Source: Naegleria gruberi (taxonomy: Eukaryota). From it: DNA of 64,000 nucleotides. Positions 1-64,000 of the stretch are shown here, piece by piece (position 1 is the stretch's first letter; each line of letters starts with the position of its first letter). The stretch lies in NCBI GenBank assembly GCA_000004985.1, contig GG738855.1. One strand, written 5' to 3'. Below the pieces are notes generated by a model. The model ran no database searches, was not told the DNA's origin, and worked only from the letters and a program-made list of their open reading frames with translations. A program made the translations under genes and the position numbers.

Positions 1-387
1 TGTGTTACAACAATTCCAAAAGCTCATGGTAATTCAGTTTTCTCTGTACAATTCTCTCAAAATTCTAAATATTTCCTCTCTGGTGGATCTGATTCTATTG
101 TAAGGATATGGGATCTTTCTACTGGTAAACAAGTGAGGTCATACGAACCACCAAAACCTCAAGAAGTCAACTATAGGGTTCAAGCTAGTTTCAATTTTAA
201 CGAAAGTGGTGTTATGTCTTCTTTCCATAATGATATTATCATTTGGGATACTAGAATGTCCAGTATTTCACACCAATTATCAGGACATATTAAACCTGTT
301 CGATGGATAGCCTCTTCTCCAGTGATGCACTCAATCATGTCTTGCAGTGAAGATTTGAGAGCTCGTTTCTGGAATGGAGAATAAATA
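1..387 (+). CDS. WD40-repeat protein, C-terminal part (5' end lies outside the window)
   Basis: Frame 1 is open from nt 1 (CVTTIPKAHGNSVFSVQFSQNSKYFLSGGSDSIVRIWDLSTGKQV...), continuous with the ORF at 133..384. WD-repeat signatures are present (SGGSDSIVRIWD, IIIWDTR, EDLRARFWN). TAA stop at 385-387. Confidence 0.6.
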
Positions 388-445
388 TTGTTTTATTAAA
401 AAACCTTCAATTATAATAAATAAATCAATTTATTAGTAGTAACAT

Positions 446-3400
446 TTAAGAAAGATCAAAGGTGTTTCTTCCCAATTGTATAGATGTTTCCATTCTTAGT
501 TTGAGAGTTTGGAGCGATGTGTAGGCAGGTAATTTCAAATAGTTGAAACATGTATTGGATGTAGGTAAGGTATTGTCTGGGTTTTGACCTGTCTTTTCGA
601 CGATAGTAATCTTCAATCCATCTATTGGAATTCTAGAACAACCGGTTACAAATTGAAGGAAGAGCTTTTGTTCTGATGCGCTCAAAGATAACAACCATTC
701 CATTAAGAAGAGAATTGGTTCAGAATTGATGGTATAACCGTGTGAACATTGAATACAATCGAGCAAAGATTGCTTATCCTTCCATATTTCATCGCTTCCC
801 TTGATAAAGAGTGATATTTCATCTGATGAAAAGCTCTTCAACAATTTCAAACCCCTATTCGAAATTATTTCTCTCAAACCAAATCTGATACAATTAATTT
901 GTTCCATAACTCCCTCATTACACAAATAATTGGTCAAGCATGTCACATATTCATCAATGTTGTGAATTGTTACATCACTTGAAATTTCCTCGAGTGGTTT
1001 CAATTTGTAATTACCAAATGTGAAATCTAAGCTCAGCAAATCAATTTCAGATTTGAGCTTTTCCCATTCCTCTGAACCCTCTTGAATATTCTTCTTAATA
1101 TCTGCATATTTTATAATGGAGGTGATAGAGGTGAACAGTGTAGGATTGATTGAAGAATAGTCATTCAATTGGCATGGAGAGTTTGAAATTATCATATCTA
1201 TCATATTCAAGTTACATTCAAGATCCAAAAGTCTACCATCTTCAATGGCCTTACCAATCAAGGATCCCACCAGAGAGTACATGAATTGTTTCTCACCAGA
1301 TAAATGTTCAAAACTATTTTCAGATACAAGCTCAGGGAAGATACCGTATGCTGTTTTTACATAATCAGAATCGTCACTGGATTGATTCATCCACAAGCAG
1401 TGTTGCTTCTTTTGTAATTCTCTTGAAAGTAAATCAAAGAAAGCCCTCGTTGGACCAAGGCCAGTTCCGACTAATGAAATAATTAGACAAAGAAAATGAA
1501 ATACTTACCTTCATTTTCATATTCGAACTCCAAAATAGATTTAGAGGAGAAATTTTGTGGTTTGATTTGGGAAAGAGTTTGTTCTACTATTTTCTCTCTG
1601 TCCATAATTTTGACTTTCTCTGACTTTTTCCTGCCAATTCTAGTATCATTCGAGTCACCAACAGCTCCACACTGAGATTGAAGAATAGATGAAGGATGGA
1701 GAGTGACGCCACTCCACTTGAAGAAGAAATTTCTTCTTGTAGAAAGAGGTAGAAGGAAAGTTCCACAATGTGTTGCAATATTGTACATCCAAGATGGGAG
1801 AGTTCCACTAATCATTGCCAAAACAAGCCCAATGAAATATGAGTCCTTATTTTGTTGGATAATGAACTTGCTAGCCACTTGAAGGTTTTGGAAATTGCTT
1901 GGATCGATAATATTGTTGTTCTTTCTGTTTAGTTCGAAGAGAACCTTGAGAAGAATCAGGCAATTTGTCAATTCTTGTGAATGTGATTTCATATCTGCAG
2001 TAAATTGCTTGATCCATAGTAGTAATTTTTCGTTGAATGGACTCTTGGTTGGGTGTGTATTTTGGTGACTGTTCTCTTTCAAAAATTCCTTCAATTTGTG
2101 TGTTTTGTCAACAAATTTGTATGAAATTTCATACTCTTTGCTGAAAAGTTCCAAAATAACACTCTCCTCACACAGAGATAGCTTCTTCTCATTTAGAACT
2201 GTTTCAAAGAGAGTTAGTGAAGGCTCATCGCATAAATTCCCATCAATCGATATTTGAATCTGCTTGCCTTGAAGATCAATCTTTGAGGCTATAAAGTTCT
2301 CTATTGTCTTTATAGTAATAAGTGGCTCTGCCTTGAGGGAACCCTTCCAATCATGAGTTGAATTAGTAGGTTTAATATTCAAAACGACTCCTGATGCAAA
2401 CTTTTTCACTGTAGCTTCAGTGATACTAATATCTGATATTTTGAATGAGCTTTGAGCCAGCTTATCAATGAGGGAATGTAATAACTCTACCAAATTGGAC
2501 AAAACATCTCTATTCCTCACGATATACTTTTCCAAATCTTCAACACTGAAATCAAATGCAGAGATCAATGCATTAGTAAAGCTAGTCACAAAATTGGATT
2601 GCTCAAATGAGTATGATGAAATGGTTGATTGGTTAAGTATGTTGGCTAGTTCCTGCATAATTTCGCTATCAATTAAATTCTTTTTCAAAGAGGAACAAAT
2701 AGAGTGGAGCTTATTTTCCTCCTCTGAGGTATGATTGTAGTGAAGCTTGTCAGAGAAATAGTTATCTAAAATTGCCTGAGAGTTTGATTGGATAAGCCTA
2801 CTAATTGAAGTTTCAATAGGCTCTGATTGAGAATCTTTGGAAGAGTTAATCAATTCAGTGAGTGTACTTATAACTCCCTCTCTTAGAATAATCTTTTTAA
2901 CAGAGTCAAAACCACTATCAAGCTTGAGCAGAGAATGAATAATATGCAAGCAATTGGTAATTACAATAGAATCAAGTCTTGTAGCGTTTGAAAACTCTTG
3001 AGCAGACATGGTGAGATACATTGGTGAGCTATCTGTATCTTCGGAGGAACCTGCAGAGGAGGTATCATCTACATCCATCTTGTGGTGAGAGTATTGATTG
3101 AGGGTTTTGATCGCATATTTGGCAAGTATTTGTACACTTCTGGTTGGGATCTTGGAGGAGGATTTTTGATGGCTATTTACAAAACTATTCAAAATTTTAC
3201 AAATAATGTTAAGGCAATCTTTTCTATAAAACTCATTAGTAGAAAGGGCAATAAGAGGCTCTAATAATTCTTCCAAAGCATATTCAGAAATAAGCTTTTT
3301 GTTTTCTGTATCAAGTTTTGAGAAGGTGTTAAGTTTGATGAATTTATCCTTGCTCTTTGTGAGAGTTGGTTTCGTACTGGAGGATTTACTTCTGCTACCT

Positions 3401-5154
3401 ATAACAGATTGAGGTGTTGTTGGTGTTGTGGGTGTTGATTCGTTTGGTTTTTGTTTTTTGAAAAATCTTGTAAAGAAACCCTCCTTTTTGGTTGGAGATT
3501 CTGGTGTTTTAGAGGTTGGGCTCTCCTTACCATGTGCAGATTCACTACTAGTAGTAGTGGAGCCACCAATTAACATGCAAACATCTCTCGAGAAGGAACA
3601 AGGAATTGGATCTCTCTTGATATTTCTCATAAGGTTGGTACTACTGTATTGTTTGAGTTCTAATAGGTCAATCTTGTAAGCTCTACCTGCAATGTAAATG
3701 GTAAATTGACTATCTACATGTCCCTCACGATAATACTTTTCAAGTTCTGCGTTAGCTGTCTCGTCATATTCATTCAAATTGTGATAATCATCCTCCCAAT
3801 AATATTTAGTAGCACCATAAATATATTGTGCAATTACTTTGGAATCATCAACTTCTGGGAACAAATTACTCAAGAAGTATAATATAGAATCCTGCAATAG
3901 ATTGAAACTTTCCATTACTTTCTCATTATTACCAGAAATTACATAATCTTGTTGTTGAGGATCTATCCACTTTTTGAGTGAGAGGAATAAACTTCTTCCA
4001 GAGTGGTTTGGATTTACCATTTCATTCAAAACTTTTGGAGAAGCATCTGAGTACAAATGCAAAGTACTGACGATATATCTTGATATAGTGGCAGATGCAT
4101 GAGAAATAGTATCTGTAGCTTCACTCAATTTTTCCAGCATTTGAGTTAACATGGATGTATTCGCAACTTGTGAAGCTACAGTTTCAATAATTGAAGAGTT
4201 GGATTTGCTTTCTTTTGATTTTTTAGACTTGAGAGTGCCTTTTTGAAATCTACTTCTCTCAATAATATAAGCAAAAGTGTCACAAATGATTTTAAATGTT
4301 TGTAGTGACTGTCTTGTTGAATTTACATCACCTGAAGCATTTGAAAGAATGCTATGGCTTGTTACAATATTAATTTGACGAATTAATGCATCAAGAGCGC
4401 CTGCTTGCTCAATAAAAGTGGAAAAATCTTCCTTCACTCTCATCTTTCTAAACAAGTTACAAATAGTTTTCAAAGCAGATTGTTTGATTCTGGATGAAAA
4501 CATTGGACTATCCAGACAATTCAATAAAATACCAATAAAACCTGCTTCACTGCTTCCACTTGCGTTTTCATGATCATCATTATCGTTTGATGAAACAGTA
4601 TTAAATAGAGCAGTTGGTTCTTCAATACTTATCTTGTCAAAACATTTCAAAATTTCTTCCAGCATACTTTCATTTACAAATTCTCCAAATAAATCTGTTG
4701 CACGTAAACTATTCGAATGCTCCTCTTCATCCTTTTTCGATGATTTTGAAAATTGTTTTAACAATTCTAACAATGATTCTATTGGGTGATATGAAAGCAC
4801 AGTCGGAACGCTTCTTGGAACCATCTCAAGAACAATACCAAGAGCTCTAAGAATTAAAGTTACAATTTCCCTGGTTTGATTCCATCCATTTTGAATTTCG
4901 GAAACATCTGATGATCCTTCAGAGAGTTGACTTTCTAAACTTTTAACTGATGTTACCTTTTCCTTTAGGAGAGGGATGAGAACTGATGACCAACCATAAA
5001 CATCAAATCCTTGAATAAAATCCTCCATACCAATACACAGGAAGGTACACAATTCATTGAGTGAATTTATCTTCTCCTGATCAGTAGAGAGGTTTTGAAA
5101 ATCACTAGAACTCAAACTCATAGATCCGAAACCTTCATCATAGTCTTCGTACAT
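446..5154 (-). CDS. HECT-domain E3 ubiquitin ligase with ARM-like N-terminus and a WWE domain (TRIP12/UFD4/UPL3-type). Model: complement(join(446..1470,1509..5154)), about 1556 aa.
   Basis: The C-terminal ORF carries the HECT C-lobe (FLQFVTGCSRIPIDGL...LPTSNTCFNYLKLPAYTSLQTLKLRMETSI). A 38-nt intron (GTAAGT...TTAG) joins ...EFEYENE|VGTGLGPTRAFFDLLSRE, which is the HECT N-lobe start. A WWE-like segment lies upstream (YYWEDDYHNLNEYDETANAELEKYYREGHVDSQFTIYIAGRAYKIDLLELKQ...RNIKRD). The long N-terminus has an ARM/HEAT character. Confidence 0.8.
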
Positions 5155-5337
5155 TTTTTTTTAAAGTTGAAGAATTTGATCATGTGCTAAATATTGGTGG
5201 AACAACACCATCAATAACAGCATTGAATATTACAAAAATATTATGACACATATGCACTATTACTGTTGGATAATCTGAATTTGTTTATTTTTATCTTTTT
5301 GTGTGAATCTCAATGTTGGTTGTCCTGTGTTGAAATA

Positions 5338-6170
5338 TTACAATAACATACAGAGTCCACCCTTCTTGTTGTTTTTCTTTGGTGTCATTCTACCATACAA
5401 ACTAACTCGAATGGCATCATCGAATACCTTCTTCAAACCAATTTTTGTTTTGGAAGAACATTCCACATAACCAGCTGCATCCAAAAAGTCTGCCAATTCT
5501 TGGCCTTCCTTGTATGTTACAATTTTTTCTTCTCTTGCTTCCATTTTCTTGACATAGTTCACATCATTTCTCAAATCGAGCTTGGTTCCTACCAAGATAA
5601 CATGTGCTGAAGGGCAATGCTTGCTAATTTCAGTGTGCCATTTAACCTTAGCATTGACAAATGAAGAATGTTCAACTAAGGAGAAACAAAGTAAGAAGAC
5701 GTTTGTATCAGGATAGGAGAGAGGTCTCAAACGATCATAATCCTATTGTCATTATTATTCCGTTACATATTTAAATAACTATTTTCCAAAAGATCTTTCA
5801 CATACCTCTTGACCAGCTGTTCACGAATAGTCCAATGCTTAGCAAAAAAAGACATTTTAAAAACGTACCAGTATCCCACAAAGTAAGGTTTACCTTTCTA
5901 TTATCTACGAGAACACTACAACTCTAAATTAATGTTTGTACATGTTGCTGCCCAAATTAAAAAACCTACATAATTATCGAAAACTGTTGGAACATAGTCA
6001 TTCAAAAATTCCTTTCCAGAATAGACGATTAATAGACATGTTTTACCCACGTTACCGTCGCCTTAATGTGTTCAAGATCATAATTATAATCTCCTTTATT
6101 TTTATCTGCCTTACTTACCAACAACAACAATTTTGAGAGTAGTTGCCTCACCACCAACGCTATTGGACAT
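5338..6170 (-). CDS. Rho-family small GTPase (Rac-like) with CAAX end (CMLL). Model: complement(join(5338..5742,5806..5816,5869..5923,5970..6061,6119..6170)).
   Basis: The spliced product is [92 protein letters not shown]...LVGTKLDLR...CMLL. The G1 (GDGNVGKT), switch II (WDTAGQE) and G4 (TKLD) motifs are all recovered only with introns of 57, 46, 52 and 63 nt. This requires an 11-nt micro-exon (CTGGTCAAGAG) that supplies AGQE. Confidence 0.75.
5806..5816 (-). other. 11-nt micro-exon of the Rac-like gene, encoding part of switch II (xAGQE)
   Basis: It is flanked by an AG acceptor (minus-strand ...gaacag|) and a GTATGT donor. It is required to restore the frame and the invariant DTAGQE motif between ...LWDT G| and |[10 protein letters not shown]. 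Confidence 0.6.
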
Positions 6171-6311
6171 TTTTTTCTATAAAGTGAATTTTACACTCTG
6201 AAAAGGATTTTTCGATTGTTGTTCGTTAAGATATAATGATAGTGTGTGATAAGGATCTCAGCAATAGATCAACATTAACAAGCATATTCTTGAATATATT
6301 GAATTGTGAAA

Positions 6312-7184
6312 TTAGTAAGTTGGGTTCCAATTAGCAATCTTGGCAATGAGAGGTTCTGAAAACCCAAAGATATGTAACAATGACATGATAAGTAATACAA
6401 AAAGTAAAACCCAAACAAAAATTTGGCAAAAACCTATTCCGTCAGTTCTTGGTTCTCTGTTTTGCTTACTTAGATTTTGTTCGAGCCATTCATCCAAAAT
6501 TTCTTTGATTTTTTCAGTGGTATCTGGTTTTTCCTGAAAGCTTTTCTCTTCCATTTTTGGCACAACTTGTGTTGAGGTAGTGCTGAGAATATCAGAGTTT
6601 GATTCTTTCATTTCCCTGATAAGCATACTATCCATTTTTTGAATTTCATCCTTTGTCTCATCAAATCTGTCTCTGATTTGACCAATTTCTTGTTGTAATG
6701 TTTGACTTCCTTTTAATTCATCATCCAATAATTTTCTCACTGTATTGTGACTACTCTCAATAGAGGATAATCCCTCCTTTATCCTAGCAATATTTTGTTC
6801 TACGTGTTCTTGTATTTTAGGATTAGAGAATGATTTTGTAGATTTAGATGAAGAATTTAGGTAACCAACAATGAGAGTTCTTGGTGTTAGTAATTCCGAT
6901 GCAGGAGTGAAATCTAGTAGCGAAGATTTTTTGGTTGGTAGTGAAAATCGTTGTTTGTTGTTGTTTTTTGTAGTGGTGGCACCGTTACGTGGTGAATTAA
7001 TTGATGAAGAAGGGGTTGTGCTTTCCATTTCTTCTAAAGATGACGTCCCTTGTGTGGAGTCTTGTTGAATTTTTGTTTGGTTTGATGCTGCATTATTGGC
7101 TTCTGAATTTGTCACTTCCCTCTCTGTTTCTGTTGGTGATGCTTGACGAAATTGTTGGTTATGCTTGTTTATCTTTTTTGTCAT
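6312..7184 (-). CDS. Tail-anchored coiled-coil membrane protein (SNARE-like architecture, family not assigned)
   Basis: 290-aa ORF with an ATG at 7182-7184. The N-terminus is Ser/Thr/Asn-rich. A central heptad-like region (SIESSHNTVRKLLDDELKGSQTLQQEIGQIRDRFDETKDEIQKMDSMLIREMKE) is followed by a single C-terminal TM helix (FCQIFVWVLLFVLLIMSLLHIFGF). Confidence 0.5.
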   Translation of the reverse strand: MTKKINKHNQQFRQASPTETEREVTNSEANNAASNQTKIQQDSTQGTSSLEEMESTTPSSSINSPRNGATTTKNNNKQRFSLPTKKSSLLDFTPASELLTPRTLIVGYLNSSSKSTKSFSNPKIQEHVEQNIARIKEGLSSIESSHNTVRKLLDDELKGSQTLQQEIGQIRDRFDETKDEIQKMDSMLIREMKESNSDILSTTSTQVVPKMEEKSFQEKPDTTEKIKEILDEWLEQNLSKQNREPRTDGIGFCQIFVWVLLFVLLIMSLLHIFGFSEPLIAKIANWNPTY

Positions 7185-7256
7185 TTTTTCAAACTGTAAT
7201 TGGACAATTGAGCGCCAAATGATTGCTTACTCATCAGATTATTAATTTACAAATCA

Positions 7257-8603
7257 TTAATGTTTAATATTTGATTTCTTTTTCTTTTTTGCTTGTTGTT
7301 GACTCATGACAGCATCCATAGATTCCTTAATCATTGTTAGATTCTTCTCTACTTTGGATTTAGACATGTCTGCACCAATATCAGAGGACAATCCTTCCAA
7401 AAAATTGTCCAGTTTCATCTTGTTTCTTTTCAGATCACAAAGTGCTGCTAATGATTTTGGATCCATTCCTCTTGCATATTCTCTTCCTATATTTCTATTG
7501 ACTGCTTTTAGATCCAATTGAGATGCACTTGCTTGCTTTTTCTTATACTCGGCCATAAGTTGCATTGTTGATGTTTTCATTGACTCGTCAAGACCAAGCG
7601 TTTCTTCGTACTCAAACAGGTGATTATCAAAAGTTGGATTATTCTTTAAGGTTTTTCTGTGCTCTGTGAATTTTTGAAATGCATTAACAAGTCTGCAAGG
7701 TGCCACCTCAGGTAATTTGGAACAGGATGCAGCCCTAGTGGTAGAGAATGAGATACGCGAATCCTTCCTCTTTAAAAATTCAGGTTCAGGAGGTGACAGG
7801 AATCTGCTAGAGCTGTTTGTTGAGCCAGCACTGGTGTGAAACCCATTCTCAGTCATGGAAATATCAAATGTTGTTGAGCTTGAGGATCTCAGTATAGGCT
7901 TTCTCACATGAGGCAAAGTTGGTCCAGTATTACAAATGGAATTACTTGTGGAGAATAGAGCCTCTGCACTTCTTGAATGTTTCAATTCGCTTTTTCTGGC
8001 AATGAGAGGTGTCTTGGCAGGAGGAGAAATTGCCCTTGGTGACTGTGACAGAGAAGAGAGGGCAGAGGAAGGTTCTGATATTACAACTCTCGATTGAATA
8101 AAGGAAGTTGAAGAATTGTTCTGAAATGAGACCTTCTTTGCCAGTGCCTTTTGATTATAAGATGATGGGGATGTATTCGTTGTGATGTAGCTAGACTCCA
8201 TACAAGTTGTGATGGAAATAGTCGAGTTTTTATCATGGTGGTGGAGTGGTTGAAGTGTTGGTGGTGGATGAATGAGGATACCACTGTTGTCAATGCTGTA
8301 TAGAGGGGACGATCCCACAGAGAGTGAACTGTGCGATCTTTCCGAAGATGATTGAGGTGAAGTTTGTGGTAATTTTACAGCTGAGAGAGAGTAACTGGAA
8401 GAGATGGAGAGTGGAGAAGGTGGTGATTGCTTCTTAACTTTCTTATCTGTGGAATTAAGCTTGATAGGGGTTAGAACAGGTGATGATGATAATCGTTGTC
8501 GCAAAAAGATATCATCTGAAAGGACAGAACTTGGAGATGGTGTAGCCTCAAACCCAATGTGAGAAGTTGTTGGAGGAGTCCTTAATGATATTTCACTGCT
8601 CAT
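7257..8603 (-). CDS. Ser-rich low-complexity protein of unknown function
   Basis: The long ORF is 7257..8660, but its codon at 8660 is TTG. The first ATG gives MSSEISLRTPPTTSH... at 8603. The product is S/T/P-rich with a lysine-rich C-terminus. It is coding-like in composition but has no recognisable domain. Confidence 0.45.
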   Translation of the reverse strand: MSSEISLRTPPTTSHIGFEATPSPSSVLSDDIFLRQRLSSSPVLTPIKLNSTDKKVKKQSPPSPLSISSSYSLSAVKLPQTSPQSSSERSHSSLSVGSSPLYSIDNSGILIHPPPTLQPLHHHDKNSTISITTCMESSYITTNTSPSSYNQKALAKKVSFQNNSSTSFIQSRVVISEPSSALSSLSQSPRAISPPAKTPLIARKSELKHSRSAEALFSTSNSICNTGPTLPHVRKPILRSSSSTTFDISMTENGFHTSAGSTNSSSRFLSPPEPEFLKRKDSRISFSTTRAASCSKLPEVAPCRLVNAFQKFTEHRKTLKNNPTFDNHLFEYEETLGLDESMKTSTMQLMAEYKKKQASASQLDLKAVNRNIGREYARGMDPKSLAALCDLKRNKMKLDNFLEGLSSDIGADMSKSKVEKNLTMIKESMDAVMSQQQAKKKKKSNIKH

Positions 8604-9640
8604 GGAATATTTTAATAACAATAATTTAATATAAAGGAGATGATGAGTTGTTGAGTTCAATCACCATATGATAACACTCAATGAGCGACCAGGATAAGCA
8701 GTATTGGATGTTAAGAAGGTAATTGAGTCAATTTTTATAATAGTTAACCTGCTTCATGAAAATGTGGCGGCTCCCTATTTGGATAGTGAAAATATGGTGT
8801 TTTTGTTGCCTGTTCAATATTTATTAGGAGCGAGATAAAGAAATGTCTAATAAATCTTGGGTGGATGCAATTTATGTCACGTCCCTTAATAGTTATATGC
8901 TAGACATATTAGTTGTTTGAGTTCGTGGAGAAAGTTTCAGTCATTTTGGTGCATTCCTATTGTTCCAGTTATTGAATCTGTATTTTGATCGAACATTTAG
9001 ATTCCATCATTGGATTCACAATAGTGTCTTTTTCAAAGAACTTGAAAGGTGTAGATTGAACTTGAAGTGATAGGACAATAATGAGAGCAACCTCAAATTG
9101 ACCAAAGATTTTTCTAGTGTCCAATAATTTTGATTAGTTTCCATTTTAAAGATAAGATACATTAAAAACCTTTACAACTATCTCTAATATACATATTTCT
9201 CAATTTATTCTTGCAATCTTCAAGTGTTTCTTCTCTTGATACTATGGAAACAAAATATAACGTTTTGTAATCCATACTGTAGTTAACATGGCTTCATCAT
9301 TTCTAGCGCGGTGAATTTCATTGAACTAGACCATCCAATTCGATAATGGTTGCAAACAATAGTTTCTAATATCGTTCCATTTCACAATTTAAAAACATCA
9401 TTTCACACAACTAATAATGTAATAGAATAAAAGTCGAAACCCTCTTGAACTAGAGAGTAACCTTCATTGATGACTACAAGTATGAGATGAGACTAGATAC
9501 TTGCCTTGAAATTAATTAAAGCTCCTCCACATTCTGGAGTCATGGAGAACCAACACAAAAAAAAACTTCCAATCAAATACCTATTTGAATCTATTTGAAG
9601 AGATTATCATCACTGTGTGTTATCTATTTTTCAAAAAACA

Positions 9641-12600
9641 ATGATGATGATGATGACTACGATGGGAGATAACAACAAACATTCACCGACATTCAAGTTG
9701 GTTGTGCTGATGATTCTTGCTGCAACAGTATTGTTATCATGTGCAGTAGTAGAGGCTTCAAGTAGTAATGGCATTCCTTTCCTTTCCATGATTCATGAGG
9801 AGAATAGAGTGAGCGAAGCAGAAAAAGATAACGGAGGTATTTTCGAATTGACCTTTGCTAATAATCTTTTTAATAATAAGAATCGTTTAAATACTTTAAT
9901 GTTGAGAAGAGAATTGACAAATAGTAGAGAATCAGTTGAACCATATACTCAATTTATTATCAAGTTGAAGGATAATGTTACATCAAGAAAGAGAATGAAT
10001 AGCCAAGTTCAACAATTGATTTCGGGTGCTGTTCCTTTGGGTTCCTCTCAGATCATGTCAGTTGTTGCACGTACATCAGAAATTATTGATCATGTAGGTG
10101 AACAAGATCATCATACCATTGAATGGATTGGAGAATATGAAACTAGATTCAAGTCAAGTCTTCATTTTGCTAAAATGCAAGAACTCGCTAGAAAGGAAGA
10201 AAATCCAGTTAACTCTGATTTGATGGACTTTGTCATTTCAACAATTCCATCCATTGATGCTGTTTCTAAAGGAAGTGAATTGAATGAATTGGAACAAGTT
10301 GCAAAGAAATTGAACAGTCAAATAGGATCACTTTTTGATGTCACTCAATTCTCTCCAATTCAAGTCGTAGATAGAGAAAAGATGCAAATTTCCTTCTCTC
10401 CTCTTATTGCTAAACAAATTTCTGATATTATTTTGGAAAATCCACATGTTCACTTTGTAGATAGAAAGCCAATTTATTCTTTATTTAACAAGGAAGGATC
10501 AATTTCTATGCAATCAGTTTCTCCAACTCAACCACAATCAACTCCATTCTATGATATGGGTATTTATGGAAATGATCAAGTTGTTGCAGTTTCTGATACT
10601 GGTATCGATTGGGATCACTGTTTTTATTCTGATGCAAACATTACTAAAATTGCTACCAACACTGTTTATGCTAATCATAGAAAGATTGTAGAATATAGAA
10701 CTGTTACAGTTTCTAATGGCAATTCTGGTCTTGTTACTTCTGATGGACAAGATGGAATTGACGGCCATGGTACACACGTAAGTTATTTCATTGTTTGATG
10801 ATTTTTTAATTTCAAAATTTACAGGTTGTTGGAAGCGTTGCTGGTTCTATTCAATCACCAATTACAGCTGATCAACAAGCTATTAACAATTATCATGGTA
10901 TGGCTCCAAATGCCAGAATTCACTTTACTGATATTCAAAAAACAGGCAGTAGTGCACTCTTGATTCCAGCTTCGTTGACCAGTATTTTTGAGCCAGCTTA
11001 CAAATTGAATGCTAGAATTTTCTCTAATTCCTGGGGTGCTGCACCAAATAATCTCATTGCTTGTGATTATGACTGTGTAAATTGTAGATGGGCTGTTTCT
11101 GTATCTGTCTATCGTAAAGGTCAACCAGTTTATGATTCTGATTGCAAATACTTGTTCGGCAGTCAAACTTGTTGTTCAATTGTTAATAAGTATGATTCTC
11201 AATGTAGAGATATCGACACCTTTTTGTGGAATAATCAAGATGCTATCATTCTCTTTGCTCAAGGTAACTCTGGTAGAATTTCTTCAAAGGAAAATATTGG
11301 AAGTCCAGCAACTTCAAAGAATGGTGTTTCTATTGGTGCTTCCAAAACTTCAAACAGTGCCTTTATTGATTCAGTTCAATATGAAGATATGATGCACAGA
11401 ATCAAAGAAGCAGGTCTTTCCTTCACTTCCCCAGAACAATGTTGCTCTTACACTGGTAGTAATGCTGATGCCATTCGTGCTTTCTGTTGTTCAGCCACTA
11501 TGAAGGATAAATATTCCAGTAATCCAAGTTATTTCAATGCTGACAATTTAGCTTCTTTCAGTAGTAGAGGTCCAGCTATTGGTGATAGAATCAAACCAGA
11601 CGTTAGTGGTATTGGTGATAATGTTGTATCAGGTCACAGTGATGGTGATACTACCACTTATCAATGCTCAAATATTTCACCAAATTTGTATAACAGAGCT
11701 GCTTTAATGGTAAGTTTTAATTATATAGTTCATAGTGAATTAATATTTGAATTTTTAATAGACAAATCAAGGTACTAGGTAAGTCATTCATTGAATGATT
11801 ATTTTTAATCGACCTCTTAATTTTCACAATTTTTATAATTTTTGTAAATCTTATTAAATAGTATGGCAACACCATTGACAGGTAAGTAATAATTATTATT
11901 ACTTTTTATTAATATATTGAAAAATACACAGCTGGTGGTCTTGCATTGTTGAGAGAATATTTACAAAAGAAGATGGGTATTTCTAACCCATCTGGTCCGC
12001 TTTTGAAGGCTGCTCTTGTTCACAGCTCAATTCCACTCTCTGGAAGTGTTGCTAAAAGCACTGATGAATCTAGTAGAATTTTGATTTCATCAATGGGTAA
12101 CCCTAATTCCTATGAAGGTCATGGTAGAGTTTATCTTGGAAGTTTATTAAAGAGTGGCAACAATTCAACTGTCAACTTGACACTTATTGAGAAGACTTTC
12201 ACATCATCAAATGAAAAACATAGCCGGTGTTTAAAGATGAAGAGCGGTATTTCCTCATCATCATTTGCCAGTACTGTTGCTTGGTACGATTATCCTAGCT
12301 CAGTATCTGTCGTTCCTTCACTTGTTCAAGATATGGATTTGATTGTTAATATTTATGAAAAGAATGGTGACAAGATTCAATCATTGAAGGTTATTCCTGG
12401 TAATATGCAAGACGCATACGATACCAAAAATAATGTTGAAAAGGTTCTTATCAACTCTATTACAAACGCTGGAACCAATCCTCTTTATGTTACTGTTTCA
12501 GTTAAATTCAAAACATTGACACTCTCAAATCAACCATATGCTTTAGTGTTCAGTTATCCAAGTGGTGATTTTGAATCAGTAGATGCCTCTTCATGTTATT

Positions 12601-12809
12601 ATAGTGAAGAATTGCCATCATCTTACATTGGTATTATTATTGGTGTATCTCTTGGTGTCATTGTATTATTATTGATTGTTTCTGTAATTGTTGGATCAAT
12701 TCTTTTCAAACTTTGTACTAGACGTAAACAACACCAACAACACACTGATTTGGATGCTGGAGCTGGCAACTACTATTATTATGGTAATAATGCTGGAACA
12801 GGTTATTAA
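9641..12809 (+). CDS. Subtilisin-like serine protease (peptidase S8), type-I membrane anchored. Model: join(9641..10777,10825..11709,11762..11778,11862..11881,11932..12809).
   Basis: Signal/TM-like N-terminus (FKLVVLMILAATVLLSCAVV). Catalytic Asp (VAVSDTGIDWDH) and His (DGHGTHV|VGSVAGS across a 47-nt intron) are present. Catalytic Ser (TNQGTSMATPLTAGG) is encoded across two micro-exons of 17 and 20 nt. The mature domain has Cys-rich insertions. The C-terminal TM helix is IGIIIGVSLGVIVLLLIVSVIVGSILF, followed by a QQ/YYYY tail. Confidence 0.8.
11762..11778 (+). other. 17-nt micro-exon of the subtilase gene (TNQGT-)
   Basis: ag|ACAAATCAAGGTACTAG|gtaagt. Together with the next 20-nt exon it restores the canonical subtilase Ser motif GTSMAxP in frame. 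Confidence 0.6.
11862..11881 (+). other. 20-nt micro-exon of the subtilase gene (-SMATPLT-), carrying the catalytic serine
   Basis: aaatag|TATGGCAACACCATTGACAG|gtaagt. The phase links exon 3 (…AG) to exon 5 (CT GGT GGT...). Confidence 0.6.
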
Positions 12810-12866
12810 TTTATTGAAATAAATTTATTTATTGTTACAAGTAAAAAACACAAGCAGAAATATCAT

Positions 12867-14150
12867 TTAATCAAATATCTCTTTAATAACCTGGTGGACG
12901 TTTAACTCATCTAGAGTGGCAGGTTTGAATTTTGGTTTTTGATCTTTGTCAACTAAAACAGCTCTAACACCTTCCACAAAATCATGTTGCCCAACCAATT
13001 TGGTACACAGTAACTTATCCAAATCAAGAACTTGTTTCAAAGAGCTTGCCTTTCTTCCTCTCTCAAGTGCCTCGAAGGTAACTACAAGAGAAGTAGGGCT
13101 AGCTCTCTTTGAGAATAATTCCAATATAGAATCAATAAATTCATTATCTGATTGACTTCTACATGGATGATGTTCCTTATACCATTTGAGATTTGAAATT
13201 ATTTCCTTAACAGATTGAGCCTCTCCAAAACAGTAATCAATAACACGTCTAAAACGATCAACCTGACCCAATGTTGAATTGAGTACTGTATTGCCTTTCT
13301 TTTCATAAATTTGAATGAATTTTTCCAATTGTTTTTCCAAGTTAGATTCATTTTCTGTTGGAATAAACTTTTCAAATAAATCTCTTCTCAATTCATAGAA
13401 AACTTCCTCATTATCAATAACATTAGTTACCAATTTTGAGAAGAGTGAATCTGTAGCACCCAATTTTGCACCGGTCAATCCAATATATCTAGCAATTCCA
13501 ATTGATGAACAAGCTCTAGTAAGGAAGAAGGAGGCTCCAATATCAGGATAAATTCCAATAAACACTTCAGGCATTGCAAATTGGAATCTCTTCCTATTGG
13601 CCACTCTCAAATTTGTATAAATTGAAATTCCAACACCACCACCCATTGTAATACCATTCAACATGGAAACAATTGGTTTTACTTTACAAAATTCATGAAT
13701 ATAATAATTCAATGAAAACTCCTCGGTGAAGAATTGTTGGGCATATTCAAATCCCCTTCTCAAATCCTTGATATCACCCCCAGCACAGAAAGCCTTATCA
13801 CTAGCACTCTGCAATATCACAAAGTGTACTTTTGTATCGGAGAGAGCTTGCTCTAGAATCCTTCTCAAGGATCGGATCATGGAGAGTGAGAGTGCATTGA
13901 AACTCTTTGGTCTATTCAATGTAATGCACAGACAATGATTGTCTGGATTGTATTGGGAGAGTACATGATCATTGTCATCTTTTGAAGTTTGATTCATTAC
14001 CAATATTACATCATCATTGCAACAAATAGGCCTAGATGAATTTAGCATCATGTGAGCATGGTTAATGTTATTATTATTATTTGAAGGGAAGAGATGACCA
14101 AGAATCCTCTGGGTGCGAAGTGTTGATAATGATTGTTGTGTTGAGGACAT
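12867..14150 (-). CDS. HIBCH: 3-hydroxyisobutyryl-CoA hydrolase (enoyl-CoA hydratase/isomerase superfamily), probably mitochondrial
   Basis: Single 427-aa exon with a verified ATG at 14148-14150. Crotonase-fold motifs are present (AFCAGGDIKDL; FAMPEVFIGIYPDIGASFFLTR) and the HIBCH-type C-terminal region (LDKLLCTKL...). The N-terminus has a poly-N stretch. Confidence 0.8.
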   Translation of the reverse strand: MSSTQQSLSTLRTQRILGHLFPSNNNNNINHAHMMLNSSRPICCNDDVILVMNQTSKDDNDHVLSQYNPDNHCLCITLNRPKSFNALSLSMIRSLRRILEQALSDTKVHFVILQSASDKAFCAGGDIKDLRRGFEYAQQFFTEEFSLNYYIHEFCKVKPIVSMLNGITMGGGVGISIYTNLRVANRKRFQFAMPEVFIGIYPDIGASFFLTRACSSIGIARYIGLTGAKLGATDSLFSKLVTNVIDNEEVFYELRRDLFEKFIPTENESNLEKQLEKFIQIYEKKGNTVLNSTLGQVDRFRRVIDYCFGEAQSVKEIISNLKWYKEHHPCRSQSDNEFIDSILELFSKRASPTSLVVTFEALERGRKASSLKQVLDLDKLLCTKLVGQHDFVEGVRAVLVDKDQKPKFKPATLDELNVHQVIKEIFD

Positions 14151-14326
14151 TTTTTCGGACTTGGGGAAAATTGATAAGTCAACCGAGGAAAATTCAAAAT
14201 AATTAATTTATTAATTTAAATAATGCAAATTAATAAGTCATGTATGTATTTATAAAGTGCATTTTCGAAATGTTATTGTTAATTCATAGTTGGTTTTCAA
14301 AATAATTATTAAAAGAATTAAAAAAA

Positions 14327-16198
14327 ATGTGTGGTATTGGGGCAAGATTTTCTCTCGGAGCATCTTTATCCAAGTGGAATTTGTTGGATTTGCACTTTTT
14401 ATTACAATATGGAATGGTTGTGAATAGTAATAATCAACAACAGGTTGTTGAACAAGAAGTTAGAAACGAAAATAGTGTTGTTGTTGATGACGACTCAGAA
14501 GAAAATGATGGAAGAAACGAAACATTTGAACAGAAATTAGAAAAAATCAAGGCTATTACTGTACAAAGTACTCAATCGGAAGAGGTGGATATTATTTCTG
14601 GTATTAAAAGTGTTATTTCTCCAAGAGGTCCAGATGAAACTCGTCACGAAATTATTAATTTTGGAGATTCTACAGTGACACTTATTGCTAGTATTTTGGC
14701 TCTCAGAGGTGATAAGCCATACCCACAACCTATTACCATGACTGATTTGTCTGGTGACGAACACACAATAATATGGAATGGAGAAATATTTGGAAATGAA
14801 TATTTCAGAGAATGTGTTATTGAGCATGGAAATGATACAGTTTGTCTATTGGAACATTTGGTAAAATGTGGAAATGAGGATGAAGTTTTGAATACTTTGG
14901 CTAATATTGAAGGACCTTTTAGTTTTGTCTATGTCAATAAGAGGGAAAAATATGTGTTGTTTGGAAGAGATATTTTGGGAAGAAGAAGTTTGTTATATTC
15001 TGTAAACGGTCAAGATTTGATTATTTCTAGTGTAGCTTGTCACGTTCCAGAATTTTCTCAATGGAGGTCAATTGGTGTGAATGGAGTTTTCAAATTATCC
15101 CTTAGCGATGAAACTGGTTCACAATTGCTTTCCATGATTTCTTGGGAAGAAATTTACAAGAGAACTGGTAAACATCCGTTAATATCCGATAGAGAAATGA
15201 TAGAACCAAAGACTGAAGATGATTTGCGAGTGAATGATACAGTATTTGAGAGTGTTGTCGATGAGTTCATTTCATATCTTTCAAATTCTGTTGAAAAGAG
15301 AGTGACCAATGTCTATTCCAATAATGATGAAAATACCAAAATTAGTGTTTTATTCTCGGGGGGAATTGATTCAGTAATTATAACAGCATTGGCTCATTTG
15401 AAGCTTGAAAAAGGAATGCCTATTGATTTATTGAACGTCTCATTTGGAGTTGATAAAAAGCAACAGGATCAATCAGCTGACAGAAAGCAAGCCATAGAAT
15501 CCTACGACGAGTTGGCAAGACTTTACCCTGATAGACCTTTCAGATTGGTTCTTGTTGATATTAACTCAACTGAATTAGCAGAAAATCAAAAGAGAATTGA
15601 ATCACTCATTTATCCACAAAATACTGTCATTGACTTTAATATTGGATCAGCATTATGGTTTGCCTCAAGAGGAAGAGGATACATTTACAATTCTTCAGAG
15701 CCAACCAACACATCAAATTTGTACACTTCAACAGGCAGAGTCATTTTGTGTGGTATTGGCAGTGATGAACAACTTGGAGGTTACAAGAGACATTTTAAAA
15801 AATACAAGTACAAGGGTTGGAATGGTCTTAACGAAGAAATGGATATGGACATTAAGCGGTTATGGATTAGAAACTTGGGAAGAGATGACAGAGTAATATC
15901 AGATCATGGAAGAGAATCTAGAAATCCATTTTTAGATGAGCCATTCATTAATTTTGTTAGAAAACAACCATTATGGTATTTGGCTGATTTTACCAATAAC
16001 CAACCAAATGATAAGCCAACCCAACAACAATCAACCACATTACCAGGTGATAAGAAAATACTGAGGAGAGCAGCTCAAAAACTTGGTCTTTCTAGGTCAT
16101 GTATGTATGTTAAAAGGGCAATGCAATTCGGTTCCAATGTGGCTAAAATATCCTACAAGAAACAACATGCAAGCACTATACTTCAGATTGAGTATTAA
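14327..16198 (+). CDS. Asparagine-synthetase-domain protein with an N-terminal class-II glutamine amidotransferase domain (ASNSD1-like)
   Basis: MCGIGARF... starts with the Cys2 nucleophile typical of Ntn/class-II GATases. An asn-synthase PP-loop-like segment follows (SVLFSGGIDSVIITALAH). Single 623-aa exon. Confidence 0.7.
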   Translation: MCGIGARFSLGASLSKWNLLDLHFLLQYGMVVNSNNQQQVVEQEVRNENSVVVDDDSEENDGRNETFEQKLEKIKAITVQSTQSEEVDIISGIKSVISPRGPDETRHEIINFGDSTVTLIASILALRGDKPYPQPITMTDLSGDEHTIIWNGEIFGNEYFRECVIEHGNDTVCLLEHLVKCGNEDEVLNTLANIEGPFSFVYVNKREKYVLFGRDILGRRSLLYSVNGQDLIISSVACHVPEFSQWRSIGVNGVFKLSLSDETGSQLLSMISWEEIYKRTGKHPLISDREMIEPKTEDDLRVNDTVFESVVDEFISYLSNSVEKRVTNVYSNNDENTKISVLFSGGIDSVIITALAHLKLEKGMPIDLLNVSFGVDKKQQDQSADRKQAIESYDELARLYPDRPFRLVLVDINSTELAENQKRIESLIYPQNTVIDFNIGSALWFASRGRGYIYNSSEPTNTSNLYTSTGRVILCGIGSDEQLGGYKRHFKKYKYKGWNGLNEEMDMDIKRLWIRNLGRDDRVISDHGRESRNPFLDEPFINFVRKQPLWYLADFTNNQPNDKPTQQQSTTLPGDKKILRRAAQKLGLSRSCMYVKRAMQFGSNVAKISYKKQHASTILQIEY

Positions 16199-16253
16199 AG
16201 GCTGTTTAATTCCCTTTCAAAAAACGACCGTTATTTTTCAAAGCAAGAAAAAA

Positions 16254-19200
16254 ATGTCTACCGATAGAGGTAAGGGATCAATTTTCATAATTACCTTAAT
16301 TACTTGTTAAAATTCAAATTGATATAGCTCCGAATACATTCACTGTTGGTAAGACACCATGGGTAAGGTTTACCAATAAGGAGAATGTATACTTTTATGC
16401 TAAACCTTTCAAAACTGATAGAGAGTAAGTAAGGCAAAACAAGAATAGGGTTGATGATCATAATATAATAATATTATAGTAAAATTTGGCAAGAAAAAGA
16501 AGATCCAAAAACAGGAAAGGTATTCTATTATCATTGGGCTTCCAAGACATCCTTAAATTCCTACACAGAATTTCCTGACTATGTAACATTAGCTGAGAGT
16601 GGAGCTACAACACCAACTACTCCAACAACACCAACGACACCAACTACAACAACAAATACTTCTTCACCAACAACAACAGCCTCAACAACTCCTGCTCAAT
16701 CAACACCAACATCCGCATCAGCAGCAACAACGTCCACCCCATCATCAGAAAACACATCTCAACAAGAAGATAAAAAGGTTGAAAATACAACAATCGAAAA
16801 AGTCGAGGAAAAACCAAAGGAAACAATAGCGGAACAAAAGATAGAATCAATACCTAAGGATACTGAAACTAAGGTCGAGAGCAAAACCGAAACGACACCA
16901 AGTGAGGAGGAACCTAAGAAAGAGTCACCTAAGAAACAGGAACCAAAAGAAATCAATTACCTCCCCTCCAAAACAAGAAAGACAAGAAGAACCTGTAGAA
17001 AAGCCTTTGCTAAAAAAAGAACCAGTTGTTGAGCAATCTAAACCTGTTGAGACACAACCTGTTATTGAGCAATCGAAACCAGTACCTGTAACAACAGCAC
17101 CACCAAAGGAGGAACCAGTAGAGCCAAAAGAATCCAAACAAAAGAAAGTAGTTCTGGAAGAAGATCCAAAACAAAAAAAGAAGCAAACTCAAAATGAAAA
17201 TCAAAAGCCAAAAGCAATGACGATGGTCCAAGGAAGTAGTGGAAGTGCTGGTGCAGAGGATTTTAAAGATTTTGGCCCAAATCAACCAAAACCAAGATTA
17301 TCATTTATTGGAAAACGTCAAAGTCAAGTGAAGGTTTCATTTACTAAGAAGGATTTAGCAAGAACCGACTTTGATGATTCAATCGAAGATGGTATGTTTT
17401 CAAAGTTTCTTTTTTATTAATTTTCAAAGAATTATTCAATTTACCTGGAAGAGGAGAGGTTAAGGTTCATACAGCTTTTAAGGGAACATATTTTTCAACT
17501 GTAAGTTGTTTTTACAAAAAATTAATTTATACTTTAATAGCCTAAAACCAAAAAAGATAGAATTGTAATTTTAGCAAGAGATTTTGTTGGTGCATTTTGT
17601 CTCTTTATGGCAGGCCAAGAAGGAAAGAGGTTTGTTTTTAAGATTTTAGTTTATCTCACAAATTCAGCAATAAGAAGAACGTAATTTTAGCTGCTTATCC
17701 ACTACTTGATTATTCAGATATAAATGAAGATAAGGACAAAATTACATTAAATATTGATGGGAATGAGTTTGTTTTACAAGCTAGTGCAGTAAGTAAGGAA
17801 AGATTAAAGCTAGGCCTGGAAGTTGCTTATGGTGAACTAGATGCAAAAACAGACATGGAGTTACATAGTAAGTTTTTACTAATTTACAATTAGTTTACAC
17901 CTTCATAGATTACAGACTTGGTTCTATCGAGTTTGCAAACTCCTACTATCAACAATATGTTGATGTTCCTGCCTCTTCAATTATCAAATCTATTATGGAG
18001 TCAGATCCTAACGAGATTTTAGATGAAAGTATCCAAGAAAGTTCTGATACTTTCGTTTCTAGCAAATATGATCAAAGTCTTAGATTACTCCAGACAGCTG
18101 TTAAGAATAGCAATGACAGAGATAGTGCCATCCAAGAAGCTTGTTTGTACATGGAGAGAATTATAAAAAAGATTGACAAGGGTGTATTTGAAAAATTCTC
18201 AAGAATATTGGATATTATATTCAAAAACCCAACAACTACTGAACGGCCTGAGCTCAGAAATAACTTTTTAAAGACAATGAACGACATCAGAAATAGCAAG
18301 AAAATTGCTGATAACATTATTGATGAATTGATAAAGACTGGTAACGAAAGCTTTAAGGCTATTCAGTTATGGAGGTCAAGAGCCAAATTGAAAGAAGTTC
18401 CTTTTGGGGAGGAATACCAACCAGCCACACAAAAATCAAAAGGAAAGAAGGAACTTCAACAAGAAAAGCTTATGAGAGAGTCAATAATTCAAAAAAAGTT
18501 GCCTTCTGGTGTTTTTCTTGGTGTACTATTCTTTTCCAAGACTGGAGAAGTTCTCTCTGATAGAAATGACAATTTACCAAGTGTTAAGTTAGATCGGTTA
18601 ATGTATCATAATGAAAATTCCAAGAGCTTAGACCATCAAGATTGGCAGTGGTTGCTGAAACATGGACAACAATCCTTTACTCAAACAATTTTAGATTTAG
18701 TCCCTTCGCTATCTAACCCTCAAATTATTTTAGATGTATTTAAAACTGATTTTATTAGGTCTTTTAACGATTTATATAGAGCTGTAAATCAGTCAACCAA
18801 GCCAAATGTAGATCTGGGTGTATTGTTGGATAAGTGTGTAACAATGAAGGGCCAAAATATTTTATATTATCTGATGGTTAAACAAGTAGATAAGAAGGAG
18901 TTTGAAATTCCTAATGGGTACAAATGGGATCCAACTATTGATTTTGAGTATAAGCAATATCAAAAATATGAAAACCTAGACGAATCATTTGTGATTGAAA
19001 AATTAGAAAGCCATTACTCGGGATCTAGATGGGTCTATAATGCCATGGATTACTACAAGTCAGTTACTTCGAAAACCTACTCTGACGGCTTGTGGCTGGG
19101 ATACTTCAATTTCAAGTTGACTGAAAGAGGTTCTTACCAGCTCTTAGTGGAAGATAAAGCTAGATTCATGATTCCTTCCATTAAGATTTCAGACAAATTT

Positions 19201-21243
19201 GATATTAGAAAATTGAGGGATTTACTTGCTAATAATTTCTCCTCCTTGTCTTCAGTTACAAATATTAATGAAGAAACACCAGACTACTTGTGTGAAACTT
19301 TAGAGAAACAAGTATTCCGAGCCAAACTCCAGTTACAACAAAAGATTTGTAAACCAGATTTGGGCTATCTTTACACGAATGAAATTTTAGATGTCGGTGA
19401 AAGAATCAAACTTATCCTCTTTATTGATAATGATACTACTTCACAGATTGGAAATGAGTACAATAGGGTTCTTTGGAGAGATGAGATATCATTTGAGGCT
19501 ATTCACTTATCATTGTTTTATCCTGTCCTTCATGAGCACTACATGGGAAACATTCGAAAGCAATTACTATTTGATAATTCTGTTTTCAATGATAGCTCTA
19601 CATCAAGTGATGAATATTTGAAAAATAAGGAGGTCAATAATATAGGAAGACTGAAAGAACTGATTAGAGCAGAAGAAGCTTTCTACATTATTAGGTGGCC
19701 ACACCGAGTTATTTCAACATACTTATCTATCAAGCAGAACAACAATGCAATCTTACACTTGATAAATAATGGTAAAGAACTTGCCAAGATTGTTTTTGAT
19801 CAAACTATTGGTAAGAAGAAAACCTTTAGAGATTATAGGTTGGAGCTTTTCAAGGCGCAAGATAGTCAAGAAATTGCAGCTAGGAAACAAAAAGAAATCG
19901 AGTCCAAATCAAAAGTTGGCATTCAGGAACAAGATTTAGAAAAGTCGACGTGTGCCGTTTACAACGTTGATGCAAACATTGAGGATATCCGTGATATTGA
20001 ATTGATAATGATCGGACCGACCAGGGAAGAAGTTTTGACTAATTTGATTGAAGAAGAAGTTGAATTAAATATTGTAGATCACTTGGATAGACTTGAACTT
20101 GAAGCAATCAAGAGTACCTTAGATGATGTTATATCTATTATTGAGGTTACCACTGACATGGTTGATAAAACTATTTTTGAACAAAAGAAGGCTGAATCAA
20201 AAAATCATCTCAAAGCAGAAAGGGTTGATTATATCCAATCAGTATTCAGTGGTATAAAATTTGAAGTAGAAAAGACAGAAGAAGACAAGATTGAAATTGA
20301 AGGATATGACTCATTATACAGACAATCCATTCAACTCTTTGATGCTTCTATGGATAGTTCACTTCTTTTACTTCAAACCATAGAAAAGACTCAATCAATG
20401 ATTGACCTGGTCGAGGTGATGTTTACACATGATGACAATCTTGAAAAGCAAGACAAAGTGGTCCGATCTATTCAGAGGATTAAGGATAGGCAAGCTGAAA
20501 TTATGGCAGCCCAACCTTCATTCCCTGTACTTCCAACACCGACTCACAACCACAGTGCAAATAATGCCATTCAACAATCAGCTTCTCAAATTTTGAATCA
20601 ACCAATTCATCCAACTGTTCTCCAAGCTAAAGCAAATATCAATCTAGATGAAGAAAAACTAAGACAAATGCTGGAAGAGGAGGAACGAAAGAAGACTGAA
20701 GAATACGATAGAAAGATGAGAAAATATGTACAAAAGGCAACAGGTTTTTCTTCTTTTTCTCTTCCATATGGTACTCCTCAACAATTTGTTAAGAAGAGAC
20801 CACAGAGTAATAAGCCTTCATCAACAAATGCAAATACTTCGACAAACTCTTCTATGCTGTCTAATAAGAGTATTACTGCTAATTCTCCATCAACCTCAAT
20901 GCTTAGCTCCCTACAAAATACACCAAGTACTCCACAAGAAAAGAGTAAGAAACCAACCAGTAGTTTGGCTCAGTCAATCCTCTCCAAACCAAAAACCTCA
21001 TCAACCAAACCAAACTCTTCCAAACCAGAGTTACCATCCCTTGATGGAAAACCTCACTCTTCAGCATATATTTCATTTGATACCTACAGAGACATGATGG
21101 GTCTGAGTTCATACAACAAGTTTTTGAATCAGAATAATGTTCTCTCCAACTTGGATTCTTGTCTGAAGAATTATAATGATGCCAAGAAGGCCAGTGACCA
21201 AGCTATTTTATCCTTACTTCCATCAACAAGTAAAAAAAAGTAA
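16254..21243 (+). CDS. Large composite gene (~1550 aa) with an N-terminal WW-like region, a PT/E/K-rich linker, a PH/GRAM-like region split over small exons, and a ~1100-aa unknown C-terminal region. Model: join(16254..16269,16328..16424,16480..~16960[frame break],..17391,17430..17500,17541..17629,17668..17867,17909..21243).
   Basis: Exon 1 is MSTDR|. Introns of 58 and 55 nt lead to ...KIWQEKEDPKTGKVFYYHW... (WW-like) and a TTPTTP/EPKKE repeat linker. The frame switches by +1 inside a CCCC run near 16950-16965 (see findings). Frame B continues to SIEDG|, and introns of 38-41 nt then join ELFNLPGRGEVKVHTAFKGTYFST|PKTKKDRIVILARDFVGAFCLFMAGQEGKR|SNKKNVILAAYPLLDYSDINEDKDKITLNIDGNEFVLQASAVSKERLKLGLEVAYG...H|NYRLGSIEF... 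This runs straight into the ORF at 17995..21243. All junctions are phase-consistent with canonical GT...AG. Confidence 0.5.
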
Positions 21244-21392
21244 ATATACGACATTAAGTGTTAAAACTTTAATATTGAAACAGACTTGTTGGTTCTCTTG
21301 TATTAATATATAATAATGACAGAATTTGTCTTCCTGATGATATTTTCACAGTCAAATTTTTGTTGAACAAAAATAAATTGAATTTTAAAAAA

Positions 21393-24300
21393 ATGGTCAA
21401 ACCCTATTACCGTATTGTGCCAGAGAGAACAACAGGTACTATTGCATCACCATACGCATCAATTCACTATGATCAAACAAAAGCATCCGATATTGTATAT
21501 TCACCAATGTTGTACCAAATAGGTGTTTGGAACAAACGTGAAAATGAATTAGTATCAATAATAACACCACAAGATGAATCCTACTATGGAGGAAGTATCA
21601 ATGAAGGTACCATGAAGTATAGTAATATTACCTTCATCACACATTGCAATAATTTTATTGCTGCTGGATATCAAAATGGTAAAATTTTAATTTACAACTT
21701 GAAAACAAGCGAACAAGTTTTATATACAACAGGACACTCTTCAAGTGTTTCCTATTTACAATTTAATTCCGATTGCTCTTTACTTGTAAGTGGAGGTGAT
21801 GATACCGACATTGTTTGTTGGGATATTACAGCTTGTCAAGCAAAATTTAGATTACGTGGACATAAAGGAAGAATTACTGGTTTGATATTTTTGGAGAAAA
21901 CAAATGCTTTGATTAGTTCGAGTAAGGATATGTTGATTAAAGTCTGGGAATTGACTACTTATCACTGTGTTCAAACATTGATTGGTTCTCGTAATGAAAT
22001 TTGGTCAATTTGTGTAGACTCAGATGAACATAGGTTATTCGCTGGTAGTACGGATAGTGAAATTAGAGTTTGGGATATTCAAGTATTTTTAAATAAGGAA
22101 ACTCAATATTTCTATGAAAATGATCCTGTTTTTATGGGAACTTTGAAGAGAAGAGATGAAAGTAGAGTTTTGCAAATGAAATTTGACCATACGGGTACTT
22201 TATTAGCTATTGTTGGCTCAGATTCAAAGATTGTAGAAATTTTCAAAATGAGAAATGAAAAGGAAATTGAAAAGAAGAGAAAGAATGCAGAATCTTTAAC
22301 ACCTAACATGGAATATAAGTGGTGGTTACAAATCAAGTCTAATTATGAAATTAGATCTTTGGACTTTAATCCATTCGAGTCAGTTTTAACAAGAAGTGAA
22401 ATTTCTACAGACAGCGAAGACAAACTCTCAACTAGAATTTTGAATGCCAAGATGAATGATTTTAGAGTAATAATTTCAACTTTGCGTAACACTATTGAGG
22501 AATACAAAATTGAACCAAATAAGATTGTCAAATCCAATCAAGATCAATACCAAGGAATTACATGTACAAATACTATTGAAAGACAAGGTCACGGTACTCC
22601 TGTGAGATCCATTTCAATTTCAGATGATAATGTTACCTGTATGTCATTGTCTTCTAAGGAGTGCCACATTTGGAATTTGGAAAATGGTAAATGTATCAAG
22701 ACATTGAATGATGTTGACCATGGGTTGAGTGCTATTTGGATACCTTACACAAATAACAGATACTGTTTGGTTGGTACCAAGAAGGGTAACATTCAAATAT
22801 ATGACGTGAATATTTCGGAATGTATTGAAACTATTCAAGCTCACTCAAGTACAATCTATAGTATTCAATTTGTTCCTCCAAGTAGTTTCAATGATAACAA
22901 TGGTGGTATCATTACTGCCAGTAGTGATAAGTGTGTTAAATTCTGGGAATTTGAAATGAAAGGAAAGAATTTGTCCCTCGCAATCAAGAACGTTCTCGAA
23001 ATGAACGAAGAAATTATTGCCATAACTGTTTCAAAGAATGCTAAATACTTGGCTGTTTCTCTGTTGGACAATACTGTTAAAATTTTCTACATGGACACTA
23101 TGAAATTCTTCCTCTCACTCTATGGCCACAAGTTACCAATCAAATGTTTGGATATTTCTAGTGACGAACAATTGATAGTGACTGGTAGTGATGATAAGAA
23201 CATTAAGATTTGGGGTTTGGATTTCGGTGATTGTCATCGTTCCTTATTAGCCCACGAACAAGGTATTACTTCAGTCAAGTTTATCAATGATACTCACTAT
23301 TTCTTCAGCGCCTCTAAGGATGGTAACATCAAGTATTGGGATGGTGATAAATTTGAATTAATTCAAGTTGTCACAAGCCAATATATTTCTAAATCACCAC
23401 TTTGGTGTTTGGATATTAGCAGTGACGGACACAGAATGGTTACTTCTGGCCACGAAAGAGCACTCTTTATCTATACCCAGTCTGATGATATGTTATTCTT
23501 GGAAGAAGAAAAGGAAAAGAGATTTGAAGAGGAACAACTTGAAAAGGATTTACCTCACTCCCAACAATTCAAAGATTTGTCCTTGGCAGGAGCTGAAGTC
23601 ACTCATGCTGGTCAACGTTCCATGGAAACTATTCGTGATGGTGAAAAGCTTATGGAAAACCTTGATGTTGCTATCAATGAAGAAATTAATATTATCGAAA
23701 GTATTGCTAATAATGTTACAATTCCTAAGAATCCTCTCTTGTTAGGATTATCTATTGAGGAATATGTTTGGAAGTGTTTGACACGTATTGCCAGATCTGA
23801 TTTAGATATGGTGCTTTCAATTATCCATTTCAGTCATGCCTATTTCATTTTGAAACAAGTTAACAAGTTGATGAAACAAAAGAGTGTAGATATTGAATTG
23901 TCAACTAGAATTGTTTTACTTTTAATTCATATTCACTACAAGCAATTAGTTCAAAGCAACAGTGACCAAGAAACCTTTGACTTGATGCAATCACTCCATG
24001 AACTTGTTAGAAATGGGCTTGTACAACAATCTAAGAGAATTGGATTCAACGTTGCCGCTCTTCAATTTGTAAAGAATAGAATGAAGAATGAACAAGAATT
24101 ATTTGAATTCAATAAGGAATCTAAAGTTAATGATATTGTTAAATCATACAGAGAAAGACAACGTGAAAAGAAAAGATTGGCCAAATATGAAGCTGAACAA
24201 TCATCAACAGGTAAAAAGAAGAAGGAACACAAGAGAATGGCCAAATTCAAGGGCATGTTAGATTCCATGATTGAAAAGATTGAAAATGACCCAACCAAAC

Positions 24301-24458
24301 AAGTTGTTTTTGAAAGTAATGTTAAGGATAAAAAGATTTCATCCCTCAAGAGAAAATTCAAAGAAATGGAAGATAAAAAGACCAAGAAGCTCAAGTCAAT
24401 GATTCAAGATGACGATGACACTGAAGATTTCCTCAATGAACTTTCCTCATGGGATTAG
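21393..24458 (+). CDS. WDR3: WD repeat protein 3 / U3 snoRNP protein UTP12 (yeast Dip2 family). About 13 WD repeats plus a C-terminal Utp12 region.
   Basis: TGHSSSVSYLQFNSDCSLLVSGGDDTDIVCWDI...RLRGHKGRITGLIFLEKTNALISSSKDMLIKVWEL...LFAGSTDSEIRVWDI follows the WDR3 N-terminal repeat order closely. The C-terminal half is coiled-coil and acidic, like Utp12. First ATG at 21393 (the track start at 21360 is TTG). Confidence 0.8.
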   Translation: MVKPYYRIVPERTTGTIASPYASIHYDQTKASDIVYSPMLYQIGVWNKRENELVSIITPQDESYYGGSINEGTMKYSNITFITHCNNFIAAGYQNGKILIYNLKTSEQVLYTTGHSSSVSYLQFNSDCSLLVSGGDDTDIVCWDITACQAKFRLRGHKGRITGLIFLEKTNALISSSKDMLIKVWELTTYHCVQTLIGSRNEIWSICVDSDEHRLFAGSTDSEIRVWDIQVFLNKETQYFYENDPVFMGTLKRRDESRVLQMKFDHTGTLLAIVGSDSKIVEIFKMRNEKEIEKKRKNAESLTPNMEYKWWLQIKSNYEIRSLDFNPFESVLTRSEISTDSEDKLSTRILNAKMNDFRVIISTLRNTIEEYKIEPNKIVKSNQDQYQGITCTNTIERQGHGTPVRSISISDDNVTCMSLSSKECHIWNLENGKCIKTLNDVDHGLSAIWIPYTNNRYCLVGTKKGNIQIYDVNISECIETIQAHSSTIYSIQFVPPSSFNDNNGGIITASSDKCVKFWEFEMKGKNLSLAIKNVLEMNEEIIAITVSKNAKYLAVSLLDNTVKIFYMDTMKFFLSLYGHKLPIKCLDISSDEQLIVTGSDDKNIKIWGLDFGDCHRSLLAHEQGITSVKFINDTHYFFSASKDGNIKYWDGDKFELIQVVTSQYISKSPLWCLDISSDGHRMVTSGHERALFIYTQSDDMLFLEEEKEKRFEEEQLEKDLPHSQQFKDLSLAGAEVTHAGQRSMETIRDGEKLMENLDVAINEEINIIESIANNVTIPKNPLLLGLSIEEYVWKCLTRIARSDLDMVLSIIHFSHAYFILKQVNKLMKQKSVDIELSTRIVLLLIHIHYKQLVQSNSDQETFDLMQSLHELVRNGLVQQSKRIGFNVAALQFVKNRMKNEQELFEFNKESKVNDIVKSYRERQREKKRLAKYEAEQSSTGKKKKEHKRMAKFKGMLDSMIEKIENDPTKQVVFESNVKDKKISSLKRKFKEMEDKKTKKLKSMIQDDDDTEDFLNELSSWD

Positions 24459-24726
24459 ATTTCTACAAGGCATTTCCTTCTCCACTCAATATATTTCAAG
24501 AAGATGATCAGTCTTTTTCAGATGTAAATCCTAAAAAAACTTGTTAAATCTCCTTCAATTAGGGCACCTCAGAATTTTTGCGCGCTCTCTTTTAAAACGC
24601 TTAACTATTAAAAATTCCTAAAATCATCCAAACACCATATCATATTTTTTAAAGTTCTCTCTGCTCAAAGTAAATAGCAATCACAAAACCTGGTTTTAAT
24701 ACGGCGAAACCTGGTTGATCGACAAG

Positions 24727-26628
24727 ATGAAAAACAAAATGCAGGACAATATGGTAGGGCTTTACCTGACCAAACATGCCAAATCATTTCAGGAATATAA
24801 TTATAATTTGTGGAATTTATTTGATTTATTACATTCATCATCTGTTCAATGTAATTTAACGGCTCTAGAATTAAAATTACACATCTTGAGTTATTGTATT
24901 TTGGAAATATCACCCAGGACGTGTCCTATTCTGTATTCAACATCAACAAGTTCCGATGAAATACCAATCGAAGAAATCGAGAGGAGTCTATTAAAGATAA
25001 TGTATGGAAAATTCGATTCAGATAAGACTAGGATTCATCAAATATATCACCATTTTCACATCTACTTTGATACAGCATCCATGGGAATGACCATAAGATT
25101 TCCTACACTTTTTGATGATCAATTAATACGGATAATATGGAGCAAGGCTAAATCTATGCATTGTCAAAATGTTGATTCATCAGAAAATTATTACTTTTCA
25201 ATACCAACAATAACAAAACCCCAACTAGATAATGACACTAGTGGAGAATCAAAACAAAAAAGGAGAAAGGTTGATAGAGATTTATCACCCCTTGAAAATT
25301 GGTCAAAACATTTAGGTACACTATGTAAAAATCTTGAACAATTGAGAGTGAAATTAGACTATAACCTTTTAGAATTCATGATATCTAAGGACAATACTTG
25401 TGTTTGTCCATTATTAAGAAATTGTGAGACATTTATTCAACCTATTCATTATGAGATTGATGAAAACTTGTTGAATCATACCCTTTTATTTCCATTTGTT
25501 TCTACAGTTGAGTGGACTTTCTCAGATCAACCAATTTGCAACACTCTAAACATGATGTCTAGCAGATTTTTACCAAAATTTCCAAACTTGACATCTCTCA
25601 AAATAAGGAATTTCAATATTAACAACACAAACTATTGCTCTTTGAATCCATTTGGACCCCTAATTGAATATTCGAAAAATCAAACTGTACTGTTGAGCTC
25701 CCTCTCACTAAACATGAGTTTTTCCTTCAATACCACAAACTGTTTGCGGTGTTGGACCAAGTTTTGGAGTAACATTTCCGAGTTGTCCTCTCTAGAAAGA
25801 TTAGAAATTAATCTCTCTCTGAAACCTTGTGAAAACTGGGAATCAATAGAGAAGGATGTTTTAAAAGTACTGACCGATACATTTGGTTTTATCTCTAACC
25901 CTGAAAGTAATGAGAAGAAATTGAATTTACCTAAGCTTAAAATTATCAAACTTAACATACACAATCAAAATGACGAGATTATAATAGACCAATCACTAAT
26001 TCATTTCCTTTTACAACAGAGGTATAACTTATTGTCAGAAGTTGAAATTGATTTTAAAGTTATGGATACTGATCAATATAATCAGTGTTTCCTCTTTTTA
26101 GAGGATGAGTTCAATTCAGGTAACAGTACAATCTCAAAACTCAAGTTATCTGGAGTCACACTCAACAGTGATGCTTGTGTTGCTTTGGGTAGATGCTCAT
26201 CTTTGAGGTGGCTCATCTTGAAAAATGTAAAATTTGAGGGAGATGATGAGGAAATTAGATATTGCCTCGATTACCTGTCTCAATCGAAGAGTATTACACA
26301 TTTAGAATTACCACATTGCTATTTGGAAGAATATCATTTGGAACCTATATTATCTAATATGGATCAGTTAGAATTACTCAATCTGAAATTTAATAATATG
26401 GGAGCTCTATTACTTTTAAGGCACGTGACAACATCCTTCAGTACAGATCATGATGATTATCAAGTAAGAAATAATCTAGTTCACTTAAATGCACTAAATC
26501 TGGAAGGAAATGTCAAGATCAAGAAGGAACATATTGATACACTACTAGAACAAAATGAAAATCTCACCTATGTTTCTCCATGTAATTTAGGAGACTTTCT
26601 TCCAATACCAACCTTCACTTGGCAATAA
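24727..26628 (+). CDS. Hypothetical protein with C-terminal leucine-rich-repeat-like region (possible F-box/LRR type)
   Basis: 634-aa ORF from the first ATG. C-terminal LRR-like repeats are present (LSGVTLNSDACVALGRCSSLRWLILKNV; LELLNLKFNNMGALLLL; LNALNLEGNVKI). No catalytic motifs were recognised. Confidence 0.5.
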   Translation: MKNKMQDNMVGLYLTKHAKSFQEYNYNLWNLFDLLHSSSVQCNLTALELKLHILSYCILEISPRTCPILYSTSTSSDEIPIEEIERSLLKIMYGKFDSDKTRIHQIYHHFHIYFDTASMGMTIRFPTLFDDQLIRIIWSKAKSMHCQNVDSSENYYFSIPTITKPQLDNDTSGESKQKRRKVDRDLSPLENWSKHLGTLCKNLEQLRVKLDYNLLEFMISKDNTCVCPLLRNCETFIQPIHYEIDENLLNHTLLFPFVSTVEWTFSDQPICNTLNMMSSRFLPKFPNLTSLKIRNFNINNTNYCSLNPFGPLIEYSKNQTVLLSSLSLNMSFSFNTTNCLRCWTKFWSNISELSSLERLEINLSLKPCENWESIEKDVLKVLTDTFGFISNPESNEKKLNLPKLKIIKLNIHNQNDEIIIDQSLIHFLLQQRYNLLSEVEIDFKVMDTDQYNQCFLFLEDEFNSGNSTISKLKLSGVTLNSDACVALGRCSSLRWLILKNVKFEGDDEEIRYCLDYLSQSKSITHLELPHCYLEEYHLEPILSNMDQLELLNLKFNNMGALLLLRHVTTSFSTDHDDYQVRNNLVHLNALNLEGNVKIKKEHIDTLLEQNENLTYVSPCNLGDFLPIPTFTWQ

Positions 26629-26663
26629 TATTTTCAAAATAAATTATTTATTTACAAATTCCA

Positions 26664-26999
26664 TTAATTCTTTTTTGGAACCAATTCATTAATATCAAAA
26701 TCATAATTTTTAATTACCGACAAGTTAGTCTTGGTTGGTTCTGTTGAATTTGGTTCATATAATTCTCTAGTTTGTGGAGGATTTAATTTGTGAGGTTTTG
26801 GTGGAGGATTAGTTTTAGCAGTCATTGGTGCGACTCTTGTGACTGGTGAAAAATAAGTGTACACTCTTCCGAAGATTGGAATGCTTCTTAAAGCATATTC
26901 AACAAAAGTTAAAATTGATGTGATGATGTTGGTGATAGGAAAGAGCCAGACAGGATCTCTGTATTCCTCATACATTGGGTGAAGTGGTTGTTTAGTCAT
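26664..26999 (-). CDS. Small (111 aa) single-pass membrane protein, unknown function
   Basis: ATG at 26997-26999. One hydrophobic helix (VWLFPITNIITSILTFVEYAL) and a Pro/Lys-rich tail. The ATGAGCGCAC motif lies 36 bp upstream. Confidence 0.45.
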   Translation of the reverse strand: MTKQPLHPMYEEYRDPVWLFPITNIITSILTFVEYALRSIPIFGRVYTYFSPVTRVAPMTAKTNPPPKPHKLNPPQTRELYEPNSTEPTKTNLSVIKNYDFDINELVPKKN

Positions 27000-27034
27000 T
27001 TTTTTATGTATTATTAATTTTGATAATAATTAAC

Positions 27035-27044
27035 ATGAGCGCAC
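27035..27044 (+). promoter_or_regulatory. ATGAGCGCAC promoter-proximal GC-rich motif, copy 1
   Basis: Exact 10-mer shared with 47593..47602. It sits 36 bp upstream of the ATG (26999) of the minus-strand small TM gene, inside an otherwise >85% AT spacer. A second GC island follows (TTTGCCGCGGATGGCGACTCCCGTC). Confidence 0.4.
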
Positions 27045-27270
27045 ATCGATTTTATTGGCTTGAATTTTTGTTTGCCGCGGATGGCGACTCCCGTCATTAA
27101 TTATTATTAATTAATAGTTATTTACAATTTATTAAATAATATAATATTAATAACTATGTTGTAAATTCGTTCCAAATTAATAAAATAGTTTTGGATGTTA
27201 CAGTAAATAAAATTCAAAAATTAAAAAGTTTCCATTTTAAAAGTGAAGTTTGTGAAAATATTAGAAAAAA

Positions 27271-27954
27271 ATGTTTGAAATAGTTGTCTTGATTATTATT
27301 GTGCTAATTCTCTCTCTTGTTGCCTCTTATCATTATTACATGAATATTCGATCTGAACAACCCTATCTCAGGAAGGGTTCTGAATCACTCGAATCAAAAC
27401 CAATCAAGATTATTCTACATGGACCTTGTGCCTCTGGAAAATCAACTCATTCAAAAGAACTGTCAACAGCATTAAATATTCCATTGATTGATGCAGATTT
27501 ACTTCGGTTTTATCCTGCTCATGAATTTGAGTGGAAACTTAAAAGTGGCAATGAGTATATTTCTGCCATCGAGAAGGAAATGAAGCAATTTAAGGATAAG
27601 GGTTGGGTTTTTGACGGCAGAGTTTTGAAATTACCATCCATAATTAAAGAAGCAAATGTTTTAATAATCATGGATTATGCACTCATTGTCACTTTTTGGA
27701 GATTGTTTGTGAGGTGTGTCAGTAGATGGATTTACAATACCAAATGTTGTAATGGAAATGTTGAGAAATGGTCTAATCATTTGGGAAAGGACTCTCTGTT
27801 TTTGTATGAATTTAACAGTATGTTAGATGCCAAGAAACGTGACTTGGGAATGAAGAAACATTTCGAGGATAATCCCCATCTTCATGTTTTCAAAGTACTG
27901 TCTCCAAGAGACTTGAAATATTTGTTAAAGAAACTCGACTTTAAAAGTTTGTAA
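27271..27954 (+). CDS. P-loop NTPase/nucleoside(-mono)phosphate-kinase-like protein with N-terminal TM anchor
   Basis: N-terminal TM (MFEIVVLIIIVLILSLVASY) followed by a Walker A motif (IILHGPCASGKSTHSKEL) and a kinase-like fold (LIDADLLRF...). 227 aa. Confidence 0.5.
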   Translation: MFEIVVLIIIVLILSLVASYHYYMNIRSEQPYLRKGSESLESKPIKIILHGPCASGKSTHSKELSTALNIPLIDADLLRFYPAHEFEWKLKSGNEYISAIEKEMKQFKDKGWVFDGRVLKLPSIIKEANVLIIMDYALIVTFWRLFVRCVSRWIYNTKCCNGNVEKWSNHLGKDSLFLYEFNSMLDAKKRDLGMKKHFEDNPHLHVFKVLSPRDLKYLLKKLDFKSL

Positions 27955-28051
27955 ATATTAGATTGAAAGGATTAGTCAACTGCATTCCAAAACATTTCAA
28001 TACATGATTTAATCAGCAAAATGTTATTGATATTTACAATAAGTTAATTTA

Positions 28052-28885
28052 TTAATCTTCTGATTCATCTATCGCATCAATTTCCTGATTTGGTATTATC
28101 GTTATGTTCTGACTATCACCATGATAGTAATAATCTGGTAGTATTACAGTATCGTTATATCTTGGAGTTGAATCCATAACTTTTCTATTATGGAAAAAGT
28201 CCAAAACTACGAACAATGAGTCTGATGATTGAAATCCAAATTGACTCAAATTGCATTCCATATTATCATCATTTATGATCTTTCCTTTGTAAACAAAACG
28301 TTGTTTTTCGTAAGGTATTTGCAACATATCTCTCACTGCAGTTTTTAAGTGATGTAAAGTTAAATTATTAAAATTATATACACGCATGGATTGTCCAGTT
28401 AATGTTCTGATATTAACAAAAGGTGGGGAATTGGAGGAAGTTGATGGTTGGATGGCATTCATAGGTGATGTTATTATTGAAGGATTAAAAAGTGGAGTAT
28501 TAGAAATGAAATTATTAGAACCTGTGTTGTTGTGACAAGTGTAAAATGGGAATGAACACGTTACGGATGATGAAGAAGAACTTGATTGATTACTACTTCC
28601 AATCGATATACAAACTGCATGAACTTGCTTTAATTTCTTACTAGGTTTTGATGAATACAAATCCGTATCATCATCCGATGATGAACAAGATTGATCTTCG
28701 TATGATTGATCATACATCATTTCATCATATTCTTCCATACCAGTTTCTAGATCATCATTTTTTTGTAGGCTTCTTTTTCCTAAAAAGTTTGAAGAGGCTT
28801 TTGTTCGAGAGCCTCTTTGACCAACACCGTTACATGTTGATGTTATTCCGTGATGGCATTCATCGTCAAAGTGGTGTGAAGGCAT
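28052..28885 (-). CDS. Ubiquitin-like (UBL) domain-containing protein
   Basis: The C-terminal segment MRVYNFNNLTLHHLKTAVRDMLQIPYEKQRFVYKGKIINDDNMECNLSQFGFQSSDSLFVVLDF has a beta-grasp/ubiquitin-like pattern. The N-terminal half is S-rich and acidic. ATG at 28883-28885. Confidence 0.55.
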   Translation of the reverse strand: MPSHHFDDECHHGITSTCNGVGQRGSRTKASSNFLGKRSLQKNDDLETGMEEYDEMMYDQSYEDQSCSSSDDDTDLYSSKPSKKLKQVHAVCISIGSSNQSSSSSSSVTCSFPFYTCHNNTGSNNFISNTPLFNPSIITSPMNAIQPSTSSNSPPFVNIRTLTGQSMRVYNFNNLTLHHLKTAVRDMLQIPYEKQRFVYKGKIINDDNMECNLSQFGFQSSDSLFVVLDFFHNRKVMDSTPRYNDTVILPDYYYHGDSQNITIIPNQEIDAIDESED

Positions 28886-29223
28886 TTTTTCTCTCTGTTG
28901 TTTGAAAAAAAAAATTCAAGAATCAGCCAGAAAAAATTGGGCGCCATTCAAAGAGGTTACAAAATTTTATGGGTTTTTGCTTGTCTGGTACTCTCTTCAA
29001 CATAAATTGATTCACCTTTTCTCAGTGGCTTTCAATGAACAATTCAAAAACAAATTATTATATTTAGTAAATTCTTCAATACACCATTTGTGTTAGTTTC
29101 AATATTCTTATGGGGTGAGGTTCATTTTTTTTACTTTCATTGAAAATAATCCAGAGTGAGTCTGATAACAGGAGTTGACTCCTCTAAATCTCCTTTCTTT
29201 TCAAAAATAAAAAGAAGGAAAAA

Positions 29224-30945
29224 ATGACTCTACGTTCCACTTGTCTTCAGATCGGAGTGGTCGCTAGGAAGGTTGCTGACAAATACAACCAGTTCGGACG
29301 GATGATATTTGGTCCCAAGGTTCTGCTTGTGTATTTGTTCATTGTGAATTTATTTATTTATTTTGATAGAGGTGTTGTTTCTGTAGGTTTCAAGTTGATC
29401 TATTTAAATTAAAAAGTGGATGATGATTATGAAAATAATATATAGGGTATTTTACGTGCTTTGGAAGCAAAGTGGGATTTATCACAAACTGAACAAGGAG
29501 CACTCGGATCAGCTTTTATGGTTGGATATATGATTTTTGGACCAATTTTTGCTCAGTTAGCCTCTAAAATTCCAATGAAGGTAATTATCATCACATGAAT
29601 TATTCATCGGAATGACATATATTTCTGTTAAATACATAATAATAATAATAATTGGAAATGACATTCACTTTAAATTACTTGTGGAATATTGAAATAGATT
29701 GTTATTTTTGTCGGATTGGTTATTTGGTCTGTATTAACAATATTGTGTGGATTTACTAGTGTTGTAACATCAAAGACTGGTTTCTACTTGTTGGCTGTTT
29801 GTCGTTGCTTGGTTGGTGTTGGTGAAGCTGCCTATGCTCCTGTTGCACCAACCTTATTGGATGATGTTGCTCCTGCCAAAAGTAGAACAATGTACATGTC
29901 CTTCTTCTATCTTGCCATGCCTGTTGGTGTTGCTATTGGGTATGGTGTAAGTGGTGTTGTAGCTGATTATTTGGATTGGTCACTCGTTTTTATGGGAGAA
30001 GGTATTTTGATTATTCCTCTTGCTTTATTGATCTTGATGGTTCCTCCATCTGATCAATACAGAAAAGATAGAATGGAAAAGGAAGACAGAGAAAGATTAG
30101 TCAATGAAAACAATTCTCTTCTTGAAAATAATGATTCCAATAACCAAATTCCTCAAACTTCATCTGAATCTAACATTGTTACTGAAAGTGATGCAATGAG
30201 TCAATTTGGAGATGTTGAAAAGGACAAGACCTATAATATTTTCCAAGCAATTTACCATTTATTTACAAACTCTGTCTACGTGTATGCTCTTTTGGGTTAT
30301 ACAATGTATACATTTGTGATTGGCGCATTGGCTTTCTGGGGACCAACTCTTGTTTCAAAGGGGCTTCACATTAGAATGTCTATTGCAAGTTTGGCCTTCT
30401 CTGGTATCAGTGTTGTGACTGGTATCGTAGGTTCTATGGTTGGAGGTATAGTTTTGGATAAGATTGGTGGATCTAAGGGAATGGCTGGAAGTGCTAGAGG
30501 ATTAATGCTATGTGCTATTTTCATTTTCCTTGCTATTCCATTTGGTTATGGAGCATTTAGTACATCTAATATTCCACTCTATTTTTCCTTATTGGTTATT
30601 GCTGAATTCTTCATTTTCTGCATTACCAGTCCTGTAAATGTTTCCTTCTTGTCAGTTGTTTCTCCAAACTTGAGAAATTACAGTATGAGTATTCAGATCT
30701 TTGTCATTCACGCTATTGGTGATTTCCCTTCACCTTCTGCTATGGGTGCATTTGCTGATTATTTAGGAGGTAATGCTGGTCTTTCAAAGAGTATCCTATT
30801 CTTGTGGACCGTTCTTGTTTTTAGTGTTGCCTTCTTCTTTGTTGGATTTTTAATTGCTCGATCAAAGAGTAAGATTGAAGAACGTAGTGAAGCTTTTGCT
30901 GACCTCAAGAAGGAAAATTATCAAAGAGCAAAGACGGAGCTGTAA
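29224..30945 (+). CDS. Major-facilitator-superfamily transporter, spinster (Spns)-like. Model: join(29224..29382,29446..29580,29698..30945).
   Basis: The spliced product reads ...VLLVYLFIVNLFIYFDRGVVS|GILRALEAKWDLSQTEQGALGSAFMVGYMIFGPIFAQLASKIPMK|IVIFVGLVIWSVLTILCGFTS...CRCLVGVGEAAYAPVAPTLLDDVAPAKSRTMYMSFFYLAMPVGVAIGYG. This is a close match to the Spinster TM1-TM4 signature (NYMDRftvAGvL ... LvGvGEAsYstiAPtli.D.f....R...lsiFY.aiPvGsglGY). About 12 TM helices. Confidence 0.8.
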
Positions 30946-31015
30946 ATTCAAAATTAATCTCAATTATTCAATTAACCTGCTTGATAACTCAATTTTAAAA
31001 AATCAATTAAAAAAA

Positions 31016-31753
31016 ATGTTAAAAATAATTAAATCATCAACCAGTCCACTTCAAAAATTAAATAGAATCGGAATTGCAAGTCGGAAAGCTGCTTCATTGA
31101 ATTGTTGTGTGGCTTGTTCTTCTTCCCTCATGAGAAATTATGCAACATTTAATTTTAATCAAAATGAAGAAGATGATTATGAAAAACAGCCAGGACAATC
31201 ACCTTTAGCTGCACCATTGGAACAATATAACGTCATGCAATATGATTCGTATGTGTTGAAAATATAATAATAATTATAATAATTAATTACTACATCGCAA
31301 AGTTCTGTGACTTTTATTTCAGGATATGGTCAACGATCTTTCTTTGTTGGAAATACCAGAATTTTCGGAAGTATATTCGCAACAAAGAAACAAGTTTTTG
31401 TTTGGGATATCTCGGATCCAAGTCAAATTACAATTGAAAGTTTAAAATTGGCTGAACATTTAAATCCAACACCTACCTTACTTCTTGTTGGAACTGGTAA
31501 GTCAATTGTTAGATTACCACAGGAAGTACATGAATATTTCAGAAAGAATGGTGTTGTTATTGAGGAAATGAATTCAGTGAGTGCTGTCAGTACCTTCAAT
31601 GTTTTGAATCAAGAAGGAAGAGATGTATGTTGTGCTTGCATTTCACTTGAGCCAGTCAATGTTAAAGATTTGGTTCCAGAAAAATCACCAGTTGTCTTTT
31701 TGGAAATTAGAAATGTTCTTGATAGGAGACCAGGTGGCAGTCCTCTTGGATAA
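31016..31753 (+). CDS. NDUFAF3: NADH dehydrogenase [ubiquinone] complex I assembly factor 3 (NDUFAF3, DUF498/Mth938-like). Model: join(31016..31248,31303..31753).
   Basis: Exon 1 is MLKIIKSSTSPLQKLNRIGIASRK... (presequence-like). A 54-nt intron (GTATGT...AAAG) leads into ...SVTFISGYGQRSFFVGNTRIFGSIFATKKQVFVWDISDPSQITIESLKLAEHLNPTPTLLLVGTGKSIVRLPQEVHEYFRKNGVVIEEMNSVSAVSTFNVLNQEGRDVCCACIS. This parallels the NDUFAF3 core (GYSPRGFSINGNRVFGPCALLP..VVQWNVGS..DITEESFSLFWLLEPRIEIVVVGTGDRTERL...GIAVEVQDTPNACATFNFLCHEGR). Confidence 0.7.
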
Positions 31754-31886
31754 TATTATTTCACAAATATTGAAGAGTAAGATCAATTCCATAAATTATT
31801 CATTTTATTTCAGCTGTATAGATATGGAAAAATTAATAATCGAAACTGTAAACTTCATAAGAAAAAAGTTAGTTTGTTCCTTTTGT

Positions 31887-31986
31887 CAAACCGCCTCAAC
31901 TGACTAATGGTGATGGAAGAAACTTCTCTACAGACCTTAAAAAAAATACCGCGCATTTGATTAAGAGACTTTGAGGACAAACCGCC
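31887..31986 (+). promoter_or_regulatory. Direct repeat of CAAACCGCC (31887-31895 and 31978-31986) in the spacer upstream of the gene starting at 32109
   Basis: Two exact 9-mers, 91 bp apart, at -222 and -131 relative to the ATG at 32109. They form GC-rich islands in AT-rich DNA. A CCGCGCAT element lies between them. Confidence 0.3.
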
Positions 31987-32108
31987 CATTGTGTTTGACT
32001 ACGACATAGTATTATATATTATTCAACCTTTTGTTGTTTGTAGAGTAGAGGATCAATAGGTCCTCTAATTTTTTAAAATACATCATCATCTTTTTAATCA
32101 ACAACATA

Positions 32109-35100
32109 ATGAGAGGAGGAAGGACAGTAGTAACACATAATATATCGGAACCTTTTCCTTCCCCGAGTCCAAGACAAACATCAAGAAGTTTGAACGAGTC
32201 ATCCTCAAACACTAAGGATGTAAGAAAATCAACAGCCTCTTCATCAACACACCATTCAACAATCAAATCATCTATACAATATATCGATGAAGGACCTTCA
32301 TTATACAAGTCAAGGGAAATTGCTGCTCAATCTGGATTGAATGACAGACCTCAGGCCTGGGAATCTGGGCCTGTTGTTGGAGCTGTTCCTCAATCTAATA
32401 ATGAAATTCAAGAAAATCGTGCTGCAATATCATCTCTTCAACAAGTTGAATTTACACCACCTAAAAATGTAATTGTTGTGGACGATTTAAATAAGCAAAC
32501 CAGACTACCCAAATCATCTACCTTTTCTTCCATAGAATCTCTTTCAGTCATAACAAATAATCCTCCAATGAATTCTCCTGCCTCAGTCGGAAATGTAAAT
32601 TCAAATGTTCAGCAACAACCCCACACTCTTATTCTTGATGGAACTACAATCGATTCATCGAAAATTAACCAAAAATCTCCAACCCGAGCATCCAGTCCTT
32701 CTGTGAGAATTCCACAAATCCCTTCCAAGAAACGAGATTCCATATTGAGGAGTAGTAAGCCAAAGAAACCAGACAATATTGAAAATTCTGAACCCCAAGA
32801 AAAAGTTTTGTCACTCATTGATGTTCAAACAGCAAAGGATCTTGTAAATAGTGGTATTGTGGTTAATCCAGAACTTTCCCAAGAAACCCTACAAAAACTT
32901 GATTACTTGTCAGATAAACATTTTATGGCAGGAACAGACATTTCAGTTTTTAAAAAGTCACATCAGCCTCCAGCAATACTAAAACCAAATCAACTTGATG
33001 ACACTTATCTGAGACGAGCCCTAAAATCAGCATTTGAAATTAATAATGATTCGTATTTGGGAGTAATAACAGAGATGGCTGACAAGGCTGCCAGTAATGC
33101 CAATGCTCTTGTCCAAATGATTCCACCTTCTACAATCCCAAAGGAATTTTACATCTTTTCAAATTCACCAATATATGAGGGACTTGTTAAGGAGGGTAAA
33201 TTTGATTTCAATGAGAAGGGACATTACTGGGAGAAGGTTGTTTTTCCATCTGCCAACCCTTCAAAGAGAGTTGAAGTGTACTTACTTGCCAAGGCAATTG
33301 ATTCAATGTTAAAAAAGGCAAGAAAAGAAGACAAAAATATTCATAACAATGAGGAATACTACAAGTCGATTGTTGAAAACATCAACAAATCATTTATTGT
33401 TCACCTGGATAGTTTATTCGAGGTTGCTAGACAGGTTTTTTCAACATGTGTAGAGAGAGGTGTCATCATACAGAGAATCCACATATACTTTAAGGAATTT
33501 TTTGATATTACAAGAACTCTATTACAGGGAGAAAGAAAAAAGTCAACTGAGTTAAAAAAAGTCATAAACCAATACGAGAAGGTAGTAAAAGAGGTTAGTG
33601 ATGAAAAATTGAAAATGAAGCAAGAATTGGAAACGCTGTTAACAAAGAGTGCAACAATAGTGTCTGAAAATGAAGAATTCAAGAAAAAAATCAGTCAAAT
33701 TCCTCAATACGAAGTTGTAATGAATTTAATTCAAAATAAGAAGAAATGGGAAGAGTTTGTTAATGATGGAGGTGAAGATTTGTTTGACGAAGATGGAGTT
33801 GGAGGTGATAAAAAAGGAGTAACACCTAAGAAGAGGATGGCCAAGCAACGAAGTCAAAATGGAGAAGCAGACTCTGTTTCTGGAAATACTGCTAGCCAGT
33901 TAGAAAAAAGTTTTGGAAGAATTATGAAACTTATTTGGACAAACATCAAAGAAACTATTACAAGTACTATTGACTTGAGTGGTTATTTTGAAAATTTAGG
34001 GCATGGACACCAAATTAGAACTAATATAGATTCTGAGCGACTTCAATACATGGACTCTGATGCCCAAATACTTGCTCAAAATACTCTCAATCTGCTCTAT
34101 GATATTAATGGAAGACTTGGAGAAATCAAACGAATTGGTAAAAAGCATCAAGATATGCTTGCTGTCAGACAATTTGCAGATTCAGAAACTCAAACAGATT
34201 TAGATCCCAATAAGAGAATACTAAGAGTACAACTTGTGCCACGTGAAAATTCGGAGAGGAAGATTAAAGTTGTATTTTTTGACTCGAGAGATGACACACA
34301 AATGAGTTTTACAACAAAAGAACAACTTATTAAGAAGGAAAAGGAGGTTGTAAAATTGCAAGATCAAATTTGGAAATTAAAGCAAGAGCTTGAGAATGAA
34401 AGAGCTTACAGTGACAAACTTGCTAATGAAATAAGAGTGAAGAATGAGGTAATTTCTAGGAATGGTCTGGAATCTGAAGCAAAGAAATTGAGAAAGGAAA
34501 GAAGGAAGGAAGAAGAACGAAAGAAGAAAAAGAAGGAAGAAGAGGAACCAGTAGCATCAAACTGGCCAACACCAGCTGTTATTACATCTTCCGAACCTTC
34601 TATCAGACACTCTATTGAGTCAATACCCAAAAGGCTAACTCCCACCAAACCAAATTCTTCCACAAACCAAGCATCACCAAGCCCTCACAAAAAGAAAAAT
34701 ACCAAAGAGCCGAGATCAAGGAAAAAGGAAAACCTCAAATCCACTGAAAAGAAGCCAATAGTTTCTTCAAAGAACTCGTCGAGACCGAATACAAATCATG
34801 CTGACACTCCTCCAGAAAGAACTCTTGAAACAAATGAGCCTGTGAATAGAGTGAAAACTCCTCAAGCAACCCCATCTCGCCATGAAACAGTTGTAAATGA
34901 CAATGTAAAACAAAGAATTGAAAATAACCCAAGCATAGTTGATACAGTGAGTACAAGAGCGGAAACAAGAGAAACCAATCTACATTCTCAGGTTTCTCAT
35001 TCTTCTCTTTCTAGTTATGACGATCACAGACTTGAGGATACACATTCAGGATTTACAACAAGAACAGAAAATAGAGATGATTCTGGGTCACAAGAAAACT

Positions 35101-36398
35101 CTGATGATGAAACATCTCAATACAGTAATGATAGTGATGACTCTTTAGAAATGATGATGAGAGAAAGAGAACATTTTGTTGACACCCCTTCTTCTTCTCA
35201 CTCGACTGATCGCTCTAAAAACAACTCAGTTGCAGATACACATAAGGGTACAAAGAAGCCAATTAAAAAAGATGAAATTATTAAGAAAGGTGGAAAGATT
35301 AATGAACCTCAGAATCATAATACCCATCAAAATAATAATCATGCTACTAAGAGAGAACAAATCCCTACGATTCACCCCCATGTTCCACACATTATTGAAA
35401 GCAAACCCTACGAAGAATCGCCAAGAAAATATACCAATAACAATGGCAAATCAAAAGTTGTCGAACCACCCACAAATTTTAAATCTCCTAGATCACCAAG
35501 ACCAAATCTTGTCAGTTCATTTGTTCAGACAGATGAGACGATGTTTGCTGCAACCAAAAGCCCAAGCTTTGATGATATTGAAGAAGTCAAACAAGTTGAA
35601 CCAAACCAGTTAAGAAAACTTGATCAAGCAGAACAATTAAGAGCCAAACTTAAACCAAGAAATCAGAGAATGCTTGAACTTTTCAACAGGCTAAGAGAAA
35701 AGAGAGGAGAAAAGATTAAGCCATTACCTTGGTTATTGAAATTTATGTATGGTATATACAAATCTAAACTTGTAGCATGTATATCTGATGAGGAAAAGAA
35801 GATGATCACAGTACCTGAATTTATTTTTGAGCACTTGAAGCAAATTTATGGTACTAACAAGTTGGTGGATGAATATGCTTTACAATTACTAATGTCTGTT
35901 AAAAAATTTGGACGAACAGACAGGAGAGTTGAACTATTCAGTAGATTTATTAATGAGGACTGGAATGTAAATATTGTAAACTTTTACCTCAAGGTATGGA
36001 GAGGATTAGAAGACTCAAAGGTTGGTCCTGAATTTGGACAAGGAAAGGCTGGTGATGATGGCGCTGTGCCACATTTCGTATCTAGAATTAGATGTCTTCA
36101 TGTTCTCAATACCCTTCGTGCAGAAATTAATCCAATTCTTTCATCGATAATTAAGGAAATGGATCCAAAATGTGTTACAACAACTGATGACGAATTTTAC
36201 AGAGCACTCTTGTACGCTGGTTACAGAGCTGCAACAGAACTAAATCCAATGGAAGTTTGGGGTGTTCCTTTGGCAATAGCAAAACAAAAGATCTTGAAAG
36301 TTGACTTTTTTTTCATAGTTTGTGAATGTATTGCAAACTACATGCTTTCAACTGGTACAGTTGAATTACCAAAAAGTGATGTTCTTCCACAACTATAA
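32109..36398 (+). CDS. Large (1429 aa) protein with an S/T/N-rich N-terminus, a central coiled coil and a K/E/R-rich low-complexity stretch. The ~300-aa C-terminal domain is conserved-looking but unrecognised.
   Basis: Single long ORF with its ATG at 32109. The coiled-coil segment is VVKLQDQIWKLKQELENERAYSDKLANEIRVKNE. The C-terminal region (LELFNRLREKRGEKIKPLPWLLKFMYGIYKSKLVACISDEEKKMITVPEFIFEHLKQIYG...) has globular-domain composition. Confidence 0.55.
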   Translation: MRGGRTVVTHNISEPFPSPSPRQTSRSLNESSSNTKDVRKSTASSSTHHSTIKSSIQYIDEGPSLYKSREIAAQSGLNDRPQAWESGPVVGAVPQSNNEIQENRAAISSLQQVEFTPPKNVIVVDDLNKQTRLPKSSTFSSIESLSVITNNPPMNSPASVGNVNSNVQQQPHTLILDGTTIDSSKINQKSPTRASSPSVRIPQIPSKKRDSILRSSKPKKPDNIENSEPQEKVLSLIDVQTAKDLVNSGIVVNPELSQETLQKLDYLSDKHFMAGTDISVFKKSHQPPAILKPNQLDDTYLRRALKSAFEINNDSYLGVITEMADKAASNANALVQMIPPSTIPKEFYIFSNSPIYEGLVKEGKFDFNEKGHYWEKVVFPSANPSKRVEVYLLAKAIDSMLKKARKEDKNIHNNEEYYKSIVENINKSFIVHLDSLFEVARQVFSTCVERGVIIQRIHIYFKEFFDITRTLLQGERKKSTELKKVINQYEKVVKEVSDEKLKMKQELETLLTKSATIVSENEEFKKKISQIPQYEVVMNLIQNKKKWEEFVNDGGEDLFDEDGVGGDKKGVTPKKRMAKQRSQNGEADSVSGNTASQLEKSFGRIMKLIWTNIKETITSTIDLSGYFENLGHGHQIRTNIDSERLQYMDSDAQILAQNTLNLLYDINGRLGEIKRIGKKHQDMLAVRQFADSETQTDLDPNKRILRVQLVPRENSERKIKVVFFDSRDDTQMSFTTKEQLIKKEKEVVKLQDQIWKLKQELENERAYSDKLANEIRVKNEVISRNGLESEAKKLRKERRKEEERKKKKKEEEEPVASNWPTPAVITSSEPSIRHSIESIPKRLTPTKPNSSTNQASPSPHKKKNTKEPRSRKKENLKSTEKKPIVSSKNSSRPNTNHADTPPERTLETNEPVNRVKTPQATPSRHETVVNDNVKQRIENNPSIVDTVSTRAETRETNLHSQVSHSSLSSYDDHRLEDTHSGFTTRTENRDDSGSQENSDDETSQYSNDSDDSLEMMMREREHFVDTPSSSHSTDRSKNNSVADTHKGTKKPIKKDEIIKKGGKINEPQNHNTHQNNNHATKREQIPTIHPHVPHIIESKPYEESPRKYTNNNGKSKVVEPPTNFKSPRSPRPNLVSSFVQTDETMFAATKSPSFDDIEEVKQVEPNQLRKLDQAEQLRAKLKPRNQRMLELFNRLREKRGEKIKPLPWLLKFMYGIYKSKLVACISDEEKKMITVPEFIFEHLKQIYGTNKLVDEYALQLLMSVKKFGRTDRRVELFSRFINEDWNVNIVNFYLKVWRGLEDSKVGPEFGQGKAGDDGAVPHFVSRIRCLHVLNTLRAEINPILSSIIKEMDPKCVTTTDDEFYRALLYAGYRAATELNPMEVWGVPLAIAKQKILKVDFFFIVCECIANYMLSTGTVELPKSDVLPQL

Positions 36399-36589
36399 AT
36401 TATTGAACGAGTTTTATTGTAAAGAGTGACTTGTTATTGTGTTTTTGCTATACATATCATTAAATTAGCTTTCTAAGGTTCAGAAGCAATGAACATTAAA
36501 CTGTATGCATCAACATTGTAAAGTTGTTGTTGATTGACGTTTCATTAAAAACTTTTCACCTGTCCTTGGGTGGAAAAAAGAATAAAAAA

Positions 36590-37337
36590 ATGGACGATGT
36601 TGATTTGCCAGAAGGCGTAAAGGTTATTCTTGTTAATAAGTTTAACAAAACACAAGAATTAAAAAGAAAGGAAGGTGTAAAAACAAAGAAAGGTAGAATC
36701 CCTCTTCGTGACATTTGTAAAGAATGGAATTTGAGAAATGTTATTTGGGGTAGGTTGAAAGTCTATTCTTCTTGCATTTATTTAATAATATCGGAAACTA
36801 GTCGAAACTGAAGATCCAGTAACATTTGATGAAAAAACTGGTTGGAGTTCAATTAGTTTTGCATTCATGGATGAAGTTATTTTGAAGGGTGATATTTCAC
36901 TCATCAATCAAGAAAAATTAGCAAAGGAATATATGGATCAACAATTTAAGAAGAAACCACTCACTACATCTCAAACTAACAAATCAAAAGGTTTGGATAT
37001 TGTTGTAGAAACTGAAGAAAAGGTTCTCCATCCAAATGTTATAAAGAAGAATGCTTTGAATTCACTTGTAAAGAAAACTCATGGTACAGAACAACCATCA
37101 ACACCACCAAAATCTACATCATCATCCACCTCATCATCTTCTCCAATGGTTGTTACCTCTTCTCCTCCAGTTATTGTTGAAAAGAAGACTGCCTCTGTAA
37201 GCACTCCAAACAAATCAACAAGCAATAATACAGAAGATGCACTTACTCAAATTGAAAAATTGGCAGCCTTAAAAGAAAAAGGAATTCTCACTGAAGAAGA
37301 ATTTGTTGCTAAAAAGAAACAATTACTTGGACTATAA
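36590..37337 (+). CDS. Hypothetical protein with a C-terminal SHOCT-like motif. Model: join(36590..36749,36802..37337).
   Basis: Exon 1 (MDDVDLPEGVKVILVNKFNKTQELKRKEGVKTKKGRIPLRDICKEWNLRNVIW) and exon 2 (VETEDPVTFDEKTGWSSISFAFMDEVILKGDISLINQEKLAKEYMDQ...) are joined by a 52-nt intron. An S-rich linker follows. The C-terminus (IEKLAALKEKGILTEEEFVAKKKQLLGL) matches the SHOCT consensus (L..Lk.L.e.G.lTeeEFe.kK..LL). Confidence 0.55.
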
Positions 37338-37351
37338 AACCACCTAAAATT

Positions 37352-38713
37352 TTAATTGAGTGGATTAACAACACTTCCCAAAAACAAATCAAAGTTATGG
37401 ATTCTGATAAGTTTGATTAAGGAAAGTAAAAGAATCTTTACAGAAATATCACCATCAACATCTTGTCTCAATTCTTCCAATCTCTTCTTTGATAAAATTC
37501 TTTGACCATTATATTCAACACTCAACAATAATTTCCAAACACCCAATGGATCTTTAACTGGATCACTATCCAAAATAAGTCCTTGTAATTCAGAATCATC
37601 TGGAATGACAACAGTTCCATCAAATGAATCCAAAATATATTGTTCCAAATCATCAAAATCTTTTTCTGTTAAAATTCTATTAAAGAAATTAATTGGAAGT
37701 GTTTCCTCAAAGAATGATTTTGGTGTACCAACAACAACGAATAAGGTTGTCTTTTCCATACCTTGTGTAATTGAAAGATTTGGATCTGCGTGTTGGAATA
37801 ACAAATTATTCACTCTAGATGTGAATCTTCTGACCATTACTGGATAACGAAGAGCACGATGAATTGCAAAAGTAATATTCTCCAATGTTCCTACCATACA
37901 AACATCACCACTAACTAATTTTTGCATTGATCCTCCAGATTGATGATGAACCCAATTAGGATTTGTAATATCAAGATATGATTGTAAAGATCCATCAATT
38001 CCACTAACAAATAATTGATGAGGAATAGATCTATTTAAGGTTTTGTTAAAACACTGAATGTTTTTGGGTTTGAAAACTTACTTTTTGACGCTTTGAATTG
38101 CTGTTGGCAAATGTTGTGGATTGACAAAACTTGTTACAAGTGATTCCAATTTGTCTTTAGTATTGACTCTAATGAATGGACTTGGTGCATTTGCTGAATT
38201 TTGTGCTGGAATAATTTTGTAAAGTCTCAATAATTGTAAAACTCTGTTTTGTACTTGTTGTTCTCCAATAACCTATCATGTTTCATATAACAATGATTCA
38301 TTAATATATCAAAAAAGATTAATAAATGTTTGATGATGACAACTTACATGCAAGGTTGTGGACATCATTCCCAATAATTCTTGTTGAGCAGCAAGAGCCT
38401 TTTCCATCTTTTCATACTTTTTAGAAAGTTTATCCATAGATTGAATAAGAATTTCATTTTGTTTTTCGAGAGAAATTGTTCTATCCACAACAACAGTATT
38501 ACCATCTTCCGAAGTGATAGAAGTCTTTGATTTCTTTAATTGTTGTTCATTATTAATAGTTGGTACTGTAGTAATGTCAGCTGGATTCTTTTTTGGTCTT
38601 CCATTCATTGAACGTGTCGATGAGAAACAACACGATACACTACTTGTTGTTGCTCCGGAGAGGAGGGTTATGTTGTTATTTCTTGAGAGGAGGGAAATGA
38701 TTTGCTTTTTCAT
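37352..38713 (-). CDS. Hypothetical coiled-coil protein. Model: complement(join(37352..38030,38082..38272,38348..38713)).
   Basis: Exon 1 is MKKQIISLL...LEKQNEILIQSMDKLSKKYEKMEKALAAQQELLGMMSTTLH|. A 75-nt intron leads to |VIGEQQVQNRVLQLLRLYKIIPAQNS...SVK. A 51-nt intron leads to |KSIPHQLFVSGIDGSLQSY...MQKLVSGDVCMVGTLENITFAIHRALRYPVMV...TTLFVVVGTPKSFFEE... All junctions have GT...AG in phase. No family assignment. Confidence 0.5.
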
Positions 38714-38870
38714 TTTTTTTTATCTTCAAGTTTTTGATTGTTTTTTTGCTTGTTGTGAATTGTGTGGAGCTTCAACAAGTTGACTTTGATGGATTCTAAG
38801 GAACCAATTCTATTGTTGTTTAATAAACATTGTTTTTCAAATTTTAGCATAAATTTATTGTTCAAAATTT

Positions 38871-41678
38871 CTAATGAGAGAAGAGATGGTTGAGAATAAT
38901 TTCTGCAGAGGTAATGCAAGTGGAACCGAGAATAATCTTCTTACCAAAGTATGGTGAGTGTTGCCCTTTTTCTCTGAGGTTGTTATTGATCATTTGTTTA
39001 ATGTCGGTAATTTCTCCAAAGGTAATGCCACCAACAATGAAAAGTATCATAGTGGAAGATTCATTCTTAATTGGCTTCGATTTGGATTGGAACATGAATC
39101 CGAATGTGTTGGAAATAGTGCTCAAAAGTGAGGCATTATGTACAAGATCTGGGCATGGTTCAGTTTCACCTAATACATAGGCCAATTGTTTGCACAGAGA
39201 CCTGAAAGGTGTTTCAGTATTTCCCAAGTTACCACTCTCATTTTCGAATATAAATACATGATCATTAGCAGCCAATTTGTTGAGTATTTGGAAGTATTGA
39301 CGTTGTCTTTTGACTGCATTCAAACATTTGAAAATTATGGATAAATCTTCCTCTACAAGATTTTGGATATTTTCCTTAATGTCGAATTTCTTTTTTGGTT
39401 TGTCGTCATCAAAATCTTCATTCCAATTGTCCCAATCTGCCTCCTCTTCCTCCTCCTCTTCAACAGGTGATGCCTCCTCTTCCTCTGTTGGATTTTGCAA
39501 TTGATCCAATGTTTCATCAGAGAGAATACTTTCAATAAATGATATGCATGAGGATTGTTTGTAATTATCGACAATATGTTTAGCGAGCAATTTTTTGAGG
39601 TCTCTTTCCATTTTGAAGGAACAATCAGGTGTTACCACAGAATATATCATCACGACTAAACGTAATACATCCTGTAATGAGAATTTGGAACCATCCTTCT
39701 TTAAAATATTAATAATATAGGTCAATAACTCATCTTGGTTATTGTCGCACTCGTAGAGAATCAATTTTTCAGCACTAGCTAACTCTGCCCTCTTTGTATT
39801 ACTTTGTGTGAGTTCTAAGGCATGAATAATTGTGGATAAAAATTGTATAACGTCACAATTATCTGACAGTGTTGATAATGCCAGGTCTTTCAATAAATTT
39901 TTCAAACTTTGTGTGGTTTTTTCGAAGGAGAGCTCACCTTTCTTTGTGGTCAAGTTTTGTAACTTGTCTAAAACTACTTTCATCTCTCCGATAGATTCCG
40001 AATTCTTCTTTTCAATTATTGAGTTCATAAGGTTGATAATCTTTTCATTTCCATGGTGGAGTAGACCAGACATGTTTACTAATTTACGAAATTTCATTAA
40101 TAAGAATTCAAAAGCACTTACATTTTCTTAATTCAGATGAAGATGAGTTTAAAGTCATTCCATCAAATCTTACATTTGTGGATAGACCTGTTTTTCTTTC
40201 TGTAGTATTCAGAACCTTATCTAATATACTTTCCGAATGTACCATTGGAGATACTAAATCAAGTGATCTATCAACAAGAACCAAAGTACAAGAATTAGTA
40301 GTACGGAAAGATTCCTCCCTAATCAAATTTTGAAGATCTTGAGCAATGAGATTGGAAGATTGACCCAGAGAGTATACGTCAACACTCATTCTCATATTCT
40401 TCAATAAATCTCTCAAGGTTGCTGCCAGCATTTTGAATTGAAGTTGGAAGGGTGTTGGCAATTCATCAAAGGCCATTAAAACCTCTGATTTCTTTTCTTT
40501 CTGAGGGCTTCCAATAGTAAATCCAGATAGTAAGCTGGATGATTTGATTGGAGACGATACTGCTGGAGACCTTTGTGCAAGACTTAAAATTGGAAATACA
40601 CCATGACATGTTGGAGTAACAAAAATGTTTGGCATGATTGCTGAAATGTTGAATGAGTAATGATTGACCTCTACATGACTTTGAATTGGTTGGAATTGTT
40701 AGTATTTTCAATTACTTACATTGAGTTGTTAATTTCATTTTCAAATTTTTTAGAGGAATTTTCCTTTTTGTGAAGGTTATATTGAGTTTCAAATATTATC
40801 AGTCTACATTTTTCAATGAGATCTGAATAGGTTAAATATTCTTTGAAATAGCCGACAGAAGGAACATAATTCTCATCCAATTCAATACCTTCCAAAACCT
40901 TAGACTGATAATACTCACAAAATCCCTCACTAAATGGGCAGTAGAAATAAATATGGGTGAATTTGTACTTTTCCACACTCTTTCTAACAGCTTGCTCCAA
41001 TGTTTTTGTCAAATGGCAAACAAAAAAGACTGCTTTTTGTACATTAGGTGTGTCTTGCATTTGAGGGGTAATCATATCTGATTGAACAATGAAATGTTCA
41101 ATTTTTTCAGAGCTCTCTGGTGCTGTTGACTTTTTAGTATTTACAGTTGGTGCTTCATCCTCTTCGTCACTGTAGAATTTTTCAAATTCATCATCTTCTT
41201 CCTCGCTATCAATTGATTCCTTAATATTTAGATTATTTGTTGAATTTTCTGTATTGTCATTATTCGATACATAATTGTTCCAACTCAAATTCATTTCTTT
41301 CAAATCCTTAAGTTTATCAATTGATGGCCAATCTTGATCCGATGTTAGATCCAATATTGTCAAAACTCCAAGCTTTAACAAATGATTAGATGTGAGTGAT
41401 TGATCCTCTCCGAACTGATTCCACGAAAAGCATTCAGCACTCACACTGTCCATAAACACCACAGCATTATTCAATTGTTTTGCCAATTTTTCATATTCTT
41501 GATTAGCATCTTCATCAATTAATTCGGAATTATCTTGATAATCAGAGAATGGATCCACTACTTTGTGAGGACTCTTCCTACGATCGGAGGCTTGTTGATT
41601 TGATATTGTTGATGGTGGTAGAAGTTTTGAAGCCTTCCCGACAGCCTCTACAAGCAAGGCTTGTTGTTGAATGCTCAT
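38871..41678 (-). CDS. Divergent Sec1/Munc18-family-like protein (SCFD2-like?). Model: complement(join(38871..40078,40122..40678,40720..41678)).
   Basis: Three ORFs are joined by 41- and 43-nt introns with phase-consistent GTAAGT donors. The middle exon has LVLVDRSLDLVSPMVHSESILDKVL, resembling the Sec1 family (LLILDRsfDlvSPllHeltfQam). The C-terminal exon has ILFIVGGITFGEI, resembling Sec1 (vifviGGvTysE). There is an acidic insert (EEEEASPVEEEEEEEADWDNW). Confidence 0.5.
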
Positions 41679-41886
41679 TTTTTTAAGTATTTGATGACGT
41701 ATCACATTTGCATTGTTCTTTTCCCTTTCATTTTCTTGTCTTAATTATTAATGTATTTTAATACTTTCGATATCAATTCTACCTTTTACTAACAAAATTA
41801 TGTAACTACTGTAATGTTATTTGGGAGAATGTTATTTGAATGATTAGAAAAAATAATAAAAATAAATTGGAAAAAATATTAAAATA

Positions 41887-42575
41887 ATGCCAAAGTCTAC
41901 CAGCACGTTATCAAAGTGGGGCAAACAACTTACCCAAAGACTTGAAAGATGGTGGGGCGTTGATCCTGAATTTAGACACTATCTCCCAGAACATCAAGAT
42001 TCCTATCGTACACCAGCTCCATCGTAAGTTTTTTAAGTTGCAGAGCAGAATAATAACATTCCGTGCCATTATTTCATCATCTGTTGTCATCGTATGAATG
42101 AAAATTAATATTTAATCACATCATCAATGAATATTATTATTTAAATATTATTATAACAACAACAATATAATTGGAAATATCTAGTTCTCAACCTGACGTT
42201 AACATCCCACGTCAAGCTTTCATCAAGGATTTCCACATTAAATATTATCAACAAGATTTCCGTAGAGGACAAGGTTGGAATCCAGAATATCTTGATACCA
42301 TCGTATACAGACAAGAAATTATAGAGGATGCTCAAAAGGGCAAGTACAAGTTAATGCCTGGACAACCTGTTGGTCCTTTCTATGGTATGGGTATGGAAAG
42401 TAAGATTTCATACGCTTTTGATGAAAGAGAAAACAAGCAAGTTTATACATACAGCGTTGATCGTAACTTGTTCAAGCCAGACACTGTTCTTTCTCCTGAA
42501 GAAATTGAAAGACAACTCGAACATGACAAGCTTTACTCCAATGCCAAGAAGGTTGACTTTGTTGGAAAGAAATAA
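41887..42575 (+). CDS. Small mitochondrial-type protein, possibly complex I subunit NDUFB10 (PDSW)-like. Model: join(41887..42023,42184..42575).
   Basis: Exon 1 is MPKSTSTLSKWGKQLTQRLERWWGVDPEFRHYLPEHQDSYRTPAP. A 160-nt intron leads to SSQPDVNIPRQAFIKDFHIKYYQQDFRRGQGW... The pattern W..D..Y/RPE.P..YRTP..QP..NI...AF..D loosely parallels the NDUFB10 N-terminus ([31 protein letters not shown]...RYYYYHRQYRR). Weak assignment. Confidence 0.4.
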
Positions 42576-42667
42576 GTGGATAATTAAATAGTTTTTTAAG
42601 GAATTCCACACTAGAATGGTGTTTTTTAACTTTTGGTGAATAAAGATTTAAATTTCAAAATTTGAGT

Positions 42668-43216
42668 TTATTTCTTGTCAACTTGCATATTACGAGTAGC
42701 TCTTGGTAGAGTGACAGTCATTCCTTCCATATCTTTGGAAACAATGACTTGACATCCTAAACGAGAATTGTGAGCCAATCCATAAGCCAAATCCAACATA
42801 TCTTCTTCCTCTTCTTCAGGTTCTGGCATCTTTTCAAAAAATTCATCTTGAATGTAAACATGACAAGTACTGCAAGCAAGAGAAGCTTCACAAGCACCTT
42901 CCAAATCAATATCATTAGCATGGGCAACAGCCAAAATATTTTCTCCGATTGGAGCCTTCACACTCTTTGATAAATTATTCTTTGGATCCACAAAACTAAT
43001 ATTGACAGTTCTATTAAATGTTGTCATCACCAATTAAAAATTTGATTATTGTGTGAATTGTTTCGGAATTAACTTCAAGAAAACATACTCGGCATTTGGA
43101 TTCTTATATCCAATACTTAATTGTTGCAAACTAGAAGAGAAAAATACACGAGAGTTGTTGGCAAATTGGATATTTCTCAAAACAGGATTTGTGGATTTCA
43201 ATACGTAACGGAACAT
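42668..43216 (-). CDS. FDX2: Mitochondrial [2Fe-2S] ferredoxin, adrenodoxin-type (FDX2/Yah1-like), Fe-S cluster assembly. Main exon 42668..43033 is solid; the 5' exon(s) are ambiguous.
   Basis: Main exon: ...[113 protein letters not shown]. This is near-identical in pattern to human FDX2 ([48 protein letters not shown]...SRLGCQI). The upstream exon ends ...GYKNPNAE|. A GTATGT...AATAG intron, 50-75 nt long, separates it from the main exon. There are two alternative 5' models (see findings). Confidence 0.8.
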
Positions 43217-43302
43217 TTTTTTTGAATTGGTTTTGGGTGTTGATGTCTTGGTTCTCTTTTACTTCTTACTTGCTCTTGGTTGAACATTTTCAAGTCCTCT
43301 TA

Positions 43303-43312
43303 TTGCGCTCAT
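43303..43312 (-). promoter_or_regulatory. ATGAGCGCAA motif, copy 3, in the ferredoxin 5' region (9/10 identical)
   Basis: Plus strand TTGCGCTCAT at 43303-43312. It lies about 90 bp upstream of the ferredoxin ATG at 43216. Alternatively its ATG is the start codon of the two-intron ferredoxin model. Confidence 0.35.
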
Positions 43313-43407
43313 TTCAGAGGAGTATGAAAGAATGCTTGATAATATGTTGAGCAATGTCCGAATCCAATCAAAAATTGAGCGTCGTTTTGTTGAGCTGTAA
43401 TGTTGTT

Positions 43408-45141
43408 TTATTTCATGTCTTTTTCAACTTGATCGAGAATTGCTTGTTCTTCCTTTTCTTGTTGTTTCTTCTTTAATTCAATTTCTTCGTCTTCGTATTG
43501 TTTCTTCATCTTTAAAAGTTCAATCTTCTTTTCGAGACGAGCAATTGATTCATTAATGTATTGGAGAACTTCATGATGTTGTTCAACTTGTTGCATTTCT
43601 TTCAGTTTCTCTAACATTAAGAATTCTACGCATCCCTTAACACATGCAATTCTTACAATTGGAAGAGGATGGTTTTTGAATTTTTCAAAAATTTCAGATG
43701 GCCACTTGTCATACTGCAATACAGACAAGTGAGCAATTGGAATTGAAGGATTGAATAAACTATTCAAATCTTCTTGATCCAAAGCACCTGACTTGATTAA
43801 TTCTTCGTCTTCCTTAACAATTCTCATCAATTCAGCAGCAATAGATTCAGCATTGGTATTCTTTTGTCCGAACAGAGCAAGGCAAACATCAATTGGCATA
43901 TCTGATGGGAAGTGGCAATCAAATACTTTGTTCATTCTGTCTGTGCATGGTTTGGAAAGTCTTTGATTGGTTGGATAGTGAATTCTGGCAAAGATTGGAA
44001 TTAGTCTATCGGCAGAATTGCTACCAAAATCAACGTGTAAATCATAACGAGCTTCAATAATAATCAAGGATCTGGAAAAGACTGTGTGGAACATGCTTCT
44101 TTGGATACTCTCACTGGCTAAAAATCTATTGCCACTACCTAAAACAATAGGAGTATTGAAAACAAATGGACTATTCATAAATGTTTGTTCCAAGTCTTCA
44201 AGGGCAGATACATTACCCAAAAAGAGAGAAACAGTATTTGGGTATTCCTGTAAAACTCTTTCCTTAAATTCCAACTTGTTTGGATCCAAAGTCTTATTGA
44301 TATAGTCCAAGAATTTGGCATGTAAATCATTATATTCCTTTTCAGTTGTCTTGGCTGTTGGATCCATTTCTTTCAATTTCTCCACATTAAAACCAATTTT
44401 AGCAAGTAAATCTTCTTGATAATCCAAATGTCTAGAAACATTACTACTTTCAATTTCCATAATTTCTTCAAAGAGTCTATTCAAAGAGTCAATGGAAGGT
44501 TTCAATGGGATCCAAAACATTGGAGGAACAAATGGTGCTATTTGATAGAGAATTTTTGGTTGACTTTCCTTACCAGACTTGTCTGGAACTTCAATATACA
44601 ACAAACTTGGAGATGATGGAGTATAGTGGACAGGCAAATCTCTGTACAATGGGAAGTAGTAAGCTTCACCAACACAAATATAATCCTTTGACTTTCCTCT
44701 TGGAACATAGCAAAGTTTACTCAAATCAGCATCGGAAATCATATCTGGACGAAGGTGGAACATTGTCTTGTCGGCAGAGACAGCTTGTCCTTTCAATCCT
44801 TCAACAACATCAGGGAATGTTTTAATGAATGGTTTATCATAAAATTTGACATCGAAATTTCCCAACTTTTTCTCGACTTGGTCGTGTGGAAAGGCTGTTT
44901 TAAACCATTCTGGTATCAAATCAGAAACATTTGTAATTTTACCTTCCTCCGATTTTACTATTCTACTAGTGGTAAAATTTCTAGAAGAACAATATTCAAT
45001 GTTACTATTATTACTACTATTAAATTTTGAATTAATTATAGATGATAGGGGTGTTGGAGTTTTATTTCCGAAGAGATTAGTGCTTGCTCTCAAATTTCTT
45101 CTACCATTATTGATGAGGAGACGAGAGGTGTTTTTAATCAT
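43408..45141 (-). CDS. Hypothetical protein with presequence-like N-terminus (possibly mitochondrial), 577 aa from the first ATG
   Basis: The long ORF is 43408..45300. The first ATG gives MIKNTSRLLINNGRRNLRASTNLFGNK... (basic, hydroxylated, no acidic residues). The protein is globular with a coiled-coil, K/E-rich C-terminus. No family recognised. Confidence 0.5.
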   Translation of the reverse strand: MIKNTSRLLINNGRRNLRASTNLFGNKTPTPLSSIINSKFNSSNNSNIEYCSSRNFTTSRIVKSEEGKITNVSDLIPEWFKTAFPHDQVEKKLGNFDVKFYDKPFIKTFPDVVEGLKGQAVSADKTMFHLRPDMISDADLSKLCYVPRGKSKDYICVGEAYYFPLYRDLPVHYTPSSPSLLYIEVPDKSGKESQPKILYQIAPFVPPMFWIPLKPSIDSLNRLFEEIMEIESSNVSRHLDYQEDLLAKIGFNVEKLKEMDPTAKTTEKEYNDLHAKFLDYINKTLDPNKLEFKERVLQEYPNTVSLFLGNVSALEDLEQTFMNSPFVFNTPIVLGSGNRFLASESIQRSMFHTVFSRSLIIIEARYDLHVDFGSNSADRLIPIFARIHYPTNQRLSKPCTDRMNKVFDCHFPSDMPIDVCLALFGQKNTNAESIAAELMRIVKEDEELIKSGALDQEDLNSLFNPSIPIAHLSVLQYDKWPSEIFEKFKNHPLPIVRIACVKGCVEFLMLEKLKEMQQVEQHHEVLQYINESIARLEKKIELLKMKKQYEDEEIELKKKQQEKEEQAILDQVEKDMK

Positions 45142-45217
45142 TTTTTTTAATTGATTGAAAATTATTAATATCCAGCACAAAATGCAAGGTAATATATTAA
45201 GGCATATGTAAAGTTTA

Positions 45218-46525
45218 TTAGAAACCTCTAAAGGTAGTCTTGTCAAGCACTTGATGTAAAGTTCCGCGACCATTGTTGGTTTCAATTTTGTTTCCACCAT
45301 CTAAAACTAAATTGGCTGTTTGGTTGAATAAATTGTAAATGACAGAATCCAATTCTTTTCCTGTTTGTTTAAAATCAGGACCAGCATTGACTTCCAATAA
45401 ATAAACTTGAAGATCTTCATCAACAAGGAAATCCAAACCAAACAATTCAAAACAATGTGGAAGTGGCATAAATGCCAATTCTCCTGAAACAGCATCAAAC
45501 ATTTCACCTGTTACATCCTTGACTTGTTGGAAAATATGTTCCAATTGAGATGTTGAGATTGTTGAATCTTCATTTGCAAGATTCCAGAATAATTTAACAG
45601 ATTCACTTTCTTTGAAATCAGATTCTTTCACTTGAACACATGTATTGGTAATATGTGAGAAGGTATCTGAAATATTTTCCTTTTTGAATGGTCTCAAAGC
45701 AAAAAGAGCCAAAATTTGATCGTACACATAAACCTTAAGAGCACCAACAGCCAAGACATAAACTCTCATGTGGAATTTTCTTCCACCACAGAGCAAAAGT
45801 GGTCTATCAACATATTTCTGAATGACCCACTCTCTCAATTGTCTAAGATCGAGAACGTTGCTTTCTTCATCTTCATCATCATTATCTTCTTGTTGTTCAA
45901 AGTTAGTTGTGAAGTAGTTTTGCAATTGTTCAAGAGAATTGAAAATGAAAATTTCAGCACCCTTGTTGGTGAGAGATGGTTTTAAAATCCATGTAGCAAT
46001 TCCATTTCTATCACCTTCTTGTTCAATTTTTTCATTATTTTCCAATGATTGAACTACTTCATAAATATCATACAAGCTCTCGTCAAAATATTCGACATCA
46101 TCCAATTCATAAATATGTGTCTCTGGGATGGCCTTCTTGAGGTGGGTTTTTTCATTCTTACTCAACTTTTTGGTGACATATCTATTCAAAATACTACCAA
46201 ATTGAGCTTTTCTAATAAGACCTTTTCTAATACAATAATAATTGCAACGGAGTGGATTTTCTATTTGAGACATGACAGTATCCCAAGGAACGTTTTCATA
46301 TTCATCCCATTGAATTTCAATATTCTTTTCCTTGATGAATTTAGCAACACTTTCTTCATAATTAAATTCCTCTTCTGGGTTTGTACTTTTATGATAATTG
46401 ACAACATCGTCACGTGTATAGATATTGTAGAGATTGTGATAAGTACTTTCCGGATCTCTCAAAACACGTAACAATAAATCCCGAGAATAGGCACAGTCAA
46501 GATTAACAAGAAGATTTTTAACCAT
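45218..46525 (-). CDS. Tubulin-tyrosine-ligase family protein (TTL/TTLL-like, ATP-grasp)
   Basis: TTL-domain hallmarks are present: WILKPSLTNKGAEIFIF, RKFHMRVYVLAVGALKVYVY, ELFGLDFLVDEDLQVYLLEVNAGPDF. First ATG at 46523-46525 (the track start at 46537 is TTG). Confidence 0.75.
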   Translation of the reverse strand: MVKNLLVNLDCAYSRDLLLRVLRDPESTYHNLYNIYTRDDVVNYHKSTNPEEEFNYEESVAKFIKEKNIEIQWDEYENVPWDTVMSQIENPLRCNYYCIRKGLIRKAQFGSILNRYVTKKLSKNEKTHLKKAIPETHIYELDDVEYFDESLYDIYEVVQSLENNEKIEQEGDRNGIATWILKPSLTNKGAEIFIFNSLEQLQNYFTTNFEQQEDNDDEDEESNVLDLRQLREWVIQKYVDRPLLLCGGRKFHMRVYVLAVGALKVYVYDQILALFALRPFKKENISDTFSHITNTCVQVKESDFKESESVKLFWNLANEDSTISTSQLEHIFQQVKDVTGEMFDAVSGELAFMPLPHCFELFGLDFLVDEDLQVYLLEVNAGPDFKQTGKELDSVIYNLFNQTANLVLDGGNKIETNNGRGTLHQVLDKTTFRGF

Positions 46526-46646
46526 TTTTTTGTTCAAATTTTTAATGAATTTAAAATTAATTAGATTTTGTTTTTAACACAATCATGAGTTGTCAGGGGG
46601 AAACACAAATCAAAGAGTGGTGAAGTTAATTGGGTGGGTGAGAATT

Positions 46647-47555
46647 CTACTTGTTATGTTCACAATCTGCGCAAGGTTCATTGGCAAAATGTCTGTGTTC
46701 TTTCAAATCTAAGAGATGAAGTTTGTTATCTACAAGTTGAAGAGTTCGTTCAATATAGTTCAATTCTGCAATATTGATACGAACATTATCCAAATCATCC
46801 TTTTTGAATGCTTCATCAATTGATTTTACAATGAGCCTCTTTTTTTCATTGAAATCCATATGATAATCTGTCAATTGATCTCTATCTGAATCAATTTCAT
46901 TAATATATTCATTCACTTCCATAATTTCCATTAAAAATTCAGGAGGTAATTGAACATCATTGACTGATTTGTAATTACAAGGTCCCAGTAAATCAATTTC
47001 TTTAACTTTCAATAAATATTCTGCCCTAGATTTAGTATTTTTAAGAGTTTGATAGGCTGTGTTAACAATAGCCGATTGCATTATTGAAATTTTCTTTTCC
47101 ACTTCTGATTTCATTGCAAATTTATCAGGGTGCAATACTCGTTGTAATTCCTTGAATTTTTCATGTAATACTTTAGGGTTGATTGAAAATTCCTTTGGCA
47201 TATCCATCAATGTAAAATAATCTATGGAGATGTCCTCGCCAGATGTTGATATTACCTTTGAGTTGTTATTACATGATGGTGGTTGTATTTTGTTACAGTG
47301 AGCACAAAACAAGTCATTACAAGACAATTCTTCGGAGCAATTCCAACATGGATGATGAAGGCTATTTGATGATAATGGTTGGGTTGATCTTGGGCATTCC
47401 TTGTCTGGAATTTTGGAACAGGTTGACATTCTTCTCAATAAACTATTATTTGAAGATGATGGGCTCAAATTTTGGAAGAGACATACGCCACTCTTGTTGA
47501 GTGTGGACAATGTACTTGTTGTTCTGTTGAGAATGATTCTTGGCAATCGGTGCAT
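46647..47555 (-). CDS. HSCB: Iron-sulfur cluster co-chaperone HscB/Jac1 (J-type), mitochondrial. It has the N-terminal tetracysteine zinc-binding module.
   Basis: CWNC...C..C..CAHC cysteine module, as in human HSC20. J-domain (DYFTLMDMPKEFSINPKVLHEKFKELQRVLHPDKF). HscB C-terminal helical bundle. Presequence-like N-terminus (MHRLPRIILNRTTSTLSTLNK). ATG verified at 47553-47555. Confidence 0.8.
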   Translation of the reverse strand: MHRLPRIILNRTTSTLSTLNKSGVCLFQNLSPSSSNNSLLRRMSTCSKIPDKECPRSTQPLSSNSLHHPCWNCSEELSCNDLFCAHCNKIQPPSCNNNSKVISTSGEDISIDYFTLMDMPKEFSINPKVLHEKFKELQRVLHPDKFAMKSEVEKKISIMQSAIVNTAYQTLKNTKSRAEYLLKVKEIDLLGPCNYKSVNDVQLPPEFLMEIMEVNEYINEIDSDRDQLTDYHMDFNEKKRLIVKSIDEAFKKDDLDNVRINIAELNYIERTLQLVDNKLHLLDLKEHRHFANEPCADCEHNK

Positions 47556-47592
47556 TTTTTTAATATTAAATTATTATTATCATTTGTCTGTT

Positions 47593-47602
47593 ATGAGCGC
47601 AC
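47593..47602 (+). promoter_or_regulatory. ATGAGCGCAC motif, copy 2 (38 bp upstream of the HscB ATG)
   Basis: Identical 10-mer to copy 1. It has the same orientation and the same distance (36-38 bp) relative to a minus-strand gene start. Confidence 0.4.
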
Positions 47603-47666
47603 TTAAGGGATTCAGTGTTGCGTTGTGCATTGCGAATTGAATTATTTATTTGAATTTCCAACTAAC

Positions 47667-50600
47667 TCAATGTTGTTGTAATTTGGTACAAATCTTAAGG
47701 GCATGATGCTCCAAAATTGTGCTTACTTGTGTGAGTGAAACATTTTGATCTTCTCTAAAAACTTTGATTTGAATCAAGAGTGGAACAATAAATTGGAATA
47801 GTAATCTTTCGAGAGTCTTTTTGGATAATTCATATTTGGAATTATTTTGTTTGACCTTATCGTTATTATTTGAGGCTACTGTAAAGTTGGCCAAAACAGA
47901 GTACAATCTAGACATTAAACTGTGTTCTGTACTATAATCAAAGTGTCTATTCTTGAATGAGGAGGCAAGTCCATGGATTAATAAATTCATGTTCAAATAT
48001 TCAGAATCAATTTCTATTGGATTGTTGGAGAAGAACAAATCATGTGAATGATGAATGGCATAAATATCTGTAGCTCCAAGAATGAGTGAGTTACTTGAGA
48101 GGAATAATAGGGCTCTTCTCAAATTTTCCAAAGCGAATGGAATCTTGTTAGTTGAGGATCCAAAGTAAACTGATTCTAAATCGTTAAATACAAATGAAAG
48201 CATATCAATAGTATCTTGAATGAATTTGCACTTATTTGAAGAAGAAATAGCATCTCCCTTTGAAAGAATTTCTGATATAATCCAAGTTAAAATAGATGAA
48301 AGGATATTGTCAACATGTTGTTGAGAATCTTGATTAGTAAATCCCTTAACTGCAACTTGTCTTACAATCTTAAGAGTGGAAATATCATTAGTGATCTTGG
48401 TATATTGGCATCTAAGCAACAAATTGAGCAGCATTCTATTGGAATCCTCACTGAGAGTATTTTGAGTTAAAAGTTTGTGGCTTTCCAAACGATTTTCAAT
48501 AAAAACTCTTGAAAAAAGCTCCACCATATCTAAAACACGCTTTCCGGATTGTACTGAAATATTTACAGTGAATGGATCCAAGGAAGAACCTTCATTCTTA
48601 TTCAGAATATTGATTAGGCTTTCCTTATTCTCTGAAAGTAAAGAGGCCATTTGTGATTCGATAATTTCCAAAATTTCTTCCTCTACGTACTTCTTTACAT
48701 TTTGCATATTACTCTTGACTTCACATTTGGAAATCTTTCTGAGAGCAGTAAATAAAATTCTTTCATCTAGTTCTCTGGTGGTGAAAGTATGTTTCACCCA
48801 ATCATCAATGAGAGAACATGTTCTGGATGGAGGGAATATGGCAATCAATTGTGGGAATATTTCTGCAAACTCCATTTGGACTGTATGAGACAGAGAGAGG
48901 AAAGAATGGCTTTCACACAAACTGGATATGGCACTAATACTATTGGATGAGGAGGTTGTTCCTTGAGCATCCTTGCAGAACATTCTGATACAATTCTTTT
49001 GTACCTCGTGTGCAATATCTTCATTGCTTGATGTTGAAAGTCTGAAAACATTCTGAATTACTTTAGACCAAGTAATCTTTGGTAACTTTTCTGTCAATAG
49101 CAAATTATGAAGAGAAATATTTTCTCTCAACAAGTCAACTGTTGAATCTTCCTTTGTCAATTTTTGTACCAAATAAATGACGAGTCCACTTTCACTCAAA
49201 TATTTGACTGGAATTCTGTCTGAGCTTTCAAGAATATTGTCATCAGTTCTATAAATGCTACTGAACATGCCTACAAAGAAGGATGCATACTTTCTTACCT
49301 TGATAGAAAGTTTTGGCTCGGTACTTGAACTCTTGAAAATATCAATAGCTCTGCCAGCTAGCTTTTTAACAGAATTCTTTGGCATGAGCACCTTGTTAAA
49401 GAAGATGCTTCTTAACGTAGCAATTGAAAGAGGTCTCTTCTCAGAAGAATTCAAACCAAAAACATCACTATCATCAACCTTTGATTTGGTAATTGGAGTA
49501 TAGAGGTCAGCACCCAACAAACAAGCAATAAATAATAAGGTTCCGATTTGGTATTGAGAAAGATCACTCTCGGCATACTCATCTTCGTATTGTTGAATCA
49601 AGTTGGCAAACTTCTCTAGATATAATCTACGGAATTGTTTACCGTGTTCTGTTTCCTCCTCTCCCTTTCTAATAGTTTCACATAAAGCTCCAAATAAAAG
49701 TGTACCATATCCAATACTGGTATACATGTACAATTTCAAATAGACAGCCAAACTCTTTCCTTGTAGTTTGTTGAAAAGTTCTTCATACATTTGAAGATAC
49801 TCAATCACTTCTTCAGCACCAAAAGATCCATCATGATAGAATGAGAGAACAAGTTGACCAATAATCATACAACTTGGAACACAAAGATCCAAGATTGCAG
49901 AATCGACACTTTTTGGATCCTTAGTAAAGTCATCAATAATGGATTTTTCCTTCTTCAATTCTTGTAAAATTAGTTTGGCTTTTTCTTCCTCACCAACTCT
50001 TACTAGTGTATCGGCTACCTGAACAATACCAAACAATAGATTAGATTTTTGTTTCCAATTCAAATTAGCTTTAGAAACATTCTTGAAAGCTGTTTTGTGA
50101 CTTGACAAATCCTCAGTAATCTCGAACAATTGTCTCTCAGTCTTGAAACACAAACTAAACAAGTTGTTAGCAATATGTCTTAACAAGTAGAGACCCTTTT
50201 CATAATTATCTGTCTTAGAAAGACATAAATTTCTTGCAATAACACCCAAAGAAATTGCGGAAGATGCAGAAGAAACATCATGAGTTGAATTTTCATTAAT
50301 CATTGAGTGAAGTTGAGCAATGAGAAGGGAAGACAAATCAAATAATTGAGAGAAAATATGAAGTTCAAAAGATGCACTTGCAAGTACCATATTACAAGCA
50401 TATTTGACATCTTCTTGAGCCTCTAATGAAGAACTCAATTTCTTCTTGACAATTTCAATTATCTTGAGAACATGATGATGTGCGTTAATTGGCAATGCAA
50501 GACACAAACCAGCCATTGCCAGAATGTAATTTCCTGTTGTGGAAGGAACGGAACTTTGTTCAATACTAGTCTTGATTGTGGAAAATGTTGTCTCAAAAGC

Positions 50601-53600
50601 AGTATCAAAGTGGGTTTGTGATTCCTTTTCTCTTGAAGTTTCTACAGCTATATTGTAGTAATCTCTTGCGAGAGAGTAAAATCCTTGAGTGAGGATGAGT
50701 TGAGAGAAGAAGTCTTCTGGACTACTTCCAACAACAATATCCATTGCTAAATCATTCAAGAGACGTTTGAATGCCTCTGTCTCTGGTATTGGTGTCTTCA
50801 CCTTGGCCAAATTACCTTGCCATAAAACAGCACTAGCAGTTACTTGCATATTCTTCTTACTTTCGAACTGTTTTACAGCAAAATCAGCAAGTGAGTCAAA
50901 CTTATCGAATGATGTTAATCCAATAGATTGCGAGCTAGCCTTCTTATCCTTTGAAACAATAGAAGTATTCTTTGGTTTTCTCAGTTCAGCCTTCAAAATA
51001 TATTGAATGATTGGTGTGGCTGAAGTGAGCACACGTAAAGAGGTTTCCTTTTGAAGTCTCTTAATCAAAGCTTCACACAAAAGTAATAACCATCCTCTTC
51101 TTATTTCTTGTTTAGCAAAAATATTCTCCTCTCTCTGATCTAGAACTTCTGATCCAACTGGTTGTGGTTCTTGTTCATCGTCACTTTCTTCCTCCTTGAA
51201 AGCATAGAGCAAGGTATGAAGTGGATACATGCCAAGTGTTTCAAAGGCAGCACATCTTACACTTTCATCAGAATCCATTGTATGTATCCACAAAATATCC
51301 ATAATTTCCTTAACCTCATTCTTGTAGATTGATTCAAAGTCGACAAATAAATTGTATTCATCCTCTTCCTTTGCCTTCTTTTGATGATCTGTTAAACTTT
51401 CATACGAAATTGGTTCAACAGTGCATTGGAAAAGTAAGCACATTTCTCTGAGAACATCAGCACTTTGTTTGGAATTATTGACAATGTTTTGTCTGATTAC
51501 CTTGTACCAAACTGTATAAAAATCAACCACTCTATTCCTAGTAAGAATAGCCATTGACTTTAAGGCATAACAGAGCACTTGAGAGTTATTTTCCTGACAT
51601 AAAATTCTAGTTACAAGAGGTAATAACTCTGCTCCCTTCTCAATTTTTCTACTGCAAATTTCATAAACTGAGCATGATATTGCAAGTCTCGTCTCCAAAT
51701 CAAAGTTATTCAAATGATCATAATTATCAACTTGTACAATTTGGGTATTCGAATCACTTTGTATGTATTTGGAAAATGAGAATAAGAATCCCTTAAGCTT
51801 GGTAAAGAACTTTTCGTTTTGTTTCCAAAGCTCTGTGAATAATCTCAAAACTGTTGGAAGTAAATCCTTATTAAATGTCATGTTGGTTAATAGTTTCACA
51901 ATTGGAGTAACGTTAATATCATTCTTGGTACCCAACTTTGGAAGTAGTTGCATCATTGAAGTTTTGAATGAAGGATTTTCCTCCTTTGGTAATTCATAGA
52001 AAATCAGTGGTTGTAAGAGTAATCCTCCCTTCAAGGAAAGAATGTCTGATGTGATTGATTCAATGGCACTTAATATTACTGTACGGAGAGAATCACTGGG
52101 AGTGAATTGATTTCTAGATAGTATCAATACCATTCCAATAGAGCAGCACAACCCTGTTGCAGAGTATATCGTTTTAGAGTCTTTGGAGAGTAGTGAGGGA
52201 AGTGAAGAGCTCCATTGTGCACAATATTCAGCCCGTACATTTACCCTATCACCAGATGATGAAAGCATTTTACCAACCAGTCTATAATGGCAAGAGAGTA
52301 AAGAAAGGTCATATCTTTGGAAAATTGGGAGAATGTCAAATAATTTACCGAATGTGGCATCTTGTTGTGATGTTACTTCTTCCACTTCTTCTTCTTCTTC
52401 CATTTCTTGTTCATTTGTAAACTTGTCAGCCAAATATTGCTCGATTTTTTGAATGCATACAGATGCAAGAGTTTTGTTTTCACTCGACAATCCACTTGTT
52501 ACAACGTGCAATAATACTGTAAGGGAGTATAGCAAGTTGGAACAAACTACAACTAGATGAGAACATTTAGAAAATGCACTTTCTCTATGTTGAGAATTTA
52601 AAGAGTCGAAAAATTCTTCGAAACTTTCCTCATTCTCAACAAGTAAGAATACGAGTTGTTTGAGAACCTTGAGCCATGAATCTGACTCTAGTTCTGTCTC
52701 TGAAGATAAAATTGAATTACAAATAATAGGAATAAACTCAACAAAATGCTCCAAACTATTCTTACAAATATCAAATAAATAATTAAAATACATTTCAATA
52801 TCAATTTGATAATGGGTAATCTCCTTATAAATTGACATTATATATCTGTAAACCATAGATCTAATAAGAGATATTTGCTCAAACTCATTACCAATATGTG
52901 ACAAGTAATCTTCACAAAATTCTGCTTCTTCCTCTTCTATAGTAGCAAAAATTTCTTCAAATTGCAAAACCAAATCCAAAATAATTTTCAAAGGAGCAAA
53001 GCAAGATGCTACCACATCAGAATTCAAATCAACTTCAAAGGAAGGTAAAAAGTGAACAAGATATAAAACTATTGAATAACCTTGTTTGATGAGATTGGCT
53101 CTTAATTTCTTGTCACTGTCTGAATCGGATGCTTGAAGTGAGTATGATTTTTCTATCTTATAAAGAATTATTGCTTTCAACTCGTTCAATAACTTCATTT
53201 TGAGATGGGTGGCATTCATAATATCATTTCTCAATAGGGTACCCCTCATTTGATTGATTGGTGTGCTGTCCTCGTCATTCTCTGCAAAGAGATCGTCTTG
53301 TGATGATACAATATTACTTGATAAATTAGTTGGTAAATCTTGTTGTCCTTCTTCGTGGATTAATTTTCTGTTAGTGAAGAAGTGAGCAAAAAGTGGAGAG
53401 AAAAATCTGAATAATTTAGAAAATTGATGAGAATCTGATCTTGTCAAACTAGTGAATACTTGGTTCAATATTTCAACAAGACATTCGTTTCTATTTTGAA
53501 CGAGCATTACTAGAGGAGAACCTGCTGATGATGAGGTTAAAAGTGAACATAATTTTGATGGCTCCTTTGATTGTTTGTGATTAACAACACCATCATTAAA

Positions 53601-53993
53601 TTTTCCTAGATAAATATTTAAAATTGAACGTGTTAAATGTGGGATGAGTGCTGGATGAATTTGGATTGAAAATTTGATCAATTGATCCATTACGTTTTGA
53701 ACTGGTATATCTTTAATTTGTTGATGAGCTTTAATATCCAACTCGGTGAATATTTTAACAATGACATCCAAACATGTTGTTGCTATTGTTCTATTTGATT
53801 TCTTGTTCCGAATATTTGTGATGAGCAATTGAACAATATCATTAGCCATAGAAGCAGGAGTGTTTGGATTTTTAATTTCCACATAAAGACCATTGATTGC
53901 TTGTCTTTGAACGATAGATTCACCAGAGGCAAGTTTATCTTTGAGAGCGTTTGCAATTGCCAAGCTTTGCTTGTTTGATGATTGGCTTTGCAT
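47667..53993 (-). CDS. Very large (2108 aa) HEAT/ARM-repeat-like protein, family unassigned
   Basis: Single uninterrupted ORF with a verified ATG (53991-53993). The sequence is helical-repeat-like throughout, with leucine-rich amphipathic segments and acidic inserts (EEEEEVEEV; EESDDEQEPQP). No catalytic motifs. Confidence 0.6.
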   Translation of the reverse strand: MQSQSSNKQSLAIANALKDKLASGESIVQRQAINGLYVEIKNPNTPASMANDIVQLLITNIRNKKSNRTIATTCLDVIVKIFTELDIKAHQQIKDIPVQNVMDQLIKFSIQIHPALIPHLTRSILNIYLGKFNDGVVNHKQSKEPSKLCSLLTSSSAGSPLVMLVQNRNECLVEILNQVFTSLTRSDSHQFSKLFRFFSPLFAHFFTNRKLIHEEGQQDLPTNLSSNIVSSQDDLFAENDEDSTPINQMRGTLLRNDIMNATHLKMKLLNELKAIILYKIEKSYSLQASDSDSDKKLRANLIKQGYSIVLYLVHFLPSFEVDLNSDVVASCFAPLKIILDLVLQFEEIFATIEEEEAEFCEDYLSHIGNEFEQISLIRSMVYRYIMSIYKEITHYQIDIEMYFNYLFDICKNSLEHFVEFIPIICNSILSSETELESDSWLKVLKQLVFLLVENEESFEEFFDSLNSQHRESAFSKCSHLVVVCSNLLYSLTVLLHVVTSGLSSENKTLASVCIQKIEQYLADKFTNEQEMEEEEEVEEVTSQQDATFGKLFDILPIFQRYDLSLLSCHYRLVGKMLSSSGDRVNVRAEYCAQWSSSLPSLLSKDSKTIYSATGLCCSIGMVLILSRNQFTPSDSLRTVILSAIESITSDILSLKGGLLLQPLIFYELPKEENPSFKTSMMQLLPKLGTKNDINVTPIVKLLTNMTFNKDLLPTVLRLFTELWKQNEKFFTKLKGFLFSFSKYIQSDSNTQIVQVDNYDHLNNFDLETRLAISCSVYEICSRKIEKGAELLPLVTRILCQENNSQVLCYALKSMAILTRNRVVDFYTVWYKVIRQNIVNNSKQSADVLREMCLLFQCTVEPISYESLTDHQKKAKEEDEYNLFVDFESIYKNEVKEIMDILWIHTMDSDESVRCAAFETLGMYPLHTLLYAFKEEESDDEQEPQPVGSEVLDQREENIFAKQEIRRGWLLLLCEALIKRLQKETSLRVLTSATPIIQYILKAELRKPKNTSIVSKDKKASSQSIGLTSFDKFDSLADFAVKQFESKKNMQVTASAVLWQGNLAKVKTPIPETEAFKRLLNDLAMDIVVGSSPEDFFSQLILTQGFYSLARDYYNIAVETSREKESQTHFDTAFETTFSTIKTSIEQSSVPSTTGNYILAMAGLCLALPINAHHHVLKIIEIVKKKLSSSLEAQEDVKYACNMVLASASFELHIFSQLFDLSSLLIAQLHSMINENSTHDVSSASSAISLGVIARNLCLSKTDNYEKGLYLLRHIANNLFSLCFKTERQLFEITEDLSSHKTAFKNVSKANLNWKQKSNLLFGIVQVADTLVRVGEEEKAKLILQELKKEKSIIDDFTKDPKSVDSAILDLCVPSCMIIGQLVLSFYHDGSFGAEEVIEYLQMYEELFNKLQGKSLAVYLKLYMYTSIGYGTLLFGALCETIRKGEEETEHGKQFRRLYLEKFANLIQQYEDEYAESDLSQYQIGTLLFIACLLGADLYTPITKSKVDDSDVFGLNSSEKRPLSIATLRSIFFNKVLMPKNSVKKLAGRAIDIFKSSSTEPKLSIKVRKYASFFVGMFSSIYRTDDNILESSDRIPVKYLSESGLVIYLVQKLTKEDSTVDLLRENISLHNLLLTEKLPKITWSKVIQNVFRLSTSSNEDIAHEVQKNCIRMFCKDAQGTTSSSNSISAISSLCESHSFLSLSHTVQMEFAEIFPQLIAIFPPSRTCSLIDDWVKHTFTTRELDERILFTALRKISKCEVKSNMQNVKKYVEEEILEIIESQMASLLSENKESLINILNKNEGSSLDPFTVNISVQSGKRVLDMVELFSRVFIENRLESHKLLTQNTLSEDSNRMLLNLLLRCQYTKITNDISTLKIVRQVAVKGFTNQDSQQHVDNILSSILTWIISEILSKGDAISSSNKCKFIQDTIDMLSFVFNDLESVYFGSSTNKIPFALENLRRALLFLSSNSLILGATDIYAIHHSHDLFFSNNPIEIDSEYLNMNLLIHGLASSFKNRHFDYSTEHSLMSRLYSVLANFTVASNNNDKVKQNNSKYELSKKTLERLLFQFIVPLLIQIKVFREDQNVSLTQVSTILEHHALKICTKLQQH

Positions 53994-54273
53994 TTTTTTT
54001 TCTCTTTGTTTAGTTTTTTATTGTCGCATCCCAGAGTATTATCAATGAACTAACTCTTCAGTCTTCTTGTTTATAGATTACTAGTATTAAGAAATATTTA
54101 ACCAAAGCGTATTTAATATTTTGTTATTATTTAATAAAATTAAAAACAATATTATTGTCCATATTTGCTGCTATCATCAAACTGAAAATAATATCAACTT
54201 TTTTGTTGTTGTACATTCCGTAATTTGAAAATTGAATAAGTTAGTTTCTTCTACTAGAGGGTTGTTGTTTGAT

Positions 54274-54678
54274 TTAGAGTTGTTCTTCAATCTTACTCTT
54301 TCTCTTCCAATATAAATGTGCTTGTCTGAAACTTTGATCCCAAACCTTTGGATCCCATCCCTTCGGAATGACTTGAGGATTTGGAGGAACCAAGCCCATG
54401 TTTGATAAAAGCTTCATCACATGGTCAGATGGTTGAGCTCCTTGACTGAGCCAGTATTTAACTCTATCAATATCAACATAACAAGTCTTGAATTTTTCTT
54501 GTGGATTCAAAGAATTTTGGAAGAACATATAGTCCATACTCTTGGCACTAGGATCATAAACTCCAATTTTCTCAACAATTTTACCTGATGATGGTGCACG
54601 ACGAGAGTCGGTAACAACAATTCTGTACAATGGGTTGTTTTTTACACCCATACGTTGAAGTCTGATACTACAAACCAT
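54274..54678 (-). CDS. MRPS16: Mitochondrial ribosomal protein bS16 (MRPS16)
   Basis: MVCSIRLQRMGVKNNPLYRIVVTDSRRAPSSGKIVEKIGVYDP... follows the bS16 N-terminal consensus (M..IRL.R.G.K..PfYRIVv.DsR..RdGr.iE.lG.YnP). Confidence 0.8.
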   Translation of the reverse strand: MVCSIRLQRMGVKNNPLYRIVVTDSRRAPSSGKIVEKIGVYDPSAKSMDYMFFQNSLNPQEKFKTCYVDIDRVKYWLSQGAQPSDHVMKLLSNMGLVPPNPQVIPKGWDPKVWDQSFRQAHLYWKRKSKIEEQL

Positions 54679-54767
54679 TTTTTTTTAAAATTCTAAAAAA
54701 TAAAATTGATTTAATTTTGATATTAAGGATTGTTTAGACCCAATTATTGCTTTAATAAATCCAATAT

Positions 54768-55837
54768 TTAGTTTGTGGAAGGTGGTTGAGTTTGTTCTGT
54801 TTGTTGTTGAGTAGTTGTGTTAGTTGTTGATGGTGGAACTGAGGCCATTGCAAAAACAGCAGAGAAAATTCCTCCCAAAATGTTTGAGACACCTTCATTT
54901 ACAGATTGTAAAACAGTCAATTCGTCAATTCTTCTATCTAAGAAATTCCATGTATCTTGGAAATCAGGACTACTATCAGTCAACATGAAAAATTCACAAC
55001 TAGTATAAACCATTCCAACACCAGCTCTCTTAATGTACCATTGAATATCAGTGTCACGGATTCCAGAAATATGACAAATTTCATCAGACAATATGGCAGC
55101 ATTGTAAAGAGCATTTAAACCATGAACTTGATTAACAGGTCCAAGTCCACTATGAGTTCCTGATGTTTTGAAACCAGTTAATTGATTGAAAATTTGGGTT
55201 GGACCATCAACAAGTGGATTTGGTCCGAAAATAAAGGTAGACATGGCTTCTGTCCATTTTCCACACTTGACGAATGGAGCAACCATTTCAAGTCTAGCAC
55301 GAATAGCTTTTTTAATAATTGTTGGTGTATCCATTCTGAATGTTAATTAATTGATCATTATATTATTTGATAAATGGTAAGGACTTACCCTGTCTTGTCC
55401 ATTGTTTGAATTTGTACACTCATAGCTCTATTACATTTTGTTAAAAAGTGTTGAATCAATTCAGTTTCTGGTCCTAAACTTGTGGCACCAGTTGCGAAAA
55501 GTTGTGAAGATGCCATTGGACTCAATCCGAAATCCTTTGAGGCTTCAGAGATAGCATCAACTGACCATCCGAGAGTTGGAACATATTTATCAACAGCAGC
55601 ATCAAGAATTGATCTTTTGAGTGTTTTAATATCCAAGGTATTATTACTTGTTGTGGAGGTATTAGTGGTTGTAGATGAAGTGAAAGATGAAGCAGGTTGG
55701 TTAAAAATTATTCTTGAATTTGTGTATTGTCTTGATTGAACAAAAACTTTACGGATCATCAAAGATGATGATTTAAATTGATTCTTGTTCTTTAATAATA
55801 AACGGGCTGATGAACGAGTAGTATTCAAACTGAACAT
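54768..55837 (-). CDS. COQ9: Ubiquinone biosynthesis protein COQ9, mitochondrial. Model: complement(join(54768..55335,55389..55837)).
   Basis: Exon 1 has a long presequence plus ILDAAVDKYVPTLGWSVDAISEASKDFGLSPMASSQLFATGATS..LIQHFLTKCNRAMSVQIQTMDKTG|. A 53-nt intron (GTAAGT..TTCAG, phase 2) leads to |MDTPTIIKKAIRARLEMVAPFVKCGKWTEAMS... This matches COQ9 (ILdAAl.hVP.hGWt..Ai.eGA..lGLS.a...mF..g..eLI.hFv..cN..L...L). Confidence 0.8.
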
Positions 55838-55855
55838 TTTTTTAATTTAATAATT

Positions 55856-58219
55856 TTATTTTCTTGGCTGTATTTGCAAGCTTAGCTCATACAGCTCTTC
55901 TTCACTTCTTTCCTTCTCATTGAACGAAATCATTTCCTTGATAAAATCATTATTCGGTTCAATTTCATATGGTCTTCCTTGGAATCTCAAAATTTGGTAC
56001 ATTACATTATAAGTATTGATACATTTGGAAAAGTTAATCTTGCCATCCATAATTGTTGGATTACCATCATCTGTAAAAACCAAATCTCTCAAATAAATAC
56101 CAATATAAGGGCAGCAAGGTTTTCCATTAGTAAAACATTCATTCATTGCCATTCTGAAGTTTTTGCTGTTACCTTTTGGAGAACTGAGTTCATTACAAGC
56201 ATTTTGAACCTCATTCAGTTTTTCATCCATTTCATCCCAAACTTTACTCAATCTGTGAACTGGTGTTGATCCTAGAGCACCAATAATTGCCATTAGCATA
56301 TTATAACTGTTCATTTCTTTCAAAATTCCAAGAACTTGCATTATCTTTTTACCAAATCTTACTCTCTTTTGAGGATCTTCCTCTGTAAGAATCTTGACCG
56401 AAAGCCATGTACTAACCTTATTCAAAAAGTTAATATTCAACATGACATGAGGAGCTTGATGTCTTCTCTTATCCTTATTCCATGCTTGATCAAGAATTTC
56501 AGTAAAATGAATTTCGTTATAAAGAGCATAGTCCATATATGTTAGTTGTTCAGCAATTTCTTTTGGTGTTAGCTCTGATAGGTCAATCCCCTGTGTTCCA
56601 CCACCAACAAATTTTGCTTTCTTATTTTCTTTAATGTTGAAAATCTTATCCATATCCTTAGCTTTTTGCCATGGTTGTTTTCTATCTTGTTTGGCCATCA
56701 ATTCCTTAATATGTGTTATTGTAGATGATATTCCTAGATCTAGATTCGTTATAATATTAGAAGAAGGGTTAACATTTAGTGACTCGAATGCAGTTCTTAT
56801 GAAAGCGTCCAAAGAATTGACCATATCATTATCAAAATCAAACATGCCACTCTTTACAAATTTCAATATCAATAAAAGGCACTTTTTTTTGATTCCTACT
56901 GCTACAACATTGGAGAAGAAACTTCTTTCAACATCATTGAATAAAAGATCTTGCTCTGTTAATTCTGGAACAAAGTATCTCTGATAAATCTTATCGAGTA
57001 CAATCTTTGGTTTCATACTATACCTAAAAGTATACCAAAATACATCAGAGAGAAATTGTGGTGAATATGCATCTGTTAAAAGAATGATTAAACGATTGAT
57101 ATCAATAACTTTTGGAACATCTCCATTAAATAAATCAGGAACACTCGATTTTTGCATTACTATCGAATCATCACAGGCTGGAGGTTCATCATAAATTGGT
57201 GTCTTTACCTGAGATTCCATATTGAACTTATCAGCAGCTGCTTGCTTTCTAGAAAATTCCATTAATTTATCCCCATTCTTAAAGTTGATAATCTTTTGGA
57301 GATAAATTGGTCCAGGTGGCTTCTTGTTATACAATTTGTCACTATAATACATGTTAACAATCTTTTGGTAATGGTGAGTTTGAAGACCATGGTGTAGTTT
57401 CAAAACAAAAGGAGACATTCCTAAAATTTTAACAAACAGTCTCATTGTTTGATTCGAATCGTCAACTGTTTCAGGAGTACCATTCATTTGAGCTTGATAT
57501 ACTTCATCAAAAACTTCTTCAAGCTCTTCATCTAGATAATAATCATACTCTGATACATCGTGAAAGAAGAATACAAATTGTTGATCCAATTCTATTTTTG
57601 ATGCCAACATTAAAATGTCATTATTGATGCTTGCTGTTTTTAGAATCCTAACTTCGAATGGTATTGCTCCTAGAGATTGAGAATTAGAATCAGGGTCATA
57701 CGATAAAACTGACTTGATATTGGTTCCAAATTTTGCATTTGTAAAGATTGATTGACCTTTGTTATTCACAAATTTGATTCTTTCATCCTTTCCTATTACC
57801 AAACTCGGGGTTGGTATTGTTGAAATTGAGTCTTGAATGAATGAGTTGGATTTATATTTTTCGGCATATCTGGTGAGTGAGGTTACCCATCTTTGATGTT
57901 CCACACCATCTTTTGCTTTTAATAAAACTGGAGCCTTATTGGTAAGGAACAGGAGAATGGTAAAATTTTGGTGAGTGATTTTCTCTGCATTGATCACTTG
58001 TATAACTGATGAGTTGTTCAAAACCAAACTTTCCTTGAGTGAAACTTCTGGATAAAATTGAGGATTGTTTGGATATTGAAATAATACTCCGTCATCCTTT
58101 AAAACCATATACATTTTCCTCCAAGTTGAAAAGAGACTTCTTCTCAATACCTCTCCTTCCATAACGGTTTTTTCACCTAAGAGAAGGCCAGAACCAGCTG
58201 AGTTTGATGAGGAAGGCAT
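55856..58219 (-). CDS. Ras guanine-nucleotide exchange factor with N-terminal PH domain, RasGEF-N (REM) and CDC25-homology catalytic domain
   Basis: The PH-like N-terminus (VLRRSLFSTWRKMYMVLKDDGVLFQYPNN...HQRWVTSL), the REM segment (VPDLFNGDVPKVIDINRLIILLTDAYSPQFLSDVFWYTFRYSM) and the CDC25 domain (...TWLSVKILTEEDPQKRVRFGKKIMQVLGILKEMNSYNMLMAIIGALGSTPVHRLSKVWDEMDEKLNEVQ..PCCPYIGIYLRDLVFTDDGNP) are all present. Confidence 0.8.
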   Translation of the reverse strand: MPSSSNSAGSGLLLGEKTVMEGEVLRRSLFSTWRKMYMVLKDDGVLFQYPNNPQFYPEVSLKESLVLNNSSVIQVINAEKITHQNFTILLFLTNKAPVLLKAKDGVEHQRWVTSLTRYAEKYKSNSFIQDSISTIPTPSLVIGKDERIKFVNNKGQSIFTNAKFGTNIKSVLSYDPDSNSQSLGAIPFEVRILKTASINNDILMLASKIELDQQFVFFFHDVSEYDYYLDEELEEVFDEVYQAQMNGTPETVDDSNQTMRLFVKILGMSPFVLKLHHGLQTHHYQKIVNMYYSDKLYNKKPPGPIYLQKIINFKNGDKLMEFSRKQAAADKFNMESQVKTPIYDEPPACDDSIVMQKSSVPDLFNGDVPKVIDINRLIILLTDAYSPQFLSDVFWYTFRYSMKPKIVLDKIYQRYFVPELTEQDLLFNDVERSFFSNVVAVGIKKKCLLLILKFVKSGMFDFDNDMVNSLDAFIRTAFESLNVNPSSNIITNLDLGISSTITHIKELMAKQDRKQPWQKAKDMDKIFNIKENKKAKFVGGGTQGIDLSELTPKEIAEQLTYMDYALYNEIHFTEILDQAWNKDKRRHQAPHVMLNINFLNKVSTWLSVKILTEEDPQKRVRFGKKIMQVLGILKEMNSYNMLMAIIGALGSTPVHRLSKVWDEMDEKLNEVQNACNELSSPKGNSKNFRMAMNECFTNGKPCCPYIGIYLRDLVFTDDGNPTIMDGKINFSKCINTYNVMYQILRFQGRPYEIEPNNDFIKEMISFNEKERSEEELYELSLQIQPRK

Positions 58220-58375
58220 TTTTTTATTAAGGATGCCGCATTGCTTTTGTTTGGCGCATTATTTATTTGATGAAATAAAATTATTTTATTTAAATATTTA
58301 AAAAAATCATCCTGTCTTGTTTGTGGGATCTACACACCTGTATCTTTGATAGGCTCATCTCTTGCAAGATCAAAA

Positions 58376-61300
58376 ATGATGAATCCAAATCATTATTTTC
58401 TGAACCCGTATGTTGTTGTATGGGAGTTGTCAGAAGATAATTTCAAAGATGATCCAAATCCAAGTTATTATGATCCTCAGAGTCAACAAACCTCGCAACA
58501 ACAACAACAACAACCTCTAAATCGTGTAAAACGATCCATTTCATCAAACAATTTACAAACCACATCCACTACAACAACATCATCCTCATCAATAGTAAAC
58601 ACTAAATATGCTCTATGGAATAGACAAATTAAAAGACTTTGTATTAATAATCAACAATTTCAAGCCAGTGGACTTTCAACTCTTCAAGTTGTAAAGGGGA
58701 AGATACAAAAAATTCAATCCAACAAAACAAACAAAACAACAACAACCAGTAATTCCGGATCAGCTTCTACTACTACAAGTACACCTCTGGAAGTTGTACC
58801 AAATTTGGATTTAATTAAACCTATCAGTCAGTATAAAGTTGACTTTTACACATCAAATGATTCGAGGATTAAAGATTGTAACTCTAGGCACTGGTCTTGC
58901 TGGTATAGAAATCCATATTTCCATCTATTTATTGTACAAACAGAAGATTTGGAAATCTATAAGAGTAATATTAAACCTAAACTTAAAAAATGGGTTGATT
59001 ACATGACAGAAAGAGATTACGAATATTTAATTTGTTATGTTTCGAGTAACACATCTTCTGGAGATTTGTTTAAGAAATTCTCTCTATTCAGTAAGGTGTA
59101 TGACAAATTAAAGAGCGACTTTGGAAAGGCTACATCAAATGGATCGAATAGTATTGCTTCATCAAGCTCTGCAAGTAGAGTGATTAAACTAGGTCTTCAA
59201 CATGCACTCAATGGAGCAAATAATAGTAATGGTACCACACTAAATACAAGTGCAAGTAGCAGTTCAAGTCAAGATGATTCATTACTATCAACTAGTGGAT
59301 CTAATACAAGTGTTGTGAAGGAAATGTACACAAGAATTCATGAAGGAATTTTGCATGAGTTTTCAAGAAGATGTGCTAAATATGAAGAGGAAATCAAAAA
59401 AACAGAGATGAATATGCATCTTCCTGGTTGGCAATTTTCTCAATATTTTATTCAAAAAGAAGGTCTTTCCTTTTTACTAGAACAATTTGGACTTTTTGTT
59501 AATTCTCTTGGTATTTACAATCAATTACTTGGGTTTGCTTCATCAGAAAGAAAAATGGTTCAATATGCCAATTTCTTTGATGAGAAACAATTCAAAATTG
59601 TCAACATTTTGGAAGACCAATATGATGGTTTTAGAGATAGTATGAAAAATTCATTAATTTCAGAATTTGAGTTTCAAAATTATGTATTTTCTAGACAGAT
59701 GCACTTGTTTTTTAAGCTCCATATGTCAGATCAAGTTGCTAGAGTTGCTCCTTTACACATTTCTAGTTTAGTAAAGAGATTGGAACAAGAATTGCTTACC
59801 TCTAATACTGAAACCAATGAACTTGCCACTTCATGGGATGAAAATACCTTGACAAAATACTTGAATATTCACGCATGGGCTTATGCATCTGCATTTTGTG
59901 TAGCTGAAGAGTGTTATAAGAGAGTGAAGGAAATGTCTGACGATGTTCAAAGAACATTATACAGATTATGTGGTGATATTTATTTATATTGTAGATATGA
60001 ATTAGAAATTTTAGGTTCAGTATTTGACATGGATATTTCTTGGGATAATATATGTACTGGAGGAACAGACACTGTTTTTGATTTGAGTTTAAAACATGTG
60101 GATTCAGCTGCAGAACTGGTTACTAATCTTCCATTTATAACAAAAGTGGAGTATTCTAAACTAGCTCATACGCTAAATATGGACGTTGAACAAAAGAAAT
60201 TACTTCTTGTTTATAACACTAATTACTTACCAGCCTCTCTGTTAAAACAAGCTCTATCAACCCAACAAGAATTTGATGAGAGAATGTTAGCAGTGATATC
60301 ATCTGTTGCAGATTGTTACAATAATGGACTGAGAAATAGATTCTATCAGAAATTGAATGGAGACATGGCTGCTATACATTTCAGACAAGGAAAATATGTA
60401 GAATCCTTTAAATATTTGAAGGGACAACTCTCCATGTATCTTACTGATGGCTGGTATGGTATTGCAACTGATGTATTGATCAAAATGGCAGAATGTACAA
60501 AACATATGAAATCTGAAGTTGATTACGTATCATCATGTGTAGATTTAATTACTTCAAAATATACAAATAATCTCCAAAAACTTTATTACTGGAGAGAAAT
60601 GACAGATACTCTTAAAAACTATGAAAATACTATCTCAAAACAAATAGAGGATACATCCATGTGGTATACCTGTGTAACAACAACAAAGCAAAATGAAGCA
60701 TGTTTAGAAATGGGTAAACAATTGAATTTAATCGTTACCATTTTCAATGATTCACTACTTGAAGAATTTACAGCTGAAGAGCTTTCACTTTCATTTATTC
60801 AAGTTGATGAGGATTCTTATCATGAAAGACTTGTCATTTCAAGAAATATTTCTAACACACCTTTAAAAAGGGGCAAAAATGTTTTTCCAATAGATGAAAT
60901 GATGCTACGCCTTGGCTCTTTCCGTCTGGAGCGCATTTCCATCAAATTTGGTAAATTAGAGCTTATTGTACCAACTAAAAGAAAGGAAGAAGAATTGGTA
61001 TATAATAGACCATTCGTTGTTGTGTCATCAGAAAAAACCAATAGAGAAAAGGTTAAACCAAAGAGTGATAACTCTCTTCTATCTAGACTTACAAGAACTA
61101 AAGATACTGATACACAATCTGAAATTGAAAGTCAAATGGAAACTATGTTTGCCGATGATGACTCTTCTTCATTCACTACCACTACAATGGTAGCAGTTAA
61201 GAAGGATAGTTTAAAGGATGCCTTCCTATTATTGGTACTTGAATCTAGACCAACACTGACTATAGAAACTGTCAAAGAGCAACTCTTCCTTCTAAACTCT

Positions 61301-63181
61301 GTTCACTATTTCTGTATTACAGTCGATACAAAACAAGACCTTGTTGAATGTGGATCAATGTCTATTACATCACTATCTCAAAATTTACGTGTTTGCCCAG
61401 ATAAGAAGGGTTTTATTATAGTCGATGAGGGAGCCGAAGAAGAGATTGATATTTTGGATTGTTCAATTTCAATTCCAAAATTAGGAACGGGCAGGCGTCT
61501 TACCTACAAGATACCTATTATTGCAACAGAAATTTCCAAAGAAAGACTTACAGAGAATTACAATATGAGCTTTAGAGCTAACTATACTAAACAAGTTACA
61601 AGAGAATCATTCAAATTACAAAAAACGTTTGAAATTACTTTTTATCAACCATTTTCGTGTGAATGCTTTTCTACTAAAATGTCAGAGAGTATCTATATGA
61701 TTCAAGTTTTAACAAAGTGCATAACACCAAAACCGTTAGAGATATCCAAATACGAAATTACTTCATCAGACTCTTTTAATATTACCAAAGATTTCAATAC
61801 CCATCTCATAACTACTACATCTCCAATGGAAGTATTTGCTGAAGATTTTATTTCTTATGTATTTGAAGCTGTTGTTTCAAAACCATTCACTCCTCCTGTT
61901 ATGAATTTGGAATTTTCAATTCCAACCCAAGACTCTGCAGTTTATCATTTTATTGTACCATCCATTGGTATAAATGAAGAGATTGACCCTCAATTTTCTG
62001 TTGATGTTAACTGCTTTGCCCAAACTAAGAACGAATCCTTGTCACCTCTTATGGGTTTTCCTTCAACAGCAGAGGAAGATATTACAAATGAAACAGAGGG
62101 AACCCAAAAGGCTCTTGTTGTAGGGCGTTCTTGTCAAATGAGTTTGGATTTATTCATTACCAAGCCATTAGTATTCCACAATGATCGTGCATTTATTTTG
62201 GAAATCGAGGCAGATCCTCTACATTGGGTTTTATCTGGTACTAGTAGAATAGTTCTCGATGAAAGTATCAATCTATCACCATTACACGTTGAAGTTGGAC
62301 TCATTCCACTATCAAGTGGTTATGTTGCCCTTCCAGATATTAATATCATTTGTAAATCTAAAACAAATTCAGCTGAGGAAAAGTCTTTCTCCGATGTTTT
62401 ACAAAGAAATTATCACAATGTTGAAAATAGAGGAAGAGCCTTTGTTTTACCATTGTCTTCTAAAGATGTGATATTTGGACCACTATTCCCTGTAAATTTT
62501 CCTAATGTTGATCTTTCCCTTCTTACCAAATTACCTCAACCAAGCATTTCACAAACTTCTCTTTCATCTGAAATTGATTCACCAGCTAAACCACCTTCCA
62601 AACCACTTTCTCAAATAGATTCTCAAAGAAATTCAAAATCTCTTAAGGTAACAACTCCTACTTCTATTTCACCAATTTCTTCCCAAGCACATGATGAATA
62701 TGATGATGGTTCTCAATGGAATGAAGGTCCACTCGGAAAGCAAATTGAGGATGTTAATCCAATTGCTTACACACAACCAAAGTTTGTCACTCCAAACATT
62801 GTAAATTCTTCAGAGAAATTGATGGATAAACATCCTGCCATAAGTCCAATATCAATCCCAATTTCCAAAATTGCAACACCACCTCCACATGTTCTTGTTG
62901 ACAGAAAACTTCCTTCATCTCCAAGACCAACACCCAGAGCAGCAATTATTAATATGAGAAGAAGAGAGGGAGCTCAAGCTCATAAGAGAACAAAATCAGA
63001 GTATTTGGCCTTTTCCAGCGCTGAAATGGAAGTTCTACCACAAACAGACTTGCTATCACCTGTTTCAAACACAGTTACAACCAATAACAATCGTAAAGGT
63101 TTAGCTCCACCCCTCTCTGAGGTTGAAATTTCTGAAGGAGCAGATGCTTCATCTGATGAGAATGACGGTTTTTCAGAGTAA
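58376..63181 (+). CDS. Large (about 1600 aa) TRAPP-II-type trafficking subunit-like protein (TRAPPC10/Trs130-like?)
   Basis: First ATG at 58376 (the track start at 58346 is a non-ATG codon). The N-terminal block WYRNPYFHLFIVQTEDLEIYKSNIKPKLKKWVDYMTERDYEYLICYVSS resembles the TRAPPC10 N-terminal signature (hLyvlv.cdD.dtYK...kp.l..W.......eWLIV.V). TPR-like helical middle (AAIHFRQGKYVESFKYLKGQLSMYLTDGWYGIATDVLIKMAECTKHMKSEVDYVSSCVDLI). Long beta-rich C-terminus with an S/P-rich tail. Family call is tentative. Confidence 0.5.
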   Translation: MMNPNHYFLNPYVVVWELSEDNFKDDPNPSYYDPQSQQTSQQQQQQPLNRVKRSISSNNLQTTSTTTTSSSSIVNTKYALWNRQIKRLCINNQQFQASGLSTLQVVKGKIQKIQSNKTNKTTTTSNSGSASTTTSTPLEVVPNLDLIKPISQYKVDFYTSNDSRIKDCNSRHWSCWYRNPYFHLFIVQTEDLEIYKSNIKPKLKKWVDYMTERDYEYLICYVSSNTSSGDLFKKFSLFSKVYDKLKSDFGKATSNGSNSIASSSSASRVIKLGLQHALNGANNSNGTTLNTSASSSSSQDDSLLSTSGSNTSVVKEMYTRIHEGILHEFSRRCAKYEEEIKKTEMNMHLPGWQFSQYFIQKEGLSFLLEQFGLFVNSLGIYNQLLGFASSERKMVQYANFFDEKQFKIVNILEDQYDGFRDSMKNSLISEFEFQNYVFSRQMHLFFKLHMSDQVARVAPLHISSLVKRLEQELLTSNTETNELATSWDENTLTKYLNIHAWAYASAFCVAEECYKRVKEMSDDVQRTLYRLCGDIYLYCRYELEILGSVFDMDISWDNICTGGTDTVFDLSLKHVDSAAELVTNLPFITKVEYSKLAHTLNMDVEQKKLLLVYNTNYLPASLLKQALSTQQEFDERMLAVISSVADCYNNGLRNRFYQKLNGDMAAIHFRQGKYVESFKYLKGQLSMYLTDGWYGIATDVLIKMAECTKHMKSEVDYVSSCVDLITSKYTNNLQKLYYWREMTDTLKNYENTISKQIEDTSMWYTCVTTTKQNEACLEMGKQLNLIVTIFNDSLLEEFTAEELSLSFIQVDEDSYHERLVISRNISNTPLKRGKNVFPIDEMMLRLGSFRLERISIKFGKLELIVPTKRKEEELVYNRPFVVVSSEKTNREKVKPKSDNSLLSRLTRTKDTDTQSEIESQMETMFADDDSSSFTTTTMVAVKKDSLKDAFLLLVLESRPTLTIETVKEQLFLLNSVHYFCITVDTKQDLVECGSMSITSLSQNLRVCPDKKGFIIVDEGAEEEIDILDCSISIPKLGTGRRLTYKIPIIATEISKERLTENYNMSFRANYTKQVTRESFKLQKTFEITFYQPFSCECFSTKMSESIYMIQVLTKCITPKPLEISKYEITSSDSFNITKDFNTHLITTTSPMEVFAEDFISYVFEAVVSKPFTPPVMNLEFSIPTQDSAVYHFIVPSIGINEEIDPQFSVDVNCFAQTKNESLSPLMGFPSTAEEDITNETEGTQKALVVGRSCQMSLDLFITKPLVFHNDRAFILEIEADPLHWVLSGTSRIVLDESINLSPLHVEVGLIPLSSGYVALPDINIICKSKTNSAEEKSFSDVLQRNYHNVENRGRAFVLPLSSKDVIFGPLFPVNFPNVDLSLLTKLPQPSISQTSLSSEIDSPAKPPSKPLSQIDSQRNSKSLKVTTPTSISPISSQAHDEYDDGSQWNEGPLGKQIEDVNPIAYTQPKFVTPNIVNSSEKLMDKHPAISPISIPISKIATPPPHVLVDRKLPSSPRPTPRAAIINMRRREGAQAHKRTKSEYLAFSSAEMEVLPQTDLLSPVSNTVTTNNNRKGLAPPLSEVEISEGADASSDENDGFSE

Positions 63182-63520
63182 TTTAATAAATAATTTATTG
63201 TTTAAAGAATAGAGAAGATTATATCATTAACACTGCTTCCTTCGCAAGGTTCAAGAATACTTTGGTGCTGGAAAGGCCTTTTGTTGATCTAGATGATACT
63301 CAGTCCTAATAAACTGCAAATGAAATAACTTCTCAAATTTCAAACTCTTCATCAAAAAAAATTCTCTACAGCCTGTTGTTTCCGCCCTTTTTGATCTTTA
63401 TAAAGGACATTAAACAACATCAACAACAAAGGAAACAATCTTTCTCCATCATCTAATCTATTTAATACAACTTATTGGTATTGAGAAGAAAATATTTAAA
63501 CATTTTGAAAGATTGATCCT

Positions 63521-64000
63521 ATGATGATGTCTACCCAAACAACTCCTTCATTGCCTCTTCGTTCCTCTAGGAGCAACAACAAAAAACAACCCTTCTCCAA
63601 CATTTTTACCTTCTTTGATCATTCAAGATTAGATGGATGGCAAAAGAAGAGTAAAGTATTTCACCACCCACAAATAGCCAATCTCCTTCCTCAAGGTGTG
63701 CAAACAGGTATAACAACAGGAAGTAAAACATCAAAAGAAAAGAATTCTATTCCAACTGGTAATAACACAACATCATCATCAGCATCGGCTATTATTCAAC
63801 AACATAGTGTTTTATCTGTTCTCTATTCAAGTACATCAGCTTTAGATTCTCAAAGACTAGACAAATCAAATATTACATCTGTTGCAGCCAGTAAGAATAT
63901 TTTGTTCTTTTCTGATGATCACGGAAACATTCACACTATTGATACTCACAAAAAGGAACATACTTGTTTTGTAGGAATTTTCTCCAAGTCTCTTAATTCT
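63521..64000 (+). CDS. 5' part of a gene running off the window (MMMSTQTTPSLPLRSSRSNNKKQPFSN...ILFFSDDHGNIHTIDTHKKEHTCFVGIFSKSLNS). Possible beta-propeller start.
   Basis: Open frame from the ATG at 63521 to the window end with coding-like composition. It is not in the ORF track because no stop is reached. An S-rich linker is followed by a WD/propeller-like first blade. Confidence 0.35.
   Translation, partial: MMMSTQTTPSLPLRSSRSNNKKQPFSNIFTFFDHSRLDGWQKKSKVFHHPQIANLLPQGVQTGITTGSKTSKEKNSIPTGNNTTSSSASAIIQQHSVLSVLYSSTSALDSQRLDKSNITSVAASKNILFFSDDHGNIHTIDTHKKEHTCFVGIFSKSLNS

Follow-up and report, generated by a model that had tools for sequence, protein, structure and literature searches.

Gene structure and reading frame

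Does an exon of only 11 nucleotides supply the catalytic core of a Rho-family GTPase in Naegleria gruberi, and, if so, has it been overlooked? The question arises on the minus strand of positions 5338-6170 of the window, by which we mean the whole 64,000-nt stretch of DNA that was analysed, where the coding sequence of a Rac-like protein breaks off within the DTAGQE motif of switch II. We are highly confident that this locus is a five-exon Rac-like gene of the Rho family (XP_002680099.1) whose fourth exon, 11 nt long and constitutive, encodes Ala-Gly-Gln-Glu (AGQE). Read directly and assembled by script, the gene has the following layout:

5338-6170, minus strand: whole five-exon gene
6119-6170, minus strand: exon 1, 52 nt; ATG at 6170-6168; ends with the first base of Gly18
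6062-6118, minus strand: intron 1, 57 nt; GTAAGT...TTAAG; phase 1, in Gly18
5970-6061, minus strand: exon 2, 92 nt; P-loop GDGNVGKT and switch I YVPTVFDNY
5924-5969, minus strand: intron 2, 46 nt; GTAGGT...TTTAG; phase 0, after Tyr48
5869-5923, minus strand: exon 3, 55 nt; ends with the first base (G) of Ala67
5817-5868, minus strand: intron 3, 52 nt; GTACGT...AACAG; phase 1, inside the Ala67 codon
5806-5816, minus strand: exon 4, the micro-exon CTGGTCAAGAG, 11 nt; (G)CT GGT CAA GAG = Ala67-Gly68-Gln69-Glu70
5743-5805, minus strand: intron 4, 63 nt; GTATGT...CAATAG; phase 0, after Glu70
5338-5742, minus strand: exon 5, 405 nt including the TAA stop at 5340-5338; G4 TKLD, Rho insert region, G5 CSSK, polybasic stretch and CAAX box CMLL

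Joined in frame by script, the exons form a coding sequence of 52+92+55+11+405 = 615 nt, which translates into 204 amino acids. Along the minus strand, the last bases of exon 3, up to 5869, are GTA AAC CTT ACT TTG TGG GAT ACT G, and exon 5 opens at 5742 with GAT TAT GAT CGT TTG AGA CCT, while the acceptor ends of introns 3 and 4 read GTGAACAG at 5817 and GACAATAG at 5743, respectively. The first-pass annotation of this DNA had already singled out the 11-nt exon, and the coordinates, lengths and splice-site strings that it gave all proved exact on direct reading of the minus strand.

An 11-nt exon in switch II

The 126 nt between 5869 and 5742 do interrupt the frame, as had been claimed: joining the two positions directly gives LWDTGL followed by a premature stop, and inserting CTGGTCAAGAG, at 5816-5806, restores LWDT-AGQE-DYDRL in phase. 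Scripted translation of the retained introns ran into stop codons as well. Since skipping exon 4 or retaining either intron leads to a premature stop, only the fully spliced mRNA could make a functional GTPase. The exon has the attributes of a micro-exon, in that it is internal, no longer than 30 nt, bounded by a canonical 3' AG and 5' GT, entered in phase 1 and left in phase 0; and its inclusion is needed for an intact conserved protein, given the stops on skipping or retention and the lack of DTAGQE in the alternatives.

An exhaustive search of the window returned exactly one GT-AG exon chain that reproduces the 204-aa protein, and in this sole canonical chain the 11-nt exon carries the AGQE of switch II, including the catalytic glutamine, as originally proposed. 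A further 15 single GT..AG introns bridge exon 3 to exon 5 with an open frame, and DTAGQE is deleted in 15 of the 15. We assign a negligible likelihood to a mature mRNA spliced in some other way, through non-canonical sites or with a small exon other than this one: non-canonical introns occur at low frequency in most eukaryotes, a consideration with nothing specific to this locus, but the GT-AG search has a single solution and no single-intron alternative keeps the motif.

For DNA of this composition, the number of in-phase AG|CN-GGN-CAR-GAR|GT segments expected per 126 nt is about 1e-6, and a simulation found such a segment in 4 of 2,000,000 random sequences; the 11-nt exon is therefore not a chance match. 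The exon that supplies Ala-Gly-Gln-Glu to the Rac-like GTPase is real, which confirms the earlier reading. A 44-nt probe spanning both spliced junctions had no match in JGI metagenome and metatranscriptome contigs, a result that is uninformative rather than negative.

A second copy of the locus is found in a 9.9-kb metagenome contig, k127_47540 (ENA ERZ929261; our L003), which is 98% identical to the window over 5600-6060. Its exons differ at four positions, all of them synonymous third positions, and its intron 3 differs from that of the window by one substitution and a 1-nt indel, while no difference occurs in the micro-exon or in intron 4. The restriction of exonic changes to synonymous ones, together with the indel in intron 3, fits coding exons under constraint and a non-coding intron 3, and the match between the two contigs rules out a local assembly error. 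On this contig, a 130-aa metagenome protein (P0037) corresponds to exon 5 alone, with 99% identity and a TTG start inside exon 5; it is the outcome of prokaryote-style gene calling on the Rho locus in a metagenome contig, and illustrates how eukaryotic genes become truncated in metagenome protein catalogues.

These observations also bear on whether the locus could be a decaying pseudogene, one whose switch II has been broken up and in which chance or decay has left something that resembles a micro-exon. The contiguous frame is indeed broken over 126 nt, but an in-phase AG|..AGQE..|GT segment has a chance of about 1e-6, the spliced open reading frame is intact with all its G motifs and the CAAX box, the exonic differences to the second strain are synonymous in four of four cases, and two other Naegleria species possess intact, syntenic orthologues. 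We consider a pseudogene extremely improbable.

How the micro-exon would be spliced

The donor that follows the micro-exon is strong (GAG|GTATGT), and the flanking introns are very short, at 52 and 63 nt, with GT..AG ends. Judging by these lengths, each intron is most likely recognised as one unit, by ordinary intron-definition splicing, in which case the 11-nt exon needs no exon-definition signals and would be included constitutively. An RNA structure that juxtaposes the splice sites was also considered and dropped, as the predicted pre-mRNA fold of 5730-5880 shows no structure beyond that of shuffled sequences (z = +1.7).

The micro-exon might instead be a regulated cassette, its skipped transcripts being frameshifted and degraded, so that the level of the GTPase is tuned by unproductive splicing. 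The immediate stop after LWDTG on skipping is typical of unproductive splicing, and very short exons are prone to being skipped in other systems; but nothing points to an alternative isoform, the exon has canonical sites at both ends and a strong downstream donor, the pre-mRNA fold is unremarkable by the same z-score, and organisms with short introns usually splice across the intron, which makes skipping rare. Regulated skipping is accordingly, in our judgement, very unlikely, and constitutive inclusion remains the preferred reading.

The encoded Rac-like protein

The spliced product has intact G1-G5 motifs (GDGNVGKT, the switch-I Thr in YVPTVFDNY, DTAGQE, TKLD and CSSK), in agreement with the first-pass annotation. 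It matches the Pfam Ras family (PF00071) at 3e-48 over 158 of 162 profile positions, with Roc matched as well. The nearest solved structures are those of Rac2 and Rac1 (E-values of 1.6e-67 to 4e-67, 225-230 bits), followed by Cdc42 at about 209 bits, so that the assignment to Rac-like GTPases, with E-values around 1e-67, also stands. A tryptophan directly precedes the switch-II motif (LWDTAGQE). By best match the protein would be called Rac-like, which we regard as the safe wording.

The Rho insert region is present, with residues 115-191 aligning ungapped to Rac2 residues 107-183 (the insert there being DDKDTIEKLKEKKLA), and the C-terminus is polybasic and ends in the CAAX box CMLL, whose terminal leucine we take to predict geranylgeranylation. 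In its G motifs, Rho insert and CAAX box, the product combines the features that define the Rho family at the level of sequence.

In the alignment, Ala67-Gly68-Gln69-Glu70 corresponds to A59-G60-Q61-E62 of Rac1, which places the catalytic glutamine on the 11-nt exon; by this correspondence with Rac1 Q61, Gln69 would position the attacking water for GTP hydrolysis. Compared with human Rac1 and Rac2 (PDB 1ds6, 1i4d and 5fi0), the protein aligns without a gap along about 180 residues that take in the P-loop, switch II and the Rho insert, shares an identical 17-residue segment and likewise has the Rho insert and the tryptophan before DTAGQE, but it differs in an eight-residue N-terminal extension and in its G5 motif, which is CSSK where the human proteins have CSAL. 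Its P-loop, GDGNVGKT (6040-6061, minus strand), has Asn in place of Ala13 of Rac1. The orthologous proteins of N. fowleri and N. lovaniensis share this Asn, while Willaertia and Acrasis keep the usual Ala. The exon junctions of human RAC1 lie at different codons, and the human gene is not known to have a micro-exon in switch II.

Intron positions in heterolobosean relatives

A homology search placed the nearest homologues in Naegleria lovaniensis (79% identity), followed by Willaertia magna (63%) and Acrasis kona (58%). Compared in full with the N. gruberi protein, the orthologues XP_044542970.1 of N. lovaniensis and XP_044564188.1 of N. fowleri are 80-81% identical; a search of metagenomes with the exon-5 peptide found no further Naegleria-like orthologues, only distant relatives of at most 55% identity. 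As in N. gruberi, a single GT-AG exon chain was found for each deposited orthologue protein. The exon lengths are:

N. gruberi (window): 52, 92, 55, 11 and 405 nt
N. lovaniensis and N. fowleri: 58, 92, 55, 28 and 394 nt
Willaertia magna: 46, 15, 77, 98 and 373 nt
Acrasis kona: 24, 168 and 396 nt

Mapped onto the residue numbering of N. gruberi, the intron positions of the five heterolobosean genes are:

Lys13, phase 0: Acrasis
Gly18, phase 1: all three Naegleria and Willaertia
Gly23, phase 1: Willaertia only
Tyr48, phase 0: all three Naegleria and Willaertia
Ala67, phase 1: all three Naegleria
Gln69, phase 0: Acrasis
Glu70, phase 0: N. gruberi only, among the five genes compared
Arg76, phase 2: N. 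lovaniensis and N. fowleri
Pro81, phase 2: Willaertia

Introns 1-3 of N. lovaniensis and N. fowleri thus match those of N. gruberi in position and phase, including the one that splits the Ala codon of DTAGQE. In contrast, their fourth exon is 28 nt long (CCGGYCARGAAGAYTAYGATMGATTAAG) where that of N. gruberi has 11 nt, their intron 4 (L001:3537-3621 and L004:3588-3702) lies 17 nt further downstream, at Arg76 in phase 2 rather than at Glu70 in phase 0, and their introns are longer, at 53-159 nt. The idea that relatives share the split-codon positions therefore holds, in N. fowleri and N. lovaniensis, for intron 3 on the upstream side of the micro-exon (Ala67, phase 1) but not for intron 4 on its downstream side; the orthologues do not conserve both flanking positions, and Willaertia has neither. 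On the separately deposited models of three species, the upstream boundary of the micro-exon is conserved across Naegleria. As the downstream intron is shared by none of the other species examined, comparative support for the exact size of 11 nt is confined to N. gruberi-like genomes, which concerns how old the 11-nt exon is and leaves its existence untouched.

The orthologue of Willaertia magna (JBEGDK010000157.1) has a micro-exon of its own, the 15-nt GTGATGGTGCTGTTG at L002:3133-3147, which encodes part of the P-loop, (G)DGAVG, and is flanked by introns of 86 and 47 nt; tiny exons hence recur at different sites of this gene family in Heterolobosea.

Among the five Rac-like genes, five distinct intron positions crowd into 43 nt of coding sequence at switch II, a mildly unusual clustering. 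We think it unlikely, on the whole, that this region is a hot spot of intron turnover in heterolobosean Rac-like genes, and the Acrasis gene in the comparison may be a paralogue. Several histories could have led to exons of 11 and 28 nt. An ancestor with both downstream introns, and a 17-nt exon between them, that were lost differentially is compatible with the data, as is intron loss combined with gain. A true relocation of the intron by 17 nt is the least likely of the three; relocations of this kind, by a distance that is not a multiple of three, have rarely been documented. The differing downstream intron within a single genus may be of interest for studies of intron gain, loss or sliding.

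The gene model in the public record

An exact-sequence look-up showed the 204-aa spliced product to be identical over all residues to XP_002680099.1 (EFC47355.1; UniProt D2V7D2_NAEGR), entitled "rho family small GTPase [Naegleria gruberi NEG-M]" and recorded on a 613-kb scaffold. Because only one canonical exon chain gives the deposited protein, the public gene model must contain the 11-nt exon. The suggestion that annotation would have missed it is thereby overturned, the exact product being in RefSeq already, and so is the affiliation with dictyostelids that had been assumed from sequence: the protein is that of N. gruberi NEG-M, a member of the Heterolobosea, and base composition fits as well. 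The GC content of the window is about 0.34 (range 0.32-0.37), and the NEG-M genome has a GC content of 33% and a mean of 1.7 exons per gene (PMC8296547). Against this mean, a Rac-like gene of five exons is intron-rich for N. gruberi.

The model with the 11-nt exon is already known: GenBank and RefSeq have carried it ever since the N. gruberi genome was released, so that no correction of the annotation is needed. In our literature search no paper turned up on Naegleria micro-exons, including the one in XP_002680099.1, and nothing relevant on intron positions in Rho genes; the silence on Naegleria micro-exons reflects a lack of attention, not a new phenomenon. Constitutive coding micro-exons are, as a general class, known from plants, animals and fungi. 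The N. gruberi exon resembles them in being internal, far shorter than 30 nt, bounded by canonical sites, frame-keeping and located inside a conserved domain, but it sits between very short introns and in an intron-poor heterolobosean amoeba, and is not known to undergo alternative splicing. Beyond quality control its significance is small, although it makes a clean textbook case, with the residue equivalent to the catalytic Gln61 encoded on an exon of 11 nt.

Genomic neighbourhood

A tblastn search of the window found the Rac-like gene as its only Rho gene, with no second paralogue, and neither an Rfam scan nor a tRNA scan returned an RNA gene there. A stretch of the minus strand at 7257-8660, with a local GC content of up to 0.42 and a strong positive GC skew of up to 0.47, coincides with an ORF of 467 aa that is rich in Ser, Pro and Thr, of low complexity and without a Pfam match. 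The ORFs 6315-7184 and 10900-11775 were looked up by exact sequence in the protein collection, where neither product occurs; presumably, the annotated models differ from the plain ORFs.

Upstream of the Rac-like gene lies an ORF of 290 aa (6312-7184, minus strand), with no Pfam match and with no exact copy of its product in the protein collection. Its N-terminal half is rich in Ser, Thr and Asn, a charged region looks like a coiled coil, and a hydrophobic stretch, FCQIFVWVLLFVLLIMSLLHIF, lies near its C-terminus; this composition suggests a tail-anchored membrane protein. In N. fowleri and N. lovaniensis, in contrast, the upstream neighbour is a DPP-IV/S9 peptidase.

The gene directly downstream (446-5154, minus strand) is large and encodes a ubiquitin ligase with a WWE and a HECT domain, and consists of two ORFs, 1483-5154 and 446-1396, that are presumably split by a short intron. 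The order of the Rho gene followed by the HECT gene is kept in N. fowleri, in N. lovaniensis and in the ENA metagenome contig.

What the first reader, a model, noticed from the sequence alone, without database searches (positions are those of the whole stretch)
16254..21243. A single 5-kb gene stitches together WW-like, PT-repeat, PH/GRAM-like and a ~1100-aa unknown module, with the PH-like region split over four 70-200-nt exons
The track shows several separate ORFs. Phase-consistent GT...AG junctions connect them all: introns of 58, 55, 38, 40, 38 and 41 nt, with exons 17430-17500, 17541-17629 and 17668-17867 invisible as ORFs. The result is a multidomain protein that has no obvious named homolog by eye, although the C-terminal 1082-aa part has globular, conserved-looking segments. 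This is a candidate lineage-specific signalling or trafficking scaffold, and is likely mis-annotated as 2-3 genes by automated pipelines.
Basis: seen in the sequence. Interest (0 to 1): 0.5.

Follow-up and report, generated by a model that had tools for sequence, protein, structure and literature searches.

The report
Seven-exon Naegleria WW–PH scaffold gene
This is one real, seven-exon gene of a Naegleria-type amoeba. It encodes a ~1,570-residue WW-like/PH-domain protein of unknown function that is already annotated as a single hypothetical protein in related species, and the copy in this window carries one extra base that breaks its reading frame.

Summary
The proposed splice chain is real. 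All six GT..AG introns (58, 55, 38, 40, 38, 41 nt) exist at the stated coordinates. Their positions and phases match the annotated Naegleria lovaniensis ortholog, whose three small exons are also 71, 89 and 200 nt.

The junctions are not fully phase-consistent as claimed. The spliced CDS is 4,720 nt (3n+1), because exon 3 has one extra A at 16955/16956. A 99% identical sister-strain contig lacks that A and reads open through all junctions. The extra base is therefore either an assembly error or a strain-specific lesion, not evidence for two genes.

The product runs, from the N-terminus:
- a degenerate WW domain
- a disordered PT/KE-rich linker
- a PH-like domain (Pfam PH_36 in the orthologs)
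- a VHS/ENTH-like helical domain
- a conserved alpha/beta core
- long helices and a disordered tail

Full-length single-gene orthologs are already annotated in N. fowleri, N. lovaniensis and Willaertia magna. The PH-plus-core family has 37 cluster representatives, spanning Heterolobosea, Euglenozoa and Metamonada. It is therefore neither lineage-specific nor systematically mis-annotated. Function is uncharacterised; a membrane-recruited adaptor is the best guess. This is an ordinary new member of a known, unstudied family.

The parts
16254..16269 (+). Exon 1 (16 nt; ATG, MSTDR + 1 nt; ends in phase 1)
   Evidence: The N. lovaniensis exon 1 ends in the same phase. The N-termini align.
16270..16327 (+). 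Intron 1, 58 nt, GTAAGG..ATAG
   Evidence: AT 78%. Position and phase are conserved in N. lovaniensis.
16328..16424 (+). Exon 2 (97 nt): conserved N-terminal stretch GKTPWVRF..VYFYAKPFKTDR that precedes the WW-like motif
16425..16479 (+). Intron 2, 55 nt, GTAAGT..ATAG
   Evidence: A 1-nt indel against sister strain L006 falls inside it.
16480..17391 (+). Exon 3 (912 nt here; 914 nt and in frame in the sister strain). It encodes the WW-like motif, the PT/KE-rich linker and the start of the PH-like domain.
16487..16576 (+). Degenerate WW domain (WQEKEDPKTGKVFYYHWASKTSLNSYTEFP)
   Evidence: Pfam WW scores E 8.6e-5, 22.9 bits, below the 26.9-bit gathering score. Relatives carry canonical WW domains at the same position. 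The family profile hits TCERG1/PRP40 WW structures.
16955..16956 (+). Frameshift site: AA here, a single A in sister strain L006. Removing one A joins frame 2 to frame 0 (…KKQEPKEIITSPPKQERQ…).
17313..17955 (+). PH-like domain (PH_36 type), protein residues ~317-477. It is encoded by the end of exon 3, exons 4-6 and the start of exon 7.
   Evidence: Orthologs and paralogs carry precomputed PF26278 PH_36 hits. It is present in all 26 family proteins recovered by a local jackhmmer search. Alignment A7 shows a beta-strand pattern followed by a C-terminal helix.
17392..17429 (+). Intron 3, 38 nt, GTATGT..AAAG (phase 1)
17430..17500 (+). Exon 4, 71 nt
   Evidence: The N. lovaniensis exon has the same length.
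17501..17540 (+). Intron 4, 40 nt, GTAAGT..ATAG
   Evidence: A 2-nt indel against L006 falls inside it.
17541..17629 (+). Exon 5, 89 nt
   Evidence: The N. lovaniensis exon has the same length.
17630..17667 (+). Intron 5, 38 nt, GTTTGT..TCAG
17668..17867 (+). Exon 6, 200 nt
   Evidence: The N. lovaniensis exon has the same length.
17868..17908 (+). Intron 6, 41 nt, GTAAGT..ATAG
17909..21243 (+). Exon 7 (3,335 nt, TAA stop at 21241-21243). N. lovaniensis has one further 73-nt intron inside the equivalent exon.
18496..19518 (+). Most conserved alpha/beta core of the family. Invariant residues are E346, R373 and G393; nearly invariant are P223, G303, D307, Y350, R418 and P422 (numbering of the exon-7 product).
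   Evidence: The only fold resemblance is weak and Nudix-like.
19522..20508 (+). Long helices, coiled-coil-like, still conserved across the family
20509..21240 (+). Mostly disordered, S/T/N-rich, poorly conserved C-terminal tail, with one conserved helix (EEKLRQMLEEEE…FSLPYG)

Best explanation
Window 16254-21243 (+) is a single seven-exon protein-coding gene of a Naegleria species. It is the ortholog of N. lovaniensis C9374_007928 and N. fowleri FDP41_011054.

The intact product is about 1,572 aa. Its parts run in this order:
- a degenerate N-terminal WW domain
- a ~230-aa disordered PT/KE-rich linker
- a PH-like (Pfam PH_36) domain
- a VHS/ENTH-like helical domain
- a ~340-aa conserved alpha/beta core
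- ~330 aa of long helices
- a disordered tail

The window copy has one extra A at 16955/16956 that shifts the frame in the linker. This is either a consensus error in the assembly or a strain- or haplotype-specific null allele. The gene is intact in a 99% identical strain.

Inferred mechanism, not shown: a cytosolic adaptor or scaffold. The PH-like and VHS/ENTH-like modules would recruit it to a membrane or cargo. The WW module would bind proline-rich or phosphorylated partners. The long helices would oligomerise it. The conserved alpha/beta core would be a non-catalytic binding module.
For: Gene structure (shown):
- Splice sites and intron composition fit.
- Exon lengths of 71, 89 and 200 nt and all intron phases match N. 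lovaniensis.
- The alignment with N. lovaniensis, N. fowleri and Willaertia proteins is colinear across every junction, at 55%, 56% and 37% identity.
- Sister-strain contig L006 is open for 563 codons with the same introns and differs by a single A at the frameshift site.
- Sister contig L001 carries the rest of the ORF at 99.4% identity.

One gene, not a chance fusion:
- The PH-like region lies N-terminal to the core in all 26 family proteins recovered by a local jackhmmer search.
- WW domains sit at the N-terminus of several members.

Domains:
- WW.
- PH_36.
- AF2 model with pLDDT 80-93 over residues 50-560 of the exon-7 product.
Against: - The window sequence itself does not encode the full protein; the frame breaks at 16955 and a stop follows at 17030.
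- No transcript data were available.
- The function rests only on weak domain analogies. Nothing beyond the weak WW match was found in the local Pfam copy, and there was no PDB sequence match.
- Foldseek found no PDB hit with E <= 0.001.
- The local Pfam copy lacks PF26278, so the window's own PH region could not be scored directly.
Confidence: 0.88

Rival explanations
1. The frameshift is genuine. In this strain or haplotype the gene is a null or truncated allele. It would yield a 221-aa WW-plus-linker product and probably nonsense-mediated decay, or at best a PH-plus-core protein re-initiated at the ATG at 17212.
For: - The extra A is not in a long homopolymer; it is AA against A.
- The other indels between the two strains look like natural polymorphisms.
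- No other long-ORF pair in the 64-kb window shows a frameshift signature, so the assembly is not indel-ridden.
- Across the 2,967 nt compared downstream there are 3 non-synonymous changes and 1 synonymous change, which shows no visible purifying selection, though 4 differences are far too few to judge.
Against: - More than 1,300 codons downstream of the shift remain open.
- The sister strain is intact.
- Orthologs are conserved over large distances.
- A single-base consensus error is the simpler reading.
Confidence: 0.4
2. There are two independent genes. A small WW/linker gene (16254 to about 17032) is followed by a separate PH-plus-core gene starting at the ATG at 17212.
For: - In the window, the frame from the first ATG stops at 17030.
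- An in-frame ATG (MTMVQGSS…) lies upstream of the PH region.
Against: - Frame 0 is open and coding-like (KE/P-rich, matching the linker) for ~370 nt upstream of that ATG.
- The sister strain reads straight through.
- N. lovaniensis, N. fowleri and Willaertia encode WW, linker, PH and core in one protein.
- WW-PH-core is a recurrent architecture in the family.
Confidence: 0.04
3. The conserved alpha/beta core is an active Nudix-type hydrolase, which would make the protein an enzyme rather than a scaffold.
For: - Several Nudix structures (NUDT4, AvrM14, RenU, Dcp2, Tm1382, MutY) recur among the best Foldseek hits, with probability up to 0.82.
- The strand-loop motif GVYL..L..T..EIL.D...NLP resembles the Nudix beta-strands and the 'PGG' turn (by eye).
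Against: - All Foldseek E-values are >= 0.1.
- hhalign of the sub-alignment against E. coli MutT gives probability 0.1%.
- The Nudix box GX5EX7REUXEEXGU is absent. The family consensus at that place is DFxWLLxxG, with no conserved glutamates.
- No member gives a Pfam NUDIX hit.
Confidence: 0.04

Closest known systems
Naegleria lovaniensis C9374_007928 (1473 aa) and N. fowleri FDP41_011054 / XP_044567789 (1483 aa), 'PH domain-containing protein' / hypothetical protein
   Same: - Orthologs at 55-56% identity over the full length.
- Same domain order.
- Identical positions and phases for all six introns in N. lovaniensis, including the 71-, 89- and 200-nt exons.
   Different: - N. lovaniensis has a seventh intron (73 nt) inside the last exon.
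- The linker is not alignable.
- The neighbouring genes differ.
- The window copy has a 1-nt frameshift.
- None of these proteins has been studied experimentally, as far as the searched literature shows.
Willaertia magna ABK040_006770 (1443 aa) and the wider WW-PH_36-core family (N. gruberi NAEGRDRAFT_61205, Percolomonas 'WW domain-containing protein', Diplonema papillatum KAJ9470700, Paratrimastix pyriformis KAJ4463178, Barthelona, Apiculatamorpha, Eukaryota sp. TZLM3-RCL / GEM-RC1)
   Same: - The PH-like domain is followed by the same ~830-aa conserved module: 37 representatives at E <= 0.001, 26 at E <= 1e-10.
- Several members carry an N-terminal WW domain.
   Different: - Identity to the window protein is only 15-37%.
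- Many relatives keep a canonical WW with both Trp residues, whereas the Naegleria orthologs have lost the second Trp.
- Some distant members add C-terminal F-box-type LRRs that the window protein lacks.
Pfam PF26278 (PH_36) and the PH-like fold in general
   Same: - Orthologs and paralogs have precomputed PH_36 hits.
- The window region is 68% identical to the N. lovaniensis PH region.
- UniRef names the orthologs 'PH domain-containing protein'.
   Different: - There is no match to classical PH (PF00169) or GRAM.
- No solved structure matches by sequence.
- The ligand is unknown.
VHS/ENTH/CID-type helical domains of trafficking adaptors (TOM1/TOM1L1, GGA2, tepsin, epsin-like Ent5)
   Different: - Sequence identity is 4-13%, with no Pfam VHS/ENTH hit.
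- Generic HEAT/ARM repeats score equally well.
- No ubiquitin-, lipid- or acidic-dileucine-binding residues were examined.
- This is an analogy, not membership.
Metazoan PLEKHA5/6/7 (WW-WW-PH-coiled-coil junction and trafficking adaptors). Recalled from general knowledge, not tested here.
   Same: The overall logic of the architecture: N-terminal WW, a PH domain, then long coiled-coil and disordered regions.
   Different: - No detectable sequence relationship turned up in any search.
- PLEKHA proteins lack the ~830-aa conserved module.
- This is a lead only.

Membership tests
Heterolobosean/'excavate' WW-PH_36-core protein family (uncharacterised) | Significant similarity over the ~830-aa conserved module | tested here: met
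   The profile search found 37 representatives at E <= 0.001 and 13 at E <= 1e-30. Column occupancy is >= 0.8 over exon-7 product residues 30-860.
Heterolobosean/'excavate' WW-PH_36-core protein family (uncharacterised) | PH-like domain immediately N-terminal to the core, in the same polypeptide | tested here: met
   A local jackhmmer search recovered WIN plus 26 family proteins, all carrying it. In the window the join requires introns 3-6, which are conserved in N. lovaniensis.
Heterolobosean/'excavate' WW-PH_36-core protein family (uncharacterised) | Uninterrupted reading frame from the ATG to the stop | tested here: not met
   The window CDS is 4,720 nt and shifts frame at 16955/16956. The feature is met in sister-strain contigs L006 and L001.
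WW domain (PF00397) | Score at or above the Pfam gathering threshold (26.9 bits) | tested here: not met
   22.9 bits, E 8.6e-5, residues 41-62.
WW domain (PF00397) | Two signature Trp residues ~20-22 residues apart, a central aromatic pair, and a Pro after the second Trp | tested here: inconclusive
   The first Trp (W41), the YY pair and the terminal Pro are present. The second Trp is replaced and the spacing is 3 residues longer. In N. lovaniensis the first Trp is Tyr. Homologous positions in Willaertia, P0008, P0010, P0012 and P0015 are canonical WW domains.
Pfam PH_36 (PF26278) | Profile match | not testable with these tools
   The local Pfam copy returns no PH_36 hit even for P0002, so the model appears to be missing from it. 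Precomputed hits exist for P0002, P0005, P0006 and P0010, and the window region is 68% identical to P0002.
PH-like fold | Seven-stranded beta-sandwich capped by a C-terminal helix | tested here: inconclusive
   The alignment pattern fits. However, the AF2 model that included this region was unusable, at pLDDT 22-50.
Nudix hydrolases | Nudix box GX5EX7REUXEEXGU with catalytic glutamates | tested here: not met
   The family consensus at the equivalent place is DFxWLLxxG. hhalign against MutT gives probability 0.1%. No Pfam NUDIX hit was found.
Nudix hydrolases | Alpha/beta/alpha Nudix fold | tested here: inconclusive
VHS/ENTH domains | Superhelix of ~8 helices, ~140 aa, at the start of a trafficking adaptor, with sequence-profile support | tested here: inconclusive

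The most novel reading that the evidence does not exclude
The gene represents an ancient protein family of unknown function, with the architecture WW, PH_36, VHS-like domain, alpha/beta core and coiled coil. Among the 30 cluster representatives whose source names were looked up, the identified organisms were Discoba (Heterolobosea, Diplonema, a prokinetoplastid), Metamonada (Paratrimastix, Barthelona) and two unclassified eukaryotes. No animal, fungal or plant member appeared among them. Its invariant polar residues (E346, R373, Y350, D307, R418) could mark a new ligand-binding or catalytic domain used in membrane trafficking in these protists.
Probability: 0.3. Interest if true: 0.45.

Novelty: new member of a known kind. 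Interest (0 to 1): 0.25.

Why it matters
Mostly for annotation. The locus should be modelled as one seven-exon gene, and the base at 16955/16956 should be checked, because an automated caller working on this sequence would truncate or split the gene.

Beyond that, the locus points to a large, conserved and wholly uncharacterised protein family. The family includes the pathogen N. fowleri and several deep-branching protist lineages. Its central ~830-aa module has no detectable relative among solved structures or in the local Pfam copy. This is useful background for anyone studying Naegleria trafficking or signalling. It is not surprising in itself.

Tried and rejected
- **Extra intron to repair the frame.** All GT..AG candidates of length 3n+1 between 16830 and 17100 have exon-like composition and poor donors. 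The sister strain then showed a simple 1-nt difference. Rejected.
- **Homolog search with the exon-3 product.** No hits; low-complexity words filled the candidate list.
- **Alignment-based homolog search (A6).** It returned only 5 proteins for the same reason.
- **Exact-product look-ups of neighbouring ORFs to name the organism.** Five of six were not on record. The COQ9 ORF, and later the 17007-17420 ORF, matched only ENA metagenome ERZ929261. The isolate therefore has no exact protein match in any NCBI-annotated genome held by these collections. The only N. gruberi protein found in the family is a distant paralog.
- **First AF2 job** (N. lovaniensis residues 295-1388, 5-sequence alignment). 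Mean pLDDT 38, unusable.
- **Short exon translations as alignment rows.** They were misaligned and dropped.
- **afdb50 fold library.** Unavailable.
- **PDB sequence and profile searches** with the PH region, the whole module and the alpha/beta sub-domain. Nothing meaningful.
- **Window-wide scan for other frameshifted long ORFs.** None was convincing. The 45218-45300 overlap is two separate genes.
- **Literature searches.** Nothing on this family.
Full report
**Organism and context**

The window is 32-36% GC and densely packed with long ORFs interrupted by very short introns. The closest proteins to the locus come from Naegleria lovaniensis, N. fowleri and Willaertia magna. Three metagenome contigs from one ENA sample (ERZ929261) match the window at about 99% identity or carry an identical ORF product.

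The window therefore comes from a Naegleria species. Exact look-ups of its ORF products matched nothing in an NCBI-annotated genome. The only N. gruberi protein found in this family is a distant paralog, NAEGRDRAFT_61205.

The neighbouring genes are ordinary housekeeping genes. An asparagine-synthase-domain protein lies at 14327-16198, and WDR3/Utp12 lies at about 21390-24458.

**Checking the observation**

Their donors are GTAAGG, GTAAGT, GTATGT, GTAAGT, GTTTGT and GTAAGT. They are 75-85% AT and 27-55% T, against 61% AT and 17% T in exon 3. Exons 17430-17500, 17541-17629 and 17668-17867 are indeed absent from an ORF list that requires start codons.

One statement is wrong. The junctions are not all phase-consistent. 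The spliced CDS is 4,720 nt, one more than a multiple of three. Read from the ATG it terminates at 17030 after 221 codons. Exon 3 starts in frame 2 and must end in frame 0. Both frames are open between about 16845 and 17029.

There are also three small exons, not four. The PH-like region additionally uses the end of exon 3 and the start of exon 7.

**Resolving the frameshift**

I first asked whether a seventh intron of length 3n+1 could repair the frame. Every candidate has exon-like composition (AT 51-65%, T 6-16%) and a weak donor.

An exact-product look-up with the ORF 17007-17420 then retrieved contig L006. L006 is 2,350 nt, comes from the same ENA sample as L001, and equals window 15860-18210 at 99.07% identity.

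L006 reads GAAATC-ATTACC where the window reads GAAATCAATTACC. The window therefore has one extra A at 16955/16956. The join reads …KKQEPKEIITSPPKQERQ….

The remaining indels between the two strains are informative:
- 1 nt inside intron 2
- 2 nt inside intron 4
- a net +3 nt in exon 3

Apart from the single A at the frameshift site, indels that are not multiples of three occur only in the segments predicted to be introns.

L001 carries the rest of the gene at 99.4% identity, with only four substitutions in 2,967 coding nt.

I cannot tell whether the extra A is an assembly error or a real allele. No other long-ORF pair in the window shows a frameshift signature, and AA against A is not a classic homopolymer error. 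On the other hand, more than 1,300 downstream codons are intact. I put the odds at roughly 60:40 in favour of an error.

**Independent support for the gene model**

I mapped the annotated N. lovaniensis protein C9374_007928 (1473 aa) back onto its locus. Its exons are 34, 88, 887, 71, 89, 200, 489 and 2564 nt. The three small exons have exactly the window's lengths, and all six shared introns lie in the same phase. N. lovaniensis has one further 73-nt intron that the window species lacks.

A four-way alignment with N. lovaniensis, N. fowleri (FDP41_011054, 1483 aa) and Willaertia magna (ABK040_006770, 1443 aa) is colinear through every junction. Identities are 55%, 56% and 37%.

The single-gene reading is thus confirmed. 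The prediction that pipelines would split the gene does not hold for these three annotated genomes.

**What the protein is**

*N-terminus.* Pfam sees only a sub-threshold WW match at residues 41-62 (22.9 bits against a 26.9-bit cut-off). Relatives have clear-cut WW domains at the same place, for example Willaertia KIWKEIVDNNTKKIYYYNQKIKKSLWKLP. Pfam finds WW in 7 of 27 members, with a best E-value of 4e-23. The family profile also hits the WW structures of TCERG1 and PRP40. The Naegleria version is a degenerate WW that has lost the second tryptophan.

*Linker.* About 230 residues of PT- and KE-rich sequence follow. This stretch cannot be aligned between species.

*PH-like domain.* The region is recognised as Pfam PF26278 (PH_36) in the precomputed annotation of P0002, P0005, P0006 and P0010. 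The local Pfam copy lacks this model, so I could not score the window sequence directly. The window region is 68% identical to N. lovaniensis, and a 23-sequence alignment shows a beta-strand pattern followed by a C-terminal helix.

*Family size and spread.* A profile search of 1.84 billion cluster representatives with the C-terminal module found 37 proteins at E <= 0.001 and 26 at E <= 1e-10. Most are 1,400-1,900 aa long. A local jackhmmer search found the PH-like region N-terminal to the core in all 26 family proteins it recovered.

Named sources of these proteins are:
- Heterolobosea: Naegleria, Willaertia, Acrasis, Percolomonas
- Euglenozoa: Diplonema papillatum and the prokinetoplastid Apiculatamorpha
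- Metamonada: Paratrimastix pyriformis and Barthelona
- two unclassified eukaryotes, TZLM3-RCL and GEM-RC1

Some distant members add C-terminal F-box-type leucine-rich repeats. The window protein has none.

**Structure**

The first AlphaFold2 run used a 5-sequence alignment and failed, with mean pLDDT 38. The second used a 27-sequence alignment of the exon-7 product. It gave mean pLDDT 68.5, with 80-93 over residues 50-560.

The model shows, in exon-7 product numbering:
- a helical bundle at about residues 20-195
- an alpha/beta region at about 200-536
- long helices at about 538-866
- a disordered tail

I tested the Nudix idea and it is not supported:
- The Nudix box is absent; the family consensus at that place is DFxWLLxxG.
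- hhalign against MutT gives probability 0.1%.

The core's invariant residues are E346, R373 and G393. Nearly invariant are P223, G303, D307, Y350, R418 and P422. These remain unexplained.

**How it probably works (inference)**

The parts are a peptide-binding WW, a flexible linker, a PH-like module, a VHS/ENTH-like bundle, a conserved globular core and ~330 residues of long helices. This is the parts list of a membrane-recruited adaptor or scaffold, and that is my best guess. It rests on weak analogies and no experiment. I give the gene model high confidence and the functional reading low confidence.

**Comparison with what is known, and novelty**

The closest known entities are the orthologs themselves. 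They are annotated as 'hypothetical protein' or 'PH domain-containing protein' and are unstudied in the literature I could search. The window gene is a new member of that known but uncharacterised family. It is not a classical PH, GRAM, Nudix or VHS family member by sequence criteria.

**Verdict**

Four corrections apply:
- There is a 1-nt frameshift at 16955/16956.
- There are three small exons, not four.
- The orthologs are not mis-annotated.
- The family extends beyond Naegleria, across Heterolobosea, Euglenozoa and Metamonada.

Interest is low to moderate.

Noticed in passing
window 16955-16956: There is a single extra A relative to a 99% identical strain (L006). It is the only frameshift signature among long ORFs in the 64-kb window. 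It could be a consensus error or a heterozygous or strain-specific null allele.
   Followed up: yes
L002 8223-8295 (N. lovaniensis) vs window ~18400: N. lovaniensis has a 73-nt intron inside the exon that is continuous in the window species. This is an intron gain or loss between Naegleria species, while the other six positions are conserved.
   Followed up: partly
L002 (N. lovaniensis locus) vs window 14327-24458: Gene neighbourhood is not conserved. In N. lovaniensis the ortholog is flanked by a 1204-aa PH protein, a 151-aa ORF and a 1042-aa gene on the opposite strand. In the window it is flanked by an Asn-synthase-domain gene and WDR3.
   Followed up: no
window 16599-16829 (+, frame 0) and several minus-strand ORFs across 16644-17285: Spurious Q-rich and L/F-rich ORFs overlap the PT/KE-rich linker on both strands. 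They are by-products of low-complexity codon repeats, not genes.
   Followed up: partly
P0021, P0023 and other distant family members (profile positions ~1537-1604 of A6): Some distant relatives (e.g. Diplonema) carry C-terminal F-box-type leucine-rich repeats (FBXL2 E 3e-13). This hints at a link to protein-protein recognition or ubiquitin-ligase-like modules. The Naegleria orthologs lack them.
   Followed up: partly
P0014 (N. gruberi NAEGRDRAFT_61205), P0016 (W. magna ABK040_010075), L003/L004 (two paralogs in JGI sample 3300062347): The family is multi-copy in several genomes. No N. gruberi NEG-M ortholog of the window gene surfaced, only a distant paralog (E 8.6e-36).
   Followed up: partly
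window 14327-16198 and 21390-24458: The flanking genes are an asparagine synthase/GATase-domain protein (ASNSD1-like, starting MCGI) and a WDR3/Utp12 double beta-propeller protein. Intergenic spacers are only about 55 and 120-150 nt.
   Followed up: yes
window 45218-45300 (minus strand): Two long minus-strand ORFs overlap by ~80 nt. On inspection this is one gene ending (…TFRGF**) followed by the ATG of the next gene, not a frameshift.
   Followed up: yes
window 54768-55334 (-): This is a COQ9-family ORF. Its exact product is found only in ENA metagenome ERZ929261, which shows that the same Naegleria strain or species is present in that sample (PRJEB11402).
   Followed up: partly

What the first reader, a model, noticed from the sequence alone, without database searches (positions are those of the whole stretch)
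27035..47602. A recurrent GC-rich 9-10-mer, ATGAGCGCA(C), sits immediately upstream of mitochondrial/Fe-S genes
The exact 10-mer ATGAGCGCAC occurs twice (27035 and 47593). Each is 36-38 bp upstream, in the same relative orientation, of a minus-strand gene start: the small TM protein at 26999 and the Fe-S co-chaperone HscB at 47555. A 9/10 copy (ATGAGCGCAa) lies in the 5' region of the mitochondrial ferredoxin (43303-43312), where its ATG is a candidate start codon. A related TGAGCGCC lies 27 bp upstream of the tail-anchored protein gene (7207-7216). In a roughly 68% AT window with only about 12% non-coding DNA, an 8-mer such as TGAGCGCA is expected about 0.4 times by chance. Three of the four exact TGAGCGCA occurrences are in promoter-proximal spacers. 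The fourth is coding, at about 675-685 (minus strand). This looks like a shared core-promoter or TF site, possibly co-regulating nuclear genes of the mitochondrial ISC machinery (FDX2 + HscB).
Basis: seen in the sequence. Interest (0 to 1): 0.55.

Follow-up and report, generated by a model that had tools for sequence, protein, structure and literature searches.

The report
Candidate promoter motif, Naegleria mitochondrial genes
A rare 9-base word (TGCGCTCAT) lies just upstream of three nuclear genes for mitochondrial proteins in the amoeba Naegleria gruberi, and is probably, but not provably from this window, a binding site for a transcription regulator.

Summary
The window is Naegleria gruberi nuclear DNA. 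The coordinates, spacings and 8-mer count in the finding are correct.

Counts alone are weak. After correcting for all words tested, about 29% of shuffled intergenic sets give a comparable GC-rich 9-mer triple.

Three further results favour a real cis-element:
- Two copies sit at -45 and -47 from the ATG in the same orientation. They are the only position-matched word among 136 promoter pairs.
- All three downstream genes (HscB, ferredoxin, a 111-aa membrane protein) are in the published N. gruberi mitochondrial proteome. Only 5 of about 30 window genes are (p about 0.002).
- In N. lovaniensis the orthologues of HscB and the 111-aa gene share a different 9-mer, GCTGCAATT, at -66 and -65 (shuffle p about 0.001).

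Against it:
- The N. gruberi word is absent from all nine orthologous promoters examined.
- There is no surrounding set of near-matches in promoters.
- The ferredoxin copy is inverted and lies further upstream.
- Two other mitochondrial genes in the window lack it.

Corrections to the finding: the "related" TGAGCGCC is an E2F-type TTTGGCGC site, and the ferredoxin ATG is not a start codon.

Verdict: a plausible promoter-proximal transcription-factor site (about 0.55). The specific Fe-S regulon reading is unproven. The N. gruberi genome could not be fetched for the decisive count.

The parts
27035..27044 (-). Motif copy 1. Read in the orientation of the 111-aa gene it is GTGCGCTCAT, at -45..-36 from the ATG at 26999. 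It lies in a 271-nt divergent spacer that also holds a CCAAT box and an E2F-like TTTGCCGC site (27071-27078).
   Evidence: The neighbouring bases ATCGATGTGCG and an upstream CCATCCGCG block are shared with an environmental Naegleria-like orthologous promoter (L007). The CTCAT half is not shared.
47593..47602 (-). Motif copy 2. Read in the orientation of HscB it is GTGCGCTCAT, at -47..-38 from the ATG at 47555. It lies in a 111-nt spacer, 64-73 nt past the stop of the upstream 2108-aa gene. That gene's AATAAA lies 17-22 nt past its stop.
   Evidence: Poly(A) rules for N. gruberi (AAUAAA, cleavage 15-20 nt downstream, median 3' UTR 39 nt) come from PMC11529991.
43303..43312 (-). Motif copy 3 (9 of 10 bases). 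It reads ATGAGCGCAA in the sense orientation of the ferredoxin gene, at -96..-87 from the ATG at 43216. This is inverted relative to copies 1 and 2. Its ATG opens only a 17-codon ORF.
   Evidence: N. lovaniensis has ATTGCGCAAG at about -85, sharing GCGCAATA in inverted orientation.
26664..26999 (-). Gene for a 111-aa protein specific to Heterolobosea, with one predicted membrane helix (XP_002680103.1). [quoted passage not shown]
   Evidence: Supplementary Data 2, Sheet 1, of PMC8134430 records 6 unique peptides and 43% coverage, with the signal enriched in the densest, mitochondria-rich fraction.
46647..47555 (-). Gene for the mitochondrial Fe-S co-chaperone HscB/Jac1 (XP_002680110.1).
   Evidence: Pfam HSCB_C 1.5e-15. 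100% identical to the N. gruberi protein. 71% identical to the N. lovaniensis orthologue. Present in the mitochondrial proteome table.
42668..43216 (-). Gene for the mitochondrial [2Fe-2S] ferredoxin. It has two exons (43216-43089 and 43010-42668) and a 78-nt intron. The public 119-aa model (XP_002680107.1) lacks exon 1.
   Evidence: Present in the mitochondrial proteome table.

Best explanation
TGCGCTCAT (extended to GTGCGCTCAT in two copies) is most likely a binding site for a sequence-specific transcription factor. It sits in the very short proximal promoters of a small set of nuclear genes for mitochondrial proteins in N. gruberi: HscB, the mitochondrial ferredoxin and an uncharacterised 111-aa membrane protein.

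Shown:
- The three exact copies.
- Their placement in non-transcribed spacer, upstream of A-rich leaders.
- The matched position and orientation of two copies.
- The mitochondrial localisation of all three products.
- A parallel position-matched word in the same gene pair in N. lovaniensis.

Inferred:
- That a protein binds the word.
- That it sits about 10-30 nt upstream of the transcription start. This follows because sense-strand ATGs at -27 in the HscB leader and at -38 in the 111-aa leader argue that transcription starts downstream of them.
- That it couples expression of these genes.
- That the word has turned over between species while the coupling has been kept.
For: 1. Rarity. ATGAGCGCA is seen 3 times in 12.6 kb of intergenic DNA against 0.015-0.024 expected. 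It is the best non-low-complexity 9-mer there.

2. Position.
- Among 136 pairs of promoters with an A-rich start context, HscB and the 111-aa gene are the only pair sharing a GC-rich 8-mer or longer at a matched distance (+-3) and orientation.
- The per-pair shuffle probability of a 10-mer match is 4.3e-4.

3. Location. All three copies lie beyond the predicted poly(A) sites of the upstream genes and within 100 nt of a start codon.

4. Function.
- All three downstream products are in the 946-protein putative mitochondrial proteome.
- Only 5 of about 30-34 window genes were found in the stored part of that table.
- The hypergeometric p is about 0.002-0.009.
- For the 111-aa protein this information is independent of the discovery.

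5. Replication.
- In 62 kb of N. lovaniensis loci, GCTGCAATT occurs exactly twice.
- Those copies lie at -66 and -65, in sense orientation, upstream of the orthologues of the same two genes.
- The shuffle p is 0.001 for that pre-specified pair, or about 0.006 after allowing for the six pairs examined.

6. The GTGCG half recurs in 3 of 9 orthologous promoters against 1/34 to 3/103 controls, p = 0.006-0.024.

7. GCGC-containing words as a class are concentrated in intergenic DNA: 10 of 19, where 19% would be expected. This fits the idea that such words are regulatory sites in this CpG-depleted genome.
Against: - Family-wise, a GC-rich 9-mer with three intergenic copies arises in 29% of shuffles. 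Window-wide, the 8-mer ranks only 44th-118th among over-represented 8-mers.
- There is no excess of one-mismatch copies.
- The word is not conserved. The best match in 9 orthologous promoters from N. lovaniensis, Willaertia magna and three environmental contigs has 2-3 mismatches, the same as controls.
- In the closest relative (L007) only the GTGCG half is kept, as part of a different conserved block, ATCGATGTGCG.
- W. magna shows no position-matched word.
- The ferredoxin copy is inverted and about 50 nt further upstream.
- bS16m and COQ9, which are also mitochondrial, lack the word.
- Proteomics under copper limitation move HscB and the 111-aa protein in opposite directions and leave ferredoxin unchanged.
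- In N. fowleri the iron response of Fe-S assembly proteins is reported as mostly not transcriptional.
- The positional and functional tests were partly framed after seeing the data.
Confidence: 0.55

Rival explanations
1. Chance recurrence. A rare GC-rich word happens to fall three times in AT-rich spacers, and the positional and functional coincidences were selected after the fact.
For: - 29% of shuffled intergenic sets give a comparable triple, and repeated GC-rich 10-mers are expected about 1.8 times per shuffle.
- There is no excess of near-matches.
- The word is not conserved in 9 orthologous promoters.
- The family-wise probability of a position-matched 10-mer somewhere among 136-595 promoter pairs is 0.06-0.25.
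- A metagenome scan for the word at this spacing returned only chance-like hits, so it gave no support.
Against: Chance would have to explain all of the following together:
- The matched position and orientation of two copies.
- The third copy falling in the 191-nt spacer of the only other Fe-S assembly gene in the window. About 3e-4 is expected from the rates.
- All three genes being mitochondrial (p about 0.002).
- An independent position-matched word for the same gene pair in N. lovaniensis (p about 0.001-0.006).
Confidence: 0.3
2. The narrower reading of the first reader: an Fe-S-specific regulon site, possibly iron-responsive, that co-regulates the mitochondrial ISC (iron-sulfur cluster assembly) machinery, here ferredoxin plus HscB.
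For: - Both ISC genes in the window carry the 9-mer.
- They lie only 3.4 kb apart.
- ISC proteins (IscS, IscU) rise on iron starvation in N. fowleri (PMC7326272).
Against: - Only two ISC genes could be examined.
- The best-matched pair is HscB and the 111-aa protein of unknown function, not HscB and ferredoxin.
- The N. lovaniensis ferredoxin promoter lacks the N. lovaniensis word.
- The N. fowleri study reports that most iron-responsive proteins are not regulated at transcript level.
- HscB and ferredoxin are on different contigs in N. lovaniensis and W. magna.
Confidence: 0.15
3. A core-promoter or initiator-type element that fixes the transcription start, rather than a regulator's site. The TCA inside GCGCTCAT would then act like the TCA+1 initiators of other protists.
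For: - Two copies have the same orientation and nearly the same distance from the ATG.
- CGCTCA is enriched in intergenic DNA (6 of 9, p = 0.003), and 5 of those 6 copies are in sense orientation upstream of a gene.
Against: - Only 3 of about 30 promoters have it.
- The ferredoxin copy is inverted and lies at -96.
- If transcription started at this TCA in the 111-aa promoter, the leader would begin with an upstream ATG (CTCATG).
- No transcription start data are available.
Confidence: 0.1
4. A by-product of composition. Promoters in this CpG-depleted genome keep CpG-rich words such as E2F-type and other GCGC sites, and ATGAGCGCA is just one of that class with no specific reader.
For: - CpG observed/expected is 0.35 in coding and 0.47 in intergenic DNA.
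- GCGC is 10 of 19 intergenic and CGCG is 4 of 6.
- TTTSSCGC sites are 3 of 3 in promoters.
Against: This does not explain identity over 9-10 bases, the matched positions or the shared mitochondrial function. The dinucleotide-preserving shuffles already allow for CpG content.
Confidence: 0.05

Closest known systems
NRF-1 sites (YGCGCAYGCGCR) in animal nuclear genes for mitochondrial proteins
   Same: A short GC-rich word with a GCGC core. It lies close to the start of nuclear genes whose products work in mitochondria, and it can be used in either orientation.
   Different: The Naegleria word is not the NRF-1 palindrome; it shares only TGCGC. No NRF-1 relative was looked for. The resemblance is recalled from memory and is a lead only.
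E2F/DP sites (TTTSSCGC)
   Same: GCGC-containing, promoter-proximal words in the same window. All three consensus matches lie in promoters.
   Different: The three ATGAGCGCA copies do not fit TTTSSCGC on either strand. The E2F-type sites sit by different genes, apart from one further upstream in the 111-aa promoter.
Metal response element, MTF-1 core TGCRCNC
   Same: TGCGCTC fits the core exactly in all three copies. The pattern is absent from 103 control promoters. The genes concerned handle a metal cofactor.
   Different: The core is a degenerate 7-mer recalled from memory. MTF-1 is a metazoan factor and its presence in Naegleria was not tested. Copper-limitation proteomics give no coherent response.
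C/EBP-type bZIP palindrome (ATTGCGCAAT)
   Same: The N. gruberi ferredoxin copy reads ATTGCGCTCAT on the other strand. N. lovaniensis has ATTGCGCAAG at the equivalent place.
   Different: Only one half-site is kept in N. gruberi. Copies 1 and 2 have GTGCGC rather than TTGCGC. No factor was identified.
Regulons whose cis-word is replaced between species while the gene set is kept (for example yeast ribosomal-protein promoters)
   Same: The same gene pair (HscB and the 111-aa gene) shares a position-locked word in N. gruberi (GTGCGCTCAT) and a different one in N. lovaniensis (GCTGCAATT).
   Different: Only two genes in two species have been seen, and W. magna shows no such pair. No expression data are available.

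Membership tests
E2F/DP binding site | Match to TTTSSCGC on either strand | tested here: not met
One search gives three matches in the window: 7212-7219, 27071-27078 and 58250-58257. None overlaps the three ATGAGCGCA copies.
NRF-1 site | Palindromic GCGCAYGCGC | tested here: not met
   The three copies read [G/T]TGCGCTCAT and have no second GCGC half-site.
Metal response element (MTF-1) | Core TGCRCNC | tested here: met
   TGCGCTC is present in all three copies. The pattern occurs in 4/12 target promoters against 0/103 controls. It is a low-information core, and the consensus was taken from memory.
Metal response element (MTF-1) | An MTF-1-type factor in the genome and metal-responsive expression of the genes | tested here: inconclusive
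In the copper-limitation proteomics, HscB was seen only in the control for the BCS comparison, the 111-aa protein rose 1.5-fold with neocuproine, and ferredoxin was unchanged.
Initiator / core-promoter element | Fixed orientation and fixed distance to the transcription start | tested here: inconclusive
   Two copies match in orientation and distance to the ATG (-45 and -47), while the third is inverted at -96. Transcription starts are not mapped.
Transcription-factor site of a conserved regulon | The same word upstream of orthologous genes in related species | tested here: not met
   The best match in 9 orthologous promoters has 2-3 mismatches, as in controls. Only the GTGCG half recurs.
Transcription-factor site of a conserved regulon | Genome-wide enrichment in promoters and in a functional gene set | not testable with these tools
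   N. gruberi contigs are not on record in the retrievable collections. Within the window, 3/3 motif genes against 5 of about 30 genes are mitochondrial.
Dispersed repeat / mobile element fragment | Similarity extending beyond the word, or many copies | tested here: not met
   No repeat family includes the sites. The flanks of the three copies are unrelated.

The most novel reading that the evidence does not exclude
HscB, ferredoxin and the 111-aa protein form a small, fast-evolving mitochondrial regulon. In it the cis-word has been replaced between N. gruberi (GTGCGCTCAT) and N. lovaniensis (GCTGCAATT) while its position was kept, which implies that the factor and its sites evolved together. 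The Heterolobosea-specific 111-aa membrane protein would then be an unrecognised partner of the mitochondrial Fe-S cluster machinery.
Probability: 0.12. Interest if true: 0.65.

Novelty: new member of a known kind. Interest (0 to 1): 0.4.

Why it matters
No cis-regulatory word was found described for Naegleria in the paper library searched.

If the word is real, it would:
- give a first handle on how this free-living relative of the brain-eating amoeba coordinates nuclear genes for mitochondrial proteins;
- point to a function for a lineage-specific mitochondrial membrane protein that travels with HscB at the promoter level in two species.

The claim can be tested cheaply from public genomes. 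If the word is not real, nothing else depends on it.

Tried and rejected
1. Fetching more N. gruberi DNA. Exact-protein look-ups for HscB failed twice, so the genome-wide count was impossible.

2. Scan of metagenome contigs for relatives of the 111-aa protein. 105 pattern hits were found and none was confirmed.

3. Scan of metagenome contigs for GTGCGCTCATN{25,35}AAAAAATG.
- At least 120 hits were returned.
- They were mostly bacterial or had no ORF at the ATG.
- None looked like Naegleria, so the scan was uninformative.

4. Rfam, tRNA and repeat searches. Nothing overlaps the sites.

5. Global alignment of orthologous promoters. They are too diverged to align. Local shared-word analysis was used instead.

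6. Start-codon reading of the ferredoxin copy. Rejected.

7. 3'-UTR element of the upstream genes. Rejected, because copy 1 is in a divergent spacer, and copies 2 and 3 lie beyond the predicted poly(A) sites.

8. Function of the 111-aa protein.
- No Pfam, NCBIfam or PDB match.
- The AlphaFold model has pLDDT 56.
- No fold search was run for that reason.

9. Proteomic co-regulation under copper limitation. Not coherent.

10. De novo word enrichment across 12 target promoters against 50-103 controls.
- It gave GTGCGAA (3/9 against 0/103) and GYTGCAA (4/12 against 2/103).
- These were found after the fact among thousands of words.
- They are recorded as leads only.
Full report
**Source and gene map**

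The window is nuclear DNA of Naegleria gruberi. The HscB ORF at 46647-47555 (-) is 100% identical to an NCBI N. gruberi protein on a 613-kb contig. Its nearest relatives are from N. lovaniensis (71%) and Willaertia magna (51%). The window has 32-36% GC and is very compact. About 80% lies in ATG-started ORFs of at least 80 aa, and most start codons follow a run of A.

**The observation**

- ATGAGCGCAC is at 27035 and 47593 (+). ATGAGCGCAA is at 43303-43312 (-).
- TGAGCGCA occurs four times against 0.30 expected, and the fourth copy is coding, inside a HECT-domain ORF.
- In gene orientation the word is GTGCGCTCAT, at -45..-36 of a 111-aa ORF (ATG 26999) and at -47..-38 of HscB (ATG 47555).

Two details need correction.
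- The ferredoxin copy is not at a start codon. Its ATG opens 17 codons and then meets TAA. The gene starts at 43216 behind AAAAAAAA and has a 78-nt GTATGT...AG intron. Its exon-1 end (IGYKNPNAE) aligns with N. lovaniensis and with an environmental relative, both of which have the intron at the same place. The copy is therefore at -96..-87 and inverted relative to the other two.
- The 'related' TGAGCGCC reads ATTTGGCGCTCA on the other strand, which is a consensus E2F-type site. All three TTTSSCGC matches in the window are in promoters.

**Statistics from counts alone**

- In the 12.6 kb outside long ORFs, ATGAGCGCA is the strongest non-low-complexity 9-mer: 3 seen against 0.015-0.024 expected.
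- Once every word is allowed to compete, 29% of dinucleotide-preserving shuffles of the intergenic segments produce some 9-mer with GC>=5 seen three times.
- Repeated GC-rich 10-mers are expected about 1.8 times per shuffle.
- Window-wide, the 8-mer ranks 44th to 118th.
- One-mismatch copies show no excess.

Counts alone therefore do not establish anything.

**What the word is not**

Nothing from Rfam, no tRNA and no repeat family overlaps the sites, and the flanks of the copies are unrelated. N. gruberi uses AAUAAA, with cleavage 15-20 nt downstream and a median 3' UTR of 39 nt (PMC11529991).
- The gene upstream of HscB has AATAAA 17-22 nt past its stop, and the motif lies 64-73 nt past that stop.
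- The gene upstream of ferredoxin has AATAAA overlapping its stop codon, and the motif lies about 100 nt further on.
- Copy 1 is in a divergent spacer.

All three copies are therefore in promoter DNA and not in the 3' UTRs of neighbouring genes. Sense-strand ATGs lie between the word and the start codon, at -27 in HscB and at -38 in the 111-aa gene. This suggests that transcription starts downstream of the word (inference).

**Position**

Among 17 N. gruberi promoters with an A-rich start context (136 pairs), HscB and the 111-aa gene are the only pair sharing an 8-mer or longer with GC>=4 at a matched distance (+-3) and orientation. The shuffle probability of a 10-mer match for one pair is 4.3e-4, which becomes 0.06-0.25 family-wise.

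**Function**

HscB and ferredoxin are the two Fe-S assembly genes in the window. The 111-aa protein has homologues only in Heterolobosea. It has no Pfam, NCBIfam or PDB match and folds with low confidence as one membrane helix plus a disordered tail.

All three proteins (XP_002680103.1, XP_002680107.1, XP_002680110.1) are listed in Sheet 1 of Supplementary Data 2 of Horvathova et al. 2021. That sheet is the 946-protein putative mitochondrial proteome, drawn from 4198 detected proteins. The 111-aa protein has 6 unique peptides and 43% coverage, and its signal rises towards the mitochondria-richest fraction (PMC8134430).

Of the other window genes, only the mitochondrial ribosomal protein bS16 and COQ9 were found there. 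Ten others were not, but only about 602 of the 946 rows are held. Three of three motif genes against five of about 30-34 genes gives a hypergeometric p of about 0.002-0.009. bS16m and COQ9 lack the word, so it is not a general mark of mitochondrial genes.

**Other species**

N. gruberi contigs could not be fetched. I retrieved the orthologous loci of all three genes from N. lovaniensis and W. magna, and three environmental contigs.

- The word itself is not conserved. The best match in nine orthologous promoters has 2-3 mismatches out of 9, exactly like control promoters.
- In the closest relative (L007; 74% identical 111-aa protein) the promoter shares CCATCCGCG and ATCGATGTGCG with N. gruberi in the same order. 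Where N. gruberi has GTGCGCTCATG, L007 has GTGCGAAAACATG.
- The GTGCG half recurs in 3 of 9 orthologous promoters against 1/34-3/103 controls (p = 0.006-0.024).
- The N. lovaniensis ferredoxin promoter has ATTGCGCAAG at about -85, sharing GCGCAATA with N. gruberi in inverted orientation.

The most informative result is in N. lovaniensis. There the orthologues of HscB and the 111-aa gene share a different 9-mer, GCTGCAATT, at -66 and -65 in sense orientation.
- These are the only two copies in 62 kb of N. lovaniensis sequence.
- This is again the only position-matched pair among 136 promoter pairs.
- For this pre-specified pair the shuffle probability is 0.001, or about 0.006 allowing for the six gene pairs I looked at.
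- W. magna shows no matched word, even after correcting its HscB start to L002 9806.

**Expression data**

- In copper-limitation proteomics of N. gruberi, HscB is listed as present only in the control for the BCS treatment. The 111-aa protein is 1.5-fold up with neocuproine, and ferredoxin is unchanged. The lists run to hundreds of proteins, so this says little beyond showing that all three are expressed (PMC9035749).
- In N. fowleri, iron starvation raises IscS and IscU protein. The authors consider most such changes not to be transcriptional (PMC7326272).

**Weighing**

Chance is a live explanation for the counts. It must also absorb the matched position, the third copy falling in the short spacer of the only other Fe-S gene, the mitochondrial location of all three products, and an independent positional coincidence for the same gene pair in a second species.

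Against a real site stand the lack of conservation of the word, the lack of degenerate copies, the odd geometry of the ferredoxin copy and the small sample.

My estimates are:
- about 0.55 that the word is a real promoter-proximal regulator site for a subset of mitochondrial genes;
- about 0.3 that it is chance;

**Resemblances**

These come from memory and are not tests.
- The word contains TGCGC, as in NRF-1 and C/EBP sites.
- TGCGCTC fits the metazoan metal-response core TGCRCNC.

None of these families can be claimed. The NRF-1 and E2F consensus tests fail, and the metal-response core is too short to carry weight.

No Naegleria promoter word was found described in the library searched. If real, this is a new example of an ordinary kind of element. 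The decisive test is a genome-wide count against the published mitochondrial proteome.

Noticed in passing
window 7212-7219 (-), 27071-27078 (+), 58250-58257 (+): All three matches to the E2F consensus TTTSSCGC lie in promoters, against 0.75 expected window-wide. They sit upstream of the 290-aa gene (6312-7184), in the divergent spacer between the 111-aa and 227-aa genes, and in the divergent RasGEF/TRAPPC10 spacer.
   Followed up: partly
L001 9935-9943 and L006 9936-9944 (N. lovaniensis): GCTGCAATT occurs only twice in 62 kb of N. lovaniensis loci. The copies lie at -66 and -65 upstream of the orthologues of HscB and the 111-aa gene, mirroring the N. gruberi pattern with a different word.
   Followed up: yes
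window 42668-43216 (-): The public N. gruberi ferredoxin model (119 aa) starts inside exon 2. The gene has an upstream exon that encodes a presequence-like N-terminus, and a 78-nt intron whose position is conserved in N. lovaniensis and in contig L004.
   Followed up: yes
window 42668-47555: Ferredoxin and HscB lie 3.4 kb apart on the same strand, separated by a 630-aa gene and a tubulin-tyrosine-ligase gene. This recalls the bacterial hscB-hscA-fdx order. They are on different contigs in N. lovaniensis and W. magna. Only the HscB-TTL adjacency is kept in N. lovaniensis.
   Followed up: partly
window 43407-43412 (-): AATAAA overlaps the TAA stop of the 630-aa gene. This is a 'dual-use' stop codon and poly(A) signal of the kind reported for N. 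gruberi.
   Followed up: partly
whole window: CpG is strongly depleted: observed/expected is 0.35 in ORFs and 0.47 outside them. GCGC (10 of 19) and CGCG (4 of 6) words are concentrated in the 19% of the window that is intergenic.
   Followed up: partly
window 27045-27090 vs L007 500-545: The promoter of the 111-aa gene shares two blocks, CCATCCGCG and ATCGATGTGCG, in the same order with an environmental Naegleria-like contig. These look like conserved footprints, and they only half overlap the motif.
   Followed up: partly
L003 9945, L007 540, L009 107: GTGCGAA(A) occurs 30-60 nt upstream of the start in three orthologous promoters: N. lovaniensis ferredoxin and two environmental 111-aa genes. 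It occurs in none of 103 control promoters. This was found after the fact.
   Followed up: partly
window 54274-55837 (-): Two more genes for mitochondrial proteins sit side by side: ribosomal protein bS16m, and COQ9 (split into two ORFs by an intron). Only 18 nt separate the COQ9 start from the stop of the upstream RasGEF gene, so its promoter must lie inside that gene.
   Followed up: no
window 47617-47640: The HscB spacer also holds AATGCACAA, which is shared with the N. lovaniensis HscB promoter (at -76 against -36). AATGCAC also occurs in two ferredoxin promoters of other taxa.
   Followed up: no
window, several spacers: GTAAGTAAGG recurs three times outside long ORFs. These are probably 5' splice sites of unannotated introns, so part of the 'intergenic' DNA used as background is really intron or short exon.
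   Followed up: no
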